The notes under the pieces are model-generated. The model was not told the origin of the DNA. It ran no database searches and worked only from the letters and a program-made list of their open reading frames with translations. 64,000 bases of DNA from Amoebophrya sp. A120. Its lineage: Eukaryota; Protista; Dinoflagellata. Shown here in pieces: positions 1 through 64,000 of this stretch. How positions within the stretch are numbered: the stretch's first letter is position 1; every line of letters starts with the position of its first letter. Where the stretch lies: assembly GCA_905178155.1 (NCBI GenBank), contig CAJINV010000002.1:11971102-12035101 (forward strand), given 5' to 3'. The position numbers were made by a program, and so were the translations under genes.

Positions 1-1064
1 CACTCGCACTCACTCTCACGCATTGCATTTTCATGTATGACTACAGCGCTGGACTGGGTATGTTGCGTCTCATCTCGTCGATTTCGTTGATCACGGCATG
101 ATGCTTCTTCTCGCCTGTCCTCGGTTTCGTGCTTCTTGATTGTTTCGTCCTCGTGCAAAAACACTGACTGCGTCCGCAAGAAAAGCTGCAAAGCACTCGT
201 AAAATAAACGTTTCTGACGTCAAAATTCGTTTCTTCGTCTTGTTTGTCGTCGTGACAATCCACTTTGTACTTGCAGCGGATTTCCTCGTGCAACATTTAC
301 ATTTCGTCCGTCGTTTTTCAGGCCGATGCAATTTTCTGCACTAATCCTCTTCATACGTCGTGCGTTTTCTTGGCAATGTGTAGATATATATTCCGACATT
401 CCACCACCTCCTCCACCTCCAGAGTCAAGGATATTGTTGTCTCCCCGTAGTTGATAGACAAGTCCCGACTTTTCCGATTCTCCTTTTTACAGCGTTTGTG
501 TCCTCTTAAGTAGTAGATTTTAGATTAATGGTCATCCCGTGGTTGCATCCAGGTCAAATAGCACGGCTGCCAATTCTTGTTTAGTTCGGTCAACCGCAAC
601 CGCAACACAATTGCTCAAACTCTTTACTTTTTTACGTGAATAAGTGTAAGCGAAATGAACAAGGCGAAGAACACTAGAGCATGAGAAGGGCATTTCCCCA
701 GCACGGAAGCAGAAACGTGCCTTGCACATCTGGAGCAAGGGGCGGTCTTTCTATCCCGATCTTCCTGGTAATTATCCTTGCCGCCATGAAGAGAGCCGTA
801 CTTGCGCGACATCCCCCAGGGTCCTTCAATCGGGCTGGAAAACACCTTGCCGCCTTTGCGTTGGTTGCACAAGGACCGATATCGTACGCAAAAGCTGCAG
901 CACTGTGAGGACTTTGTTCAATATTTTATTGTTGCCAAATGAGGAAGCGGAAAGCGAAAAGCGTTGTTCCACGGGGAACCAGTAATTGCATCGTGCATGT
1001 ATTCTTACATCCAACAGATGAAGCCCAGCGACAAGATAACAAGTCCCTGGGTAGCATCTAGTGA

Positions 1065-1331
1065 ATGTTGTGCTTCCGTTGTGCGTACTTGTTCATCGAC
1101 TCAGTCCGCAGTGACGCAGTTTATTTTCTTCCGCGATACCGGAGGGAAGCTCGCGCCGCGAGGAGGATCGCGGCGGACACGGCCGAGAAGATCCAGAAAC
1201 TGTTTCCCGGGGCGGAGATCCTCGACTACTCATCTGAGGACGCTGGGGAGTTTGAACAACCCCCGTGGAAGCTTGCCTATCAAAATGAAAATCATTGCCC
1301 CATACAATATAGGCGTACGTCGTTGAAGTAA
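1065..1331 (+). CDS. Possible coding exon (perhaps an upstream exon of the giant Cys-repeat gene)
   Basis: Protein-like open frame (REARAARRIAADTAEKIQKLFPGAEILDYSSEDAGEF) in GC-richer sequence. A GC donor at 1313 would be in phase with the acceptor at 1897. Not provable from sequence alone. Confidence 0.3.
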   Translation: MLCFRCAYLFIDSVRSDAVYFLPRYRREARAARRIAADTAEKIQKLFPGAEILDYSSEDAGEFEQPPWKLAYQNENHCPIQYRRTSLK

Positions 1332-1694
1332 GTACTTGCAAATATGCATGACGATTTGTGGTGACACACAAGCAACTCGTACTCAGGGTACACTGTCTAC
1401 TCGAACTTGTATTTCGGATTTTGCATTGCAATTATGTATTCACACCGACGTCGTCATCTGTAAAGCACTCACTGGAGCACCCGTGCACACAGAAGTCTGC
1501 CAGGACGAGCGTTCGCTGAGAATTCGTGTGAGGCAGCGTTTTCATCATGATGGCGAAGACCTCAACACTGTAGGGAATGTTCCATATCAAAGAAATAAAA
1601 ACTGCGTGTGCTAGTGTTGTGGCAGAATATATAAATACAGAACAACGAACCCGACCTCTATAAATAAAATGGACACTATCAATAATATGTTGGA

Positions 1695-4600
1695 ATGAAA
1701 CGTCTCAGGCCGCGGTCGCTGTTTAGACATACGCGTCGAAGTTTGCCACTATTATTCCCATGCGATAGTCGTTCCCGTCCCGTCTGCCTGAAGAACTTGT
1801 ATTTATTTTCTTTCCATCTACTGCTACTGCAAGTGCAAGTGCAATCGCAAAGTCCTCTAGCCTTGCATCACACTATCACACGTTTTCTCTTCCATAGTGG
1901 AGCATGGGAAGACACCGAAGTTCTGGAAAAAAACGCTGACGATGCGGCAAGATACGGTCTAGTACCTGGTACTTGTCAGGCGCCCGTCGCTAACAAGGAG
2001 AAGAAGCCCCCGAGTGTGCTCGCGGACAAAACCTGCCAGAGCGTCTGCGTGGAAGAGGAAGACGCTTACTCCTGCTTTTTTGACCCTGCAACGCGGTGGT
2101 GTGCGTGCAAGGATTCAACAGGCAAGACCAAGCCGAAGTACGAAGTAGAGAGCGCAGATGCGGCTGTGACAGAAATCACGGAAGGACGGGCTGGCGAAAT
2201 TGACGCCTCATCTCCATCTTTATTTGGCGCGGGTAGGTGCACGGGTAACATCCTTCGTACCGTGAAGAATGCGGACGGGGCCACCGAGAATTGCCAGGAC
2301 CTCTGCGAAAAGAAAGAGACAGTGGTTCGCTGTTTCTTCGAGCTCACGACCGACCATGCCGGGTGCAAGTGCCGCGACAAAAATCACGAGTACGTTCCGG
2401 ACTACAAGACGCGCGAGGAAGCGGGAGCTGAGGCAGTTGTTGCGGAAACCGAAGAACTGGACGCTGGTGAAGCGGAACAAACCTTTTTCTACAGGGATCT
2501 GCTTCAGTGTGTGGCGCCTGCCGGGAAGAAAGACCTTGAGAGCGAGGTGTTTCGCGCTGTAGTGGATGGTAACAGACGGACCTGTGGGAACGTCTGTGAG
2601 CAAGACGGCAAGAACGACGCGTATTCTTGTTTTTTCGACCCCGCCACACGGGACTGTGGGTGCGTGCATTCGTTGAACAAATTCAAGCCGCATTACCTGG
2701 GCGCGGCGGAGAGCGTCCAGAGAGTGAGCGTCGAAGGCGCAGGAAGTGACGATAATAAAAACGTGGACTTCAACGGTCGCTGCAAGGGAAAGGCGACACG
2801 GACGCTTGGCGACGGTGGGAAGGGCTGCAGTGATGTGTGTGCGCAACAGCAGACCATGCTTGATTGCTTTTTCCAGGCTGACGCAAAGAGCTGCAAGTGT
2901 CGTGACGTGAACCATGAGTACCTGCCGATTTATGAAGCTGCCGATGCTGGCTCGGGCGACCAAGAGATCGTCGAGCCAACCACGGAACAGCTGACGCAGG
3001 CTGCCGCAGAACCGGACAAGAATGGAGATGGAGAGCCTGAAAGTATTGCATTGCATCGCTGCAGCGCTCCCGGAGCAGATGCCTCGATGAGCAAGGTCGA
3101 CCCGTCGAAGAGCTGTGCCACTGTCTGCACAGAAAAGAAAACCGCGTACTCCTGCTTCTTTGATCCCGCCGCGCGGGATTGTGGATGCATTGACAAACTG
3201 AATGGGTACGTCGCTCAATACGACCCTCCTACACAGGCCAGGCAGTACGTCAAAGTGGAAGACGTTGCACAAATATCGCTAGAAGCCGACCTCCTCGGCT
3301 GCACGGGAAGCGCCGTCCGCAAGGTGTCGACGTTGGCCGGCACCGAGCAAAAGTGCAGTGAGCTCTGTGTGAGCAAAACCAGTCTGATGCAGTGCTTTTT
3401 CGAGGCCGAGGCGAAGGCGTGCCTCTGTGGAGACAAGACGCATACGTATGTTCCAGAGTACGCGACCGCACCCTCGGCTGCGCCGGAAGATGAGACCGTA
3501 CACGTGGACGGTCCGACGGAAGTGAAGTTTGATCAAGCGTGGAGCGAAGCCTTCTTCCCGAAACAGTGCGCGGCGCCCTCGGACACAGACAGCAGGGTCT
3601 TCCCCCAAAAGAAGTGTGGGGAAATTTGTGAAAACAGCAACCACGATGCCTACTCCTGCTTTTTTGATCCGGCATCGCGGGACTGCGGTTGCGTGGACTC
3701 GCTGAGTCTGTACATACCCTTGTACGAGTACAAACCGGACTCAGACCCTGATGCTCTCACACAAGAGCTTGCGACCGCCGAAGCCGCTGCGAATTTCGGC
3801 AACAACCACTGCACGGGGAAGGCGCTGCGAAAACCCGGGGAAGACAGTGAACAGAACTGTCTTCAGCTCTGTGAAACCAAAACAACGGCGACTGAGTGTT
3901 TTTTCGAGGCGTTTGCGAAGGCATGCAGGTGCCGTGACAAGACTCACACTTTCATACCCGACTACGCGGACGGACAGCCCCCACCCGACGCGGTCGAGAT
4001 TGTGGACGTAGCTCCAGTAGTGCCCACAAAACTGCCATCGGCTACAGCGGGTAATTACTTACTTGATGTCGGCCGGTGCGCGGTCCCTGACGGCACCGAC
4101 GGAAGCACGAAAAGCAGGGTGTACCCAAAAGAAACCTGTACTGAAATTTGCAGCGCAAGTGGGGATGCGTATGCGTGCTTTTTTGATCCTGCAGCGCGTG
4201 ACTGCGGCTGCGTGGATAAGGGGTCGTCGGAATCGGAATCGCTGTACAAGCCAGACTACGAGCACACGCCCGCTAGTGGTCCGGCAACTCCTGTAACCAC
4301 TGAAGCAGCACGTGAAGGTACAGTCGCAACGGACTTCGGAGCAGACTGGTGTGTGGGAAAGCGACAACGCAGCCCGGAAGGCAGCGAGAAAAAATGCGAT
4401 GAAATTTGTGCAGAAAGGAACACTGCGTCGGAGTGCTTTTTCGGTACCAATTCGGAGTTGTGCAAGTGCCGCGACGTTCAGCACAAGTACATTCCGGAGT
4501 ACGCCGCGGACCAGGAACCGTCCGAGGCCGAGGAGATTGTGGACGTAGCTCCAGTAGTGCCCCAAAAACTGTCACCGGCTGAAGCGGGTAATTACTTACT

Positions 4601-7600
4601 TGATGTCGGCCGGTGCGCGGTGCCTGACGGCACCGACGGAAGCACGAAAAGCAGGGTATACCCAAAGAAAACCTGCACTGAAATTTGCAGCGCAAGTAAG
4701 GATGCGTATGCGTGCTTTTTCGATCCTGCAGCGCGGGACTGCGGCTGCGTGGATAAGGGGTCGCCGAAATCGCTGTACGAGCCAGACTACGAGCACACGC
4801 ATGCTAGTGGTAGTGAGGCAACTCCTGTAACCACTGAAGCAGCAGGTGCAGGTACAGTCGCAACGGACTTCGGAGAAGACTGGTGTGTGGGAAAGCAACA
4901 GCGCAGGCCGGAAGGCGGCGAGAAAAGATGCGATGAAATTTGTGCAGAAAGGAACACTGCGTCGGAGTGCTTTTTCGGTACCAATTCGGAGTTGTGCAAG
5001 TGCCGCGACGTTCAGCACAATTACATTCCGAAGTACGCCGCGGACCAAGAACCGTCCGAGGCCGAGGAGATTGTTCCCGAGCAGGGTGGTCCGACGCTGT
5101 TATCGTCAACCGCTGCTGCGGGCTTAGCCATGGAATGCACGGGTGATGCGGCTCGGCAAAGCAAGGTGTTGTCAAAATTCAATTGCGAGCAAGTCTGCAC
5201 CAGTCGCGAGGAAGCGTACAGGTGCCTCTTCGACCCCGCGGGGCGTGACTGCGCATGCACGGACAAGGACGGCAAGTTCACGCCAAACTACGCCTATGTT
5301 AGCGGCAGTGCAACAGTACTCACTCGAGCAGACGCGGAAAATCTGGACGCAGACCTCTTCAAAGAAAAGGGTCGCTGCACTGGCAATGAAAAAAGGGTGA
5401 GTTCCCATGATGGGAAGACTACCTGCAGGGCTTTGTGCGAGCAGCAAACGACCGCGCTTGAGTGCTTCTTCGAAGACAATACGCAGGCGTGCGACTGCCG
5501 GGACGTGAAGCATGAATACGTGCCCGACTATCACGCCTCTGAAGCAGCTGCTGGGCACCAGGGCGATCAAAATGCAGAAGCGCAGGGTCAGACTAACCCT
5601 GCGCTGGCCGGAGACTTGTCCACCGTCGCCACTGGGGGTGAGGAAACAATGCTTTTCGAGGAGGGCACAATTCCCGGCGTGGGCGGGCTGAAGTATGAAC
5701 CGACGAGCACCGGGCGCGATGCGGCCACCTTGGGGTTCGCGAACACCGTGAACGACCGGCTTCTGAAAGAAATGCACGACATGGACGCCAAACTCACCGC
5801 CGCGGCCAACGCCGCAGGCGCGGAGGCGAAACAGACGGCCGCCACCCTGCGTCCGGTGTTTCTCACGAAGCAGCTCAGGTTTTTGCAGCAGGCGGACCAG
5901 GTGACGAAGTTTTTCACGGACGAGGTGTTTACACTGATGGTGAACCAGACCACGCTGACAGCAGACGTCGCCATCGCGCTGGAGGTCTCGCAGTACGCCA
6001 ACGCGACGTCCTCGGGCGGGGCGAAGAGCGCGGCCAGCAGCCTGGTGGTGCACGAAAAAGCCGTCGAGACCGCTGCGCGCGCGTTCGCGATGCGCATGCG
6101 GCAACACTTGAACGACCACACGTCGGAGACGTCGGACCTGCCCTGGGCCGCGGAGTGGGCGCCGGAGACGTCCGCAGGTGCGACGCACCGGCCCGGGAGC
6201 GTGGTCCCGCTCTACGCGGAAGTCTCCCAAGTGAAGCAGATGGACGCGGCGCTGATCGACACTTTCCTGCGCGAAACCGTCCTGAAGAGCGGCGTGGTGG
6301 AGAATGCAAAGCCGGAGGAGGAGAAGGAACTGAACCACACCACGCAGAAGTTTTTCTACGACCTGCGTGGGGTGATGCTGGACTCCGTCGCGCTCGGGGG
6401 CGACACGGTGCAGGACCGGCGCGCGGAGCTGTACGGCCACGCCGTACGGGACCTGTTTTTCGCCACGTTCGCCGGGCCGGTGGTACTGACGGAGGCGGCG
6501 GCCCAAGAGCTGGCCGACAAGCTCGCGGCCGCAGGGAAGCCGGCCTTCGACGGGCGCTGCGCGGGTTCTGATGCGAGTGGCGACGGCTGTGAAAAGCTGT
6601 GCAGCGAAAAAGTTGACGCGCACAACTGCTTCTTCGCGGCCGAGGGGAAGAACTGCCAGTGCCACGACAAAAACTTTGAGTACTTCGCGGACTACAACAC
6701 TGCCCTCGTCGCGAGCGCCCCACCGCGCGCGGAGGCGTTCGCTGCCGAAGCCGTGATCGCAACCGACGCCCAGGAGTTTGCGCGGAAACAGCGTGTGGCG
6801 GTCAAGGCCGCCCGCGACTTGCGCACAACGGTCCTTCGCGGAGCCAGCAGCAACTTTGGCGTGTCCGCCTCTTGTTGCGGAGACGCCCTTTCCGCAGCCG
6901 AGCGATTGAGCGGAGACGCGCCCGAGCAAGCGACAGCTGCAAAAGGTTTGTTTGGGTCCGCCTCTTCTTCCTTTGCACAAACTGTGCCGGCGGTGGAGCG
7001 CTGTCCGGACGTCAAGCAACTCGCTGTAAAGATTCAGGGTGACATCACCACCGATCTGCTTGGGGACGCAAACGCTGACGTGCGGTACTTCAACCTGTAC
7101 CTGGGCGCCGACATGCTGGAAACGCAGCAGGGGCCGGAAGAGGACAGGCGTGTGCGGTTCGTTCTCCGTGAGGCCATCGTGACGAGCCCGTCGCAACCGC
7201 AAGGCGGTACGTGTGCTGCATTTGTCTCTATTGAGGTTTTCCGGTCTCATTTTTGTTTTGAATTTGATGATTTTGTTTCTAGGTAGCATCATTCCGCACG
7301 ATCCACCGTGTCGTACCACAAGAAAAATAACAACTGTAAACCAGGCATTGTTCCTTCGGTTTCGCACAAAGTGCTGGTCGTATCCGCCGTGGATTTCTTT
7401 GCGTTGGCGAAGCCGTTGTTTCAATTTTTGGAATGGGATTGCCCGGCCGAGTGCTTCGTGGTGGTGTTGGGCAGCCAGTTTGAGCTCGGCGGGCACGAGA
7501 CTATTGGGCAAGACACGCTCGCGCTCGACGAGCGGGCTTACCTTTCCTGGCTCAAGAAGCACGTGTACATGTTCAGCGACCGCGTCCGCTTCGCGCTGCT

Positions 7601-8762
7601 CAGCGCAGACTACCGGTCTCACCTCCTGGAGTGGATGGGCAGTCAGCGGCTCTCCTACAATCTGCCGGAGGAAGTTCAGACCCGGGCCCTGCTGGTGTCG
7701 AACCAGTACAACGAGCACATCGGAAGCGAACAACCCGCAGCACCGACACTAAGCCCCTACGACGTGCTTGCGCTGCTGGAGTCGCAGGTCGAGGCCCTCT
7801 GGCTGGGGCGGCAACTCCAGAAAATCAGTGCTTACCAGGAGGAAGGAGCCGACACATCGTTCGAAGTCATATCGCTCAGCGAGGGGGTCTCCTCCGCTGT
7901 GGCCTTTATAGCAGTGGGCGGGGAGTGGACGTGGCCTCCCGACGACAATGAAGGTGTGGATCGCGACGTCGCCATCAACAAGCATCATGAAAGCTGCACG
8001 AAGAAAAATTTGGACGAAAATTTTACAGCATTAATGAAGGTGCTGGACAGCTACAAGCAGAACCAGGACGACGGTGACGCCACAACCGGCGACGCCAGCG
8101 GCGGCACCGCGACCGGCGACAGCGGGACCGGCGGCACCGGCAGCACCGGGACCGGCGACGCCAGCGGCGGCGGGGACCAGGGTGCCAGCGACGCAGCCGG
8201 TACTGCTACGAGTTTTACTACACTAAAAGCTGAAGTCAACGATGAAATAAAGGAGGACGAGCGGAAAAATTTCTGCAAGCGCCTCTTTTCGTGCGTGTAC
8301 GATGGCGCCGAGCCGAAGAGCCTGATCCCGCTGTGTTTCTTCCCCCTTGACCCCGTCACGGTGCACATCCCGGACACGAAGGTACTGAGTGTGGTGGCAC
8401 CATCGCCGGACTCTGACCAGAGCAGCGAACCGCACCAACTCGTTGCCGTGCTGAGCGACCACGAAGGATCGCAGCACCAGAACATGTGCCATGTGTATGA
8501 GCCACCTAGGGCCGTGCTCACCGCGGGATGGGACGAGAAGACGACCGTACACGGCCTTGTGCTCCACCCGGATCACTGTGATGCGACGAGTACTACATGT
8601 ACTATCGTGACGGAACACGGCCAGTTCATCGAAGCTCCAACGACCAACATTCGATGGACTAAAAGGGAGGAGGGGAGGGCGTCTCTCTTCTCGGACGACA
8701 CTGTCAAGAATCTATCCCGCGTAAAAATGTTCCCACGGGATCAACGGCCACAGTATGTATAG
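1695..8762 (+). CDS. Giant (~2300 aa) cysteine-rich repeat protein, probably secreted or surface-exposed
   Basis: ORFs 1695-7286 and 7308-8762 are in the same frame and are joined by a 138-nt GT-AG intron at 7207-7344. There are seven A/B pairs of 6-Cys modules (A: AYSCFFDPAxRDCGC; B: CFF...CxCRDxxHxYxPxY) plus one extra B module. The true 5' end is uncertain because the first ~65 codons look intronic. Confidence 0.75.
3996..5074 (+). repeat. Recent intragenic tandem duplication of one A/B module pair (~535-bp unit)
   Basis: GAGATTGTGGACGTAGCTCCAGTAGTGCCC starts at 3996 and again at 4533. The two units are highly similar at DNA level, with in-frame indels. Confidence 0.9.
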
Positions 8763-9066
8763 TATGAGCATTCATGCCTAAGTACAAGTTCCTATCTAAT
8801 CCTATACTCTCTCCCGAGTAGTGGTTTGTCGTGCGAGATGAAGCAGAACTTTTCTGCCATGCCTGCTCACGCTCGGTAATGTCAACATCAAATTTTCTTT
8901 ACGAAAAAAAAAAGTCAATTCTTTAGGTGCGTAGAAAAAGACGCCCTCAAACGATCGCCGCTGCGTTGTCAGGGGCATCTACTTATTTTTTTCAGGAGGT
9001 CGCTTGTACTTTTGTGATACAGTGCCGAAGAAGCTTCCTTTCATTTTGATGGTAATATACGTACTT

Positions 9067-9120
9067 CACGTGCCTGCGGCTTTCGATTCTTCATCGCGCG
9101 GCGAAAGTCGCAGGCACGTG
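9067..9120. repeat. Intergenic 19-bp-stem hairpin
   Basis: CACGTGCCTGCGGCTTTCG-16 nt-CGAAAGTCGCAGGCACGTG; the only imperfection is a G-U pair on the + strand. Confidence 0.85.
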
Positions 9121-9172
9121 GAGCGAGTTTGCAGATCAAGTAAAATCGTGTGATGTAGTTTGGCCAAATAAT

Positions 9173-10078
9173 ATGTGGGGGGAACAAAGTTTTGCGGAAG
9201 GATACGTTTTGATAATGCACCTCTCAGACCATGATTTGGCTGAATTCGTGAAGCACGACCCAGCGGACAACCCTTTGTTCAACTCCGCCGGCGTTAAGAA
9301 GCCATTAATGAACACAGCGACCGCCCGGCGTGTTGGGGACGAGCCGCACCAGGCCGTCCGTGGGAAGAAGGAGCCTCCACCGACGAAGAAGTTCTCGTCG
9401 TGGCGTTTCTGGGTGATCGTGGTTTGTCTGTGCCTGGTCCCGCTGCTAGTCACGGCGGTCGTGGTGTACCTGCTCTGCTTTCACAAGAAGGAGGACCAGG
9501 AGGAGGAGGTTCTCGGAAATACGAATCCCCCCGCCGGCACGGACCGGACGGGCAAGAGCCTGCGTTTGGAAGAATTTCTTGCCGGGAAGAACCTATCGAG
9601 TACTAAAGCGGAGGGGGACGACAGCGACAGCTCCGAGGACGATGGAACAAAGCCTCCGAAGTCGGTGGCGGAGCTGGAGCGGGACCTTTTGGAGGCGGGT
9701 CTCGGGGGGAAGTACGCCCGGGAACTGGCACAGTGGATATTTGACCAGCAGAAGCAGGCCGAGGACCAAAAAGCGGGAACTTTTGTGGCGACCGCGTCTA
9801 CACCGCTGTACTCGGCCATGCCGACGCCCTCGGACGCAGGGGATGTGGAATTCTACAGCGCCATCTTCGGGCAAATGGAGTCCGCCACTATGGGTGCGGG
9901 ACACCACAGTGTGAAGGCTGTGAAAAGTGCCCTTCGGCGGGCGAAAAAGAAAGCAAAGGGCAAAGCGGCACCGAAGAGAAAGGTTCAGTCGGTGACGAAG
10001 CTGCGCGGATCGTCGAGGAAAATTACCAATGAGGACGTTCCGGTCGCGACGTTTTTGTCAACGCAGCAAAGGATATGA
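9173..10078 (+). CDS. Hypothetical single-pass membrane protein
   Basis: 301-aa ORF with a hydrophobic segment (FWVIVVCLCLVPLLVTAVVVYLLCF) and coding-like GC3. Start codon uncertain. Confidence 0.65.
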   Translation: MWGEQSFAEGYVLIMHLSDHDLAEFVKHDPADNPLFNSAGVKKPLMNTATARRVGDEPHQAVRGKKEPPPTKKFSSWRFWVIVVCLCLVPLLVTAVVVYLLCFHKKEDQEEEVLGNTNPPAGTDRTGKSLRLEEFLAGKNLSSTKAEGDDSDSSEDDGTKPPKSVAELERDLLEAGLGGKYARELAQWIFDQQKQAEDQKAGTFVATASTPLYSAMPTPSDAGDVEFYSAIFGQMESATMGAGHHSVKAVKSALRRAKKKAKGKAAPKRKVQSVTKLRGSSRKITNEDVPVATFLSTQQRI

Positions 10079-10364
10079 TAGTGGACAACTCTCTTCCCCT
10101 TCCCTCGCGTTCTTGTATTGCAACACAGCAAAAGCGCAAAATTCTAAGACAAATTGAATACATATACAATTCTATCCCTGTAGCCTTCGGGAAGTATGTG
10201 CAGTTGCATAAAGACAACTTCATTTGGAGGCCCAAATAGCAGTACTAAAGTATCGTGTATAAAAAGGAGCTGCAAAAATTTTCAGGAACAGGATGCTTTT
10301 GACTCTGCCCATGCGCTTTAACATCGACAAATGGGGAGGGAGTCGTGCACTATCATAAAGGCAG

Positions 10365-11024
10365 GTGCCCGGCGAGAGCGGTCTCCAGTCCGGCACAGGC
10401 TCCGCGGCCGAGCTAGGTAGTGCGGAGCAGGTCCGTGCACTTGGAGGGTTTGCGCCTGGAGTGCGGCGCGGGGCATCTCGCTCAGGTGCCGCAGCCTCGG
10501 CGAAAAAAGGAGCCCTTGGCGCTGCAGGTCCAAAGTCCTCAGGAGCTGCCAGCAGTACCGTACAACCGAAGTCAGGTGGCAGCTCAGGACGCAGCAGCAG
10601 CAAACCAAAGTCGGGCCAAGCTTCACGAGACAGCAGCAAACCCAAGTCTTCAGGACCAGCACATCAAGACAGCGGCATCCTGGCAACGTCAGGAGGGTCT
10701 AAATTCATGTCAATGGCGAAAGCCAAACTTCAAGGTCGACCAGAGGGGTCGGCGGCAGACGCCCACTCAATATTGTCCGACGAGGTCCTCATTGTGTCCG
10801 GGGACCAATCCTCTGCGTCCGCAAGCGAAGAAGTACCGCAACCAAGCTTCGCTGATCGCCAGCAGGAACGGAACCAGCGCATTGTCGAGGAGGCGCGACA
10901 GTCACGGCAGCGCGTGGCGACTGAGGGTGAGGCGGAGAGCCTCCGCCAGGCGGCACATTTCTCGCTGTACACTAGGGCCGAAGTAGAGAGCGAGGGAAGA
11001 GAGGATGCTGCTGAGGAGCTGTAG
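10365..11024 (+). CDS. Low-complexity S/G/A-rich terminal exon of a hypothetical protein (possibly continues 9173-10078)
   Basis: 219-codon open frame directly after CAG at 10362-10364, with no ATG start. The donor could not be resolved. Confidence 0.45.
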   Translation: MPGESGLQSGTGSAAELGSAEQVRALGGFAPGVRRGASRSGAAASAKKGALGAAGPKSSGAASSTVQPKSGGSSGRSSSKPKSGQASRDSSKPKSSGPAHQDSGILATSGGSKFMSMAKAKLQGRPEGSAADAHSILSDEVLIVSGDQSSASASEEVPQPSFADRQQERNQRIVEEARQSRQRVATEGEAESLRQAAHFSLYTRAEVESEGREDAAEEL

Positions 11025-12037
11025 AATCAAGAAAAGCAGCTCTCAAACTCATCTTGCTCTTCCTGCTTCGGCTTGGTATGTTGAAAGTGAATTCTAGTTG
11101 TTTCTCCGCCGTGGTTTTGAAATCTGAAATCACGACGAAGGAGAAACAAAGATGGCATCTTCACGTTTAAGTAGTTTTTTTTTTTCGTATTGTTCCTGTT
11201 AGTTTTTCCGCTACTGTATGTCTTGTCAATTGAGCCTTTTTATTTTTTGTACTCGTTTTTCTTTTTGTATTTGTGCGCATACGAACCCATTTCACAGCTG
11301 CTCGCCCGCAATCGCAAATCGAGCTCAGGCCATTTCCTTGCGGAACACGGCATTCGAAGGAGATGAAAACTTCCAGATTGCAACGCTCATTGATTTGAAT
11401 TTGATTTGTGGCCGCACATGCTGCATGTAAAATATTCCACGCTCTTCCTCGCGCTCTTGCTTCGTAGACGACAAAGACAAGCTAAAATAGCATGGGGATG
11501 ATGCTGAGTTACCCGAATCTTCAATATCGCCCCCAAAACTTGCTAGCACAAAAGAAGACCCCTGAAATTAGATTTGGACACCAAACCCATTAGATCCCCT
11601 GAAATTGCATTTCTAAACAAGTAAAGCTTTGTTTCAAGAAGTTTTTGCCATCCATTTTTAAATAGCGCTGCCTGTATTTCAATGAAAAACCAGCGACCTG
11701 CATAAGTCAAATCGAATCGTGTTCCGTATGTTTTCATGGAGTTCGAAGTGTCCGAAGGCTTTTGGCCGGCATGTTTTTCTTGTACTGCGGTAAAAGAAAA
11801 GAAACTACGTAGAACCTTAGGACAAGTCGACCGAGAAAACAACCGAAGATCCGTTTTCGTGTGGCTTTCGCTCTCAAATAAGAGTACCATCCGCCCGCGA
11901 TTACTTTGCGCAGGCACTGAAGTCGTGTCGGTGCGATCATGATGGATGATTTTGCTTCGGATACCAGCTGCTGGGTGCGGATCCGGATCATTTTTTCTAG
12001 TGCCGAGTACTAGCTGTCCCAGCAGCACAACATAATA

Positions 12038-15000
12038 ATGCATCCACACCAGAACAGCACTAGCGGAGCTGGTGGACAACCTCCTCCGGGATTCGCTCCG
12101 CCTCCGGGATACCACCAGCAAGGATTTTTGCAGGCGAACGTCGCCCGTGGCACAAACGCGATGTTGCCGCAGCAGGTTCCACCAGGAGCTCTGCAACCGG
12201 GTGGCGCTTTTCATCAAGCGGTCGGGCAATACCAGCAGCCCAGCAGCAAAACCGGCGGCGCCAAGAATAGTAAACGCCATGCAGGTGCAGGTGCTGCTGC
12301 TCGCCCTGGCGGTGCCGTACCTGCAGCTGGTGTTCCACCGCAACATCTCCCGATTGGAGCTTTCGGCGGACCGGGGGTGCCGCCTGCGCCCGGGTCCCAC
12401 CAGCAGCAGTTGTTTGCGCCGCAGCCAGGCGGCGGCGGGGCACCGGCACCTTCAGGAGCAGCTTCTTCATCTTCCAAAACTGCAACTAACGGACAAAATA
12501 AAGTGAACGCAAGCCCGCCGATGCCCCCACCGCCACGTTTTGTGCATCACCAGTGGCAGCTACTGCACGACCCGCATGTGAAAGACTGCGCGCAGTACTT
12601 GAGCCAGTACCACGGCTACAAGGTCACGCCCCCCGAGCCGCGAGACAGTGAGCACATGAGCCGCTTGTCCCCCCGCCTCGAGGGGTACGAGAAGTTGATG
12701 GCTATGATTCATGGGGAGCAGCCACCCCCCGGCGTGCAGCTGTTCTCCTCGTCCTCCAGTAGTGGCGCTTTGCTGGAGAAAAACCTAGACACCGGCGACG
12801 GCAGCTTCGTGAACTACAGCCCCAATGACGATTGCGCCTACCAGCTAAAAGAGGAGCTGCTGCTGCTCTGCGCACCGATTTACGCGCACCTGCTGATCGA
12901 GTGGAAAGACCGCCATCCGCACTACTTGTACAGCGAGTTTGTGCAATTGTCGCACATGCAACTACTGCAACGAAATGCGAATATGGCTTCGGGTGGAGCA
13001 TCGAATAGGAGGCATATGAAGGGCGGGGCTGCGGGACTGAACAGCGTTTATCCGCTGGATCCCGCGCAGCGCGAGACTTTCGCGCGAGCTTACGCCACGA
13101 AGTACGCGAACTTTGCGACAAATCTGCCCCAGAAAACTACGGATCGCAAAGACGATCTTTCACGATCGGAAGCAGAGGCAGCAGTCGGGGGCCCGGCCGA
13201 GCCCGATGATGCCATGGACATCGACGACGGCGACATGATGGCAGGTGTAGCAGAGGAGGACATAAAAGGGGGTGAGCAAGCCAAAAGTTCCGCAAGTGGG
13301 GAAAGGCTTGCACGTCCTTCTAGAAAGCGTCGAACTTTCGACGAAGAAAGGGCCACGACATCCTCGGCGCAGCTCGTAAACAATGAAGTCGACGCGGAGC
13401 GCACCCCCCTTGTTGACCTGGATGTTGGCAGAAGCACGGGAGGGGACCAGGTGTCGTTCGTGGCGAAAGAAGCGTGGTGGCGGTCGATCTACGAACGGGA
13501 GGAACGGGTGGACATCCGCGTGTCCTCGCTCGCCTACAACGTCTGGCGCAGCAAAATGCGCCGGTTTCCCTGGCTGATGGATATTTTTGTGCAGCGGGTG
13601 AATCTCACGATCGACACGTCCTGGGAGGAGGTGCCGACCTTTGGGGTCAAGCAGACGCTGGCGGCGCGCAGCTTCCTCCGGTCTGTGTCGGAACTAGCAG
13701 TGCAGCGCGCGAAACTGCTGGTGAATACGTACGCGGATCTTCACTTGCAAATCAAGATGGGTGCGCGGAACCACGTTTTCCACATGAAGCTTTCCAAGAA
13801 GATGCTTGCAGCCGAGGCGGGCGGTTACAGCGCTTTTGCGGCGGTCACTGGCGCGCAGCCGGCAAGAGATCATGGAACCAATCCTGGCGGGCCGCCTCTC
13901 GCCACCGGCATTGCAGGGCATCAACAGGGCGGTGGTTTTTTGGATCAGGACGAAAATAACGACAGGCAGGAGACAGCGTCCTCCGTTGCTGCAGGGAACG
14001 CAACATCTAACTCGAACGTCAGTGGCACTCGTGGGCCGGACAAGAAGCGACAGCGAAAAGCCGCTGCGGCGGCAGAAGCGTTGCTGAAAACCCAACAGGA
14101 GGCACAGCAGGATATGATGATGCAACAGCAAGAGCAACTGAACCAGGACGGGGAACAGCGGGAGAAGCAAACTGCAGGCGCGGGGCCGGGGGTGGATCTC
14201 CACAAGCTCGCTGCAAACGCAAACATCGGCGTCCCTACCGCACCGCCGGAAAAGCAGCCAATTTGGTCGAGCGAGAGTTTCCGCAAGAAGTGCAGCCTGA
14301 ATCTTCCCTCGGCAAAACGCACAAAGAATTCGCATTTTCTGCCGCCAACGTACTGGAACCGGGTGTACAGGAGCTACCGCTACGCGTACAATGACACGCC
14401 GCAGCGAATCGAAAACGCGTCCAACACAGCAGCATTGCTCTTCAAGAATCCGACGCCGAGCAGTAGCAGTACCGGTGCGGCAGCGGGACATCTGCCAGGT
14501 GGTGTGGCAAGAACAGCCTTTGCCCCTGAAGGAGGACAACCGCCCCCGCGCACAGCTGCTGGGCCTTCGCATCTCGGCGGTCGACCTATGGTCGCACGGA
14601 CCGTGCGCCTGCTGCCGCAGCTGTGGAGCCAAATTTCGTGCATGACCATGACCAGGGACTCCGTTGTCTTTGCAGGTACTGACGACGGTGTGTTCGGCTG
14701 GTGCGCCGGGTCGAGAAGCCAGAAGCTGTACAGCGACCCGGACTACGCGCTGGCTCAGGGCTGCACCACCTTTGCGGTGCAGTGCTGCCGGTCTTTTAGT
14801 GCCGGGCCCGACATGGACGACCTGCTTTTGGCCGGGTGCGCGGATGGCGTGCGATTGTGGAAAATCCCAACCAATGCGGGTGCGGCAAGTGGACTACCCG
14901 CATTCGGAATGCGAGGTAACAAGGGAACCCTTGGACATCATCAGCAAGCAGGCCTTGTTCCTTCCTCTGCGGCGGGAACAATATCGACGCCAGCGGAGCC

Positions 15001-15913
15001 TTCTGCCGCAGCTGGTGCTCCCCCGATTTCGAATGCCGGGCCGTTGTCCGGCGGTGCCACACGGGGCAGCGTGGCGCCCCAAGTCGAACTTTTGTCGCAC
15101 GCGAGCTACCGGAAAACCTGCTGGTGCGTGGATGCGGCCTGGTATGGAAATTACTTCGTTTCCGGGCACCGCGGCGTCGCGTTTCTGTGGGATATGGAGG
15201 TGCAGACGGACCTCCACGCCTGCCGCATCGTTGGAGACGACATCGACGACATGGGGAGCATGCTTCCCGCACAGTTTGCCGGTACGCAGCCGCAGAACCT
15301 GCAGCAGCGGGGGCTCTCCGCCGACGTCTTTCCGGCCTCGCTGAAAATGGCGAGCGCCCCAGGGGGTAAAAGTAGTTTTTTCAACAACGGCGCTGCTGAT
15401 GGGCTCTCCTCGAACAGAACCGCATCGGGCAAAAATCCTACCTGTTTGGACTTCCACTGCGTGAAGTTCCACCCGACAACTGAGTTTTTCGCTGCCGGCG
15501 TCGGGTCCCGGGCGCTTCACTTGTACGACCTCGGCCGAAGCGGCCGGTTGGTCCGCGCAATCCCGACACCGGACCTGGTTGCAAAGCTCGCTTTCAGCAT
15601 GGACGGGCTGCATTGTTACACGGCCATGCGTAACGGGAGCGTATGCGTGTACGACCTGCGCCAAGGCTTGTTGCTCGCCACCCGTGCGAATGTGATGTCG
15701 GAAATCTATTCGCTCGAAAGCTTCGGCATGCCCCGCAACGTGCTCGGCGTGGGCGGGAGCGACGGGTTTTGTTATCTGGATCTCGAAAACGCAGATCGGA
15801 CGACGCATGCCTACGACTTCTTTCCAAACGCGGATCGAGACAATGTCGTGCTCGAGGCGAGGTTTGACTTTTTTCTCGACGGAATCACGCTTGCATGCGC
15901 GCAAGTGCAGTGA
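12038..15913 (+). CDS. TAF5: Divergent TAF5-like WD40 protein (TFIID subunit 5 family)
   Basis: Intronless 1291-aa ORF. It has a LisH-like CAQYLSQYHGY, NTD2-like ELLLLCAPIYAHLLIEW and IRVSSLAYNVW...LMDIFVQRVNLTI, and WD40 blades in TAF5 order (CWCVDAAWYGNYFVSG..VAFLWD, DFHCVKFHPTTEFFAAG..LHLYD, VAKLAFSMDG..GSVCVYDL). Confidence 0.65.
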   Translation: MHPHQNSTSGAGGQPPPGFAPPPGYHQQGFLQANVARGTNAMLPQQVPPGALQPGGAFHQAVGQYQQPSSKTGGAKNSKRHAGAGAAARPGGAVPAAGVPPQHLPIGAFGGPGVPPAPGSHQQQLFAPQPGGGGAPAPSGAASSSSKTATNGQNKVNASPPMPPPPRFVHHQWQLLHDPHVKDCAQYLSQYHGYKVTPPEPRDSEHMSRLSPRLEGYEKLMAMIHGEQPPPGVQLFSSSSSSGALLEKNLDTGDGSFVNYSPNDDCAYQLKEELLLLCAPIYAHLLIEWKDRHPHYLYSEFVQLSHMQLLQRNANMASGGASNRRHMKGGAAGLNSVYPLDPAQRETFARAYATKYANFATNLPQKTTDRKDDLSRSEAEAAVGGPAEPDDAMDIDDGDMMAGVAEEDIKGGEQAKSSASGERLARPSRKRRTFDEERATTSSAQLVNNEVDAERTPLVDLDVGRSTGGDQVSFVAKEAWWRSIYEREERVDIRVSSLAYNVWRSKMRRFPWLMDIFVQRVNLTIDTSWEEVPTFGVKQTLAARSFLRSVSELAVQRAKLLVNTYADLHLQIKMGARNHVFHMKLSKKMLAAEAGGYSAFAAVTGAQPARDHGTNPGGPPLATGIAGHQQGGGFLDQDENNDRQETASSVAAGNATSNSNVSGTRGPDKKRQRKAAAAAEALLKTQQEAQQDMMMQQQEQLNQDGEQREKQTAGAGPGVDLHKLAANANIGVPTAPPEKQPIWSSESFRKKCSLNLPSAKRTKNSHFLPPTYWNRVYRSYRYAYNDTPQRIENASNTAALLFKNPTPSSSSTGAAAGHLPGGVARTAFAPEGGQPPPRTAAGPSHLGGRPMVARTVRLLPQLWSQISCMTMTRDSVVFAGTDDGVFGWCAGSRSQKLYSDPDYALAQGCTTFAVQCCRSFSAGPDMDDLLLAGCADGVRLWKIPTNAGAASGLPAFGMRGNKGTLGHHQQAGLVPSSAAGTISTPAEPSAAAGAPPISNAGPLSGGATRGSVAPQVELLSHASYRKTCWCVDAAWYGNYFVSGHRGVAFLWDMEVQTDLHACRIVGDDIDDMGSMLPAQFAGTQPQNLQQRGLSADVFPASLKMASAPGGKSSFFNNGAADGLSSNRTASGKNPTCLDFHCVKFHPTTEFFAAGVGSRALHLYDLGRSGRLVRAIPTPDLVAKLAFSMDGLHCYTAMRNGSVCVYDLRQGLLLATRANVMSEIYSLESFGMPRNVLGVGGSDGFCYLDLENADRTTHAYDFFPNADRDNVVLEARFDFFLDGITLACAQVQ

Positions 15914-16597
15914 TGTAACCTCATCATTCATCGAGACACGCGACATTTAATGACTACTCGTATTAAAGTCAAATAATAGCAATAGCTACCGTCCAGCAAT
16001 GCGATGTACTTAATTGTAAAAACCAACGCCAAGCGCAAGCGCAATAACAAGCCGAACAAAGACAAACACAAATCGCCTAAGGCCATAATCCTTCCTTGGA
16101 ACCTGCTCTTTTTCTGAAAGGAACTCACCATCTTTACATTGCGATGATCTTTTTTCTCGGGTGTTCACTTTTTTTTTGTTGTTTACATTATTCAAGTGGA
16201 TGATTTGAAGGAAAAAAAAACAAATGAAAACAGAAACAGCAGAACAGTTTTTGCTTTTCGACGTGCTAGAAACCAAAGAAAACGATCCACTTATCCGCTT
16301 TGTTTTTTCTGTGGATCCTCACATAATGTCCTTTCGATGAGGCACCAGCGGATCCGCACAAGGAGCTTCCGCGTCAAAGACGTACATCTTCTTTCTCGCT
16401 TTCATTCCTTTGAGGACGACTCAAACTGGTGTTTTCACGAGCACTTCTTTGACTTTCTCTGCCTGTAACATTCATTCTGCTTCTTGCTTTCTTCCGCTGT
16501 TACGACATTCTGAAGCAGATATCTACTTGTCACATCACCACATCTGAAGTATCGCGAAAGCGCATAAAAATCAAAGAACGATGAAGACGAGAACAAC

Positions 16598-18157
16598 ATG
16601 AAACTTTTATGCTTTCTCGGGCCGCCCGCATCCGGTAAAGGCAGTTACACGAAGCTTGTGCTCGAAACCCTCAAAAGGGTCGCGGCAAGGAGAGACCCTA
16701 CCTCGCAGTGGCACCACAGCGGGGCAGCGGAGCACGTTTTGGCGAAAGATGCAGAAGGCCAAGTTCTTAAGTCGAGCGGTTTCCAACATCATCCAAGCGC
16801 GAGGCTTTACAGGCACCATAATCTTCCTGTCCAACACTTCGAAAAGGTTGTCGCCTCGGACCTTATCAAGAAGGAGATGCGTGAGCAAACGGTCTTTGGC
16901 AAAGAGATGCAACCCTACATGGAACGCCACGAGCACGTATCAAATGTAAAAATGTCTGGGTCTGGAAGATTTCTAGGTTTGTCATGCATATTTTCCATGA
17001 CCCATGATGTCTGTGATGCATGCCGCAGCATCACAGATTTTTAGAGCGCTTTGTGATGCCTCCACAGCATCAGAAATGACCTCTCCGCGTAGCACAAACT
17101 GGAGTCCTCTTGCTGGTCATGCAATACAAATTTTCTCAGAATCCAGAGACAGCAGCACAAGTTGCAATCTTCCAGACCCAGACATTTTTGCATTTGATAG
17201 CACGTTCCCAGTGAGCTGATGGTGGAGACGCTGTGTGCGCACCTCGAAGAAATGGCCGCGCAGAGGAGAGGAGGTTCTTCACTTGAGAAAGATAAAAGTG
17301 TCATCAACCACCTCAACGTTTTGCTCGACGGTTTTCCTAGATCTGTGGACCAGGCAGAAGCGTTTCTAGCCAAGACGAAGAGGAGGCGACGGCTTGTTTC
17401 CGATCAGGAATTAGACGGAGAGATGGACGCCAACCCGCGTGGGGAATCTCGTCTTTCCCTTCGTTTTCTGCATCTCGATCTGAAGCGCGAGTGGGCCCGG
17501 GCAAAGGCGGTTGGGCGACTGGTCTGTCCGGATTGCGATTTTCCGTACAACGACGCAGAGGTACGATTGGACGCAGTAGATACAGCGAGTCAACAAAATC
17601 TTGCTCGCGCGCTTGAAGAGGACATTTATGATTATGACACTCCCTACACTGACACGCGAGAAGAAAAAGCAAGAAAGCGGGACAAGCAAGAAGAACGGCG
17701 CGTGTGGTCTGCCGACTTGCCGCCGGAACCCAAATGTGGGCGGAAACCTGGATGCGGCTACCCAAACAGCCTGATCCGTCGTGACAGTGCGGAGGTGTTT
17801 GACCACCGGTATGAAATCTATCTGAAAACCGAATTTCCGGTGGTGGAGTACTTCACCACGATGGCTGAGGCAGAGAAGCAGGAACTTGTAAATCGAAGCC
17901 GCAGAAAAATAGGAGCAGATGCAACAGATTTGAAAAATATGACCTCTACTGAGAATTGTCGTGATAGTAGCACTAGCACGAAAATCTCTTCCGTGAAAAT
18001 GACCGGCGGGTATCGGACGATGTGTGATGCGATTGTGAAAGAGGTGATGCATCTGCTTGATCTCGACCGTGACGAAAGTTGTAGCAACGAAACGGTTTAT
18101 CCTCTGGAAGAAGTGCAGAAAGAAGCCCATCTTGTGCTTGACGAGTGGGAGCAATAG
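16598..18157 (+). CDS. ADK: Adenylate kinase family protein (exons 16598-16937, 17205-18157; 430 aa)
   Basis: P-loop GPPASGKGS. The NMP-binding region SDLIKKEM...MERHEHV|PSELMV is restored across the introner, followed by LLDGFPRSVDQAE and a LID starting GRLVCPDC. Confidence 0.88.
16938..17199. mobile_element. Introner family A (262 bp) in ADK
   Basis: TIR TATCAAATG(T/C)AAAAATGTCTGGGTCTGGAAGATT; direct repeat GCACG/GCACG; removal restores the frame. Confidence 0.92.
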
Positions 18158-19548
18158 CATAATTCAGCAGTATTAGCAGCCTATGTAGCAAATAAGTAGT
18201 TGTAGATATGTATGTTTTGTATAATTCACCACATGATCTTAGTTAGTTGTTGTGTATAAAGATGTGCTGTTCATATCGTCCTCTCCGTCCTCGTGCGCCA
18301 GACGTGATGAAGACCAAAGAACACCATCGCCACCATGCGCCACAGGGGCAAGAGCAAAGATTCTTCATATCTCGGAAAACAGGATGTTAGCATCATTTAT
18401 GAGATTCAGTCGGTTTTTCATTGCTACTACCTCGCATGGCAAGTCGGTTTTGCTTTATTGCTCACATTAAAAAAAAAAAGTCGGTGCCCTCGACTCCTGC
18501 GACGCTGCAGGACAACTACCTCTACAAAACTTTTTCGGTTGGACCTCATTGGTTGAAAACCAAAAATTACGAAGATCTTCAATAGCCTCGCAAAGTCGGT
18601 TGTGGTTCTGGGAAAGCTGCAGCTCCGCGATGTCAAGCCTTTCGGATTTTAAAATTAGACCGAGATGGAGGTCGGTCGCGTCAAAGAAATGCTCGATCTG
18701 TGCTGTGAAATCCAAGATCTAACACAATAACAATTCTTTTTTGCAAAAATTCAAATGCCTAAAAGTAAAGCTTTTGCAAGACGAGGAGTATTTGTATTTC
18801 AATACAAACGAAACCAAAAAATCCATTCTAAATTACGATGACCATCTTGATCTTCGCCGAAATTCTTTGTAATGATTGCAAACAGGTTGTGGAGAGCGAA
18901 TTTTAGCCTGTAGTTTTGACGACTTTACCACTTCCTACTCCAAGCTCGTCCAGCAAGAGACCGTCAAAAGTTAAATTTTTTCGATATTTTTTACTTCGGC
19001 ACATTCATAGCTATGCGTAGGGAAGTAACGTCGTAGGCCACTTGGAGCACGAGCAATCAGTACAGCACCGGGTTTGCCGCGGTCTGTACGCTCAAAGTTT
19101 CCTTTTAGTCAGAGTAAACGTTGTTTGCGGGCTGAGGTTGATAGTTATTCAGAGTTTGAACCCCTAAGCGCCCCGACCTCAAACAATAACGTTTTTCACG
19201 GCTCCTGGTACTTACAGCAATTTACCGATAGCCGCGGCGTGTTTGTGTTTTAGCGTGAAACGATATACAGCAACCTTCAACAAACCTCCAATAATCATCT
19301 TCTTACACTTACTCTGATTTAAATCCTTGAATACTCTCGATTAGAAATCGCGGAGAATAATAAAAACAAAGAGTCGATCCAGCAGCCGTAATTATTTTTA
19401 ATCTCCGGGCCAGCAGACGAATTTGAGAAGACAGCAGGGCGGATTGACGACCGCCCGATCCCGGAGGAAGATCGACGACTTCGCTGCTGTAGCAGGGACG
19501 TGGTTGAAGTACTAGAGCCTTAAAAGTCATCTCCTCGTTCCGCCCAAG

Positions 19549-22500
19549 ATGTCGGTGATGGATTTCCGAGACGAGGTGATCCAGCTGACTCCGTCAGGCG
19601 TGAAGTACAAGGTGTGCGGCAGGCTAGGGCGCGGCGGCAGTGCAGACGTGTTTAAGGTGCAATGCTTGTACATCCCAGACGCGTTTAAGCAGACCCAGGC
19701 GCAGCGCGTGCAGGTGTTGGAGGAGCAGCTGCTGTCGAACGCCGGAAAACTGACCTACCTCACCCCGCCCTCGGGCGCCGGCTCCAGCACGGTCTCCGGC
19801 GGCAGCACCAGCGCCACCGGGGGGGCGCAGAAGCCGCAGCAGATGCAAACCCTAGGGATGGCCACGAGCAGCTCCAGCAGCTCGATGCAGCCGCCCATCC
19901 TGCCTGCGGTATCCTTGATAGCCAACGACAAGCACCCCGAGCTGTCGGGGACGGGCAGAAATCAGATCGTGAAGCGCAGGCTCTCCGACCTGGTGGAGGA
20001 GGGCAACGAGGACTACAACAACGTTTTCGACGAGAACGACAATCCGAGCGGGTCCGACCTCAACACGGCCGCCGCCTTGCAAGCCCTGCGCGGCAGTGCG
20101 GAGGGCCGGGAAGGCTCGGCGCGGAGAAACAGCACTCGGTCGTCTGCGGCCGAGATGGAACAAAATAGTACAAGTAGCGGCACGGGCGGGGCGGGCAGCG
20201 GTTCCGGGGGTGCGCCCGGGAGTGGCGGCCATCCGAGGTCGCGGTCCGGCGAAGTCGTGCAGTACAGCACATATCAAACAAAAAAAGTTCGTCACGATCA
20301 CTCATGCGCATTTTTGCAATGCAAAACTCTCCGTCATGCGTAAAAATGCATCACAGCCAAACTTCATAAGGGATTTCCCTAGTGTTTCTGCAATACAAAG
20401 AAAAGCTGTCGTGATGCTGAAAAAATTTGTAATGCAAAACCTGCAAGGTAGTGACTGTGACAAACTTTTTTCTCTCCATAGCACGCCCGGATCCTACAGT
20501 GGACTCAACCAGGTGGGCGAGGAAGTGGTGTCTATCAAAAGGAAAAATCCCCCCTCCCCACATCAAAACGAAATTTCTGATGCTGGATTTGAGTACACAA
20601 ATCAGGTTTGTATTGCAGGAAAGCATTGCAGTCAGGTCCCCAGGCTAGGTAGGGGCGTATGCGTTTAGTTGTTCAGCATGGCAAGCAGCTCCCTTCTAGG
20701 CCCAAGAGCATGACAAATCGCTTCCATAGTGGGGCGGAAGCTTCTGCCCTTGTCTTCTTGCAATACAAATGCGATTTTCGACCTCAAATCACCTCCAGGG
20801 CTACGTGCGACCCCTCCGACGCTGCGTGTGGAAGGAGGAAGTTCGGCGTGTCGGGTGAGGGACCCCCGACGGCTGGCCTACGGATATCAGGTGGATCACA
20901 GGCTCAAATCAGCAACACAAATTTTCGGAAACATACCTTTTCGATATGGGGAGGGGGGATTTTTGCTTTTGATAGTCTCCAACCCGAGGTCGCGGTCCAA
21001 CTCCCCGGATGCGCGCCCGCGACAACCGGCCGAGGCACAGACGATCCAGAGCGCGGAGGGGATTGCGACGCCGGACTGGTACCAGGCACCCGGAAGCAAC
21101 GCGCAGTCTCTGGCCCCAAACGCCATAGCAGGCAGTATTAACGTGGCAACATCGCTCGCACCCGGGTCGGGCCCGGGCAGCGGCATGAACAAGACAAATT
21201 CAAACAGCGACGCCGGGACGCAGAAAGAGGGCAGCGTGCACCCGGCTATCTACGACCCGCATTTGTTGGAGAACTACCAGATTCCGATGTTGGAGGAGGG
21301 CAAGTTTTACGCGTTGAAGTCCGTGATGGCCCACAATGCAGCGGAGTTCCAGGTCTTCCTGCGGGAGGTGGACCTGTTGCAGAAGCTGGCGGGGAACCCC
21401 TACGTCATCCACTTACTCGATGTCACCGTGTTGGAACAGGATAGACAGGTAGTGAGTCAGGCTTATTATGTAAAAACTGAATTGTGCGAGAACAAGTGCG
21501 CGCAAGGGGTGAAAATTGTATGCTTGATGAAGATTTTGTACGCAAACAAATCAAAAATGACTTGAAAACGAATTGAATCTGAAGTCTTCCAAAATTACAA
21601 CAGCTCTTCTTGGTACTCGAGCTTGCAGACACAGATTTCGGGCGGTATCTGACCCTGAACCATAATCTGACCGCGCAACAAATATTGGACTTCTGGGTGC
21701 AGATGGTGATCGCCGTCAGAACAATGCACCGAGACCACGACGTCATCCATTTTGACTTGAAGCCAGCGAATTTTTTGATGGTACAATTTTGAATGTCAAT
21801 GTCTACGGTCTTCTTTATTGAGAATGTGTCAAAGCGAATCCGATTAATCATTAGCAATACAGGGCAATGTGCGTTTTCTCGCACACAGTGTGCGTTTTCT
21901 CGCACATCAGTAGCAAAGAAAAGTAGCACATAAAACGAAAACTTCTCATAATTGGTCACCACAGGTAAATGGGCGGCTCAAGCTGGCGGATTTCGGTCTT
22001 GCGCGGCAGCTGGGCGACGAGGCCACGCACGTCTCTAGGACAAACCGCGCGGGCACACTGAAATACATGGCCCCTGAGTGTATCTATCAGCCGCACGCGC
22101 AGAAGTTGCGACTGGGCAAGGAGTCGGACGTATGGTCTCTGGGGATTATCCTGTGTCGAATGATTTACAACACAACACCGCACGCACACTTGCAGGACAA
22201 CCACACAAGAATGCTCATCGCCATTTCCGACACCAGAACAAAGATCAATCTGGTGGACTGCCCACGACTTTACCTTAGGGACGACGGAGTGACGGACCAG
22301 AATATGCGAGAGGTATAATGTCCGTGTTTGCTTTCACCAGACCAACGGCAACGAACTCAAACTATTCATTGTAGTGATGAAAATAACAAGGTCTTGTTCA
22401 TTTTCTGCAGTTGAAGTTGTATACAACCAGGATACTTGTTTGGCTGTGCAAAATACCCTAGCAAACCGCATTTTGTTTGCACATGATTTTTTGTATGCCT

Positions 22501-25500
22501 TCCACTTTTCCACCCGATCCCTCACTAGGTCCATGATTGGATGATGAACGTGGCCCGGGGGTGCCTGATTTTCGAGCCGCACGCGCGGTTCAACTCTGAG
22601 GACCTGTACATGATCCTGAACCGCGCCAAGTTTCCGACCGTGGCCATCATCGCGATGCTCCGCGACAAGACCGACCAGTACACGGTACTGGATGCCATTC
22701 CGGAGTCCGAGGGCGGTGTGTACGGGGCGATGGGACCCTCGGCGATCCCGCGGAAGCGGGACCCCCACTTTCGCGAGAAGGACGACGACGAGGGGACCAA
22801 GCAGTTCGGCCCCACCGGCATGTTCGACGATGCCAAAACCATGCGGGCATTACAAGAATTAGCTGCTGAGTATTGAAGATTTTTGATGTTTGTACGTTGC
22901 ACCCAAGAACTCGTCTGTAGTTTTTCATCATCCATGGCTTGCCATCTTGCATGTCGAGATTCATCTTCCATGGACGACGCATGATCTTTGCTGTATATGA
23001 ATATTATCGACGTGATTTTTCCCTGGACACCGACATTGTTGATATTGTCACACACTACACATCTACAGGGATTTGGATCTTGAGAAACAGGGTCTCCTGG
23101 AGGATATCGAAGAGGACGGGGAATACGACAGCGACCTATCAAATGTAAAAATGTCTGGGTCTGGAAACTTGTAATGCTGAGTGACGTAGCATGAGGAACC
23201 CACAAATGACGGCCCAGCATGACAAGTTTCTGAACTTCTAAGTGTTGCCTATTCTGCATGACAAAGTACGACTCTGCATCACAGAAAAAAAAGGTTTTTG
23301 GGTAACGCGCATGACAGACTTGAGAGTCCTGCTGGCCTAGCATGACAAACCTTGCATTTTTCCAGACCCAGACATTTTTTGCATTGGATACGACCTGGAT
23401 ACAGACGACGAGCTTCTGTCGGAGGATATGCATTGCAAAAGTATCGTACTAGTATGAATCGCAATACAAATTTTCCCAGAAGGAAAAATGGAATTTGTAA
23501 TGCTGATTTCGCTAAGAAACANGACCGGTTCTTCCATATCAAAGTGAAAAAAGCCCCCACCCCATATCGGAAACAGAAGATGCGCGAATTTGTGATGCTG
23601 TATTTGAGTACACAAATCAGGTTTGTATTGCAGGAAAGCATTGCAGTCAGGTCCCCAGGCTAGGTAGGGGCGTATGCGTTTAGTTGTTCAGCATGGCAAG
23701 CAGCTCCCTTCTAGGCCCAAGAGCATGACAAATCGCTTCCATAGTGGGGCGGAAGCTTCTGCCCTTGTCTTCTTGCAATACAAATGCGATTTTCGACCTC
23801 AAATCACCTCCAGGGCTACGTGCGACCCCTCCGACGCTGCGTGTGGAAGGAGGAAGTTCGGCGTGTCGGGTGAGGGACCCCCGACGGCTGGCCTACGGAT
23901 ATCAGGTGGATCACAGGCTCAAATCAGCAACACAAATTTTCGGAAACATACCTTTTCGATATGGGGAGGGGGGATTTTTGCTTTTGATAGTCTCCAACCC
24001 GAGGTCGCGGTCCAACTCCCCGGATGCGCGCCCGCGACAACCGGCCGAGGCACAGACGATCCAGAGCGCGGAGGGGATTGCGACGCCGGACTGGTACCAG
24101 GCACCCGGAAGCAACGCGCAGTCTCTGGCCCCAAACGCCATAGCAGGCAGTATTAACGTGGCAACATCGCTCGCACCCGGGTCGGGCCCGGGCAGCGGCA
24201 TGAACAAGACAAATTCAAACAGCGACGCCGGGACGCAGAAAGAGGGCAGCGTGCACCCGGCTATCTACGACCCGCATTTGTTGGAGAACTACCAGATTCC
24301 GATGTTGGAGGAGGGCAAGTTTTACGCGTTGAAGTCCGTGATGGCCCACAATGCAGCGGAGTTCCAGGTCTTCCTGCGGGAGGTGGACCTGTTGCAGAAG
24401 CTGGCGGGGAACCCCTACGTCATCCACTTACTCGATGTCACCGTGTTGGAACAGGATAGACAGGTAGTGAGTCAGGCTTATTATGTAAAAACTGAATTGT
24501 GCGAGAACAAGTGCGCGCAAGGGGTGAAAATTGTATGCTTGATGAAGATTTTGTACGCAAACAAATCAAAAATGACTTGAAAACGAATTGAATCTGAAGT
24601 CTTCCAAAATTACAACAGCTCTTCTTGGTACTCGAGCTTGCAGACACAGATTTCGGGCGGTATCTGACCCTGAACCATAATCTGACCGCGCAACAAATAT
24701 TGGACTTCTGGGTGCAGATGGTGATCGCCGTCAGAACAATGCACCGAGACCACGACGTCATCCATTTTGACTTGAAGCCAGCGAATTTTTTGATGGTACA
24801 ATTTTGAATGTCAATGTCTACGGTCTTCTTTATTGAGAATGTGTCAAAGCGAATCCGATTAATCATTAGCAATACAGGGCAATGTGCGTTTTCTCGCACA
24901 CAGTGTGCGTTTTCTCGCACATCAGTAGCAAAGAAAAGTAGCACATAAAACGAAAACTTCTCATAATTGGTCACCACAGGTAAATGGGCGGCTCAAGCTG
25001 GCGGATTTCGGTCTTGCGCGGCAGCTGGGCGACGAGGCCACGCACGTCTCTAGGACAAACCGCGCGGGCACACTGAAATACATGGCCCCTGAGTGTATCT
25101 ATCAGCCGCACGCGCAGAAGTTGCGACTGGGCAAGGAGTCGGACGTATGGTCTCTGGGGATTATCCTGTGTCGAATGATTTACAACACAACACCGCACGC
25201 ACACTTGCAGGACAACCACACAAGAATGCTCATCGCCATTTCCGACACCAGAACAAAGATCAATCTGGTGGACTGCCCACGACTTTACCTTAGGGACGAC
25301 GGAGTGACGGACCAGAATATGCGAGAGGTATAATGTCCGTGTTTGCTTTCACCAGACCAACGGCAACGAACTCAAACTATTCATTGTAGTGATGAAAATA
25401 ACAAGGTCTTGTTCATTTTCTGCAGTTGAAGTTGTATACAACCAGGATACTTGTTTGGCTGTGCAAAATACCCTAGCAAACCGCATTTTGTTTGCACATG

Positions 25501-26726
25501 ATTTTTTGTATGCCTTCCACTTTTCCACCCGATCCCTCACTAGGTCCATGATTGGATGATGAACGTGGCCCGGGGGTGCCTGATTTTCGAGCCGCACGCG
25601 CGGTTCAACTCTGAGGACCTGTACATGATCCTGAACCGCGCCAAGTTTCCGACCGTGGCCATCATCGCGATGCTCCGCGACAAGACCGACCAGTACACGG
25701 TACTGGATGCCATTCCGGAGTCCGAGGGCGGTGTGTACGGGGCGATGGGACCCTCGGCGATCCCGCGGAAGCGGGACCCCCACTTTCGCGAGAAGGACGA
25801 CGACGAGGGGACCAAGCAGTTCGGCCCCACCGGCATGTTCGACGATGCCAAAACCATGCGGGCATTACAAGAATTAGCTGCTGAGTATTGAAGATTTTTG
25901 ATGTTTGTACGTTGCACCCAAGAACTCGTCTGTAGTTTTTCATCATCCATGGCTTGCCATCTTGCATGTCGAGATTCATCTTCCATGGACGACGCATGAT
26001 CTTTGCTGTATATGAATATTATCGACGTGATTTTTCCCTGGACACCGACATTGTTGATATTGTCACACACTACACATCTACAGGGATTTGGATCTTGAGA
26101 AACAGGGTCTCCTGGAGGATATCGAAGAGGACGGGGAATACGACAGCGACCTATCAAATGTAAAAATGTCTGGGTCTGGAAACTTGTAATGCTGAGTGAC
26201 GTAGCATGAGGAACCCACAAATGACGGCCCAGCATGACAAGTTTCTGAACTTCTAAGTGTTGCCTATTCTGCATGACAAAGTACGACTCTGCATCACAGA
26301 AAAAAAAGGTTTTTGGGTAACGCGCATGACAGACTTGAGAGTCCTGCTGGCCTAGCATGACAAACCTTGCATTTTTCCAGACCCAGACATTTTTTGCATT
26401 GGATACGACCTGGATACAGACGACGAGCTTCTGTCGGAGGATATGCATTGCAAAAGTATCGTACTAGTATGAATCGCAATACAAATTTTCCCAGAAGGAA
26501 AAATGGAATTTGTAATGCTGATTTCGCTAAGAAACAAGATTTGTCATGCGTGGTTGCAATTAGTACGAGTGCGATACTTTTGCACAGGATAGAGGAGGAA
26601 GAAAAGCGAAACTCAAGCTGTATGACCATCCTCATTGTTCTCCTCTCTATCATCGTCGCAGGTCTCATCGGCTGCATCATCGCCGCGGTCATGCTGCATC
26701 AGAAGAGAATGCAGTCCTCCACGTAG
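19549..26726 (+). CDS. MPS1: Mps1/TTK-like protein kinase with C-terminal transmembrane segment (~777 aa if the 3-kb duplication is collapsed)
   Basis: Exons 19549-20271, 20486-20532, 20980-21448, 21604-21780, 21965-22312, 22529-22869, 23069-23136, 23396-23426 and 26597-26726 form one open frame. Motifs are LGRGGSADVFKV, FYALK, FWVQMVIAVRTMH, IHFDLKPANFLMVNGRLKLADFG, GTLKYMAPE and SDVWSLGIILCRMIY. There are four GT-AG introns and four introners. Confidence 0.75.
20272..20480. mobile_element. Introner family B (209 bp) in the kinase gene
   Basis: TATCAAACAAAAAAAGTTCGTCAC...GTGACAAACTTTTTTCTCTCCATA; direct repeat GCACA/GCACG; reverse-complement relative of 39628-39833. Confidence 0.9.
20533..20974. 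mobile_element. Introner family C (442 bp) in the kinase gene
   Basis: TIR TATCAAAAG(G/C)AAAAATCCCCCCTCCCCA; direct repeat GTGTC/GTCTC; removal gives EEVVSNPRS. Confidence 0.9.
20587..26536 (+). repeat. Apparently identical 2.9-kb direct duplication (20587-23521 = 23602-26536, offset 3015), probable assembly artefact
   Basis: The ORF tracks are identical at offset 3015. The junction has an N at 23522 followed by ~95 nt identical to 28465-28560, which belongs to another gene and introner. Confidence 0.9.
23137..23390. mobile_element. Introner family A (254 bp) in the kinase gene; duplicate copy at 26152-26405
   Basis: TATCAAATGTAAAAATGTCTGGGTCTGGAAA...TTTCCAGACCCAGACATTTTTTGCATTGGATA; direct repeat CGACC/CGACC; removal gives EYDSDLDTDDELL. 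Confidence 0.9.
26442..26591. mobile_element. Introner family D (150 bp) in the kinase gene; truncated copy at 23427-23521
   Basis: TATGCATTGCAAAAGTATCG...CGATACTTTTGCACAGGATA; direct repeat GAGGA/GAGGA; removal joins LLSE to EEEKRNSS and the TM exon. Confidence 0.85.
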
Positions 26727-28189
26727 TAAACTGTTGTACACAATGACTTTCCTGGGGGTTACCTACCACGACAACCACAAGCGACACAAAATAGAAGCAA
26801 GCACCTGTAGTTCTCATGAGTCATAAGTACATACATGAATCCACAGCGAGTTACCTAATCATGTTCTTGTTCCAATTATGTTCCTTTCGTACGAGTAGTT
26901 GAGTTCCTATCATACAATACGCCTTCGCACACGGTGCGAACTCCTTGTCTAATCATGATATATTTACATTCACTAGATGCGATCGCGCATACAAGCCAGT
27001 GAACTGTTCTTTTTTCTGTTTGACGATTGTGCTCTGACATGTTTGGCTTTTTCAAAATCTTTATCATCTTGACAAACGTGGTGGTGAAAATATTTAAGGC
27101 GAACTCAGGGCGGGCCTGTAAGGTCATGCTCCTCCGTGATGTTACTGTATAATGAAGCAAAGACCAAAGAGGTCGTGGGTTGCTACGAGTACAATGTACA
27201 GCCTGCTGTCGATCACATTGCTATGGTTTGAGTATACGATATTTCTATACAACTGAATTTGTGTACATGTTGGAGCAAAATTCTTGTCTCTCTCCGGAGA
27301 CGACGACGCGACTGACAATATTAGATAATATTGAGCGATTTTGTCACAATCTGCTTCTGCGGCCAGAACCTTTTACTGGGACAGACATAGAAGATCGGGG
27401 ATTTTGTGACTTTTCCAGGTTGTCGCTACACGGTATCTCACGACACGACGTTGCTGGCCATTGAAAGGAAAAGAACGCTATTCCCCGCACTGCTAGTCTC
27501 ATTTTGGTTCGCGTTCAAGCAACGAACGGATGCTGCAGTTTCAACAGCAAGTTTTTACACGAGAAAAGACGGGCTGCGATGGAAAAGATCGTCGAAAAAA
27601 GAGGAGAAAGCGCTGCATGCTCCTGAGGGTTCCTCGACGGTGCCGAACTTGCGTGTTCAACATATCGCGCGCCGTGGTCTGTCCGCAAAAACGATGATAT
27701 GTTCAGGATTGAAGATCCTCTGTGTGATGTTGATCACGTCATCTCAACAAGCGCTTCCTGGCAAAATCGATGTAATGTATGCGTGTTTTCGCTTTCGGTT
27801 TCGATTAGCGTACGGTACAGCTACAGGTATTCTTATTTCTTGTGCTTTTCGTGGATCCCTCCCTTTTATTTTCTGTTGCTTTTCGTTTTGCGCAATTCGC
27901 AAGTTCTACGAAAGTTCAGATGTTGTTTGTACAAGAACATCACAGTTTCGGTCGAGAATCTGCGCCGACGCAGCTGCATTGATCCACTCTCGAGATAGGT
28001 AGAAGAAAAAGTCGAGCACCAACTGGTGCTGCTCTAGAAATTCCTCACATTTCTTGCTTCTGTATCTTGTTCCTGTAGTTCTAGTTGGTAGGTTCTTTAT
28101 TGGTGAAAAAATGTTTCGCAAGTTGAAAAGAATGAAGCGAATTTCGGTTTTGTTGCTTCTGTTTTCGCACAACGCGTACTTTTTCCAGC

Positions 28190-31100
28190 TCTGCGTCTGT
28201 TTGTACCAGGAGCTGTTTGAAGACTACTCTGGTGCCCCGAAAAAAACACGAAGCTCCACGTCCTCAACAGACAAAGGTACTACAGAAGAGGCGGACGCTT
28301 CGTCTTCTTGGCGTGCCAGCTTCAATGAGGAGCTGGAAAAGCTTGTGTACGTGGGAGAGATAGAGGATGGGTACAACGCCGCGATCTCCAAGCAGACACT
28401 TACGCGCGAGGCACGGGAAGTGCTTAAGGACTCAACGAAACACAGTCGGCACAAAGCGTTCTGGGACCGGTTCTTCCATATCAAAGTGAAAAAAGCCCCC
28501 ACCCCATATCGGAAACAGAAGATGCGCGAATTTGTGATGCTGTATTTGAGTACACAAATCGACTTGTATTGCTAGAAGGCCAAGAGACGAAGCTGCGGCC
28601 TAAATGGCAGGTAATCTGTCATGCTGTTTCCCACTTCCAGTTGCCTCCTGTCATCCTGGAGCTGCAAGGCTTTCCCACGCTAGACAGCACTACAGTGCGC
28701 ATCTTTTGCCTTCTGGCATCACAAAGGTGATTTGTGACCCCAAATCTGCATCACAGATTTCCGTTTTGATATGGGGAGGGGGCATTTTTCATTGTAATAT
28801 TCCAGGAAGACACCTTGGTGAAACCAGACACGGCTCGGCAAAGCAGCACCCGGCAGGGCGGAGGTGAGGCCAGAAGAGCCGTGGACGGTAAGATGAATTT
28901 GTAACAGTAAAAATCGTAATTGATGTAATACAGAACCTAGACGACCTTACTGAGCGTAAGCAGGAAGATGGAGCGAGAAAGAAAAAAGAACCATTCTATT
29001 CATTTCCCTTCTCCAAAACCAAATCCCTTGGCTCTGTTGTGATCATCTTTTTCGCAAACGACTGAAGGGCGCAGCCTGTCCGATTGGTCCTCGCAATCTT
29101 GCACGCACACAAAGCCTGCGGGCGAGTTGCGGCCCTGGTGGATGGTGGAACTGGATGCGAACATTCCGATCGGCACCGTTCACATCCTGAATCGCAAAGA
29201 AGCGGCCGATATGCATTGCAAATACGTATTGGTCTGGACGAAAGATGGAGCATGTATTGTGTGTCTTCAGTCTTTATTTGCATGATTCCCCAAGAACCAG
29301 TTTTGTATGACAAGGAAAAGTAGGAGCGCCACTTTCTTGATCATGCAAAATAGACGAAGTCTGTATAAATGCGAAGCCCCCCGTGGGAAAATTGTCATGC
29401 TTTGACGCGCTAGAAATTTTTCTGAGACTCATTCATATACACTTCACAAAGTTCCAGACCCAGGAAAAAATACCCCATGCATAGCCGATCGACTGTCCGA
29501 GTTCGAGGTCCGGATTGGAAACGATCGAAATCTCGCGTTGGACAATTCCCATTCTTCAAGTGGGAGAAGTAGAGGCTCCTCCACCAGCACTTCTTCTGGA
29601 GCTTCTTACTCGGTCTGTCGCGGCGATTCCCGGAACCCCGGGCCGGGAGCCTGGGCGGTGGTGGACTGCAGTGGCTTTGAAGGGAAGTACCTCGCGGTCG
29701 TATTGACCGCAGACGATCCAAAGGCGGTGCTCACACTCTGTGAGGTATCTGTAAGTCGCAAAAATGTTGATGCAAGGTGTACTGTGTGGAGCTCGAAAGT
29801 GCTACTCTAGAAAGTGAGAAATTTAAAAGCGATATCAGACTCCAGCCTGTGGTGTGCCCGTTGTGCAACAGGTTTTTTCCCCTGACTATGATAATGGTGC
29901 CCGTGGTCGATTCTGCTTCTATGCTCCACACACCAGGTTCTTGTCTACCCGCAGTCGATTCGACATCACCCTTTCTTCCTTTCCGCTGCCCTGGCATTCG
30001 ACGAGTATACGCAGATTTTGCGCAGCTCCAACGAGAAACGGGAAGCCTATTACGTCCTTGGGTTGGCGAAGTTAAGGCAGCTACTCAGACAGTTGTTCGC
30101 GCTCGAGAAGCTGAACGGCATGCAAGACGAGGAGAAGAGTGGCGGGATGAGAACAAGAAAACAAATTGCCACAAGTTCTTCGTCGAGGGTTAAGAACTCA
30201 GCGAACTGGATCGAGCAGGTCGAGGAACTGTACACAGCGCTATCGCTGGAACTGCCCACGGAATTTCGCCAGCGACCGGAGATACTGCGCATGCGCGCCG
30301 AACTGTACGCCGAGGTCGGTTTTTCGCCCTCCTGCGCAGAGGTTTTGCAGCACGGAGCAGGAGGAGCCTCCTCAGGCGGGGACTCGGCATCTGCCTTCGC
30401 AGGCACTGCGGACGGGTTGCCGGGACAGGAGGAGGGCGACGATTCCGCCCTGGACACAAGGTCCACCTCCGCCATCGCGACGCTGAAGGGCAAGGGGAAG
30501 TTGCACCAAAGGAAAGAGGCTGCGCTAGCAAAAGCAGCAAGCAATAATAAAGCGATAACGGCTTCTGGTGAAAAATTATCCAGTTCCTCAAGTAGTACCA
30601 GTTCTAGCTCAACAATTCCCCCCGCGGATCAGCTGGATGGAGCGACGAGTCCGGCGCAGAATAGCATCTGTTGCAAGGACAGCATTCTCGGGACGAACAG
30701 TGGGTGCCTGTCTACTGCCTTGGCCTTGTACAAGTTTGCGGAGAACTTGGAGGAGGAGGCGGATTTGCTATACGAGAAAGCAATCGAGCATATCCTGAGT
30801 AAAAACATCCCCACACCAGAGTCAAGATGGGGATTTTGCAACACAAACCTAGAACTTTTGGGGGTCACGCAATACAAGTTGCAGTCCGTAGTGTAGTGCA
30901 GGTTCGCAAGGCCAGCTGCATCAGAAATCCATCTGCTTATCCTGTTTACAGCATTACAAATTACAAAACACGACTAAAAATGCCTCTCCTGGCGATGCGC
31001 ATTACAAATGTTCCTGTCATTGCAAATCTGCATGACAACTCCGTAGCCATTTTGGCTCAAGGCTCTGCCTTGTTGCCTGAGATCCTACAAATCTAGAATA

Positions 31101-34100
31101 GGGGGAGCTATGCCGTAGAGTAGATTTGATAGCTCACAATCATTTTACCACCACTGACACCACGTCGGTATCTCCCCCGACTCCCTGAAGAGGAGTTTCG
31201 AAAGAAGTAGATAAACACCCGAGCGTGGCGGGTCCGCTGTGCCCCCCTTTACAGTAGCCTACTAGATCTCAGGCCCCCCTATACACTAGCCGAGATCTCA
31301 GAACCAGCGCCCCGTGCTGCCGAGTACCCCTCCTAAAAATGACCTCCTCCCCGCCCGGACACGGCGCCTGAATCCTGCAGCAGTCGTCCACGCACCATCC
31401 TGCGCAGCAGCAAGGTCCTTGCTTAGCCTGACGGGCATGGGCAGCAACTTCTCCATGTTCGCGGCAGAACCGGAATACGAAATCAGACTGGGGCAGGAGT
31501 TCTGGGAAGGGTTAAGTCCACCATGCCGCCGGTGGATTAAGCAGCTCGGGTAGGCTTCGGCAAACGGACACCAGGTCGAGGTTTCGCGAGCGTGGATGCC
31601 CCCCAGCTCGCCCAAGCCAGTAGCAACAAGCTCAATCGAGTCTTGTTCCCCAGCGCAATAGATGCGATCATGTAGGGGCGCACAATAGATGCGAGCTCAA
31701 GGCTTGGCAGCGCTGGGGGAGATGGTGTTGCCCACGACGCGGGAATATTCCCGCCGTGGAATCGAGAATGAACCTGGCGCCGAACGTTTTACGCTTCTGT
31801 GTTGCTCCCGCGTGGGCAGCGGTCCGCGTGCAGAAACGTGCTCTACTTGAGCAGCCTTGCCAATCGTGTATCTGTACCCCGCACTTTCGGTCATGTGTAA
31901 AGCAATCGCCGATCATGATCGCCAAATCCGGCGGTCTAGTGGATCAGCATTAAATCTCGCACCTCTTACCTTTAATTTGGATGTTTAAACATCACTTCAG
32001 GCTGGCGCTTGTCGCTTAGTGCCTCCAGTGAATGCATTCGTCCAGACAGTAACAACTGGTTTGCCGCAGGCTGCAGCTTTCTCTTGTAGTTGTTGGCCTG
32101 GCTGTACATCCCCGTTATAGTGGTTGCGAGTTGGAAGTTTGCGAGAATCAGAGTAGGGAATTGTTGGCAAAAAAAAGTGAGGCGTTGTTCAGTTGGCAAG
32201 TTGGCACAGTGTGGATGGTTGCGTTATTTTATTTCACCAGAGCTCCAGTTATTTTCCTTCACCAGAGATCCCTTCTAGTTATTTTCCTTCACCAGAGCTC
32301 CAGGTAGTTTATGCGTGATCCCTGGTTTTCCGACAGAGCACTGTCTTGCATGCGTCAGGAAAGCCGCCTTGGGTGCCACGGTACTTGAGGACGTGTTATA
32401 TGTCTCGGGCGCACGTACATACTAGCCTGCAGGGACGGCGGAGCCGGAAAAAAATTGCGAAGTATGTTTGGTGGCGATAACAGAGTTGGAATATAGTGGC
32501 CGGGAGATGATGGTGATGGCACTTAGGTGTCCGCCTGACCCACCCGCCCTGCGTCTCAGGCCATCTGCGGCTATGGCACAATGGGGGGGCAAAGTGTGTC
32601 GCATTTTGTTTAGCATGACAACTCTGGTGTGGGGACGTTTTTACTCAGGATAGAGCAGGGCTTTTCCGCATGGAAGAGCTACTTCCAGACGTGCGAAATT
32701 TTCCTGCCGTTTCTGTTCCAGAAGCAGATATGGATTGCAAAAATGTCTGGGTCTGGAAGATTGCAACTTGTCATGCTAAATCCGAATCATGCAGAAATCT
32801 GTGTTGCATGAGTGCCAAAAGCTGTCCACTTTCGACCAAGTTTGGAGGGAGTTTCTCATGCAGGATTGGCATGATAGAGACTTCGCAGAATCTGTCATGC
32901 GAAGTACCGCATTCCAGACCTCATGGGTCATGGAAAATCTGCATGACAAGTTTTCACTTTTCCAGACCCAGACATTTTTGCAATCCATAGCAGAGCAGCC
33001 AGAACAACAACCTGGCCTGGGACCGGAAGCAGCCGGAGGTGGCCGACCTCGTCGCCGTGCTAGAGAAGAACAAAGTTTTGCTCGAGCAGGACTTGAAAAA
33101 GTTGCTCATGGACCCGCTGGGCTTGTTGAGCTCGTTGCTCAACGAGGCAGCAGTCAATGCCAAGACACCGCCTCAACTTCCGATTGGGGGAAGCAACTCG
33201 GCTTCAGGTACTAGTTCTTCCACGGGCGGCGCCGACCACGCTGCAAGAGACCGAGAACAAACGCTAGACTCCTTTGCGCGACTTGTCCGGGAGAAGCATT
33301 CGAAGAGCCAACTCGGGAAAAATTTGGCAGGAGAGCAGGACGATGGCAGTGCCGAGATCGATGATGGGAGGAATTCAAAGCGAGGCAAAAGGTCAGCACA
33401 AGTAGATGATCATCAAGAGCAGTACGTTTTTAACCGAAATACGTTCTTCCACGTAGCCGCGACGAAGCAGGGCGCGTGGATCAAGTTCGTGCTCTATACG
33501 GGGGAATACGGCTGGAACCCGAGTTACTGTCCGGCGAATGTCGCGGAGAATTACGCGACCAGAAACTTCAACTACGAGCAAAACCTCGTGGGCAAGCAGG
33601 TGACGAGCGAGAGGGAGCTGGCAATCGGGAAGAACAAGCTTCACGCGTGCACCATTTTCGAGAACAACAACCACCTGCTACCCGGGCACGAGTTCAAAGA
33701 TTACTACTTTCTGGCAAACAACGAGGAAGTGTCCTTCCAGTTGTTTCTTCCGCGAACGAAAATAGGCACGCACAGCGGCGGATCCAACACGCGGGTCAAC
33801 TTAGACTTGAATTTGTTCAACGTAGCCGCGGAGAATAAACGCAGTCCAGAGGAAGCAGACGAGTCGACCGGAAGAAACACAAAGAAACGGAAGAAGAACA
33901 AGAAGCAAAAGAACAGCACCACTACCTCGAGCGACCGTGAACTGACGTCGTTTATCGAAAAGGAAATCACGAGTAATGCACTGTTGCAGCCGTTCGTCAC
34001 TGGGGAGTTCTACCGCGGACAAATCGTAGAAGTCGGAGCTGCATCTTCGTCACGTACTGGACTGGGAGTAGAAGTGGCAGGTGAAGAAGATATGTCATTT

Positions 34101-34454
34101 GGCAAAAAACTACGTGCAGATGAAAATACGAGCGACGTCGTGCACAGGAGGCATTTCTTTCGACAACGCATTGGCAATCGGGAATACCAACATGCAGTAC
34201 TAGAAGAAGAAGGCGCTGCGACGAAAAGCAGGAACGTCATCTCCAACGAGGACGTCGTAGTGTACGACGACTGCCAAGATCTCTCGATAGAAGTCGGAGA
34301 CCTCCCCGTTTTCAAGTTCCAGGTGGGCATTATGCACCCGTCACTGATAGAGGAACTGGCGGCGCGAACGCGGCCAGCTGGCAGTAGTAGTGGCGGATCA
34401 TCAAGTACTGGTACCGCAGGGTCAGGAAGGAGAGGGAAAGGCGGAGAACTGTGA
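28190..34454 (+). CDS. Large multi-exon protein with an F-type lectin (fucolectin) domain; 5' end unresolved
   Basis: Removing four introners and the GT-AG intron 28888-29067 gives ARQSSTRQGGGEARRAVDG..SCTHT..PWWMVELD..IGTVHILNRKEAADRLSEFEVRIG..GKYLAVVL..LTLCE. The frame continues through 30015-30790, 32658-32728 and 32995-34454. The junction near 29745-30014 is uncertain. Confidence 0.75.
28479..28799. mobile_element. Introner family C (321 bp)
   Basis: TATCAAAGTGAAAAAAGCCCCCACCCCATATC...GATATGGGGAGGGGGCATTTTTCATTGTAATA; direct repeat TTCCA/TTCCA; removal gives WDRFFQEDTLV. Confidence 0.9.
29210..29483. mobile_element. Degenerate introner (274 bp, A/D-related) inside the lectin motif
   Basis: TATGCA...TGCATA ends with inner GGTCTGGA/TCCAGACC; direct repeat GCCGA/GCCGA; removal restores NRKEAADRL. 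Confidence 0.85.
31040..31061 (+). other. Complete dinoflagellate spliced leader (DinoSL) relic at the 5' end of the nested insertion
   Basis: TCCGTAGCCATTTTGGCTCAAG matches the consensus DCCGTAGCCATTTTGGCTCAAG exactly. It is followed by GC, not GT. Confidence 0.95.
32227..32302. repeat. Short degenerate tandem repeat (TTTATTTTCCTTCACCAGAG unit, about 3 copies)
   Basis: TTCACCAGAG occurs three times with 26-30 nt spacing. Confidence 0.7.
32729..32989. mobile_element. Introner family A (261 bp)
   Basis: TIR TATGGATTGCAAAAATGTCTGGGTCTGGAA; direct repeat GCAGA/GCAGA; removal gives FQKQSSQNNNLAW; opposite orientation to 39301-39564. Confidence 0.92.
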
Positions 34455-35225
34455 TCGCATAAATCTTTGTACGTTTTAATAGTACGAAAATGATGAAAAT
34501 GAGGTGCGAGAGCGAGAGCGATCATTTCTTTGATTAATGACGCGCAACTTTTCAATTTCAAGTGATAGTACAGATCGATGCTGTTTGCTTGTTTTATTTG
34601 TTTGGTGTTGATGGAGCCGCGTCGTTCCGGTTGAAAGCCTCAAGAAATTTAATGGAAGGACAACATACATTCCACGACGCGCGGGCGCGATGGAGCATTT
34701 TGACTCCCAGCGAACGAACGCGAACTCTATTTGATAGATTGATTACCTATGCGTCTAAGAAAACTAGCCGGGCCGTTTCTTGACGTCCCCGGTTCGCAGA
34801 AATTTTCTTACGTACGGGTTTCTTCACAAGGAAGTGATGAAATTGCGACACGCGCAGCGACAACATTTGCGACAGCGATGTGCTTCATCTTGCCGAAGAG
34901 GTACAACAGCGAACCTATCGAAACCTATTGAAAGTGCGTTCACCGAGATCAAGCTTTTGATTGTATTTGATACCAACCTGTATGGCAGCTTTAATCTCTA
35001 TTGCTGCACCCTCGCACGGAAGTGTACGCTAAGTAGCCCTAGCAACGTCTAGTTGTTGAAATTTCTCCACGCCTTTGATATCTGATTCACTACTGATTTT
35101 TAGCCAACGGAAACAACACTGACTTGTCCGTTTTTGAGTTGTCTCCTTGTTTGTCGTGTCAAAATTTCTTTTCACGTAGAATTGTTATTCGAAAAATCTT
35201 CACGAAAACGAAAACCAACCTGACC

Positions 35226-36098
35226 ATGGATTGTTATTGTAAAAGGAAAAGGTCGGTTCCGGTTGTCAAAACGATCTTGACAGCCACTTATTGTTATTCT
35301 CTGGCAACCGCGGTAACCGCTGCCTTTGTAGTTCCCCAGCCGGAGCCGGACTACAAGCGACCACGTATTGACGAAGTACTCCGCCCCCGGTATGGAAGCA
35401 GTATGATGAATTACTCGGGCAGTAAGAAGAAGAACCATCAGTTTTTATTCACAACTAACGAAGATGAACCACATGCACAAGCAGGTGGCGGTGTTGCTGA
35501 AGATATTTCCATGCACCACGCGCAATACCGAAGCTGCGAAGAGCGACTACAAACTCACCACACCGCTACTACTACTACCGAGCAACCGAACTGGCAGCCT
35601 GCCGCGTCTCCACCAGCCTCGCCTGCCACGTCATCTGCGTCAACACCTTGCCCTCCGGCATTCAAATTTGACCGTCGTGGCAGCGGTTCGCAAGACCCGG
35701 AACAACTGCAACAGCCGTCGCAGCAAAATGGACATGCATCATTCCTAGAGAGGAAAGCAAAGGCTCCAAGACTCCAGGATGATAGGACCTCCACGTCGGG
35801 CGAAGTACACACCTACAGCACTGTCCTTCCAACATCCGACCAGAACATGGGCGCTCGTGATGGCGTGGGACCAGCGCAGCTACCAAAGCCGGCGGAGCTG
35901 GGAGAGGACCGCAATAGCGCGGCGAGCCTTGTCCTTCCAGGATCGGGCGGTCGCGCCAGACCGGGACCACTTTTGGCGACAGCGCTGAGTCTGCCGACGC
36001 CCTGGCAGACGTCGGACCCGGACCTTCAGCCGCAGGGGCTACATGACCTCTACGGAGACTTGCCCCCAGCCTTCTTTGAGTTTGGCATGGGCGGATGA
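35226..36098 (+). CDS. Hypothetical, probably secreted, low-complexity protein
   Basis: Open frame from the first ATG, with a hydrophobic N-terminal segment (ILTATYCYSLATAVTAAFVV) and an SFLE motif. Confidence 0.55.
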   Translation: MDCYCKRKRSVPVVKTILTATYCYSLATAVTAAFVVPQPEPDYKRPRIDEVLRPRYGSSMMNYSGSKKKNHQFLFTTNEDEPHAQAGGGVAEDISMHHAQYRSCEERLQTHHTATTTTEQPNWQPAASPPASPATSSASTPCPPAFKFDRRGSGSQDPEQLQQPSQQNGHASFLERKAKAPRLQDDRTSTSGEVHTYSTVLPTSDQNMGARDGVGPAQLPKPAELGEDRNSAASLVLPGSGGRARPGPLLATALSLPTPWQTSDPDLQPQGLHDLYGDLPPAFFEFGMGG

Positions 36099-37071
36099 TG
36101 TTTTACCTTTTTACTTTTATAAATAAAGATAAGTATATGTTTTGCTTTTGCACCACTGTGCATAAGATCACGACGCACTTAACAACTGATCCTCAACTTG
36201 AGATGCTCTGGCCTGTTGTCTATAACTCGAGAAAAGAAGCGCAGCCATGCTTCACCATTCAGTTTTCTTTCACTTTGTTCATCGACTTGTTGATACCTGT
36301 ACATAAATTTTTCGGCCATCATCTCTTGGACATAAATTGTTCGGCCACGTATACGTTAGTTAGTACGCGCGGAGTCACTTACCGTACTCAAGAAGAAAGC
36401 TGTTGTGGCTGCTCCTTGAAATACTTTGTATACCATAGACTCAGGCATGATGAATCTTATTTTGGATATCGGATTAGGCTTAGATTTGTCCTGGCTCAGG
36501 TGGATTGTCATAACGTATAACCGCACGACTGTGCATACATATAGCGAACAGACTTTCAAAAAATTATATCGGACCACAAAAAAATAAAGGAAGCCTCACA
36601 GAATAGGGAGGAGGTGCAGAAATTGTGAGCACGACTTGATTGGTGATTTTGCTCAACGAGTGTATGTAAAGCAGATCACTTCACGCACACAAGACAAACT
36701 TCACTTCACAAGTGTGCGTAAAGCTAAAAGAACTAGAAGGTGCGTTTTCATATTTTCTATTTTGCTCGAAGAAGACCAGGATTAGGGGATAGAGTGGAGC
36801 AAGCAATGACGAGCACACTTGTGCCAACTAGTTGTATCAATTGCTTTTGAAAATGAAAACACAGGAAACTCGCTCCCGCGTAAAGATGATCCGCATTTAT
36901 GGAAACCAAACTCAGGGGGGTCGACGTGTGGTGAAAATTTTGCTAGTGGAACTTGAAGGACAGAAGCTCACAGAAAGAAGTGCGGCATGGTCCAAGCTTT
37001 CCCTGAAGAGACGACGTTATTTTTCCGAATTATTTCGCGATGTCGATCATGTGCATTAGCGAAAGGAAGAA

Positions 37072-37122
37072 AAAAGCAACGATATACGACTATAATAAAA
37101 AAGCAACGATATACGACTATAA
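37072..37122. repeat. 24-bp tandem duplication
   Basis: AAAAGCAACGATATACGACTATAAT occurs twice. Confidence 0.8.
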
Positions 37123-37880
37123 TGGAGCTGCAAGCTTCAGCCTTTTCATACAGTGTATGAAAATAAAACTCATTTCTTTGACGAACTGCTATCGCTTGAG
37201 AATGAGAAAACAAAAAGACCGAAAGCACTTGAAGAAAATAAAACTGAACTATGGGGCAAGCGTTGATCAAATCGTTAGTTGCTGTTTAACAAAAGTTCCG
37301 CCCTTTTCTTGGTGAAGAAGGTGGACAGATGGAATGCGAGATAACAAAGAAATGAATCCTCAAGCCGTTTGCTACTTTGCTTAGCCCCCCACAAATAATC
37401 CGGGGATGACTTTGCGAGGATTGCGGACACCTTTGTTGCGATATTTCATCGAGCCGCTTGCAGCTAGATTGCTCAGCACACCAGAAAAACACTCGGGGGC
37501 AGCTCAATGCTGAAAAGATCTTCAGAAAAAACAGCTTCACTACATGGAGCCCCGTGCTGGGTAATACCACTACTAGTAGTACTGTCTGCAGAATCAACAT
37601 CGTGGCAACTCTCACTGGGCTGGATCGGGGATCGATCGCATTATCGAATTCTGACCCGTTTTACTGGCTAATATCTTCAGGGCAGAGACAATAAAAACGA
37701 AACCGACCACGGAATTGTGATATAACGTTCAAACTCTCATATTTGTACGGCATTGCACTCGCTTCACCGGATTGATTCGTCGACATCGTGAAAGAACAGA
37801 CGTGGGAATTTTCAAGAATTCGTATTTTGACAATTTGTAGTTTTCCAACAACGTATGCGTATCAACATCGACCAGTCAAC

Positions 37881-40277
37881 ATGGCAGAAACATTCCCTAG
37901 TAGTACTGGTGTTTTTTCTTCCTTAGCGGAACTTCCAGCACACCTGCCGGTTGTATTGGAGGGGCAACTACCGCTTTTGTTGCCGCTGAAGGTCGGAAGA
38001 AAAATGCTATACGACGCAGGAGCGGTGTTCCGGCGCAGCGTGGACGACGTTTCGCATTTGCCCGTGGCGGTGCAGGAACTTTTCGCCTCGGTGCCGAAGG
38101 GAGCACTGCCACCCGCGGAAATTTTGCTGACGCTCGGCTGGCTGTTTTTCAATATTCTGTTCAGCTACCTCGGGTTTTCCGTGCTGCTCCAGCCTCGAAG
38201 TAGACCAGAGGTCTCGACCGTGGACGACGATGCTTCTAAAGGTTCAGCTGCAGCCACTTCTGCCAGCGACTCTTCCAGGTCGGCGCCTCCTGGCAAGAAG
38301 AACCAGGGCAACTACACCAAGAATGGCACTGCGGAGGACCCCAACAAGTCTTCAGCGTCCGACATGTTCACCATTCCGCCTTTGATTGATCTGAGCGAGA
38401 CGAGAAGCAGGACGAACAACCTGCTATTCTTCCGCCGCACGATTTTCGCCCTGGTACTGGGCGTTGTGCCGATTTACGTCGTGTACAGTTCGGTGTTCCT
38501 GCAGCCGTTCCTGATCTTTCTGTTTTGCAGCTCCGTCGCGGTCCTGTACTTCCCCCCGGTGCTCACGACCCTGATCGCCATTGCCGTGCTGAGTTGGTGC
38601 CACCTGAACGTGATGGGGAGCATGGGCCGTGGCGCCGACGCCAACGCGGACGTGGCGGGGGCAGCTTCGGACCACACCGACTACAGCGACCCAAGCGGGA
38701 TTTTCATGCTGTTTTGCGTGCGGCTGTCGCAGGCCGCGTGGGAGGTCTACGACGGAAAGATGCTGGCGCGAAACCCGACCAGCCCCCTGTCCGCGAACCC
38801 GAAGGTGGACCAGTTTCGCCGCACGCGGGCGGTGGTGCCGCCGGAGAGACCAACGGTGTCTTGGATTCTGGTGTTTTCCGCCTTCTGCGTGTTCTTCCCC
38901 GGAATTTTAGTGGGGCCCTCCGGCGGCCTGCGCGATTTTGTCGACTTTCTCGACATCGCGGGCAGCTGCAACGACGGCAGTGCCGCCAAAATGAACTTGT
39001 CCCGTCGTCCCGTGAACAAGCTGAAGATCTTGAAGCTCATCTTCACCGCCCTTACGTGCGCTGCGATCTACCAGGCGGCCAACGTGGTCCTTCCACTGAA
39101 CCGGGACATCCTCGACAACTACTTGCCCACCCTGCCGGTGGTCCTGCGGATTCTGTACCTGACCTTCTCCGTGGACGGCTTTCGCTACAAGTACTACCTG
39201 GTCTGGTCTCTCTCCCTCGCGGCCTCAACCGCGAGCGGGTTCTCGACTGACGACAACGACAAAAACGCGCAGAACGTGGACATCGTGCGCGTGGAAACGT
39301 TATCCAATGCAAAAATGTCTGGGTCTGGAAGAATACGCGATTTGTCATGCAGCTTTTCCATGACACCCATGAGGTCTGGAATGCAGGACCTAGCATGACA
39401 GATTCTGTGCGATCTCTCTCATGCCTATTCTGCATGAGAAACCCCCTCCCGACTTGGTCAAAACTGGACGACTTTTGGTAATCATGCAACACAGATTTTT
39501 GCATGCTGCGGATTTAGCATGACAAGTTGCAATCTTCCAGACCCAGACATTTTTACATTTGATAAACGTCCACCGCCATGGCGGACATGCTGGTCGGGTG
39601 GAACACCAGTGTGAGCTTGTGGCTGAATATGGAAAGAAAAAAGTTTGTCACAGTCACTAACGTGCAGGTTTTGCATGATAAATTTTTCCCGCATCACAGG
39701 TTTTTCTTGTATTGCAGAAACACTAAGGAAATCCCTTATGAAGTTTGGCTGTGATGCATTTTTACGCATGACAGACAGTTTTGTATTGCAAAAATGCGCA
39801 TGAGTGATCGTGACGAACTTTTTTTGTTTGATACTCAAGTGCTCGGTGTTCGAACGTGTAATGGACAGCAGAGTGATCAACCGGTTCTTCCCCAAGTCAA
39901 AAAAACTGCTCGCGACTACCATCACCCGCATCTTCTCCGCGGTCTGGCACGGCTTCCGTTCGGGGTACTACTTGTTCTTCCTCTCAACCGTGCTGGTCAC
40001 CGTGTCCGAGGCCCACCCGGTGCTGCGGTGGCTGGAGGCGAAAGCGCCACTGGTCAAGTGGCTCCTGCATGCCATGTTCTTCAATGTGGTTGCGGTGCCC
40101 TTCGTTGTGCTGACCTGGCAAGACTCCTTGAAGGCCTGGAATTTGGTCTACTACTCCGCTCACATAGTCATGCTAGGCTTCATCGCCTCGCAGCAATTCT
40201 CGAAGTTCTCCAGCTGGAAGCTACCCCCGAGGGCGGGGGAGGAGATCAAGCAAGGGGAAGGGAAAAAGGAGAAGTGA
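37881..40277 (+). CDS. MBOAT-family lysophospholipid acyltransferase (exons 37881-39300, 39570-39627, 39839-40277; 638 aa)
   Basis: Multiple TM segments, FFPGILVGP and RYKYYLVW. The conserved WNTSVSLWLK lies on the 58-nt exon between two introners, followed by the catalytic-His motif SAVWHG and GYYLFF. Confidence 0.9.
39301..39564. mobile_element. Introner family A (264 bp) in MBOAT
   Basis: TATCCAATGCAAAAATGTCTGGGTCTGGAAGA...TCTTCCAGACCCAGACATTTTTACATTTGATA; direct repeat AACGT/AACGT. Confidence 0.92.
39628..39833. mobile_element. Introner family B (206 bp) in MBOAT
   Basis: TATGGAAAGAAAAAAGTTTGTCAC...GTGACGAACTTTTTTTGTTTGATA; direct repeat CTGAA/CTCAA; removal gives WLKCSVFERV. Confidence 0.92.
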
Positions 40278-41269
40278 ACGAACAAGAAGTGCAACGCGTA
40301 CGACACCAAATCAATCTATTATACTGGAGGGCATGGGTGTCCGATGATATTGTATTTGTGTTGTTATGTATATGTATTAATTAAACTACCAAGTAAATAA
40401 TTATAATTTCTGTTTTGTACAGTACATGCCGTTGTTCTCAACAACCTGCATGTCCAAGAAGTATGTAGTGAGACACGGCTAGTAAGTAGCAGGATAGGCT
40501 ACAGTGTGTATCAAAAGCCAAATCATCATCAAGAGAACCAACATCATCGAGAATTGTGCCGGGCGATGAGATGAAGTATTGGCAACATGCAACAAAGCAT
40601 TCGAAATAAATAGAACAGAGCGACAGGAGTGGCGAGCCAGAAGTGTATCAACCCACCAGAGAACAACAGGGCGAATGCCTTTGCCTTTCTTGGCGAGAAG
40701 AGCAAGAAACTCCATGACCGTGGCGTGGTATCCCCCACCGTGTGGCTCCATCGACATTCAATTTTAGACAAAAGGAAGAATTGAGAGCCTCTGCTGCATT
40801 TTTTTTCTTAGATAAAATCGAAATTTGTTCATTTCGCATACGTCGATTTGGTTTGTATGAGGACGAGTGTAGTTGGAAGTTGGAGAGTACAGTACGAAAA
40901 ACGTTGATGACAGGCACGACGTCTTGATTTTGAGAGAGGTTGGAGCTTCATCGTATCTATGGGGTGAATAAGCGTTTGCACAGCTTTAGCTTTTTTCTCG
41001 TTGTCCTCGCTCGTGTTCGTCTGTCGTGTACAACCGTGGGAAATTCCTTCTGAGCGGGGCATGTGATGCACTACGATAGTTTTGTCGTCCATACACATGG
41101 AATAGCATGGATGTGTAGAAACAAAACGACACCGCAACGAACCAATAACATAAGTTTTTCTCTATCCTCGCGTTGGTTCGATCTTCGATTTCGGAACAAC
41201 TGTGTAACTTTCTAATAGGGTGTAGAAAGAAAAGCTCTTTTTTTTCGGTGCCCAGGCAGGTCTGAGAAA

Positions 41270-44200
41270 ATGGGTGCTGAAGAGACTGCCGCTTTGGCGG
41301 ATACCGTTGAGACGGGTCCATCGACCGATGACTTCGTCGCACTCAACTACTTGGCGCCGGGCGTATCAAGCAAGGTATACAAGTACAAAAGTCTGTGGTC
41401 CTTAGTCCTGGCTGTACCATTTTTTTTTTCGCAAGCAGCGCGTCTGCATGAAGATGAAGTAAGTAACTCCGGTTGCATGCATGACGATGACACGCAAGAC
41501 CAAGAACGACACCAAGAAAGGTACTTATCGTGAGGCATTGATTTGACAAAGCCTGTCATTGTTTCTGTTTCACATCCGGACAAAGCAACGATTTGTTTCT
41601 CTCACACCAGATTGCCCGCAAGCGCGCAGAGGAAATGGAGAGAAGAAAGCGGATACTCAACGCCAAAGTGCGCACGATCGGCGTCGACAAGGAGACGCTC
41701 GACGCACAGGTCGCAATGAAGAAGGAGTCCGACGCGTTTGAGAAGGAACTCACAAGAGCGTACTTGATGCATAGATGCATTTATTCATGTTTGCAAATAA
41801 TTTCTTTGAATTTTTCACTCAACGGTGATGCTGGATGTGATTTGAGATTGTCGAGATGGTAAACCGCAATTGAGTCCTGATTTCTTAGATTTTCTTCATG
41901 CGATTTTTTCTGACATTGTGCAGAGGCAGACCAGTCTGTCACTTTTAGATTCGATCATGACCATGATGAAGTTTCGACATGAAATGCAACAAGACGTTCA
42001 AACAAAAACAGGGAGGAAGAGGCCGTCTTAGCAGTGGATAATCAGTTGAAGATGTTGGAGGTAGAGAGAAAAAGATTGCACACCGAGGCTACCAGGGACG
42101 TCGTTGCATGGAACGCAAAAATGAATACCAAAGAAGGCCGACGAGAATACGCCCTGTCGGACCCAAATCAACTGAAAAAGGAGAAGGCACTACCGGATGA
42201 AATGCTCGGAGTACTTTCATTTTCCGCGTTGCCTGGTTTGATAATGATACCTATAGAGCTTTTGCATTTTTCTTTTTGTATGGATCATCCATCACAATAC
42301 TTAGTTACTGTGTGTCATTGACTCAGGTCTCATCTTTGTGCAAATTCGCGGGTGAGGACCCAGGAAAGGCGGTCCGTGTGAAGGCACAGCATGCACAGCA
42401 ACGCAATTGGCTCGAGCAGCAGGTTTACGAGAAAAAAATGCTTAGCGAACTCGAAAAATCCAGCGATGCCGACTTCGCAGCATCACAGAAGGACTTGTTG
42501 TCGCTGAGGACGCGTAATATTTTGCACCTTGGATAATTCTTTTAGCTTTAGACAATGTTTCTATGTATGTGAATGAGTTGGTCAGTTTATACATTTGGGT
42601 TTTGATGAATGACTTCACCTTTGAAAAACAAAAAGCCCAGCGCATGCACGAGAGAGAAAGAAAAAATGAAAATCCGCAACAGAAATCGAGAAAGAGGAAA
42701 TCCAGTTACGAAAGGACGTCACCGCTTCGGCCCTTGAATACAACGCAAACAAGAGGAAAGAAACAGAAGAAGAAAGAGAAAAGTACGTTATACTCTTTTG
42801 TTCCTCTATGAAAATACTCCTCTTGAAATAATTTTGCCAATTCAATCAACATCAAATAAAAATCAAAGTCCCACTTTGGTGATAACCAAAAAAATCATTT
42901 CAAGGAACCGGTTCCAGCGCACTTTGGAGGAGAAAATCGCGGACTACCGAGAAAACACTTTCATCGCAACGGACCCCTTCACAAACGAAACCACGCCGCA
43001 GATCTGCCCCAACGGGCGCATCCGGCGAGACCACTTCCGGGGCCTCGGAAAGGAGTATTACTACCACACTGCGGACGTGCAGCGGCACCAGGCAGAATAC
43101 GGCGCCGAGCTCGCAAAAGCGCTCGTACAACAATTTGGCGCTGCTGTTGCACAAGCACTTCGACTTCTATACGATGATTTCGTTCGTTTTGTTAATTATG
43201 AGAGTGCATAAAATGAATTATTGCAGTGAGTTAGAGCTAGAGGTTGAACTAGTAAAGCACTACCATTACCCATTAGAGGCTCGAACGCACTCGACCCTAC
43301 TTCTTCTCTGACAACAGAAAGCGGAAGATCTGGCCCACGATGCTGTGGCGGAGGAAACGAGAAGAACGTTGGTCGGGTTGGAAAAGGAGAGGCTGAAAAC
43401 CCACAAAGAAACTGTCTACGACGAACTCCACACGAACGTCATCGACCCAGACAAAGCGAAGAAGAACAAGGTATGGATTGGTTTCATAGTAGAACTAAGC
43501 CTCGAATAAAACCGCAACTCGAAAAAATATCAAAGTGCCCCTGTGAAAGGTGTGACGAAAATAATGTATGAGTAGATGAATCAAGTGAAACTAGAACTAC
43601 TTCTTCGTTGACGTTGAGTAGATGGAACGTTCGGGCATGATAAGGGAGGCCGTGAGGCGTGCCTGCGCTGTACTGACGTCCCGTACCGTGCGCGTTTTTC
43701 GCTGCCCTGTGTGGTCTCTCTGTCTTTTGACGTGAAGATCTTCTCGAAAGACATTTCTTTTCCCGTGGACATTTCGCTCGCCTTGTCGCCGCCATCAGGT
43801 TTTCTGTTTGCATGGACGAACGCGACATCGACATTCTCAAACTTCTCAACCGACACTCTGTGCGGTGTCCGCATAACAGGTCGAAAAAGCCGACCTGGAC
43901 CGATTCCTGTCGGGATTCGGCTCCTCCTCGCGATAGACTCAACATGAGATTGTTGAAAAGTTCTTGTTTGACTAAAAAGAAGAATGAATCGGATTCGAAC
44001 ATCGGAAAGAAGATGCAGAAAATCTACATCTTCTCATCAACACAATCACCTACTTGCCCATAACCAATCGGCTTTGTGGAGCAAACTTCTACACGAGGGC
44101 AGGACGCAGAAACATCCATGTATGAAAGCCAGCTAAAATACATTTGATTGAATGAAACCTCGCAAAAAAAAATTGGGGTCGTCAGGCGTGAAGTTGTGAT

Positions 44201-44504
44201 AAACAAGGAGTGTGGGGCGGTTTGTTTTTCCGCGTTTTTTGGCATCATGCTACCAACGGTGCATGCTGCAATCGGTTTTTTTTTTCTAAGTTGGAGCGGC
44301 GATGCGGGAGCGATGATGACGGGCTGTCTGTCGTTGCCGGATTTATCTGCGGACGTCGAACAATCACATATACTGTGTACTATTCATGCCAGAGTCTTCA
44401 ATAAAAATATGAAAAACAAAATATATCTCGCAATGTAACAACAGGTGTCGTGTGGTGAAATCTTACCAGAATTCTTCAAGGGTTTTGGTGCTACCACCCG
44501 CTAA
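41270..44504 (+). CDS. RIB43A: RIB43A-like flagellar microtubule inner protein, multi-exon with canonical GT-AG introns
   Basis: Motifs RRKRILNAKVRTIGVDKETLDAQV, RREYALSDPNQLKKE, VSSLCKFAGED and RIRRDHFRGL. The last exon 44445-44504 encodes EFFKGFGATTR*. The GT-AG junctions are phase-consistent; an extra exon in 43471-44444 cannot be excluded. Confidence 0.85.
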
Positions 44505-46084
44505 ACGGACGAGACTACGTTGGTGTTTTTCAAGTAGATGTTGAAAAGCCGCAACTAAGGTTTGCCCACTCCGCCTTATCTTGGCTTTAGACCAACAAGA
44601 ACAACAGTATCTTCATCTTCAATTACGAGTCAAAATAGAACCTTACGCAACAAAGACATCCTCGCGAATCAGTTACCGAAACAAATATATATGTCATTAT
44701 CTAAATCATCAGACCGAGAATCAGAGAGACGAAAGCAATAGAAAACCGTTTCTTGAGTTGAATTTTACGCATCGGAGTTACGTGAGAACTCGAATAGCAG
44801 CATCAGATCGTTTTAAGGTAATCATCAGACAAGATGTCTCAAGACAAGTATCCGACAAATATCAGACGTTCAGCAATTTTATCAATCGTGTCGATGACGG
44901 TCATGTCCATTTCTTGTACCCTGGATGTGGAGACCAACTTGTGAAGCCGAGCTTGCAGTCACTAGAGCAACGAGCACGACTATTGTGGTGCCCATTGAAG
45001 CTTCAAACGACACTGAGTAGAACCTTATCAGACGAATTCGACTTTTCAGTATAGCTTAGTTACTAGAATTCAATAACCAGCAGTATCTCTTCGAACTTGA
45101 ATCAGACCACTTACACAAGGTCCGTATAAATATATTTCCTACATTTTGAACAGTTTGTTTGAACCGATTAAATGTAAATTCGAAACAGTACGAAAAACTC
45201 TACAAAAATCCGTAACCCGCGAGAGCAGGAGGCACGGAGGATATTTCAGAGACGTACCAGAAGCAGTAGGCTTCGGGAGCTTCCTCCTTCTCAACACTTA
45301 CAATATGTGAATCTCGATTGTTGTCTTCAAAATGCACACCTGTAATCCCAGGAGTGAACAGATTCGCTTTCGCCCTTGCTAGAACTATAGCCGAGTTGAT
45401 GTGTTAGTGTTTACCACCCGAATTTTTATACTGGAACTACTTGAAAATGAAAATGCACAGTGTCGCACGCAATGGAGTTTGCAATGATTTGAGTTGCGCG
45501 CCAGCCACTTCGTTCTTAGTGCATTGTATGCTTGCCACGATGTTGCTGGTCAGACGTAAATTTGTTATGTTCCTGTAGCAAATTAAGAACAAAAAGGCTG
45601 TCGTGGGCACATATTTTTGCAGAGAAAATTTTTATCTCCGGTAATTCTCAGAGAACCTGAAGCTGAACCAACTCAATAACAACCGAGGAATCCGTTCTAT
45701 TGCAAACTTGATCCGACATGCAAAGATCGCACCAGAGCGCAAACATGGACAGCAAACACGAAAAAAAAAAGATAAAGGAAGCTGATCTCATTTTCAAGCA
45801 AGGACCAGATCAGTTATTTGCTTCTCTGGCTTCAAAAACTTGCTCGTCGGACCCATTATTTTCAGAGAATGTATAGACAACACGCACCGTTGGTTTTGGA
45901 AAAAGAAACAAGATAAACTTTATTGGTTGCCGTCCCATTCTGTGAGGTGATGGCGCACTACAACGTGACTTAGCTTTCTTTTGACCGATAAAGGCCCGTT
46001 AAAGTAGACGATTTCACAGTGGTGTAAATAAACAGTAGGGTAATAAAATCAGTTCTAGTACGCCCCCCTCGTCTCCAAAAAGCC

Positions 46085-46631
46085 ATGTTCGGCTTCGGTC
46101 GACGATTGGTGAGCCTGAAGCACCTCCCGATGGGCATGTTCAGGGCGGTCGTTTACATGTGCATGGCAGCAGGGCTCCTGAATGGCTTCGCGAGGTATTC
46201 GATTTTTTGTTGGAAAAATAGTAGAAGATGAACGCAGCTCGAAAGAAAAACCGCTCCAAGTCCTTACAAATGTAGATGAAAAAACCAGGCACAACACGAC
46301 ATGTTGCACATATGATAACACATTCCTATTCAGATTCTGGCACTTTTGCACGTTCGAGGCGAGCCACTACCTACACGGCTGGGGTGTTTTCCAGACCGGC
46401 GCCGAAACCATCGGGCGGGCATTTCCAATGACGGAGGTGAACGGAGTGCGCTTCGACTTTAATCTACAGCACATCCTGATTTGCGCCATCATGATATGCA
46501 CACAGTACATGCACTACGGCAGGACAACGCGGGACATCATGGAAGAGGGCATTACGTTGACCAAAGAGGAGAAGAAGAAACGTGCCAAGGCAGAAGAGAA
46601 GAAAAGACGTGCCTTGGCAGCAGAGCTTTAG
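46085..46631 (+). CDS. Small hypothetical membrane protein (GT-AG intron 46195-46333)
   Basis: Phase-consistent join MFGFGRRL...GLLNGFAR|FWHFCTFEAS..., with two hydrophobic segments and a charged tail. Upstream exons are possible. Confidence 0.6.
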
Positions 46632-47873
46632 ATGAAGGCAAATCTTCATAATGAGTCTCTGTCTCACGAAGAAGAAGAAGGACCCCTTTATGGAGATTCT
46701 GATTTGTCAATCCTGAAGATCATTTGCTTTATTTCCGCGCAGCGCTAACTACCCCCTTTGGCTGTCCCCCGACGGCCCTTCGACAGATCTGTACTAGGAC
46801 GACTGTGGACAACATCCCTCCGAATGAACAATCACCACATATGGAAGCTACACACGGACGCATCCGTTAATTTATTTGCTAGCATTTGCATCGTGCTTTT
46901 CCTTTTTGTCCCCGTTCCAACAGAGAAAATCACTCGGTAATGTCTTCGGTGCACCGTCGCCGTTGCTTCAAGATTGTCGGTTACGTGTTTTGTAGATGAA
47001 GATGAAGTGCCCTTCAACGAAAGGGTAATTTCGTGCCCTTCAACGACGGGACTATTGACGAAAAGGAGAAGGAGATCGTCGTCATCGAGGACGACGGAAC
47101 ACAAAGTGAGTCCGGGATCAGCAGCGGCGAGGAGCGACGGCGGCGGGAGTACGATAGGAAGAAGCGGGAGAAGAAGGGCCATACTTCAGCTTCGGAAGGT
47201 CGGGAAAACGGACAAAGTCGGCGCGCTGGTAGCCTCTCGGGTGGATCGCGGGACATCGTCGTCGTCCAGCAATGTCGCAGGCCCATCCGCCGTGCCGCCG
47301 TGCCGCAGTTCGTCCAGCAATGTCACTCCCACAGCCGCAGTTCGTTTCAAGGTGGTAGCTAGACCTGATTTATCTAGCTAGCCCAGCCCTTATGGCAGAA
47401 GAAGACGGAGGGCAGCACGGGCGTTTGCTACCTACTTTAGTATGTAGGTGTGGTTCTCGAGCAACTTCAGCGACTTTGGCACAGTATTCTAATCGATATT
47501 GGCACCACAGGTCTCGTCCGAGCTCGGCGCGCTATGGCTCTCCGACATACGATAGGGCCGGCGATTGGCCTCATGGATGCGCACGCGCAAGAAGACCTCG
47601 GTCGGCGATGTTAAGTAAATACCGCAGCGACGAGCGGGCAGCGTGGTTTTTGGCGGGGCTGCCATCTTATCTTGGCCAAAAACCTACCCACCCCCGCGGA
47701 CTCATTGGGAGAAGCCCAGCGAAGGCCCCGACTCCTCGTGTGGGCCTGTCCGAGTACGGCCTTTTCGGTCACCTTGTTGTAATGTTGCGTCCGTCATCCT
47801 TCATGTGCATGCTTGTATTATACTCTGTTTGCGCTGGTGAAGTAGAACTAGAACTGCCAGCATCATCTTCATC

Positions 47874-48555
47874 TTAGACAAGGAAAATCGCCGCAGTACA
47901 TGAAAAATCGACCACCCCCCTACCGCGGGGTGGCGGAGCAAGAGGCTGGCTTATGTAGACCTCATCGGGGCCGCGGCTTTGTTCGCTGGACTCCGCGCCA
48001 GGACGAGCGCCGCCTACTTTGGCGCCAGTTCTCAGTCACTGCGCCGAGAACTATCGCGATACCATTTCTCGCATGTTGCGGGCAGGTCATTCCGCACCCA
48101 GATAGCGGGGGCCGCCTCTTGGAAAGACGCACCGCAGGGAGCATTCACAGGCCCCCCTTTTGCCGAAAAAAAAGCACCCCCAAGAAGCACCCCCCTTGGA
48201 TTCCCTTTCCCCGACCTAAAATGGCTGATTTCCGGAGCCAAAAAAGGACCCCCCTTAAGCACCCCCCTGGAGGGGGCCCCCTGTACGCCGCCTGGGGCCC
48301 CGGTCGTTGTTTGGTCGGCCTAGTTTGGGAACGGGCTCCCGACTTCGCTGCGGCCGAGGCGAAGCAATTCCGCGGCAGGTACGCGCGCGGCCTTTCCACT
48401 CGGGAACACGTCGCGCCTGCGCCACGCACCTAGGTCTGCAAGAATTGGGCGAGCTGCTACGAGCTGAAACCCAGACAAATGATCTCGTCGCCCCACCACG
48501 CCGGCGAATGGGGGTGGTCGATTTTTCATGTACTGCGGCGATTTTCCTTGTCTAA
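47874..48555. mobile_element. MITE-like element (682 bp)
   Basis: ~46-bp TIR TTAGACAAGGAAAATCGCCGCAGTACATGAAAAATCGACCACCCCC; 5-bp direct repeat TCATC/TCATC; GC-rich interior with no recognisable ORF. Confidence 0.9.
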
Positions 48556-48655
48556 TCATCTCCATCATCATGATATGCATTGATATTGAAGGTACGACGC
48601 GACGGGGTGGGTTGGTTTTTGATGAAGATACGGCGACGGCGATAACGCGATCTGC

Positions 48656-48781
48656 AAACTTGATTCCACAAACTTGATTTCAAATCTAAACGTGATTCGA
48701 CAAACGTGATCCGAAGATAAACGTGATTCCATTAACTTGATTCCAAGCGCAAACTTGATTTCAGATTTCGACTAACTTGAT
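48656..48781. repeat. Degenerate minisatellite (AAAC(T/G)TGATT core, about 8 copies)
   Basis: Repeated AAACTTGATT/AAACGTGATT at 13-20 nt spacing. Confidence 0.8.
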
Positions 48782-49603
48782 ACGGGTGCTTTCCTTAAAG
48801 ATTGTCGGTTACGTGTTTTGTAGATGATGATGATGATGATGAAGACGATCGTGAGTCACGATTGTGATACCGGAAAAGTCGGTTCGTGCACCACCCATCG
48901 CTTACGACTCGGTCGGCTGAAGTAAAGCACAGACACATTGTTCGGTTTCTGAAGCCATGCGTACAGATTGAATCGGCACGTTCTATGTACTTATCCCGCA
49001 GGTCGTTTCGTCCAACTTTTTCGTCCGAGCACACAGTATTGATGCTTGATCTTCGTTATGAAGCACACCCTTTTTTTTTATTGATCTCCAACAACCCAAA
49101 CACAGCCGCCCGGCCCATTGATTTCTTGCGACCTGTTAATTTTGGTGCAGCGCAAGTGTACTTCACGGAGGAAGTGCCGCGGCTTTGCTATGATTCTTCT
49201 TCATACCGTTTCGCGCTAGAGCTTTTTGTTTTCTATTTTCTATTACCAACTTCTAGTGCGTTTTCGGTAGTGTAGTGTAGTTATTTTGTCATCGAGCCCT
49301 AAAATCAAGTTCAAGAAAAGAAAAATCTCACGATTGTTGGGATTTCTGAATTAGAGACCTCTTTTTGGTTTATTTAGTCTTATCACAATTAAGGATTTTA
49401 CATCCTCTAAAGTTGACAATTTTACCACATATCGGGAAATTCGTCTTGTTTTTTCTGCAGATACTTTGTCTTGCAGGGCAAGCCGAATGCATTAGCAATA
49501 CTTCACGATTGAGTCTTTGAGAAGCTTTCGAGTTTAAGGATACAAGCGCATGATTGAAAAATTGCACTGCTTTCGTTTGGCCTCGTCTTATCATGCGTGA
49601 AAG

Positions 49604-50599
49604 ATGAAACCATCCAAGGACAAAGCGGCAGGTAGGATATTAGGAGCGAGAGGGACCTCGGCCTTCCGACAGTTTCTGTTGGTTTTCACCCTGGCTTTTT
49701 ACTTCAACGTATCCACCACCACCTACTCATGCTCGTGCCAAGTGCACGTGACCGGTGGCCCGTCTACGTGTGCTGCGAGCTGCATGGAAACAGGTCAAGA
49801 CCAACCGAGTACCCGGCCGAAGCAGTGTACAACGGTGGAGACAACAAGAAGGACAGCGGAGAGTAGAAACAAGCCGGAGTTGCTCCGGGGTTTCGAGAAG
49901 GATGTCATCGAGATTCCTGGTCGAAAGGACACAATGGTTCACAGTACACAGACAAGGGACCACGATCTTCACAACCGTCGGCCGATGAAAATCCTGCACA
50001 GTGCGATAGACAGCATGGCGAATTCGTTCAGCCAGAACGTGAACAAACTGAAAAATTTGACCCGGAGCGTGGAGGTGAACGCTGTCGCGTCGTTCCTGGA
50101 AGAGGGAAAATCGCCACTGGTTTACAACTACCTACCCGGCGAGTTGCAAGCCTACGGGACGACCGGGGACCACGACGAGTGGTCCTCAAAGCCGCCGCCG
50201 CCGCTGCTGGCAGCAACGGACTGGGACTTCTTCGACTATGACTACGGGAGCGAAAACGGCGAGCGGGTCCCGAACAGACCACTAGCCAATCGACTTCCGC
50301 CCCCGGACTCCCAGGAGTTTCCCTGGATGGTGTCCACGTCGGCGGACAAAGAAAGTTTGAACACGCAGGACTTGCTGCTCCAGGAGGCCAACTGGCGGAA
50401 GTGGCTGATGACTACGCTCACGCACGACCAGCGCGTCGAGTTGATGTTCCGGAAGCTCGGGATTGTCTGTGTCACATGCCTCCTGTGGGCACTGTGCTGC
50501 GTCATGCTGCTCCTCCTGGCCATAATCGTCGTTCCCGACTTCGTCTCGCGCCACAAACACCTGCTGTCGACCCAGCACAAGGTCTGGTGTCTCGCGTAG
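49604..50599 (+). CDS. Hypothetical type-I-like membrane protein
   Basis: 331-aa ORF with an N-terminal hydrophobic segment, an SFLE motif and a C-terminal Cys-rich TM segment (LGIVCVTCLLWALCCVMLLLLAIIVV). Confidence 0.7.
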   Translation: MKPSKDKAAGRILGARGTSAFRQFLLVFTLAFYFNVSTTTYSCSCQVHVTGGPSTCAASCMETGQDQPSTRPKQCTTVETTRRTAESRNKPELLRGFEKDVIEIPGRKDTMVHSTQTRDHDLHNRRPMKILHSAIDSMANSFSQNVNKLKNLTRSVEVNAVASFLEEGKSPLVYNYLPGELQAYGTTGDHDEWSSKPPPPLLAATDWDFFDYDYGSENGERVPNRPLANRLPPPDSQEFPWMVSTSADKESLNTQDLLLQEANWRKWLMTTLTHDQRVELMFRKLGIVCVTCLLWALCCVMLLLLAIIVVPDFVSRHKHLLSTQHKVWCLA

Positions 50600-51745
50600 G
50601 TAGAAGGAGGGTCGGAGTTGATGGGAGCCCACGCAGTATCTTGGTGTGTTTGCGACGTAGCTCATCAGTTCGCAAATCGCAGCTCGGAGGATATTCTTGT
50701 GCTACTAGAGCATATAGTAATCTCCGAAAGTAGTTGCATAAAGTTGTTTGTTTTCTATTTCTTGATCATGCGCCGGCCTGTATACACAAAAAAATTGTTA
50801 TTGTTTTTGTTTGTATACGATGGCCACCACCCATCCGTCTTGTACGATGAGGATGGACAAAAGTTAACCTTTTACCTAGGCTCTTCATTGGTTCAGTCGT
50901 GGATTATTTGCTTTTTCCTCTGTATTGTTATCGATCGCAATGAATCGACAACTCATATTGCCATGCTGCACTTTTGGACAGCTGTGAAGAAGCAACCTGA
51001 ATAAACCACAACGGATTTTCGCTTACTTGTTTCTCGCATTTGTTTTCATATACGCTTTTTTGACGGTCGACTCTGTTCGCGCTAGGATGTTCCCGCCTGC
51101 TGTCTGTGGGTAAGTATGTGGTGTTTGTTCCCAGCTCAGGAGTAGAGATTAGCTTGCGCATTTGAAAGAAAGTACAACAAGGCAGAGCGAAGATCCAACT
51201 GCATTGAAGAGTAGATCGATCTGGTTGTCGCTTTTGATATGTTGACTCAGCCAGATGTAGCATTGATCTTGATCCTAAGCCTGATCCGCAAACGAAATCG
51301 AACGTCGTGAAAAATAAAACCGTGCCTTTGATCGAAGAAAAGGAAACAGATCTTCTGCTTGATCGAAGTCTGTCCATGCTCCAAGTCGATTGGGATCCGT
51401 ATCCACCGGTGTCCGATGAAAGGTGAGGATCCAAAACAATTCATGGCCGCGCGAAGGAGCCGTAAATAGAGGCGTCAATGCAACTGATCAACAAAACGTA
51501 ATTTCGCACTAGAACTAGGAAGCTACCTTGTGCATACATTCCATATGCTGTGGATTTCCGTCCAAAAGCCTAGCAGGAGACTTCGGCAAGGTGTCAGATA
51601 TTGGCTCACGTTAATTTTCGCAACTAAGTACAAGCAAGTTGTGTATCTCAACCTCAGAACAAAGAACTTGTCTTGATTTCGCAACAATTTTTTCATTTTC
51701 TTCACTACACAGAACGAACCAGAACGAAAACCGCATTCGAAAAAA

Positions 51746-53805
51746 ATGGCGGGTGGCAAGAAAGCGATGAAGAAAGTCATGAAGAAGATCATGAAAAAAG
51801 CAGCACCTTCTACGAACTCTGCCTCGACTGAGACCACATCAAAGGCCGAGCAATCCAAACCGGCTGCGGAGAACAAAATGGATGTGGTGGAGGACAGCGA
51901 CAACGAAGAATCTTCCTCCTCGGCCGTGGCACCCGAGGAGCTTGCGGAACGCGCAGCGGAAGAGCTCGCGAAGAAAACAACAGGACCAAGTGCACCAAGC
52001 TCTAGCACAACTCCGGCGGCAAAAGAAAAGAAAATCGTCAAAGCATCTGACGACGAGAACGAGGGCAGCGCTGAAGAAACCGGGGACATCGAGATGCTGG
52101 AGGAAGAGGATCTGAGCGAGGATGAGGCAGACGCAGATGTAGCCGGCGCTAGTACGACCGCAAATGCAAAAAACACAGCGCAAGAAGGAGAACAAGATGA
52201 CGACGAGAACGTTGCTCCCGATGAGGAAAAGGTCGTGGTGGAGGAATTTGCAAAAGACCCCTACCTGCTGAAAGACGCGGAGTACATCAAAACGGACCCA
52301 AACTGGAAGAACAAGCAACGCACACTCTTGTTCAGCACGCGGGGCATCTCCGGCCAGCACCGACACCTGATTGACGATTTGAAGAAGCTGTTGCCGCACC
52401 ACAAGGTGGAATCGAAAGTCGAAAAGTCGCAGGATTTCACCGTAGTTAACGAAATCGCCGAGCTGAAATCGTGTAACAACGTGTGTTTTTTCGAAGCGAG
52501 GAAACACCAGGACTTGTACCTGCACGTCGCAAGGGTCCCGTGCGGCCCCACGGTGAAGTTTCAGGTGCTGAACATCCACACCTCCGGCGAGGTGCGACTG
52601 AGCGGAAACTGTCTCCAGTACAGCAGACCACTGCTCACCTTCGACGCACCGTTTGACGCCGTGCCGCACTTGAAGCTTATCAAAGAACTGTTTGTCCAGG
52701 TATTGTGACAAGGCTGCTGTCAAAATGTTTTTATTGCGGTTGATTATTTGGATGTGCTTGCGCAAGGTTTCGCGCTTTTTTTGTACTCATACATTGGATT
52801 TTTCTTTTTTGATTTTGAAAAAACTAAAAAAAAAATTCTTGACGTAAACATAAACAATACACAGACATTCGGAACGCCGCGGAACCACCCAAAGAGCAAG
52901 CCGTTCCACGATCAAGTGCTATCATTCTACTATGCGGACGAGAAGATCTGGGCCCGGCACTATCAGATTTCGCCTCTGACAGACGCCGACGCGAATGATC
53001 CCGAGAAGCAGACGCTAACGGTATCAAAATGAAAAATCCCCCCACCCCATATCAAAACGAAGTTTGTGATGCTGGATTTGCGTACACAAATCAGATTGGT
53101 CTTGCTGGAGAGGACTGCAGGCCCATACTAAGCCTGAGCGGAGAGGTTTCGGGCTAGGCTCTTAGCATGAGAAACGTCTGCGCTGTAGGCCCAACAGCAT
53201 CACAAACCGCCTGCATAAAGCGGCGGCTGTCTGTGGAGTTGCCTTCTTGCAAGACAGAGATGATTTGTGGTCGCAAATCAGCATTGCAAATTTTCTGCTA
53301 CGTACCTTTTCGATATGGGGAGGGGGGATTTTTCCTCACAATAAACGGAGATTGGGCCGCGTTTCGTATTGGATCCGATTTGGATCCTGCAGGGGAGCTT
53401 CTCAGGCCAGAAAATTTACCACAACAACAATTTCAGCACCCCCACCGCGGTGCGCAGGGAAAACAAGCAAAAGCTCGGAGTGCGGGCAAAGGTACGTGAT
53501 TTGCTTTTAGAAAGATATTTGATATGGACGTTAACGTATGTTTCTTTGCGTGATAGTAGATGATGATGATGATGATGCGTGTAGTAGTGCTTTTCTTGCG
53601 ATGTCAGCGGCGACAGCCGGCTTGGTGCTACTCATATGGCATGGTGATGCTCATGGTCGACTGCATCGATATGCCTGTTTATCAACTTTTTCTCAAAAAC
53701 CAAACGCAGGTGCGTGCAGAGCAAGACGAACAGACCCGACTCACGAACAAGAAGCTAGAAAGAGCCGCGGATCCGACTGAAGCAATCTTCGAGGAGTATT
53801 CATAA
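51746..53805 (+). CDS. BRX1: Ribosome biogenesis protein BRX1 (exons 51746-52699, 52865-53021, 53349-53491, 53710-53805; 449 aa)
   Basis: WKNKQRTLLFSTRGI, FFEARKHQDLY, GNCLQYSRPLLTFD and FGTPRNHPKSKPFHD. The Brix signature LTEIGPRFVL appears only after the introner is removed. Confidence 0.93.
53022..53343. mobile_element. Introner family C (322 bp) in BRX1
   Basis: TATCAAAATGAAAAATCCCCCCACCCCATATC...GATATGGGGAGGGGGGATTTTTCCTCACAATA; direct repeat AACGG/AACGG. Confidence 0.93.
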
Positions 53806-54386
53806 GTCTGTATGGAATATTATGAATTTTTCCGAGCACAGTGAGGGAGCTGGACTTAGTATCGCTGAGGTTCTTTATTTCTGACGCCAGAAAAGAAGCA
53901 TCCGAAAGGATTGGGGACACTGCGGATTGTTTTAAGTGCGCATGCATGATCATCTCGATTATTACGCTCGATGTCTTATCGCCATCGATCGGATTCGGAC
54001 GGCCGACGGACGTCGTCGCACCCTTCTAAAAAAACTGCTCCTACAAATCGTGTTCGACTAAATTGAGTTTCACTTGCAAGTATTTGATAGTCATGTACTC
54101 AAGTACACGCAGCTTCCTCGTCGGATCGTAAAACAGCAACAGTGCCGTTGTATCTGATGGATCACGACGAAAGCTCCATGCAGTCACAGTAAGTCGTGTC
54201 GCGGGTCTCAATGGTCGTCTTACTTTGTCGTATCATACCCTTTGATCACGATCAAGATCTTCATCCTATGCCGCCATATCAGAGAAAGTTTTCTGCTAGT
54301 GAGGGCACCAAGCGCAAGCCAGTAGGTGCCGTGAGTAAAAATCCGAAGTAAGCCTTTCAAGCATCGACCTTCCGACATTAACCAAG

Positions 54387-55427
54387 ATGCCGACCCCAGA
54401 TTTTCTCGCCGACATAGAGCCTCTGCGACACATGATGTTGGGGTTGGCCCACACACCACCACCGCATTCGATGAACCATGACTTCGGGCATGTGCAAGAC
54501 CCTCTGCTGTGCGCGCACGATCTCGGGCAGTCTTGCTCCTCTACCGCGTTCGCTGCAATAGGAGCAAGAGAACAATCCGAACTACCAGGAGGGTCAACAC
54601 AGCTTGCAGCGCCGACAGTTCTATCTGCATCTTCACCTGTTTCTTTATCAGGGATTCATAAAGCGGGCGACTTTAATATTATCAGTGGCATGACGGAGAA
54701 CCACACCACTCGCACTCAAGTTCCGTCTTCGTTTCTCGAGGTCCCAGAGCCGGACGGGACACTTCTACCGGCGTGGAAAATGTTTCCGGCAAAAACCGCC
54801 GCGGCCGTCGGACCTTTCGTCCCCGCAGCGACGACGGTGACGGCGGCGGAAAAAACGGCGATCCCGCTTTTGCTCGCGTCCTCATTTCTGGTCTCCGCCG
54901 GGTCGTCGTGCATCTCGTCTTCCTCCGGGAGAACCGGTGCTCGTCTTCTGGCACCAGAAAACTACTACGCAGCGTCTGTGTCATCTGGGAGTGCGTCGGA
55001 ACAAGAGGATCTTGTTCACGAAGTGTTTCGTGATCAAAACGGTTGTAGTAAAAATGCCTGTTCTGTACAGAGTCCATGTCGTGGACAAGGAAAGACAACA
55101 CCCACGACCAGGTGGACCTCTTTTGCCACCTCCAGTCCGCACGACGCGCCCGGCGCCGTTCCCAACGAGCTTTCCACTCCCGGGACAACCCAAGTGCCAG
55201 GCGTCCCTTCTGCAGCAGATACCCACCAGAGTGAACGATGCTGTGTGGGGAGCACGCGGAACCACTACAAGCCCTGTCCACGGGGGTTCGAGGAGGCGGG
55301 CGAGGCGAGGTGCCGGCCGCAAGTAGGCGTGTACGAAGGCCCGTGCCAGGAAGTGCAGGACTTTCACGGATTTAACTCGGCCATGTATCGGGCCTGGGAA
55401 GAAAGGTGCGAAGCACGCTTCTTGTGA
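54387..55427 (+). CDS. Protein with a C-terminal CPW-WPC-like domain
   Basis: CPRGF..C.P..VYEGPC..DF...WEERCEARF follows the CPxGW..C..YxGPC..F..W...C..WPC pattern but lacks the final WPC. An SFLE motif lies upstream. Start uncertain. Confidence 0.65.
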   Translation: MPTPDFLADIEPLRHMMLGLAHTPPPHSMNHDFGHVQDPLLCAHDLGQSCSSTAFAAIGAREQSELPGGSTQLAAPTVLSASSPVSLSGIHKAGDFNIISGMTENHTTRTQVPSSFLEVPEPDGTLLPAWKMFPAKTAAAVGPFVPAATTVTAAEKTAIPLLLASSFLVSAGSSCISSSSGRTGARLLAPENYYAASVSSGSASEQEDLVHEVFRDQNGCSKNACSVQSPCRGQGKTTPTTRWTSFATSSPHDAPGAVPNELSTPGTTQVPGVPSAADTHQSERCCVGSTRNHYKPCPRGFEEAGEARCRPQVGVYEGPCQEVQDFHGFNSAMYRAWEERCEARFL

Positions 55428-55828
55428 AAATGGTGCACCATATTGATGGCCTCTAATTCTTAGAATGCTGTGAACAACAAAAGCCACAAAGTGGGTTGAA
55501 TTACGGTCAAACGAAATCGTCGGACGCACTCTGTTGAAATCGCGAAGGTGTAGACAGGAGAGCACCACAGAGTCACACACATGCTTCACATTTCAAGCAG
55601 CTTCGAAACCTGCACTGCTTTCGCGACACTGTTCGCCTTCTTATCAGACAATGATGGTTCGTGCTTCTCTTTCTTCTCATGATTCCGATTCGTCCTGTTG
55701 GTCAAAAGTTTTCCTACTTAATTCATCGTGTCATCGGGTTTGAGGTTGTGCATCGGATCGTTTCATCGTCTTCATCATACACATAGTCTGAACCTTCAAT
55801 TCTCTTGCACCTGCAGCTGCATCCTTAG

Positions 55829-58800
55829 TATGCAAGAACGTCCGTAGTTTTGTTACCTATTTTATTAGGATGAAAAGTCATCACTTTCAGGATATTTTTG
55901 AGGGCGGCATCATTCTCGGCCGAAAAATTTTAATGGTTTTGCCGAAAAAAAGCGACGCAGGCGCCGGCCATTTTGATTGGGGGCGCAAGGGCGTCGCTGT
56001 TGTTTGGGCAAAAACCGACGGCGCACCAGGCCCCTCGAGGCGCGCCCAGCCCGCTTTTATTTTGATGCCGGGCGATGTTTTTCGGTGCAGGTTCATCGGG
56101 GTTTCTGGTGCGCCAACCCAAGTGTGGCGTGGTCCCGACGCTGCGGTGCAGCGAGTGGGCCCACCGCCAAGGGACGGCGCGCGCCGGCTTCAGCCCGTGT
56201 TCTCAGCATCCGCAGGCGCGGCCTACTTCGGTTGAATCCCATAAAAAGACAGGGGCGACGCGACGAGGCCCCGGAAACCTCCTCCGGACGCGCCACCCAC
56301 CGGCAAAAGCCCGCGGCCTTTCTCCTGGCCCCGCCCGTTTAATTTGGGCCCCCCCGGCATGCCCATGCAATCAAATGCCCCCCCGGCCTAATCGCACTCC
56401 TTCCGAGCCACCCAAGCGGCCCGGGCCCGGCTTGGTTGCCTGCCTTTGCTGCACCTCGCGCCCGGCCCCGGGATGTGTCTGTTCGGCATTCGCGGAGGGC
56501 CTTCTTCCGGCCCTGCATTCACCTGCGGGGGCCCGGCCGGAGCGCTAGCCTGCGCTCGATGGCTAGGTAGCGCCCCAAGCAAGCGGCCGTTGGCCCGCCT
56601 TCCTTTGGGGGGGCCTGCGCGAACGATATGCGCCGGCGCGCCGCCGCCGCCCCCGCTTCCTTGTCGAGCCGGCCCTAGGTCTGGGAAAGCTATCGCGCAG
56701 GCCCTGCGCGCTTCCAAGGAAAACCGCGGGCGCCACACTCGCGACGGGCCCGAACGGCGTTGCAGCTGCAATGCGCGCACGCCCGCCGGTGTTGTCTGCA
56801 CTCGCATAACAAGCGGCAGACAGCTACACCTGGCGGCCCGCCCGGTTTGCCGGGCCCCCCCTTCTACAGTATGTCGAACACCTGCAAGGCGGGCCCCCGC
56901 CCGTCAAGCGGGCCGGCTCGGTGCGCGGGGCGGAAGCAAAAATCAGGGCTATTGATGCTTCGGCGCAGGGGGCCAGCCTTGGTGGGGTCGACCGTCCCGG
57001 GAAGCGGCCCAGTGCTTGGTGGGGCGCGCCGCAATGTTTTCGCCGGCCCGTCGAAAAAAAGAAATCTGCCAAGGCGCGCCGAAACGAGCCCCCGACGGAT
57101 GGAACGCGGGGCGCAGGGCGAAGGGCTAGCTTTTGGCGCCCGCCTTGTTTTGCCGGTATGGATCTGGGCCAGGTTGCGGGCCCTTTGGGCCCGTGTTCTT
57201 CGGGTCCGCCCTCCACATTGGCCGGGACGCCCGCTGGGGCTTGGGGCACGCACGCACGTAGCGGGGCCCCCCCGGCGGAATCGCTCGCCCGGGCCGGAGG
57301 AAGAGAGAGATGGGCTGCGCGGTGGGAGCGGGAGCCGGTCGCGCAGCTCAAAGGCGCGTGAGCCCGTTGTGGGGCGGCCGGGGCGGATAATATTGCAGGC
57401 AACCTGCCCGAGCGGCCCCCGCGCTATTCCCCGCCAAGCCTTTCCTCTCGCAGGTAAAGGCAGCCGAGGCGAGCAGGATTCGGGAACTCGAATTGCCCGA
57501 CGCGTCTTGCGTCGCGTGGTGGGCCCTTTTTTTCGTGCGCGCCCCCTAGCAGCCTTTCCGCCTGCCGCTGGCTTGGCCAGGCAGCGCGGCGGCGCAGGCT
57601 TGGCCCCCGTTCTTGGGCGAGCCGGCTAGAGGGGGGTCGGGATGGGGGCCCCCGGCAAGGGCCCGGCCATTGCCGGGCGGCCCCGTCCGCCAGCTAGCAG
57701 TCCGCACGGCTGCCCGGGCAAGATCCGTCCGGCAGGCGGCCGGGCGGGTGGCGCCCCGGGCCGGGCAGTGCGCCGGCCCCCGGGGCCCATGTGCTGCCTC
57801 TCATTTCCGAAGGCGCGCGGTGGGGCTTCGCACCGGGGGGCTTTGTTACATAGTTTTTGTGTTGCGCCTGGCCGACCCCGACCTCCGACCGAGCCTGCTG
57901 GCTATGCGGGCGCCCGCGAAAAGCCGCCGCAGTTCGCAAGGCTTCCAAAGTCGCACGACTATCGGCCGCGCCGGCCCGGCATGGGCCCGCCCCTTATTTT
58001 TTGCGCACTTTTGCGCGTGACTCCACCGCCGCGCCGGGCTACCAACCTAGGCGGGCCGTGTGTCAGCGCAGCTTTGGAATGTGCCGGGCCGCCCGATTTT
58101 TCCCCCCTTCCTTGTGCAATAGCTATGAGGGGTCGGCAGGCAGCACGGTTTGGCTTCGGCTGCGTAGCAGGCAGTGTGCGACGAAGGTGGGCGCCCCCTT
58201 GTATCTCCGCCGCCCGTCCGGGGTTCCATCCTCCGCAGGAGCCCGGAGTCCGCCGGACGCAGCCGGGCCATGTCATCGAGGCCGGGCGCCCCAAGCCCTC
58301 GCCCGCCCCCCATCCCGGATTGCAGAGCCGAAGCCCTTTCTGTTCGTTCCCGGCAGCTGGCCCGCCGGTGGTGTGCCGCCCCGCCCCATCCTCCTCTGCT
58401 TCCGCGCGCGCTGCCCCCCGCGCCCGAGTTTTTGTTTGTTGGCCGCAGTTTCATCGCTCTTCGCGCGAAGATTTTCGGCGTTTTGCCGGACTCTGGATTT
58501 GCTGTCTTCAGGATAAAATCCTGAAATGCTTGATAAGTGATCAAAAGTTTTTGATCACTTATCAAAAGTTCTTGATAACTGATCAAAAACTTTTGATCAC
58601 TTATCAAGAACTTGTGATAAGTGATCGAAAACTTTTGATCACTTATCAAGCATTTCAGGATTTTATCCTGGGAGCCCGGATTTTCGCCCGACGGCCCAGA
58701 AGGATTTTGTCCTGAAAGGGCGCACGCCCGAACATGCGCCGGCCCTTCCCTAAGGGCTGACGCGCACCGCGCGCGCGCCACCGCAAGCGCCGCGGCGCCC

Positions 58801-61357
58801 GAAATCGCGACGCGCAAAAGGCAAGCCGCGCCCGGCCACAACAAGGGGCCCAACCGGTGCCAAGTGGGTCTGCGAGCCACCGGGCGGCCGCGCCGGGGGA
58901 GTTGGGAAGCGAGTCGCCTTGCGGCCGCGCCGCGGTCGCGCGGTTGTTTTGAACACCCCCGGGGCCTTTTTTGTTCTTGCTTCCTTGCGCTCCGCGGCGC
59001 CCCAATCCTGCGCGAAAGGGCGCCGCGGCGCCATCCTCGGTAGAGCTCGTGTCGGCACACAGGGGGGCAGAGGCCTGCGGGCGCGTTTGGGTGGGGCCCC
59101 TATCTCCAGGGCGTTGGGCCCTGACGTATTCCTGCACGGGCGCGCGCCGCCAAGGGCCCGCCCCACTCACTTACTCTGTTTTTGGCAGCGGACCAAGTGG
59201 CGGCGCCCCACTCGCAGGCAAGGCGCGTCGCCAAGCTGCGCCCGGAGGATGGCCACCCCTTGCCCCCTGCGACCAGCCCGCCCGCCCCGGCCGCCGCACG
59301 CACCAACAGGCCGCTGGCTTGCCCGCCGGATCGAAGCGCCCCGAGCAAAAGCGTCGGCCTCGGGGACGAGGGGGCGAGAGACCAGGCCGTTTGGGCCCAT
59401 TCCATGTTGGCGCCCCCCCCCCCTTATCGAAACCCCCCGCCAAGGAAGGGCGCCAGTGTTCTACCCGGCCAGGATGGGGCCGGCGCCTTCGAGGCAAAGC
59501 GGGCGGGGCCCGGTCCCTTCGGGCCCTTTTTGGTACGCCCCAAGTGCCGGCGGGCGCGTCCGCCCGCAATGCCCCCGCCGGGCGGCCGCCCCCCGCACTT
59601 TCGATGGGACGGCACGCACTTGGCCGCGGGGAATTTCGAAAAGGCCCGGGGCCCGGGCGTATAGCGCGGGGCGGACGGGGGCCCGCCACCAGGCAGCCTG
59701 ACCGCGCTCGCGATACATAGGCAAGGCTGGCAATGGATGGAGGATCTTGGGCGGCAGGGCTTGCCGCAGATCAGCGAAGCGGGCCGGCGGCTGTTTTATT
59801 TTGCAAATCTGGTCCCGGGCAAATAACAACCGAACGGGGCCGCGCCCGCGGCGCCTTTGCTGCATACTGCCCCGGCAACCGGGTCGGGCGCGGTCTTCCG
59901 GCTTTTGCTTGGGTTTTCCGGCTGCGCTGGCAGGGGCAGCCGGGGCGCGTTCTGACGGCCTGGCCTCATCTTGGTAGGCGCCCGCTTTTCCGGGGCGTTT
60001 TTTTCCAAGGGCGGGGCCTTCGCGCCGCCGGCTTCGGGCCCCCACTTTCGCTCGGGCCCAAGGCGCCTAGCGTTCGTCGCCTGCTGTATCTTCCGGCGCC
60101 CCGAGGGCTCGGCGGCCCCGGCCTGTAGTCCCCTGCTTGCGTGCTTCTTTCGCGGGGCCCCCTTGGACCGGCCTTGGGGATGATAGGTATGTGGCGGGGG
60201 GCTTGCTCCGCGGGAGGGTGCGCAACTGGCCGGCACCTTGGGCCCCGGCCGGGCGCCCGCTTGTCTGGAGCACCCTCGGGCCCTTTCGGGCTGCTGGTGC
60301 TTTGTTTTCTTTGCAGATATTCTGGCCCACATCTCGGCAGCATGCAGCGGTCGGAAGTAGGCCACTCGGCCGCGGCCATTTCCACTCGGCCGCGGCCATT
60401 TAGGCATGGCGGCGACTCGGCCCTCCAGCGAGCGACCCCTCCGAGCGGCCTGCGTGGCGCTACCGCCGGTTGCTCTGGTGCGTGTCGACGAGCGCGGTGC
60501 GCTTTATTCTGTTCGGGGCCGGTGTGTTTTGATAATGCGCTCCCCCTGCTTTTGCCCTTCGCGCCCTCGAACCATATGGCGGCCGCGCCACCGCCCTGCC
60601 CATTCTCAATGAGGCGGCGCCGCAGCCGTCGCCCTCGACCTTTTCCCCACGCCAGCCCCCTCCCAAGGAGCGCACAAGTAGGAGGCCCGTCTGTTTCGGC
60701 CGGCCGGCCTACGCCCTTCCCCAGGGGGCCGCCCGGCCCTGTTCGCTTTTGTTGTTCCCTTTTCGAACGCGGGCGGGGGGGCCGTGCCTGTAGGGTGGCG
60801 TCGCTTTTTTGGCTGGCCATTGGTTTCGGCGTGGGCCCACCGCGAATCTTTTGCGCAGACACGCCGGGCATTTTTTTTTACAAACGTGCCGCCCCAACCT
60901 TGTGGGCGCGCGCCTCCAGTGCCGGCGCCGAGGCACTGTGGTCCCCGTCGTTTGATTGCGCCAGGGCCTGCGCCCCTTGGCGAGCGACACACCGGGCACG
61001 GCCAGTCGTGCGCGGCATCTCTGGCCTACGCGCTGTCCTTGTCTGCATTTCCAAGCGCGGCAGACTTCCGTGACGGTGCTCCTTGAGGAAAATAGTGAGG
61101 CGGGTGGTTTCCTGCACCCTTTTGGGCCAAAGGATGGCTTGGGGTTGCGGAAGTGGGGCGCGAGGCCCCACACAAAATAAAAAACGCGTCAGCAGCACGT
61201 CTGCAATGTCGCCGTCGCAGTTGCAGCAGCCGTTTTGCGCATGAAAGAAGTCAACTTTTTTTACTCGCAAACATGGCAAAGGTTGAAAAATATCCTGAAA
61301 GTTATAACTTTTCATCCTAATAAAATAGGTAACAAAACTCACGGACGTTCTTCCATA
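55829..61357. mobile_element. 5.5-kb GC-rich TIR element, apparently non-autonomous
   Basis: ~70-bp TIR TATG(C/G)AAGAACGTCCGT(G)AGTTTTGTTACCTATTTTATTAGGATGAAAAGT...TTTCAGGATATTTTT; 8-bp direct repeat ATCCTTAG at 55821-55828 and 61358-61365; sharp GC shift inside the element. Confidence 0.92.
58509..58670. repeat. 162-bp AT-rich palindrome made of three nested hairpins
   Basis: 80-bp arms with 3 mismatches; the unit TTGATAAGTGATCAAAA..TTTTGATCACTTATCAA occurs three times. Confidence 0.95.
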
Positions 61358-62976
61358 ATCCTTAGCGATCCTCTGCACTAGTATTGACGACGTGTTAGCT
61401 TGTTTTGGAAAGGAAAAGGTCAACGCAAGTAGTTCGCATTTGCTTGAAACCAAAATCGATTCGCGTGATGCATGAGCGTTTTCGTCTCGTAGCGTATCCA
61501 AGATGCGTAGCTCGGACAATTCGGATCATGTTGCCTTTGCTTGATTTCTCCCTTGATGTTGTTTGTCGATAGATTGGATCGGTGTAGGTAGTGGTAGAGG
61601 AGCAAAGTCGATGTGTTGTTGCTGCTGCAGTACTTATGCAGTGCACGCAAACTACATCGATATCGAAGGCGTGTTTTTGAACCCCAAAGCGAAACTCGAA
61701 AATTGGAAGTGTGTCGTCGTTGTCTCGATTGTCAAATACCGAAATCGCAAAACCAAACGTCAGGGTCGTGGCACCGCTCGTGGAATTACGAGTAGCGGAA
61801 AAATAAGATAAAGATAACAAACAAGCGCGTTCATTATAGTCCGTAGATACAACTTCAAGTTGCGCTCGCAGTGTCCTTCAAATTAATAGATTAGAAAGAA
61901 GGTAGTTCCTTGTGGTTGTGTCGTGACATTTACGTATAGGAAGTCGGTAACTGACTTTTTTTGCGTGTAGATCTTCACTCAGAAACAACCAAAGGCGCTT
62001 CGACCTCAAGTGAGTAGAAAAATGAAAATAAGCTGAAAGACGAAGCACGTCTTCCATTTGATTGACTCATGCACGCATTTTTCCATTGCGCTGAAAAATC
62101 TTAATCCACGCAACCCGTTTTTTTTTCACAGCTCGGTCGTGGAGGCGTTATTTTGTCAAAGAAACGCGGAAATTTCGTTTCGCAATACAAGGGGGGCGGA
62201 TTGAGTTTTGATCGAGACGAGACTAGTATTCATACGAAATGACCCTCGCTTTACACCAGCGCGTCGAGCAGTGGCACCTCTCCCAGGACAGGGTGGGAAG
62301 GGCCAATGTGTTGCAGGTACATGCTAGTACTACTTGGTTGTTTTTTTTTGATAGAGAAAAAAAAGCAAATGGAAATGCACTAGCAGAAGAAGTCACTGCA
62401 GGTGCAGTGCATGCTAGCTCTTGGAATTGAATTCAAAACAGGATCCCTCGCAGCTGACCACAGAGTTTCAGCATGGAGAGCCTGCTCCATCGCCAAGTGA
62501 CCTGATCGTCCACCCACTGGTAACCGATCGAGAAAACGCGACGCTACTCATCATCGACTGGATGTGATCCAATATCATGCATCAAACAAGTTCTAGGGAA
62601 TGGGCAATATGTATCAAGATGTAAGTTCTGTATTGCATGTGAGCCCAGTGGTTGTGTGCTATGTGTGGTGGTGGTGTTTTCAACTTGGATAGTCCGCTGG
62701 CAGTCAACGGGTTCACTTTCCGGCACACTATCGCGCTAACTATCAAAACGCGATCGCCCGAGCAAACCACGGATACTACCATCCGAATGGCACGCAGGGA
62801 ACCTGCCAGTGCGTCAAGGCCTGTCCCCGCTGCTGGTTTTACGACAACCACAACTTTGCGGAGTATCGCATGCGTTGTAGATTTATTTTGTCTCTTTATT
62901 CAGAAGATCAAGATTGACTTCAGACGAGATATACTAACGTTGTGCCAATTTTTGTCGGTTTCGTCCCCGTGATGTT

Positions 62977-63285
62977 GTGATGTGTGCAAAAATCATCACC
63001 CAGCACAAACTCGCCATCAGGTATGAAAACGGACAGATTGACGAGGACGACCCGGAACACAGCGCGCATCCGCGCAACCCGGCAAACCACCAGCGAAACG
63101 TGCAGCTGGACAAGCGCTGCCGAAAAACGCACATTTTCGCGCAGTCTTCGCTGCACAACCGCGGCGGCGGTATGGTCCGGAGTGCCTCCCACGAATCCTT
63201 TTTGGACGACGTGCGACCAGAAGACAGCTGCACGTCCATCGGGGCCGTGGCCCCAAAACCGCAGTTAAATGCGGCTGCAAGGTAA
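62977..63285 (+). CDS. Possible small hypothetical protein or terminal exon
   Basis: 102-codon ORF with coding-like composition and no recognisable motif. Confidence 0.25.
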   Translation: MMCAKIITQHKLAIRYENGQIDEDDPEHSAHPRNPANHQRNVQLDKRCRKTHIFAQSSLHNRGGGMVRSASHESFLDDVRPEDSCTSIGAVAPKPQLNAAAR

Positions 63286-63811
63286 AACGAATACTTTTAC
63301 TAAAGCGCCAGTTGTCTAGGTCCAGGTGCGATTCGTGGAATTCATTTGTGTGTTTTGGTTTTGGTTTGCTTCAGTCATGATTCATTCAGCGACACTGTAA
63401 GTGTTTGTCACACGACCAGTTACAGTGTGGTCTCGTCATCAAACTCTTTATCTTTTTGCTATCCATTGCGGAAAAAATACGAGAAAGTGACGCTGTGAGA
63501 CCCAGAAATCAATGGACTCCGCCCGTGCGGACTCGTTTCAGGTTTCCCGGGAAACCTTCGGCTTAGCTCGTGCTAAAGTGTGTTGCAACGCAACTTAAAA
63601 CGCGGCGCGCGCATGGACTCCGCTGCTGTTTGTGGGCACAACCGCGCCGCGTCTGTGTTGCAGTCTCTTGTGCCCAAAGCGCCGCAGTCGGCTGCGGATT
63701 GCGAGCAACCTGGCGGCCCCGGCAAACCGGCGCACATTTTCGCCTGGCCTAACTTGGGCCGCTTCAGACGATCTTCCGCCGGTGGCACGGCCTCGCTTTG
63801 CCGTTTTCGGA

Positions 63812-64000
63812 AGAGGATTCCTCAGAGGATTCCAAAATCCTCTCAGGAATCCTCTGGCCCAATTTGGGCCGTCTTCCGCGCCCTTCCCCCGATGGCACTG
63901 CCCCGATTTCGGGAGAGGTTTCCACAGAGGATTCCTCAGAGGATTCCTCAGAGGATTCCAAAATCCTCTCAGGAATCCTCTGGCCCAATTTGGGCCGTCT
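63812..64000. repeat. Two 63-bp direct repeats, each an imperfect hairpin of AGAGGATTCCTC units, in a GC-rich block running off the window
   Basis: 63812-63874 = 63938-64000 (AGAGGATTCCTCAGAGGATTCCAAAATCCTCTCAGGAATCCTCTGGCCCAATTTGGGCCGTCT). Confidence 0.85.

What the first reader, a model, noticed from the sequence alone, without database searches (positions are those of the whole stretch)
16938..53343. Twelve TAT...ATA transposon-like introns that must be excised exactly, without GT-AG
Seen: 12 independent inserts from about 5 families sit in 5 genes. Each starts TAT, ends ATA, has TIRs and has a 5-bp direct repeat. Removing the element plus one repeat restores the frame in every case, including hallmark motifs (BRX1 EIGPRF, MBOAT WNxxxxxWL, lectin NRxxxxRL). 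Eight of the 12 excised lengths are not multiples of 3. No register within the repeat gives GT-AG for exact removal; only ADK has a GT-AG option, and it duplicates one His. Ordinary GT-AG introns coexist in the same genes. Established: introners with inverted and direct repeats have been reported in Amoebophrya, with the excision mechanism unresolved. Inference: one shared machinery recognises the paired TAT/ATA ends plus the 5-nt repeat across families with unrelated interiors, i.e. a second splicing pathway.
Basis: partly seen in the sequence, partly recalled or inferred. Interest (0 to 1): 0.88.

Follow-up and report, generated by a model that had tools for sequence, protein, structure and literature searches.

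The report
Known Amoebophrya transposon introns, exactly excised
These twelve inserts are small transposons sitting inside genes of a marine parasite of algae, a type already published for this genome in 2021; spliced contigs show four of them removed exactly without the normal splice signals, likely by a still-unidentified machine that is guided by the hairpin their ends form.

Summary
Real, but already known. The window is Amoebophrya sp. A120 (ADK 100% identical). Its TAT-N7-AAA introners with inverted and direct repeats were published in 2021 with RNA-seq support and an open mechanism (PMC7789003). All 12 inserts exist; 9 have a perfect 5-bp repeat and 3 a 4-of-5 one. Exact removal opens all five genes and reproduces the deposited ADK and MBOAT proteins. 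Contigs of a presumed RNA run skip four inserts to the base, while DNA-type contigs keep them. In a related assembly 199 of 270 elements have exactly 5-bp repeats, none 6-bp, and one filled/empty pair shows the repeat is a target-site duplication. Against strict recognition of TAT/ATA plus repeat: repeats show no strong base preference, 58 of 300 are mismatched, and 12 of 202 coding-called elements have a changed end. Best reading: the hairpin is recognised and stem plus 5 nt is removed by distance, likely outside the spliceosome (about 45%); a remodelled spliceosome is the close rival (35%). Mismatched repeats are natural markers for mapping the cut; in one case it lies after repeat base 3.

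The parts
16938..17199 (+). Element 1 (262 nt, repeat GCACG) in adenylate kinase-like gene 16598-18157
   Evidence: exact removal equals deposited protein P0001; homologues P0002 and P0004 have HLHV and HQHV, one His fewer than the GT-AG option would give
20272..20480 (+). Element 2 (209 nt, repeat GCACA/GCACG) in protein kinase gene starting at 19549
   Evidence: 92% identical to element 11 in opposite orientation; no RNA laid here
20533..20974 (+). Element 3 (442 nt, repeat GTGTC/GTCTC), kinase gene
   Evidence: no RNA laid here
23137..23390 (+). Element 4 (254 nt, repeat CGACC), kinase gene; second copy at 26152-26405 lies in the duplicated stretch
26442..26591 (+). Element 5 (150 nt, repeat GAGGA), kinase gene 3' end
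   Evidence: a same-length GT-AG alternative exists
28479..28799 (+). Element 6 (321 nt, repeat TTCCA) in the 1077-aa gene 28111-34454
29210..29483 (+). Element 7 (274 nt, repeat GCCGA), degenerate right arm without the AAA block
   Evidence: X1 bin depth 9.07 against 9.09 expected if removed and 13.93 if kept (inferred); one DNA-type contig spans it (28774-30817)
30791..32652 (+). Element 8 (1862 nt, repeat GAGCA): a ~280-nt family member with a 1.58-kb internal expansion between 12-nt direct repeats
   Evidence: skipped exactly by X1 record 2; structure
32729..32989 (+). Element 9 (261 nt, repeat GCAGA)
   Evidence: skipped exactly by X1 record 2
33128..33132 (+). Empty site: single GAGCT in the window; locus L140 has an element flanked by GAGCT on both sides
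39301..39564 (+). Element 10 (264 nt, repeat AACGT) in MBOAT gene 37881-40277
   Evidence: skipped exactly by X1 record 5; model equals P0060
39628..39833 (+). Element 11 (206 nt, repeat CTGAA/CTCAA), MBOAT gene; the contig keeps the upstream G at repeat base 3
   Evidence: X1 record 5 resumes at 39837 with no other letters
53022..53343 (+). Element 12 (322 nt, repeat AACGG) in BRX1 gene 51746-53806, inside the EIGPRF motif
   Evidence: motif in homologues; no RNA laid here

Best explanation
The twelve inserts are the published TAT-type introners of Amoebophrya sp. A120: non-coding miniature transposons that duplicate 5 bp on insertion and are likely cut out of the pre-mRNA by a hairpin-guided cut-and-join pathway outside the normal spliceosome, which would remove the stem plus exactly 5 nt by distance. 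Shown: anatomy, 5-bp target duplication (filled/empty pair), exact skipping of four elements in spliced contigs, retention in DNA-type contigs, no shared splice dinucleotides, both orientations used. Inferred: that X1 is RNA; that the two arms pair in the cell; that the machine measures distance from the stem and does not need identical repeats or intact TAT/ATA; that the catalyst is an endonuclease plus ligase (about 45% against 35% for a remodelled spliceosome); that an integrase-like DDE transposase elsewhere in the genome, binding the repeated GCAWBACA motif, moves them. Because the amount removed equals element plus duplication, almost any insertion into a gene would be silent, which would explain their spread.
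For: Identity; published motif 'TAT, seven less-conserved nucleotides, at least three As' and 5-bp repeats (PMC7789003 section 11 passage and Fig. S19 legend). Exact skipping: X1 record 2 leaves 70 nt between 30785 and 32989 and record 5 leaves 62 nt between 39294 and 39837, as exact removal predicts; X1 depth is 0 in 31312-31975. DNA-type run X5: depth about 27-38 on unique bins, contigs run into the elements. 199 of 270 TIR-paired elements found without a repeat filter have an exact 5-bp repeat, 1 at 4 bp, 0 at 6 bp. 183 of 202 coding-called elements have no GT-AG, GC-AG or AT-AC register. Orientation 66:72 among 138 of 202 assignable elements. Arm positions 11-25 pair with mean probability 0.86-1.0 in 10 of 11 window elements folded. 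Repeat mismatches in 58 of 300, at all five positions, 21 synonymous and 23 not; element 11 is removed exactly despite one. Precedent: euglenid non-conventional introns leave as full-length circles, RNase III or tRNA-type machinery proposed (passages of PMC11282704, PMC12621601).
Against: No excised product, enzyme or transposase was seen. G-U against A-C pairs in sense-strand stems are 117:123, so no sign of selection for RNA pairing (weak test). The terminal three pairs are predicted unpaired in elements 2 and 12, and element 7 has a poor arm. TAT ends deviate at 18 of 1242 sites (9 of them TAC, perhaps inherited variants) against 3.0% per repeat site pair, so some constraint on the ends is not excluded. 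A nearly complete spliceosome is present and U1 was not detected, which fits a remodelled spliceosome (PMC7789003 section 10). X1 is 'RNA?' by guess, contigs only, and one run; only 4 of 12 junctions are read directly and 1 more by depth. The frame caller was right in 51 of 53 confident held-out segments, and variant elements were not shown to be spliced.
Confidence: 0.5

Rival explanations
1. A remodelled U2-type spliceosome, lacking or with a highly diverged U1, removes both classes; the hairpin brings the ends together and replaces GT-AG recognition.
For: 83 of 89 spliceosomal proteins and U2, U4, U5, U6 found in A120, U1 not detected; a strain with canonical introns has U1 (PMC12005148 passages); Fritillaria non-canonical transposon introns are attributed to the spliceosome; each end carries a T run and the GCATGACA motif in both orientations, which could stand in for pyrimidine tract and branch site (inference). 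A cut one base before TAT would give N-TAT, like the GTAT of 3 of 8 canonical donors; element 11 allows this register.
Against: No dinucleotide is shared at either end in any register; no strong base preference in 165 perfect repeats (p 0.05-0.41 per position); no orientation bias. The spliceosome's usual need for G+1, branch A and terminal AG is established knowledge, recalled.
Confidence: 0.35
2. The skipped form is a reverse-transcriptase template-switch artefact across a hairpin flanked by direct repeats; real transcripts keep the inserts or use other sites.
For: Hairpin plus short direct repeat is the known setting for such artefacts (PMC2923612, PMC4176328, listing only); all RNA evidence here and in PMC7789003 is cDNA-based.
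Against: X1 depth is zero inside element 8; retained elements put stops in or shift the frames of ADK, MBOAT and BRX1; the skipped form equals the conserved protein of relatives; exact skipping occurs across a mismatched repeat.
Confidence: 0.05
3. The elements are excised from DNA in an expressed life stage, like ciliate internal eliminated sequences.
For: Removal of element plus one repeat is what precise DNA excision gives; ends begin with TA; orientation does not matter.
Against: X5 contigs carry filled junctions at the depth of unique DNA and one spans element 7; no separate somatic nucleus is known to me for this parasite (recalled). Only 15 of 617 joints were displayed and one DNA run was laid, so rare empty DNA sites are not excluded.
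Confidence: 0.05
4. Nearby GT/GC-AG sites are used, with small changes to the proteins.
For: Frame-keeping GT/GC-AG pairs within 30 nt exist for all 12 (3 to 27 each), near-exact for elements 1, 5 and 12.
Against: Four junctions read in contigs are exact and non-canonical; deposited ADK has HEHV, not HEHHV; BRX1 homologues keep the Glu.
Confidence: 0.03

Closest known systems
Amoebophrya A120 introner elements (Farhat et al. 2021, PMC7789003)
   Same: Same genome; TAT + 7 nt + AAA ends; inverted and direct repeats; non-canonical junctions supported by RNA-seq; mixed with canonical introns; mechanism open.
   Different: Nothing in kind. The paper gives repeats of 3-5 nt overlapping the borders and says border positions are unknown; here the repeat is strictly 5 bp and abuts TAT/ATA, a filled/empty pair is shown, and one cut is placed after repeat base 3.
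A120 introner families in Gozashti et al. 2025 (PMC12130899)
   Same: 58 A120 families listed; of the 19 rows seen, most are classed TIR DNA of unknown superfamily with many non-canonical ends.
   Different: Automated TSD lengths there run 2-5 (19 of 58 rows seen); one family has integrase-like ORFs inside TIRs, not found in this window.
Euglenid and diplonemid non-conventional introns
   Same: Paired ends, TSD-like repeats, no GT-AG, coexist with U2 introns; mechanism open.
   Different: Unrelated lineage; CAG/CTG arm motif and pyrimidine|purine junctions there; circular products shown there, untested here.
Fritillaria borealis non-canonical introns
   Same: MITE-derived, TIR and TSD, non-GT-AG.
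   Different: They have preferred ends (AG-AC, AG-AT) and are attributed to the U2 spliceosome; no preferred ends here.
IS3EU/GingerRoot DNA transposons
   Same: TA..TA termini, integrase-like DDE enzymes (PMC10045372 passages).
   Different: TSD usually 6 bp there; 0 of 270 at 6 bp here; no transposase found.

Membership tests
Amoebophrya A120 introner elements | Located in the A120 genome | tested here: met
   ADK and MBOAT models equal deposited A120 proteins P0001 and P0060
Amoebophrya A120 introner elements | Inverted repeat starting TAT, seven variable bases, three or more A | tested here: met
   the right end of element 7 departs from it
Amoebophrya A120 introner elements | 3-5 nt direct repeat at the borders | tested here: met
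   9 of 12 perfect and 3 of 12 with one mismatch, all 5 bp
Amoebophrya A120 introner elements | Spliced from RNA at non-canonical sites | tested here: met
   4 of 12 read directly in contigs of X1, a run guessed to be RNA; 1 more by depth; 7 not read
Amoebophrya A120 introner elements | Repeated across the genome in families | tested here: met
   X5 summed depth 10^4-10^5 on element bins against about 30 on unique bins; within-window families
MITE (non-autonomous TIR DNA transposon) | TIR, fixed-length TSD, filled/empty sites, no coding capacity | tested here: met
   no ORF above 151 aa in true elements of 600 nt or more
MITE (non-autonomous TIR DNA transposon) | Autonomous partner with matching ends and a transposase | not testable with these tools
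   No genome held; none in the window or 410 kb of loci; PMC7789003 reports none in A120
IS3EU/GingerRoot | TA..TA termini | tested here: met
IS3EU/GingerRoot | TSD usually 6 bp | tested here: not met
   0 of 270 at 6 bp, 199 at 5 bp
IS3EU/GingerRoot | IS3-like DDE transposase | not testable with these tools
   no coding element available
U2/U12 spliceosomal intron | GT-AG, GC-AG or AT-AC ends | tested here: not met
   GT-AG in 0 of 12 (element 2 has one AT..AC register); 19 of 202 in the related assembly have any such register
U2/U12 spliceosomal intron | Lariat product and dependence on snRNPs | not testable with these tools
   needs lariat sequencing or inhibition
Euglenid-type non-conventional intron | Paired ends forming a stem | tested here: met
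   predicted in 10 of 11 folded; prediction only
Euglenid-type non-conventional intron | Full-length circular excised RNA | not testable with these tools
   contigs showed no excised RNA for element 8, which is uninformative

The most novel reading that the evidence does not exclude
Amoebophrya A120 has a second, spliceosome-free mRNA splicing machine that recognises any terminal hairpin of this shape and removes it plus exactly 5 nt, a ruler matched to the transposase's 5-bp stagger; it would serve tens of thousands of introns and make these transposons harmless wherever they land, in either orientation.
Probability: 0.4. Interest if true: 0.85.

Novelty: already known. Interest (0 to 1): 0.36.

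Why it matters
The elements are published, so the observation adds little. The open question is how about 30,000 such introns (29,850 in PMC7789003) are removed without splice signals. This work narrows it: the geometry is fixed (element plus 5 nt), sequence at the junction seems free, and about one element in five carries a mismatched repeat that marks which copy survives, so the cut site can be mapped genome-wide from existing RNA-seq. A spliceosome-free, structure-guided mRNA splicing route in an alveolate would parallel the unsolved euglenid case and show how a new splicing route lets transposons flood genes.

Tried and rejected
No whole genome is held and the record behind L140 is not held, so no genome-wide count, transposase search or paralogue search. 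16300-23515 and BRX1 have no RNA laid, leaving elements 1-4 and 12 without direct junction reads; elements 5 and 6 were inside the laid stretch but no record across them was displayed. Idea that both repeat copies are under coding constraint (3 of 3 window mismatches synonymous): rejected, 23 of 44 are non-synonymous in the larger set. G-U/A-C strand test: null. Placing the cut from mismatch polarity: synonymous differences have A/T in the upstream copy 16:4, non-synonymous 4:11 (Fisher p 0.002 at margin 4, 0.06 at margin 2), but element interiors show no A/T-ward mutation bias (0.021 against 0.025), so it cannot say which copy is exonic; unexplained. End motif in viral contigs: 0 matches. Rfam: 0 matches. 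Pfam: no transposase hit in the 5 ORFs tested from the two intergenic elements; element 8's short ORFs were listed but not scanned. Earlier scan notes: none. Rows dropped: 98 of 300 elements lacked a confident coding call; 130 of 544 ends matched the fetch pattern and were excluded from the end-variation count. Searches for a later mechanistic paper listed none by title; subscription journals are not covered and Roy et al. 2023 was not read.
Full report
Observation. A scan for N5-TAT...ATA-N5 with inverted ends, a relaxed scan and reading the sequence recover 12 independent inserts of 150-1862 nt: one in an ADK-like gene, four in a protein kinase, four in a 1077-aa gene, two in an MBOAT and one in BRX1 (Pfam for ADK, kinase, MBOAT, Brix; none for the 1077-aa gene). 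The strict scan gives 9 hits, against at most 1 in 100 shuffles. Nine repeats are perfect and three are 4/5. Eight of 12 excised lengths are not multiples of three, and no register gives GT..AG. Removing element plus one repeat, with eight GT-AG introns, opens all five frames.

Source. The ADK exon is 100% identical to a deposited Amoebophrya sp. A120 protein. My ADK and MBOAT models equal the deposited proteins P0001 and P0060 letter for letter; those gene models are not independent of the published RNA-seq. Farhat et al. 2021 (PMC7789003; abstract, sections 10 and 12, passages, supplement legends, no figures) describe these elements: more than 60% non-canonical introns supported by at least 3 reads, 29,850 introners in A120, inverted repeats starting TAT, seven variable bases, then As, direct repeats of 3-5 nt, U1 not detected, mechanism open. 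Gozashti et al. 2025 (PMC12130899; passages and 19 of 58 A120 rows of supplement 8, files 13-14 not searched) list 58 A120 families. The feature is therefore known.

Removal. In run X1 (contigs, RNA by guess), record 2 leaves the window at 30785 and returns at 32989 with 70 letters between; record 5 leaves at 39294 and returns at 39837 with 62 between. These are the lengths that exact removal of elements 8+9 and 10+11 predicts; the middle pieces were not displayed. Depth inside element 8 is zero. The depth of the bin holding element 7 is 9.07, against 9.09 if removed and 13.93 if kept (assumes one contig). Record 5 resumes at 39837 and not 39834, so the upstream G at base 3 of CTGAA/CTCAA is kept: the cut lies after repeat base 3 (n = 1). 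Run X5 has flat depth near 30 on unique DNA and contigs that run into or across the elements, so they are present in DNA. Elements 1-6 and 12 have no direct junction read; for ADK and BRX1 the homologues support the exact product.

Origin. A motif scan of metagenome contigs returned 141 stretches (140 loci, 410 kb; the 79 rows displayed come from one assembly). Of 270 TIR-paired elements found without a repeat filter, 199 have an exact 5-bp repeat, 37 one mismatch, 1 an exact 4-bp and 0 an exact 6-bp repeat; part of the rest are mispaired ends. Locus L140 matches a window exon at 97% and has an element flanked by GAGCT twice where the window has GAGCT once: the repeat is a target-site duplication. 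A 637-aa MBOAT from an unnamed 26,332-bp contig reads through both junctions exactly as my model; BRX1 from a contig of that length stops inside a GT-AG intron, so that contig was probably called unspliced and lacks both elements (inferred). All 12 window elements and all 300 others carry at least one GCAWBACA motif, likely a transposase-binding site. No autonomous copy was found. TA..TA ends recall IS3EU/GingerRoot, but those usually make 6-bp duplications (PMC10045372 passages), so they are not filed there.

What is recognised. Of 300 elements, 202 had a confident coding frame (caller right in 51 of 53 confident held-out segments). In these, 183 have no GT-AG, GC-AG or AT-AC register; 165 perfect repeats differ little from flanking composition; families lie 66:72 in the two orientations (138 assignable); mismatches fall at all five positions, 21 synonymous and 23 not; 12 have one changed base in TAT or ATA. 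Across 414 ends found without using bases 1-3, 18 deviate, 9 of them to TAC; this is about the per-copy rate of the repeats or somewhat lower, so the ends are at most partly constrained. Arms are predicted to pair at positions 11-25 in 10 of 11 window elements, while the terminal pairs are predicted open in two. A test for selection on RNA pairing was null (117 G-U, 123 A-C). A polarity in repeat mismatches exists but could not be turned into a cut site.

Mechanism. The constant is geometry, not sequence: stem plus 5 nt. I favour a hairpin-guided endonuclease and ligase that measures from the stem (about 45%), as proposed for euglenid and diplonemid introns, where circular products were found (PMC11282704, PMC12621601 passages). 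A U1-less remodelled spliceosome (35%) is the close rival: the spliceosome is nearly complete, a strain with canonical introns has U1 (PMC12005148 passages), and tunicate introns of this origin are attributed to it. Reverse-transcriptase artefact, DNA excision and nearby GT-AG use are each 5% or less. Neither catalyst was observed.

Verdict. Observation confirmed with small corrections; interpretation partly supported; novelty: already known. Searches listed no later paper on the mechanism, within a library that lacks most subscription journals. The value added is the strict 5-bp rule, a filled/empty pair, evidence that junction letters are free, and a way to map the cut from existing data. 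Interest 0.36.

Noticed in passing
window 20572-26537: 3015-bp tandem duplication of the kinase gene's 3' part around the single N at 23523; 3 differences in 2951 nt and a 96-nt copy of 28465-28560 at the seam. Likely a scaffolding artefact.
   Followed up: partly
window 55829-61357: 5.5-kb GC-rich element with TAT...ATA ends, long TIRs, an 8-bp duplication (ATCCTTAG) and an internal palindromic array of 21-nt units (58509-58670). Flanks look non-coding; no Pfam hit in 4 ORFs tested; it nearly lacks the GCAWBACA motif. An 8-bp duplication would not fit the 5-nt rule.
   Followed up: partly
window 47874-48555: 682-nt element with TTA...TAA ends, 66-nt TIR and 5-bp duplication TCATC, apparently intergenic; its TTAGA start fits the motif published for strain A25, not A120.
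   Followed up: partly
window 31030-32624: 1.58-kb expansion inside element 8 between two copies of GCATGACAACTC; X5 depth suggests a few copies in the genome.
   Followed up: partly
L140 1-630; window 33078-33132: The related assembly has two insertions about 55 nt apart in the 1077-aa gene that the window lacks; only the second is held whole.
   Followed up: partly
window 43900-45500: X1 contig of 2084 nt at depth 58 covers 44443-45459, where no clear protein gene was seen.
   Followed up: no
window 1686-7286: 1866-aa open frame with about ten Cys-rich repeats (CFFD/CFFE motifs), no Pfam hit; possibly a surface protein.
   Followed up: no
window 54339-55427: Open frame ending in a CPW-WPC domain, known from apicomplexan sexual-stage proteins (label recalled; Pfam hit).
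   Followed up: no
loci L001-L140: First base of the repeat falls on codon position 3 in 86 of 202 coding-called elements (62 and 54 for positions 2 and 1; p 0.016), a mild phase bias.
   Followed up: no

Follow-up and report, generated by a model that had tools for sequence, protein, structure and literature searches.

Introners of one family serve as introns in both orientations in Amoebophrya sp. A120

Results

Introners and host genes in the window

The window, the whole stretch of 64,000 nucleotides analysed here, comes from Amoebophrya sp. A120, a marine parasitic dinoflagellate. Its genes are interrupted by elements of several families (Table 1), which are the already described A120 introner elements (Farhat et al., 2021; PMC7789003). 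In its main and supplementary text, that paper describes non-canonical repeated introns of about 240 nt, with inverted ends made of TAT, 7 variable bases and an A run, and with direct repeats of 3–5 nt; a hairpin and a distinct splicing mechanism were already proposed there. We find no structural difference; TAT-N7-AAA, the boundary repeat and the transcript-supported non-canonical intron are all present in the window. The same text, figures aside, was not found to say which way the elements face in the host gene or where the cut falls in the target duplication (TSD).

At a loose threshold, the element scan returned 24 rows in the window against 4–17 chance matches in shuffles. Twelve elements were retained by terminal-repeat score, TSD match and frame, and low-scoring rows were discarded. 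DNA word depth is very high over the elements, as for repeated sequence. An Rfam search of the window gave 0 matches, and a viral scan found nothing.

Table 1. Introners, canonical introns and host genes, with positions in the window
Feature	Position	Strand	Remarks
Introner, 284 nt	10074..10357	.	TSD AAGGA / AAGGC; frame restored; no transcript cover, itself no evidence
Family A introner, 262 nt	16938..17199	+	TSD GCACG; orientation as 39301
Host region of B20272 and C20533	19516..27589	+	Transcript contigs; four GT..AG introns
Family B introner, 209 nt	20272..20480	-	TSD GCACA (20267-20271) / GCACG (20481-20485); opposite to 39628
Family C introner, 442 nt	20533..20974	+	TSD GTGTC / GTCTC
Canonical GT..AG introns	21449-21603, 21781-21964, 22313-22528, 22870-23068	+	Transcript contig
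A-related introner, 254 nt	23137..23390	+	TSD CGACC; second copy 26152-26405 in duplicated block
Introner, 150 nt	26442..26591	.	TSD GAGGA; truncated copy begins 23427
C-related introner, 321 nt	28479..28799	.	TSD TTCCA; frame restored when element plus 5 nt are taken out
Introner, 274 nt	29210..29483	.	TSD GCCGA
Host frame of 30791 element and A32729	29895..34454	+	Open frame
Introner, 1862 nt	30791..32652	.	TSD GAGCA; 264-284 nt family with ~1.6 kb internal sequence
Family A introner, 261 nt, inverted	32729..32989	-	TSD GCAGA; terminal bases complementary 28/28
Host gene of A39301 and B39628, MBOAT family	37776..40277 (stop-to-stop)	+	PF03062 both sides; frame open over both joins
Family A introner, 264 nt, MBOAT gene	39301..39564	+	TSD AACGT
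Family B introner, 206 nt, MBOAT gene	39628..39833	+	TSD CTGAA / CTCAA
Family C introner, 322 nt, Brix gene	53022..53343	+	TSD AACGG

The hosts of the A and B pairs all lie on the + strand, in agreement with the earlier note on this DNA. The B20272 join shares one transcript contig with four GT..AG introns on +, and the other part of this host contig has a poly(A) end at 27589. A39301 and B39628 break up one MBOAT gene on the + strand. The host of A32729 has a coding score of 60.4 on + and 1.6 on −; the codon model behind this score had these frames among its training ORFs from the window, so the score is not independent. Two pieces tested of the B20272 host gave no Pfam match; the A32729 host frame gave no Pfam match and no longer homologue, which is weak evidence. 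In this frame, removal of the 30791 element plus 5 nt in silico joins frames of 298 and 510 codons. At the 53022 site, the orthologue of Amoebophrya sp. A25 runs through without a break, which gives an empty orthologous site. The nearest named homologue of the window Brix protein is also from A25 (83%; the next are at 72% and lower).

Opposite copies and their removal from transcripts

Two pairs in the window are inverted, as had been noticed earlier. Family B at 20272–20480 is the reverse complement of 39628–39833 (91.9% over 209 nt, E 4e-81), and family A at 32729–32989 is inverted relative to 39301–39564 (32736–32982 matched with 39557–39308, 85.4%, E 8e-78). With 45 nt cut off each end, the interiors still align oppositely (opposite 168 vs same 18 for B; 217 vs 24 for A), so the opposite orientation does not simply come from the terminal repeats.

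Seven window elements are missing from transcript contigs, each time as the element plus 5 nt; these contigs were assembled from one sample and presumably represent cDNA throughout. At B20272, the join 20265>20480 skips 214 nt in 1/4 runs and retains base 5 of the right TSD copy. At B39628, a contig picks up again at 39837, with 211 nt gone and base 3 of the left TSD copy retained; the same contig lacks 269 nt at A39301 (record coordinates; total 480 nt = 269 + 211). A16938 is removed in 4/4 runs (16931>17199, 267 nt), the 23137 element in 3/4 (23131>23391, 259 nt) and C20533 in 1/4 (20530>20978, 447 nt, base 3 of the left TSD copy retained). Contigs from 2 runs depart from the genome at 23426, and the letters beyond match those past the right TSD of the 150-nt introner. 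That both orientations are removed, as previously claimed, is seen directly for both B copies and A39301. For A32729 we infer the join: a transcript contig departs from the genome at 32989, the element end, and removing the element plus 5 nt in silico joins + frames of 322 and 486 codons.

Three elements with imperfect TSDs (20272, 20533, 39628) are removed exactly, and each junction is a hybrid of the two copies, which places the cut inside the TSD. If fixed, the cut comes after TSD base 3 or 4, as read from these three junctions, each in one contig of one sample.

Related copies in metagenome contigs

Related copies were surveyed by scanning metagenome contigs with the family A end motif, which enriches family A; the loci number at least 153, nearly all from one assembly. 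Among the matches listed, 166 of 212 elements have a perfect 5-nt TSD, against 0–3 for lengths 3, 4, 6, 7 and 8, and taking out the element plus 5 nt restores the coding frame in 108 of 137 (plus 4, 13; plus 6, 10). Element length modulo 3 is uninformative in these matches (59:42:62). The TSD bases resemble exon composition at 4 of 5 positions, again among the matches listed. Within this set, the common subterminal motif occurs in 120/120 copies, and A is found at positions 11–14 in 100–116 of the 120 at both ends; TAT was a scan criterion and the A run was not.

A count of orientations per family, which the earlier note proposed genome-wide, shows both in 8 of 9 families (120 strand-assigned copies among the matches listed). 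In the same matches, the minority orientation makes up 39 of 98, and family A is divided 24:17 (p 0.35). With their TIRs, a TSD of fixed length and an empty orthologous site, the elements are non-autonomous TIR DNA transposons (MITE). No transposase family was found in the 21 ORFs scanned, which include those of two long TAT..ATA elements.

Splice signals and the terminal stem

Among the matches listed, GT/GC..AG in any register occurs in 12/120 copies in sense and 7 in antisense, and neither +1 nor the acceptor shows a conserved base in any register of the 120 copies. The proposed branch-point test also found no enrichment of the motif in these matches (score 5.06 in sense, 5.08 in antisense, 5.31 shuffled). 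The four canonical introns lack a branch motif as well, so its absence is weak evidence.

The ends pair in the predicted fold in 105/118 sense and 112/118 antisense copies among the matches listed, and family B folds better than shuffled sequence in each orientation (z −3.3 and −6.0). The stem may act as an RNA structure. In the listed matches, selection on it as RNA was not detected: G-U and A-C mismatches stand at 102:112 with no excess, the end-duplex energy is the same on both strands, and the sense strand has no folding advantage. We also considered a polarity at end position 4, found post hoc (28:8), which was not replicated in a held-out set (12:9; 54 called of 79).

Discussion

Since removal occurs both ways with no detectable strand-specific need, the symmetric ends are likely determinants. 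The earlier note held symmetric features responsible for removal; this is likely for the ends, and it fails for a perfect direct repeat, because three imperfect TSDs are still removed exactly. Its step from two orientations to removal outside the spliceosome is not supported either. Inverted ends of 25–35 nt present the same terminal repeats and are read alike both ways, so two orientations alone are no bar to a spliceosome, and either-orientation introners with ordinary splice sites have been published.

Our best explanation, held tentatively and at a little under an even chance, is that these TIR transposons are removed with one TSD length by RNA splicing in which the distance from the paired TAT...ATA ends sets both cuts, and GT, AG and branch signals are not read. 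The inverted ends would fold into a stem in either orientation, with one cut 1–2 nt ahead of the stem and the other 3–4 nt past it. A putative dedicated activity of the nuclease-ligase type, as proposed for euglenid nonconventional introns, would then join the exons, and the intron would come out linear or circular, without a lariat. We notice, against this explanation, that transposition alone accounts for the inverted repeats and that the ends might be recognized as linear sequence. A wider claim, which we regard as possible but somewhat more doubtful, is that a second mRNA splicing system, independent of the spliceosome, exists in Amoebophrya. Any transposon of this superfamily would then be handled as an intron, whichever way it faces and whatever its target sequence, with stem-set cuts inside the 5-nt duplication (possibly sliding) and ligation of the exons, and the system would have arisen independently of that of Euglena.

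The nonconventional introns of Euglena are described in two articles (PMC12501133; PMC11282704) as having inverted motifs that pair and lie a fixed spacer away from each cut, direct repeats at the junctions, no GT-AG, a suspected MITE origin, demonstrated circles and a purine rule past the intron. The three Amoebophrya junctions fit paired ends at fixed spacers, whereas stem selection at the RNA level was not detected. The lineages are unrelated, the ends differ (CAG/CTG vs TAT/ATA), and so do the spacers (3 and 5–6 vs 1–2 and 3–4). The euglenid CDG/CHG motif is absent from the Amoebophrya ends, which lowers membership in the euglenid class and not the claim of a similar way of working. A Euglena-like cut-and-ligate route is slightly favoured over a spliceosome without U1.

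Such a modified U2-type spliceosome is itself a serious candidate, to which we give a little more than one chance in three. The inverted ends would offer it an identical degenerate donor (N-TAT) and 3′ region both ways, with a stem or a binding protein positioning the sites. Register 4 agrees with all 3 informative junctions. An intron cut in this register would begin N-TAT, with TA at +2/+3 as in the local donors GTAG, GTAC, GTAT and GTAT, and this resemblance speaks against cuts measured from a stem. Base 1 of the TSD is codon position 3 in 76/163 of the matches listed (p 0.001), which is phase 0 if the cut follows base 4; however, the excess is limited to TSDs with a central A or T in those matches, so target choice may explain it. 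According to the text of PMC7789003, almost all spliceosomal proteins are present and U1 was not detected. Against a spliceosome stand the absence of a conserved +1 or acceptor base in any register, the unenriched branch points and the failed polarity at end position 4.

Published introners bear on the same candidate. Polarella glacialis has TIR/TSD transposons that form introns both ways, in several frames and with ordinary splice sites (Roy et al., bioRxiv 2020.10.14.339549), and the same preprint relates such either-orientation introners, at second hand, for Aureococcus. These introners have GT/GC/GA and AG ends and need particular TSD sequences. The window-type elements differ in having no such ends in any register, a near-arbitrary TSD and no detectable bias, whereas classes 6, 8 and 10, all the either-orientation classes of Polarella, are skewed to one orientation (bioRxiv 2020.10.14.339549). 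In Fritillaria borealis, introns derived from MITEs with TIR/TSD outnumber canonical ones, and a review relates, in its section on them, that AG-AC/AG-AT ends are preferred and removal is spliceosomal (PMC11282704). This is a further precedent for a spliceosome, but the window-type elements have no preferred ends of the kind given there.

It is unlikely that the direct repeat ties the two cuts together and lets them slide inside it, so that either copy of a TSD base may reach the mRNA. The text of the source paper does term the splice sites variable relative to the hairpin (PMC7789003). Single TSD mismatches are synonymous in 15/21 of the matches listed, against the ≤41% to be expected of a copy that is free intron (p ~0.005, post hoc), and a fixed cut does not predict this. 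Gene conversion templated by empty alleles that carry synonymous variants, however, yields the same pattern. The three hybrid junctions show no alternative letters in contigs, though contigs drop minor forms, and removal is exact even with imperfect repeats.

Very improbable is a precise excision from DNA of the ciliate type, also raised in the earlier note, which would give an element-free template. Ciliate IESs are transposon-derived, symmetric and TA-bounded, and are cut from DNA with one repeat staying; the window elements are like them in being symmetric, descending from transposons and losing one direct repeat. However, DNA contigs pass the junctions into the elements unbroken at a depth of 42–46, as for single-copy sequence (among the joints listed), and one 6364-nt DNA contig spans from inside A32729 to inside A39301. 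The elements are kept in DNA, so such excision is not supported, though it may occur rarely. Moreover, the retained repeat is a variable, arbitrary 5-mer and not TA, the transcripts carry a hybrid copy, and we know of no separate somatic nucleus in Amoebophrya.

A hairpin with a short direct repeat is the classic setting of false introns in cDNA such as ours presumably is, yet we give hardly any credence to a reverse-transcriptase template switch over the hairpin or an RNA polymerase jump at the repeat. A template switch at the base of the stem would leave the right copy whole, and a polymerase jump the left, whereas two of the hybrid junctions have base 3 from the left copy and one has base 5 from the right. 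Among the matches listed, 155/163 unremoved elements would bring an in-frame stop, and one site (Brix) has a continuous orthologue.

With a catalyst other than the spliceosome, structure-guided splicing of nuclear mRNA would have arisen a second time, and a spliceosome-independent system would amount to a general RNA-level antidote against transposon insertion. If the catalyst is the spliceosome, it would be one that needs neither terminal dinucleotide. Removal free of orientation and target narrows the signal to the symmetric ends for tens of thousands of non-GT-AG Amoebophrya introns, a question since 2021, and the either-orientation property makes the splicing mechanism of these already described elements testable. 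Natural imperfect TSDs offer a means of locating the true cuts across the genome in reads that already exist. One published introner pipeline demands alignment in the same orientation, and thus the either-orientation property would go uncounted there.

Inverted copies and their insertion in host genes

Each introner, a TAT...ATA-ended inverted-repeat element inside a gene, is named here by its family letter and start coordinate. The earlier note had identified two inverted pairs, one in family B and one in family A, and both are borne out by comparisons of whole elements and of interiors. In a self-comparison of the window, the reverse complement of B39628 matches B20272 with 91.9% identity over 209 nt; for family A, 32736-32982 and 39557-39308 are 85.4% identical in inverted orientation. 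Because inverted ends are present in each element, the interiors were compared separately, scoring 168 in opposite versus 18 in same orientation for family B, and 217 versus 24 for family A.

Scanning the window for TAT...ATA ends, terminal complementarity and a flanking repeat at a loose threshold gave 24 rows, versus 4-17 in three shuffles at the same threshold. Twelve elements were kept after removing low scores, cross-pairings and a copy in a duplicated block, and every one is bordered by a 5-nt direct repeat. The Brix orthologue of Amoebophrya sp. A25 is continuous over the site of the 53022 element, which identifies this element as an insertion and its repeat as a target-site duplication (TSD). 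An MBOAT gene is interrupted by both A39301 and B39628. Removal of the element plus 5 nt joins the + strand frames at 12/12 window elements.

Coordinates of introners and other features in the window
Feature	Position	Strand	Remark
A32729	32729-32989		family A, inverted copy
A39301	39301-39564		family A
Third family A copy	16938-17199		same orientation as A39301
B20272	20272-20480		family B
B39628	39628-39833		family B
C20533	20533-20974		family C
150-nt element	26442-26591
Thirteenth element	29210-29483		found subsequent to the scan
ORF, 1866 codons	1686-7286	+	cysteine-rich repeats of ~175 codons
Nested inverted repeats	47677-48621		47874-47939 / 48490-48555 (89%) plus an outer pair of 18 nt; TAT..ATA ends absent
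5.5-kb element	55829-61357		TAT..ATA ends, 72-nt inverted repeats (94%)
Short palindromic repeat unit, repeated	63744-64000		window end

Removal from transcripts and retention in DNA

Seven of sixteen listed sequencing runs were compared with the window, among them raw-read runs X14 and X15, from which 15 and 5 reads could be placed. Transcript contigs come from runs X3-X6, all of one sample whose RNA label is a guess; the contigs skip four GT..AG introns, and a poly(A) stretch ends one contig. Joins remove 267 nt at 16931>17199 (4/4 runs), 214 nt at 20265>20480 (B20272, 1/4), 447 nt at 20530>20978 (C20533, 1/4) and 259 nt at 23131>23391 (3/4), and a loose contig end is consistent with removal of the 150-nt element in 2/4 runs. 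The B20272 join shares one contig with four + strand GT..AG introns. A single contig passes from 38339-39294 through 62 letters to 39837-40781, so that 480 nt are absent, equal to (264+5)+(206+5), namely A39301 and B39628, each with 5 nt. B20272 and B39628 are both absent from transcripts, and family B is therefore removed in both orientations, a real and transcript-supported result. At A32729, a transcript contig departs from the genome at 32989, which together with a strong frame test points to its removal; two-orientation removal is likely for family A.

DNA-level excision resembling that of ciliate IESs, which the earlier note had offered as one explanation, is not supported by the DNA data. 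Outside repeats, DNA depth in run X1 is 42-49 along the window, and X1 contigs pass without a break from exon into A32729, A39301, B39628 and other elements. No precise excision occurs among the 15 DNA joints listed (263 more lay beyond the listing), in contigs that drop rare forms. The element-containing form is the dominant DNA state.

Orientation counts in a wider sample

Searching metagenome contigs with the family A end motif gave at least 153 loci, nearly all in one assembly. The loci listed hold 212 unique elements, 166 of them with a perfect 5-nt TSD. From these loci, 137 elements with at least 4/5 TSD matches and 150-nt flanks entered a frame test, in which removal is read from the frame and not from transcripts; the coding score reached 12 or more after removal of the element plus 5 nt in 108/137, plus 4 nt in 13 and plus 6 nt in 10.

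With the 12 window elements, the 108 elements of confident host strand among the loci listed make 120 strand-assigned elements. Of these, 98 belong to nine families, and the remaining 22, all singletons, were set aside; the orientation counts per family are 24:17 (family A), 11:9, 6:6, 5:1, 2:3, 4:0, 2:2, 1:2 and 2:1. In a held-out second batch, family A gave 5:16, or 29:33 combined.

Position of the cut within the TSD

Three removed elements (C20533, B39628 and B20272) have a single mismatch between their TSD copies. The C20533 and B39628 transcripts retain base 3 of the left copy, and the B20272 transcript retains base 5 of the right copy. If one register serves all, these three junctions, one contig each, place the cut after TSD base 3 or 4, which lies 1-2 nt upstream of TAT at one end and 3-4 nt downstream of ATA at the other. 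Such hybrid junctions disagree with two artefacts that might produce the joins: reverse transcriptase switching template at the foot of the stem would be expected to leave an all-right TSD copy, whereas left base 3 is kept, and a polymerase jump would predict an all-left copy, whereas right base 5 is kept in B20272.

Among imperfect TSDs of the window and the metagenome loci listed, 15/21 single mismatches are synonymous, and the first TSD base falls preferentially at codon position 3 (76/163). Neither feature is readily expected of a cut at a fixed distance from the stem.

Candidate mechanisms

The elements insert in either orientation with a 5-nt TSD, stay in DNA, and are lost from transcripts with 5 nt, leaving a hybrid junction. 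Splice-site choice may be set by distance from the paired element ends; predicted folds pair the ends in both orientations.

A Euglena-like nuclease-ligase is our slightly favoured candidate for the catalyst, at a little below even chances, with a modified spliceosome without U1 close behind; present data separate them poorly. No register provides GT/GC..AG ends, which across all registers turn up in 12 sense versus 7 antisense cases among 120 elements. Branch-point scores are equal in sense and antisense, neither above shuffles, and are also weak in the four canonical introns. The earlier note overreached in arguing from two orientations to a non-spliceosomal process, because symmetric ends present the same terminal sequence either way. 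The four canonical introns (21449-23068), confirmed by transcripts, start with GTA, three of four lack G at +5, and their final stretches are A/C-rich and poor in polypyrimidine, which would suit an unusual spliceosome.

TSD base composition tracks that of exons apart from a surplus of central A (p 0.011). Element ends show no G-U excess (102:112), and the sense strand has no folding-energy advantage, so a role of the stem in RNA stays putative. End position 4 had shown a polarity of 28:8, which a held-out set did not reproduce (12:9). The subterminal motif GCAWBACA, on either strand, occurs in 120/120 elements at ~4 copies each, and in exons at 0.02 per 260 nt. The families look like a single superfamily with a common putative protein-binding site, which a transposase or a splicing factor may occupy.

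Relation to known introners

Farhat et al. 2021 (PMC7789003) described the A120-type introners, to which the window elements correspond; their available text already proposes hairpins and a distinct splicing mechanism. Either-orientation introners are described for Polarella, and at second hand for Aureococcus, in the accessible part of Roy et al. (bioRxiv 2020.10.14.339549). In the portions available, Gozashti et al. 2025 (PMC12130899), covered here for 22 of the 118 Amoebophrya rows of one supplementary table, assign most of those families to TIR DNA elements and demand same-orientation alignment; the 2022 paper (PMC9860276) permits opposite-orientation matches. Excerpts of further sources cover the Euglena intron code (PMC12501133), RNase III plus ligase proposed for diplonemids (PMC12621601) and nonconventional introns in review (PMC11282704), the source here for Henriet 2019 and Guminska 2021; tunicate papers and PMC8469720 were consulted as well. 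Our search of openly searchable text found no prior statement of two-way Amoebophrya introners or of the cut position in the TSD. The elements themselves, and two-way introners in other organisms, were already known. Two things appear to be new: the joint occurrence of unbiased orientation, missing terminal dinucleotides and a cut within an arbitrary 5-nt duplication, and a ready method for mapping that cut.

Other features of the window

The 1866-codon ORF has no Pfam match. The nested inverted repeats are, judged by sequence, another type of TIR element. An introner at 30791-32652 has intact ends and ~1.6 kb of internal sequence, moderately repeated (DNA depth 88-450 versus 45), and exceeds the 1000-nt limit given in the available text of the 2021 intron analysis (PMC7789003).

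A 3-kb tandem duplication (20533-23521 / 23537-26539, 99.3%) has a single N at 23522 between its copies; the sequence of 23523-23618 recurs unchanged at 28465-28560. In a 2559-nt transcript contig the duplicated block is present once, with record coordinates that add up. Family C introners most likely misled the scaffolding, which would make the duplication an artefact.

The 5.5-kb element has an interior of 60-70% GC with a central palindromic array of 162 nt (58509-58670). Its ORFs gave no convincing Pfam match, and it was not found among the fetched metagenome loci listed. Its apparent target duplication is 8 nt, and this differing length suggests a different transposase.

What the first reader, a model, noticed from the sequence alone, without database searches (positions are those of the whole stretch)
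20267..39838. All three direct-repeat mismatches are synonymous codon changes
Seen: nine repeat pairs are identical. The three that differ are GCACA/GCACG (Thr ACA/ACG), GTGTC/GTCTC (Val GTG/GTC) and CTGAA/CTCAA (Leu CTG/CTC). Inference: a freely evolving intronic copy should also show non-synonymous differences. Either both copies can enter the mRNA (sliding junction), or the intronic copy is constrained by the excision mechanism. With n=3 this is only suggestive, but these sites are natural markers for the true cut position.
Basis: partly seen in the sequence, partly recalled or inferred. Interest (0 to 1): 0.75.

Follow-up and report, generated by a model that had tools for sequence, protein, structure and literature searches.

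The report
Repeat mismatches mark fixed intron cut
In a marine parasite whose genes are interrupted by already published transposon-derived introns, the claimed 'only silent mismatches' pattern is a small-sample effect, but the mismatches do place the cut inside the 5-base duplicated target (after base 3, before base 5), likely at one fixed position.

Summary
The repeats are the 5-bp target duplications of published Amoebophrya A120 introners (TAT...ATA). The three named mismatches are real and synonymous. A fourth in the same window (10069/10358, AAGGA/AAGGC) is Lys/Gln and was missed. In 200 elements from a related assembly, 12 of 25 well-framed mismatches are synonymous (48%). Strong constraint on both copies is rejected (79%: p=0.0006); weak constraint (56%) is not. 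The marker idea works. Spliced contigs of one sample keep the upstream base at repeat position 3 at two junctions. The transcript-based annotation keeps the downstream base at position 5 at a third. No second junction form was listed. So the cut lies after base 3 or 4. Repeat composition matches ordinary coding DNA, without GT/AG bias. Of 10 elements with one changed end base, none changed the 5' T or A. This scan noted a fixed -1/+4 register before on other DNA (unchecked notes); one ortholog comparison here leans to cut-after-3. A 2.9-kb duplication in the region is likely an assembly artefact.

The parts
20267..20271 (+). upstream target copy GCACA (mismatch at position 5, Thr ACA/ACG); junction not seen in RNA
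20272..20480 (+). 209-bp TAT...ATA introner in a Ser/Thr kinase gene; inverted 92% copy of 39628-39833; folds as a hairpin (z -3.3)
20481..20485 (+). downstream target copy GCACG
20528..20532 (+). upstream target copy GTGTC; its G at position 3 is in the spliced contig
   Evidence: loose end of X6 before 23993
20533..20974 (+). 442-bp introner
20975..20979 (+). downstream target copy GTCTC (same letters at 23990-23994 in the duplicated stretch); its C at position 3 is skipped
39623..39627 (+). upstream target copy CTGAA; G at 39625 is kept in the spliced contigs
   Evidence: joint 39625->39837 in 4 of 4 runs of one sample
39628..39833 (+). 206-bp introner in an MBOAT gene; hairpin z -6.0
39834..39838 (+). 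downstream target copy CTCAA; positions 1-3 skipped
10069..10362 (+).
16933..17204 (+). 262-bp introner with identical GCACG pair; contig skips 267 bases
   Evidence: X3 record 13
23132..23395 (+). 254-bp introner with identical CGACC pair (duplicate at 26147-26410, where the 259-base skip was seen)
26437..26596 (+). 150-bp introner with identical GAGGA pair; skip 155
28474..28804 (+). 321-bp introner with identical TTCCA pair; skip 326
29205..29488 (+). 274-bp introner with identical GCCGA pair; skip 279
30786..32657 (+). 1862-bp introner with identical GAGCA pair (279-bp type plus about 1583 bp between two 12-nt direct repeats); skip 1867
32724..32994 (+). 261-bp introner with identical GCAGA pair; skip 266
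39296..39569 (+). 264-bp introner with identical AACGT pair; skip 269
53017..53348 (+).
23522..26540 (.). N, then a chimeric start taken from the 28479 element, then a second copy of 20591-23521 with 0 differences in 2931 nt: likely assembly artefact
   Evidence: (X1 contig depth 44.6 versus 42-43 in unique DNA)

Best explanation
The paired 5-mers are target-site duplications of small TAT...ATA transposons that are removed from transcripts together with five target bases, and their mismatches are likely ordinary post-insertion mutations, since a likely fixed cut (after target base 3 or 4) leaves one exonic and one free copy of each base. Silent changes can arise in either copy and replacement changes mostly in the intronic one, which gives roughly 40-45% synonymous mismatches, not 100%. 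The remover is inferred to be a relaxed spliceosome that takes its register from the element ends (the 5' U and A, brought near the 3' end by the hairpin) and not from the target letters. Shown: removal of element+5, the base kept at two junctions in RNA contigs, the residue annotated at a third, the tally, neutral target composition. Inferred: one register for all elements, cut after base 4 rather than 3, the spliceosome as the enzyme.
For: Ten distinct window elements are absent from spliced contigs (nine as joints or pieces that skip element+5, one as a loose end). Upstream base kept at position 3 at CTGAA/CTCAA (4 of 4 runs, one sample) and GTGTC/GTCTC (1 of 4 runs); no alternative joint among the 14 listed. 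Annotated protein keeps the downstream base at position 5, and the source annotation of non-canonical introns was built from transcript alignments (PMC7789003 section 25). Related assembly, 200 elements with at most two mismatches: 12 of 25 mismatches synonymous at frame margin >=6 (hold-out accuracy 210 of 215), 9 of 19 single mismatches, 8 of 18 at margin >=8; expected 36-45%; p for excess over 42% = 0.34. Mismatch per site 3.1%, 3.4%, 6.6% at codon positions 1, 2, 3, the 1:1:2 ratio expected (first frame caller). Non-synonymous cases with frames backed by homology: L027 Gly/Glu, L031 Ser/Cys, L141 Arg/Lys, window 10074 Lys/Gln. Elements picked by an exact 23-nt match (likely younger) are mismatched less often (12 of 113) than bystanders (22 of 87), p=0.008. 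Target composition in gene orientation does not differ from coding DNA at any of the five positions (115 elements, p 0.13-0.97); GT-AG is available at any slide in 5 of 149. Of 10 elements with one changed terminal base, 0 change 5' T1 or A2 (p=0.017), 3 change 5' T3, 7 change the 3' ATA.
Against: Only three junctions were placed, two from one RNA sample and one from an annotation; none tests position 4 directly. At L141 (position 4, Arg/Lys) the A120 ortholog has Lys, the downstream base, which leans to a cut after base 3 or means a conservative exonic change. The tally comes from a relative (81% identical over one 97-residue exon), not this genome, and may hold assembly errors. The 95% interval (28-69%) does not exclude both copies being weakly constrained (56%: p=0.27; 66%: p=0.049); the background dN/dS was not measured. 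Contigs drop rare variants, so minor sliding is not excluded. G at TIR base 4 is rarer at the 5' end (18 versus 35, p=0.027), the opposite of a canonical +5 G. Two of the 10 end-changed elements alter the first A of the 3' ATA, against a strictly required A there, although both have an AG within reach.
Confidence: 0.72

Rival explanations
1. Sliding junction: either target copy can enter the mRNA, so both are under coding selection and only silent mismatches survive.
For: 3 of 4 window mismatches are synonymous; pooled dN/dS between copies 0.34-0.57 with wide intervals; weak constraint on both copies (56% synonymous) is not rejected.
Against: 13 of 25 mismatches in the related assembly are non-synonymous, including Gly/Glu three times among the listed cases; 79% synonymous rejected at p=0.0006, 66% at p=0.049; one junction form per site in contigs, with single contigs running through the MBOAT junction in four runs.
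Confidence: 0.08
2. The excision machinery needs the two copies to match or needs given letters in the intronic copy, for example recombination-like or template-switch removal.
For: Most pairs are perfect: 166 of 200 in the loci, 9 of 13 in the window.
Against: Such a constraint would not know codon position; mismatches occur at all five positions (6, 6, 7, 5, 9); two mismatched elements are cleanly absent from contigs; mismatch rate rises with a proxy of age; target composition is unbiased.
Confidence: 0.07
3. The register is fixed but set by a non-spliceosomal, structure-guided nuclease/ligase acting on the hairpin, as discussed for euglenid nonconventional introns.
For: Strong hairpins; no GT/AG signal; both orientations of one family occur in genes (20272 and 39628); U1 snRNA not detected in Amoebophrya (PMC7789003 section 10).
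Against: End-base changes are asymmetric in gene orientation (0 at 5' T1 versus 4 at its 3' partner), which a pure pairing requirement would not give; U2, U4, U5, U6 and most spliceosomal proteins are reported present.
Confidence: 0.13

Closest known systems
Introner elements / non-canonical introns of Amoebophrya sp. A120 (Farhat et al. 2021, PMC7789003; sections 10-12, 16, 25, 32, 35 and supplement passages read)
   Same: Same organism by the source's name for a 100% identical protein; TAT-starting inverted repeats with an A run, 3-5 nt direct repeats over the borders, hairpins, variable splice dinucleotides.
   Different: The paper leaves the border position unknown (Fig. 3 legend) and, in the sections I read, does not use repeat mismatches as markers or tally them by codon position. 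Here the cut is bracketed to after base 3 or 4.
Introners of Micromonas, Aureococcus and Polarella/Symbiodinium (review PMC11282704 passages; bioRxiv 10.1101/2020.10.14.339549 passages)
   Same: MITE-like elements with TIR and TSD that become introns; mismatched TSDs have been used there to infer splice-site conversions.
   Different: Those co-opt GT/GC/GA or AG from the TSD or element; here the target letters show no such bias, yet a phase bias remains (65:44:36, p=0.01).
Euglenid nonconventional introns and Fritillaria non-canonical introns (review PMC11282704 passages)
   Same: TIR-paired ends, TSD-like repeats at the junctions, non-GT-AG borders.
   Different: Fritillaria introns have preferred AG-AC/AG-AT ends and euglenid ones a pyrimidine|purine tendency; none is seen in the target letters here.

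Membership tests
Amoebophrya A120 introner elements | Inverted repeat starting TAT, about seven variable bases, then an A run | tested here: met
   (position matrix)
Amoebophrya A120 introner elements | 3-5 nt direct repeats overlapping the exon/intron borders | tested here: met
   5-nt repeats; joints fall inside them
Amoebophrya A120 introner elements | Repeated in families across the genome | tested here: met
   self-BLAST; DNA run depth thousands-fold higher on elements; 11 of 13 window elements match locus elements at 79-96% over 150-326 nt, one matches over 29 nt only, 10074 has no hit
Amoebophrya A120 introner elements | Removed from transcripts without GT-AG | tested here: met
   10 distinct elements absent from spliced contigs; GT-AG possible in 5 of 149
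Amoebophrya A120 introner elements | Hairpin secondary structure | tested here: met
   z -6.0 and -3.3 for the 2 elements folded
MITE of a named DNA-transposon superfamily | Cognate autonomous element / transposase | not tested
U2-type spliceosomal intron | GT/GC/GA donor and AG acceptor | tested here: not met
U2-type spliceosomal intron | Lariat with 2'-5' branch at an A; dependence on U2/U5/U6 | not testable with these tools
   needs lariat sequencing or knock-down
   (rare forms would be missed in contigs)

The most novel reading that the evidence does not exclude
A U1-less spliceosome (or an unknown remover) reads a register carried wholly by the transposon ends: intron = last target base + TAT...ATA + first four target bases, needing only the U and A at +2/+3 and an A near the 3' end, with no G at +1 and no AG. 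Any exonic insertion, in either orientation, is then silent, which would explain how tens of thousands of elements invaded coding exons.
Probability: 0.45. Interest if true: 0.75.

Novelty: already known. Interest (0 to 1): 0.42.

Why it matters
The headline pattern is ordinary: it needs no sliding junction and no special constraint. What survives is a method and a constraint. Published work leaves the border of these introns undefined and their removal unexplained. Mismatched target copies place the cut without any bench work, and here bracket it to two positions. A fixed cut that ignores the target letters narrows the mechanism and names the bases to look at for lariats. I did not find the register in print in four full-text searches; subscription papers and supplement figures were not visible.

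Tried and rejected
Scans of prokaryote genomes and viral contigs with the TIR motif found nothing. The first lay was swamped by element copies from the DNA run, so GCACA/GCACG and AAGGA/AAGGC were not read in RNA; lack of cover there is no evidence. The first frame caller was only 160 of 210 correct in hold-out (the test set held some false ORFs) and was replaced; both give the same picture (9 of 21 and 9 of 19 single mismatches). Dropped before the tally: 15 end pairings with 3-5 mismatches (several are mispairings, one is an 8-bp repeat), window duplicates and chimeras, nested elements, and 13 of 38 locus mismatches under the margin or score cut. GC-to-AT polarity as a marker of the intronic copy: 8:9 at positions 1-4 versus 1:6 at position 5, p=0.19, and contradicted at L141; rejected. 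A G bias at target position 5 or AG at 3-4: not found. First protein search missed the 2674-aa annotated protein because of the 2000-residue limit. A second position-4 ortholog test was not done. Two weak candidates (36663-37150, 22363-22423) were rejected as chance: contigs run through the first, and the second lies in a GT-AG intron.
Full report
What the region is. The window holds intron-containing genes on the + strand. Thirteen distinct elements of 150-1862 bp begin TAT, end ATA, carry terminal inverted repeats and sit between 5-nt direct repeats. A window ORF is 100% identical to a protein that its source names Amoebophrya sp. A120. Farhat et al. 2021 (PMC7789003; I read sections 10-12, 16, 25, 32, 35 and supplement passages, no figures) describe these as introner elements and state that the border position is unknown.

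Observation. The three named pairs are present and synonymous. Nine identical pairs is the window-wide count of distinct elements. At that scale a fourth mismatched pair exists, AAGGA/AAGGC at 10069/10358, which gives Lys or Gln. The tally is 3 of 4. The stretch 20591-23521 recurs with 0 differences in 2931 nt after an N and a chimeric start. A DNA-run contig there has single-copy depth (44.6 versus 42-43), so the duplication is likely an assembly artefact; one kinase frame of 776 residues results when a single copy is spliced in silico.

The right null. Each target position has one exonic and one intronic copy. Silent changes may arise in both, replacement changes mostly in one. With 27-29% of possible changes silent, the expected synonymous share is 36-45% for background dN/dS of 0.3 to 0; if both copies were constrained it would be 55-81% for dN/dS 0.3 to 0.1. 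Under 42%, 3 of 3 has p=0.074 and 3 or more of 4 has p=0.20.

Larger tally. A TIR motif scan returned 150 loci; the 80 listed at once and the 70 listed later all come from one assembly. It is a relative, 81% identical to A120 over one exon, that shares the element families. Pairing ends without looking at the repeats gave 175 perfect, 29 one-mismatch, 8 two-mismatch and 15 worse pairs, window included. Frames were called from flanks with the repeat masked. The second caller was right in 210 of 215 hold-out tests at margin 6 or more. At that margin 12 of 25 locus mismatches are synonymous (codon positions 7, 5, 13); 9 of 19 single mismatches; 8 of 18 at margin 8; 15 of 29 with no margin cut. 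None exceeds 42% significantly (p=0.34, 0.40, 0.51, 0.19). 79% is rejected (p=0.0006), 66% is borderline (p=0.049), 56% is not rejected (p=0.27). Four non-synonymous cases have frames backed by homology. Mismatches hit all five positions and are commoner in elements not picked by the exact motif (22 of 87 versus 12 of 113, p=0.008).

Markers of the cut. Runs X3-X6 are guessed to be RNA and are one sample; their contigs skip six GT-AG introns, so they are spliced. Every perfect-repeat element laid is skipped by its length plus five. At CTGAA/CTCAA the joint is 39625 to 39837 in 4 of 4 runs, so the upstream G at position 3 is kept. At GTGTC/GTCTC one X6 contig reads GTG then TC, again the upstream base. 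No alternative joint is among the 14 listed; contigs would hide rare forms. At AAGGA/AAGGC the annotated protein has Gln, which needs the downstream base at position 5; the annotation of such introns came from transcript alignments, so this is indirect RNA evidence. Together: cut after base 3 or 4. GCACA/GCACG was not read. For position 4 I have one indirect case: at L141 the A120 ortholog has Lys, the downstream base, which leans to cut-after-3 but is a conservative change. Earlier notes of this scan on other pieces of the genome report 1 base before and 4 after the element. I had guessed that register before looking; my data allow it but do not prove it.

What sets the register. In gene orientation the five target positions match coding DNA of the same phase (115 elements), and GT-AG is available in 5 of 149. 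Ten further elements with a perfect repeat and one changed terminal base were found: none at 5' T1 or A2, three at 5' T3, two, one and four at the 3' A, T, A (p=0.017 for none in the first two; two of the ten have weak strand calls). With a cut after base 4 the protected bases are intron +2 U and +3 A, as in a spliceosomal donor (established knowledge). The two changes at the first 3' A argue against a strictly needed A there; both elements have an AG within reach. G at TIR base 4 is disfavoured at the 5' end, unlike a canonical +5 G. Target phase is uneven (65:44:36, p=0.01); under cut-after-4 this would be about 45% phase 0, but transposase target preference could also cause it.

Mechanism. 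Shown: removal of element plus five bases; retained base at two junctions in contigs and one by annotation; no synonymous excess over the proper null; no target-letter signal. Inferred: a single fixed register; a relaxed spliceosome guided by the hairpin and the 5' U-A. A structure-guided non-spliceosomal remover remains possible.

Verdict. The elements are known. The synonymous-only pattern is not a real feature. The marker idea is sound and brackets an unpublished border (searches; supplement figures and bioRxiv supplements could not be seen and may bear on this). Interest 0.42.

Noticed in passing
window 20533-26540: 2.9-kb exact duplication behind an N, starting with a piece of the 28479 element joined through a shared 16-nt stretch; likely a misassembly caused by element similarity.
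   Followed up: yes
window 30791-32652: A 279-bp-type introner carries about 1583 extra bases between two 12-nt direct repeats (31030, 32613) and is still skipped whole (1867 bases) in 3 of 4 runs.
   Followed up: partly
loci L001-L150: A relative only 81% identical to A120 over one exon shares the same introner families (79-96% identity), although the paper calls families strain-specific between A25 and A120.
   Followed up: partly
L063 1822-2101: Element flanked by an 8-nt direct repeat instead of 5.
   Followed up: no
loci and window, 145 framed elements: Target begins at codon position 3 in 65 of 145 (p=0.01) with no detectable letter bias; unexplained.
   Followed up: partly
loci and window, 149 oriented elements: TIR base 4 differs between ends in gene orientation: 5' C123/G26, 3' C99/G43/T6/A1 (p=0.003).
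   Followed up: partly
window 1278-1300 and 1584-1605: Lone TIR-like starts without a matching end or target repeat, near an annotated exon end; possibly decayed elements.
   Followed up: no
window 681-11021: The public model (2674 aa) fuses several large ORFs, including a long Cys-rich repeat protein at 1904-7200, into one gene; may be a read-through or annotation fusion.
   Followed up: no
window 56000-61100 and 58509-58670: GC-rich (about 70%) non-genic block with a 162-bp near-perfect palindrome, bounded by a 72-bp inverted repeat at 55829-55899 / 61286-61357; possibly a large transposon.
   Followed up: no
window 46963-48833: Insert with nested inverted repeats (47874-47939 / 48490-48555) between 43-bp direct repeats (46963, 48791).
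   Followed up: no
runs X9, X10 on window 16938-17199: Raw RNA runs with the same species label lay only on element ends, not on exons: another lineage with the same TIR family, or a trace of it.
   Followed up: no

What the first reader, a model, noticed from the sequence alone, without database searches (positions are those of the whole stretch)
55829..61357. 5.5-kb TIR element with a triple-hairpin palindrome at its midpoint
Seen: 70-bp TIRs, an 8-bp target duplication and two very GC-rich arms of 2680 and 2687 bp flanking a 162-bp AT-rich palindrome. The palindrome axis (58589.5) is within 4 bp of the element centre (58593). It can fold as one long stem or as three hairpins, and it shares TTTCAGGAT with the inner TIR. 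The arms next to the palindrome are not inverted copies of each other, and no protein is recognisable. Inference: the centred position suggests function, such as a central organising site for end synapsis (like the phage Mu central gyrase site), an origin or hairpin-resolution site, or an old fold-back dimer whose arms have diverged.
Basis: partly seen in the sequence, partly recalled or inferred. Interest (0 to 1): 0.8.

Follow-up and report, generated by a model that had tools for sequence, protein, structure and literature searches.

The report
Transposon with T-to-C rewritten interior
A 5.5-kb transposon with no recognisable gene, likely from an Amoebophrya-type marine parasite, has an interior that is short of T after C or G on both strands, likely through T-to-C mutation aimed at such elements, while its two ends and an end-like hairpin at its midpoint stayed AT-rich, likely because the mobilising protein needs them.

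Summary
The element is real: exact 8-bp target duplication, 71/72-bp terminal inverted repeats (TIRs), and a 162-bp palindrome 3.5 bp from the centre. The host is Amoebophrya-like.

T after C or G is depleted on both strands (0.21-0.25 against 0.46-0.49 in the rest of the window), while T after A or T is near normal. The TIRs and palindrome are spared. A context-dependent T-to-C model reproduces the arms' trinucleotide spectrum. A partial second copy differs mostly by transitions (11 of 13). An unrelated 682-bp TIR element in the window shows the same signature.

The arms show no coding relic and are not inverted copies, so the fold-back dimer is rejected. Each half of the palindrome resembles the inner TIR, oriented like two element ends fused tip to tip. 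My best reading is a non-autonomous TIR transposon with a hypermutated interior and a retained, end-derived central binding site.

No full second copy was reachable, so centring as a family trait is untested. The direction and chemistry of the mutation are inferred.

The parts
55821..55828 (+). Left copy of the 8-bp target-site duplication (ATCCTTAG)
55829..55899 (+). Left TIR, 71 bp; AT-rich, keeps T after C/G (0.70-0.73); TTTCAGGAT at 55885
55900..58508 (.). Left arm: non-coding, GC 0.69, T after C/G depleted on both strands; single-copy depth in run X1
58509..58670 (.). Central palindrome, axis 58589.5: six alternating 17-mers flanked by two cap hairpins built on TTTCAGGAT; each half resembles TIR positions about 20-65
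58697..58718 (.). Third, eroded copy of the cap motif outside the perfect palindrome (one T-to-C difference in the 9-mer at 58709-58717)
58671..61285 (.). Right arm: non-coding, GC 0.68, same signature and same strand skew as the left arm
60173..61336 (.). Stretch shared with a second, partial copy in run X1 (about 1.5- to 2-fold depth); 11 of 13 isolated substitutions are transitions
61286..61357 (-). Right TIR, 72 bp
61358..61365 (+). Right copy of the 8-bp target-site duplication
47874..48555 (.). Unrelated 682-bp TIR element (66-bp TIR, 5-bp duplication) with a milder form of the same signature and an inner-TIR 9-mer repeated around its midpoint

Best explanation
This is a TIR element with an 8-bp target duplication and no recognisable gene, likely moved by a transposase encoded elsewhere, whose arms lack T after C or G on both strands, likely because an element-restricted A:T-to-G:C (mostly T-to-C) mutational process rewrote them. 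Shown: the anatomy, the composition signature and its sharp limits, the absence of a coding relic at the power of my tests, and the absence of inverted symmetry. Inferred: (1) the direction and type of change, about 23% of sites if the ancestor had ordinary non-coding composition, or more if the arms are at equilibrium; (2) the TIRs and central palindrome escaped because copies that lost them stopped transposing, helped by repair of one palindrome half from the other; (3) the palindrome derives from two element ends fused tip to tip without their outer ~19 bp, as at the junction of an old head-to-tail dimer, which would put it at the midpoint and leave it uncleavable; it would now serve as an internal binding site for the mobilising protein. 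The chemistry is unknown. Thymine modification, as reported on repeats of core dinoflagellates, is my first candidate.
For: Signature: T/(T+C) after C/G is 0.21-0.25 in the arms and 0.46-0.49 in the rest of the window; after A/T it is 0.45-0.56 against 0.50; both strands. Odds ratio 0.29 (p 4e-83) against 0.88 in the rest and in GC-rich coding stretches. It holds along both arms in 150-bp steps and drops out at the palindrome. Simulation from the window's own non-coding DNA: trinucleotide divergence falls from 0.43 unmutated to 0.072 with context-free T-to-C and 0.008 with 5'-context T-to-C; fitted on the left arm it predicts the right arm (0.012, sampling floor 0.006). Second copy: 11 of 13 isolated substitutions are transitions and 9 of 11 have a 5' C/G; these contexts disfavour the reverse model (log-likelihood -36.2 against -29.4). 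Both one-mismatch copies of the motif at the centre differ by T-to-C. The 682-bp element shares the signature (odds ratio 0.50, p 1.7e-4). Centre and TIR: an 11/13 match and a 9/9 match occur together in 1 of 4000 TIR shuffles; alignment p 0.009-0.047; the motif lies 63 nt from the axis and 56-57 nt from the element ends, in end-to-end orientation. All 7 T-to-C-tolerant motif hits are in the TIRs (2) or the centre (5). Both arms have the same strand skew.
Against: No full second copy was found, so neither conservation nor centring of the palindrome could be tested. The 11 polymorphisms have no known polarity, come from collapsed contigs, and fit a context-free model (-27.9 to -28.7) as well as or better than my context model (-29.4). 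Spectrum alone does not fix the change: a T-to-G model fits the left arm equally (0.0080 against 0.0084), and a reverse C-to-T model reaches 0.011 if the ancestor was 80% GC. The arms are not detectably direct repeats, as a head-to-tail dimer predicts (global z 1.3-2.1; 1 of 8 segments best on the diagonal), although controls detect 20% transversions plus 5% indels per arm. The TIR-palindrome statistics were chosen after seeing the match, and both sequences are AT-rich. Only 2 of 8 TIR-bounded stretches tested show TIR motifs clustered at the midpoint. 5-formyluracil, the likeliest mutagenic product, was not detected in three core dinoflagellates (bioRxiv 2023.11.30.569493, passages), and no sequence preference of 5hmU was found in Breviolum (PMC11071213, passages).
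Confidence: 0.45

Rival explanations
1. Same rewritten arms, but the midpoint position is itself under selection: an AT-rich cruciform at the exact centre organises a supercoiled loop that brings the two ends together, as the strong gyrase site does in phage Mu. No dimer ancestry is needed.
For: Centring within 3.5 bp (p 0.0015 after the fact) with arms that do not align. The 682-bp element has an inner-TIR 9-mer twice within 55 bp of its centre (31 of 5000 simulations). In Mu the middle position was best for replication (PMC10052514, passages).
Against: One full copy only. No size variants to test. 6 of 8 TIR-bounded stretches tested lack a centred motif cluster. The Mu site binds a host gyrase; no such factor is shown here.
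Confidence: 0.17
2. The palindrome is a later, independent event (insertion of a small palindromic element, or a local fold-back duplication) that fell at the centre by chance and is AT-rich only because it is young.
For: Wholly palindromic mini-elements of about 105-165 bp are listed for Amoebophrya: 3 of the 40 rows I saw (of 58) are labelled palindromic (PMC12130899, supplementary file 8). The six 17-mers are nearly identical.
Against: No flanking duplication longer than 2 bp at four candidate boundaries. Depth over the palindrome is near single-copy in run X1. It resembles this element's own TIR. An eroded third cap lies outside it. Chance centring is 0.0015.
Confidence: 0.17
3. The arms are captured GC-rich foreign or host DNA whose composition was never altered here; the TIRs and centre are the only native parts.
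For: Direction cannot be read from one copy, and horizontal transfer is a recognised cause of odd transposon composition (PMC9099904, passages). A reverse model fits the spectrum nearly as well.
Against: No codon periodicity. No match in phage records or in the rest of the window. The same signature is in an unrelated element, and two other contigs that touch the arms continue in GC-rich sequence of similar style (30 letters each). Polymorphism contexts disfavour C-to-T after A/T.
Confidence: 0.13
4. The palindrome is a replication origin or hairpin-telomere resolution site, and the element has an extrachromosomal phase.
For: A long, stable palindrome with internal repeats resembles such junctions in outline (recalled, not tested).
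Against: No resolvase or replication protein is recognisable. Depth equals chromosomal single-copy depth and no joints were listed. The arms are not inverted copies. The exact 8-bp duplication points to cut-and-paste integration.
Confidence: 0.05
5. An old fold-back (inverted) dimer whose arms have diverged.
For: Equal arm lengths and a central palindrome.
Against: Local score 56.5 against null 57.3, where simulated dimers score 102-4324 up to 20% transversions plus 5% indels per arm. Global z -0.4 to 1.4. Base counts of the left arm differ from the reverse complement of the right arm (p 2e-8) but not from the same strand.
Confidence: 0.02

Closest known systems
Non-autonomous TIR transposons and introner elements of Amoebophrya (PMC7789003 passages; PMC12130899 passages and supplementary rows)
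   Same: TIRs, target duplication, no transposase gene. TAT...ATA termini as in several short elements of this window.
   Different: 5.5 kb, 8-bp duplication rather than the 5 bp seen for the window's short elements, apparently intergenic, low copy, GC-rewritten arms, central palindrome. The two short elements tested lack the signature (dose 0 and 0.15).
Repeat-induced point mutation (RIP) of fungi (PMC7296669, search listing and start of abstract only)
   Same: Dense, context-dependent transitions on both strands, confined to repeat-type DNA (inferred here).
   Different: RIP is C-to-T and makes repeats AT-rich; here the inferred change is T-to-C, depends mainly on the 5' neighbour and makes the element GC-rich. 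No enzyme or sexual-stage trigger is known here.
5-hydroxymethyluracil marking of repeats in core dinoflagellates (PMC11572971, PMC11071213, passages)
   Same: A thymine-directed process enriched on transposons in the sister lineage.
   Different: In the passages seen it is a silencing mark, not a mutagen. Reported context is TA/TC or none. I found no report of it in Amoebophrya.
Phage Mu strong gyrase site (PMC10052514, passages)
   Same: A cis site at the midpoint of a transposable element.
   Different: The Mu site binds host gyrase and its position was tested. Here the site is a TIR-like palindrome and no function is shown.
Mutator-like elements with extra internal TIRs (PMC3310237, abstract and section 3.1)
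   Same: Non-autonomous elements carrying TIR-related sequence inside, with no target duplication around the internal TIR.
   Different: There the extra TIRs are mostly tandem at the ends or solo, with 100 bp or more of similarity. Here the resemblance is short, doubled into a palindrome and centred.
Tec elements of Euplotes (PMC3464196, PMC4157794, passages; central recombination site recalled, source papers not held)
   Same: Multi-kb TIR elements of an alveolate.
   Different: [quoted passage not shown] None of this is seen here.

Membership tests
Non-autonomous TIR DNA transposon | Terminal inverted repeats | tested here: met
   71/72 bp, 94%
Non-autonomous TIR DNA transposon | Target-site duplication | tested here: met
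   Exact 8 bp
Non-autonomous TIR DNA transposon | No transposase gene | tested here: met
   0 of 76 frames reach a Pfam cut-off; 0 of 24 match PHROGs; no periodicity
Non-autonomous TIR DNA transposon | Other copies or an empty site | tested here: inconclusive
   One partial second copy of the right 1.16 kb in run X1; no full copy, no empty-site joint
hAT superfamily | 8-bp target duplication (recalled) | tested here: met
   also true of Zisupton (PMC12730594), so not diagnostic
hAT superfamily | Terminal consensus (T/C)A(A/G)NG and short TIRs (recalled) | tested here: not met
   Ends read TATGC and TATGG; TIRs are 71-72 bp
hAT superfamily | hAT transposase in a cognate element | not testable with these tools
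   No genome held
Amoebophrya introner | Lies in a gene and is spliced out | tested here: inconclusive
   Upstream ORF ends at 55427 and its contig in run X3 ends at 55576; next outside ORF of 80 aa or more starts at 62661; no contig joins across the element. Probably intergenic.
Fold-back dimer | Arms are inverted copies | tested here: not met
Head-to-tail dimer relic | End-to-end junction at the midpoint | tested here: inconclusive
   TIR-like motifs in junction orientation, 63 against 56-57 nt; p 0.009-0.047
Head-to-tail dimer relic | Arms are direct copies | tested here: inconclusive
   z 1.3-2.1, not significant; same strand skew
Mu SGS-like central site | Midpoint position required for end synapsis | not testable with these tools
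   Needs size variants or an assay
RIP | C-to-T transitions giving AT-rich repeats | tested here: not met
   Arms are GC-rich; reverse model disfavoured by polymorphism contexts
RIP-like repeat-targeted hypermutation (works like) | Context-dependent change confined to elements, both strands | tested here: met
   shown as composition, not as polarised mutations
5hmU-marked repeats | Modified thymine on the element; TET/JBP enzyme in the host | not testable with these tools
   No modification data or genome; supplement of PMC11572971 unreadable

The most novel reading that the evidence does not exclude
Amoebophrya-type parasites have a 'reverse RIP': a process, possibly driven by thymine modification, that converts T to C in the interiors of larger transposons until they are GC-rich and stripped of coding information, so that only protein-bound sites survive. 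In this element the survivors are the TIRs and an end-derived palindrome held at the midpoint to pair the ends. This could also explain why few transposase genes are recognisable in these genomes.
Probability: 0.3. Interest if true: 0.85.

Novelty: new variant of a known kind. Interest (0 to 1): 0.62.

Why it matters
If the direction holds, this is a transposon-targeted mutational process running opposite to RIP and to CpG decay, in the sister lineage of organisms that modify thymine on repeats. It would make a long-open question testable: whether dinoflagellate-type thymine modification leaves a mutational scar. It may also bear on the report that no transposase was found in one Amoebophrya strain (PMC7789003, passage). 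Practically, AT-rich islands inside rewritten elements would mark the cis sites that transposition needs, and here they point to a central site. If the arms are simply captured DNA and the palindrome a chance event, this is an ordinary non-autonomous element.

Tried and rejected
No whole genome is held for this window, so copies could not be collected directly.

Exact-pattern scans found no relative: viral contigs, metagenome contigs, prokaryote genomes. Distant blastn against phage records found nothing. The cap motif alone matched 18 viral loci, but similarity stayed within 31 nt around the pattern, so these are chance hairpins.

Rfam gave 6 sub-threshold microRNA-hairpin matches on the palindrome, rejected as generic stems.

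Protein searches: one weak Pfam hit (zf_Rg, E 0.033, 14 bits against a cut-off of 25.5) rejected. A search with one arm frame found nothing at E 1e-5. The Atlas gave no answer. The purine/pyrimidine coding test gave 5.7 and 5.8 against null means 5.4 and 5.3; controls scored 14.8-17.9 with T-to-C only but fell to 4.8-13.4 with 8% transversions and 1% indels, so an old gene cannot be excluded. Arms did not align to the rest of the window under T-to-C-tolerant scoring.

Expression: no RNA holder was listed. Contigs of runs guessed to be RNA cover flanking genes (X3) but not the element (X3, X4, X5), and raw-read run X9 laid 1 read on 50-64 kb. This is no evidence on expression.

In one search the optimiser did not explore the 3' factors; one search repeated the fit properly and the 3' effect was small.

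Five look-ups of earlier findings by words or place and one by sequence returned nothing. Five element motifs were not found in the supplements of PMC12130899. Two Tec papers were not held. PMC9423628 passages gave the thymine oxidation series but nothing on T-to-C mutagenesis, so that step is recalled only.
Full report
OBSERVATION. The element spans 55829-61357. The 8-bp duplication ATCCTTAG is exact on both sides, and the TIRs are 71 and 72 bp with four differences. The palindrome is 58509-58670, axis 58589.5, against an element centre of 58593. Its core is six 17-mers in alternating orientation between two cap hairpins. The best predicted fold is one long stem. Contigs of run X1 reproduce most of both arms without a difference and at about 42-fold depth, like the flanks. 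That run may be the window's own source, so it checks accuracy, not independence.

HOST. Neighbouring frames match Brix and CPW_WPC families, a contig of run X3 skips introns including a repeated element at 53017-53343, and the best named homologue of the Brix frame is from Amoebophrya at 84% identity. The host is therefore taken to be Amoebophrya-like. The element lies about 400 bp past the end of the CPW_WPC frame and appears intergenic.

THE ARMS. Their GC content of 0.68-0.69 has an unusual source. The fraction T/(T+C) after C or G is 0.21-0.25, against 0.46-0.49 in the rest of the window; after A or T it is 0.45-0.56, against 0.50. This holds on both strands of both arms. The odds ratio is 0.29 (p 4e-83), against 0.88 in the rest of the window and 0.88 in GC-rich coding stretches. 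Only the five 1-kb bins covering the arms, of 64, have a ratio near or above 2; the next highest is 1.33. The TIRs and palindrome keep T after C/G at 0.70-0.80 (odds ratio 10.7 against the arms).

MODEL OF THE SIGNATURE. Starting from the window's own non-coding DNA (GC 0.45), T-to-C change with rates set by the 5' neighbour (A 0.42, C 0.93, G 1.05, T 0.07) reproduces the trinucleotide spectrum. Divergence falls from 0.43 to 0.008 on the training arm and 0.012 on the other, with a sampling floor of 0.006; about 23% of sites change. Context-free T-to-C reaches only 0.072. Two results limit this. A T-to-G model fits the left arm as well (0.0080) and the right arm slightly worse (0.0147). A reverse C-to-T model reaches 0.011 from an 80% GC ancestor. 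The spectrum shows a neighbour-dependent loss of A/T; it does not by itself give direction or type.

SECOND COPY. From 60173 to 61336 depth rises about 1.5- to 2-fold and contigs differ from the window. Fifteen substitutions are listed. I dropped two that lie in an indel cluster at a 20-bp tandem duplication. Of the other 13, 11 are transitions, and 9 of those 11 have C or G on the 5' side of the pyrimidine. For comparison, 85 of 155 differences across 50-64 kb in the same run are transitions (p 0.026). Log-likelihoods of the 11 contexts are -36.2 for the reverse model, -32.2 for CpG decay, -29.4 for my forward model and -27.9 to -28.7 for context-free models. So they argue against the reverse direction but do not prefer my context model. 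Polarity is unknown, collapsed contigs show only some differences, and 9 pieces were not shown.

GENERALITY. An unrelated 682-bp TIR element at 47874-48555 has the signature at about 0.6 of the dose (odds ratio 0.50, p 1.7e-4). The start of a high-copy repeat at 63481-63800 trends the same way but is not significant (odds ratio 0.66, p 0.10). Two short intron-type elements show dose 0 and 0.15.

NO GENE. None of 76 stop-to-stop frames of 50 aa or more reaches a Pfam cut-off, 0 of 24 match PHROGs, and the long frames are no longer than chance at this composition. There is no three-base periodicity, even in purine/pyrimidine coding, which transitions do not alter. The test loses power beyond about 8% transversions with 1% indels.

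NO FOLD-BACK. Transition-tolerant local alignment of the left arm with the reversed right arm scores 56.5 against a null of 57.3; simulated dimers score 102 or more up to 20% transversions and 5% indels per arm. Both arms are pyrimidine-rich on the same strand, and their base counts match on the same strand but not inverted (p 2e-8). Direct similarity shows a weak trend only (z 1.3-2.1; Stouffer 1.68 over 8 segments).

THE CENTRE. The shared 9-mer alone is weak (399 of 5000 shuffles). But the 17-mer unit also matches the TIR next to that motif at 11 of 13, and both matches together occur in 1 of 4000 shuffles. Alignment of TIR to half-palindrome gives p 0.009-0.047, and 2 of 344 AT-rich window pieces score as high; these tests were set up after seeing the match. 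The motifs face as at a junction of a right end with a left end, 63 nt from the axis against 56-57 nt from the real ends, and the outer ~19 bp of the TIR have no clear counterpart. All 7 T-to-C-tolerant copies of the 9-mer lie in the TIRs or within 58506-58717, one of them outside the perfect palindrome. There is no duplication longer than 2 bp at the palindrome's borders, and its depth is near single-copy. The 682-bp element repeats an inner-TIR 9-mer twice near its midpoint (31 of 5000 simulations), but the other 6 of 8 stretches tested do not show such a cluster.

MECHANISM. I commit to a non-autonomous cut-and-paste element whose interior was rewritten by element-restricted, mostly T-to-C change, and whose TIRs and end-derived central palindrome were kept because mobilisation needs them. 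I put the mutational regime at about 0.7, a retained role for the centre at about 0.55, and the dimer-junction origin at about 0.35. Thymine modification is the first candidate for the chemistry: 5hmU is enriched on repeats in core dinoflagellates (PMC11572971 and PMC11071213, passages). Against it, 5fU was not detected in three species (bioRxiv 2023.11.30.569493, passages), Breviolum 5hmU had no sequence preference, and the mutagenic step is recalled, not read. Adenine modification or an error-prone polymerase acting during transposition would give the same pairs and are not excluded.

KNOWN SYSTEMS AND NOVELTY. TIR-bounded elements without transposase are described in Amoebophrya (PMC7789003 passages; PMC12130899 passages and 40 of 58 table rows), including short palindromic families. 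Extra internal TIRs are known in Mutator-like elements (PMC3310237, abstract and section 3.1), and a central site in phage Mu (PMC10052514, passages). The superfamily cannot be assigned. Five full-text searches (listings and starts of abstracts) showed no report of T-to-C hypermutation of transposons or of a centred TIR-derived palindrome; the library lacks most subscription papers, and the unread supplement of PMC11572971 may say whether Amoebophrya has the enzyme. The element is a new variant of a known kind. The mutational process, if confirmed on polarised data, would be new.

VERDICT. Observation confirmed; interpretation partly supported; interest 0.62.

Noticed in passing
window 47874-48555: 682-bp TIR element with the same T-after-C/G depletion and an inner-TIR 9-mer repeated around its midpoint; the preceding ORF (47392-47877) takes its stop codon from the TIR.
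   Followed up: partly
window 63481-64000: Start of a high-copy repeat (mean depth 2347 against about 42) with GC-rich stretches and two palindromic 63-bp blocks 126 bp apart; cut by the window end. The best target for a polarised mutation spectrum.
   Followed up: partly
window 53017-53343: Very high-copy TIR element that is skipped in a contig of run X3, with non-canonical ends: an introner inside the Brix gene.
   Followed up: partly
window 16938-17199, 32729-32989, 39301-39564, 23137-23392: Family of about 260-bp TIR elements with TAT...ATA termini; 5-bp duplications found for the first two.
   Followed up: partly
window 20572-26500: Near-identical 3015-bp tandem duplication with the window's single N at 23522, at its junction; may be an assembly overlap across a gap.
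   Followed up: partly
window 1686-7286 (+): 1866-codon open frame with repeats of about 170-185 codons and no Pfam match.
   Followed up: no
window 54339-55427 (+): CPW_WPC-domain frame (E 3e-9) just upstream of the element.
   Followed up: no
window 60362-60401: Exact 20-bp tandem duplication in the right arm, largely absent from the second copy.
   Followed up: partly
window 56923 and 58961: Two other contigs of run X1 match a short stretch here and continue for 255 or more letters; the 30 letters shown look GC-rich in the same style, hinting at more such elements.
   Followed up: no
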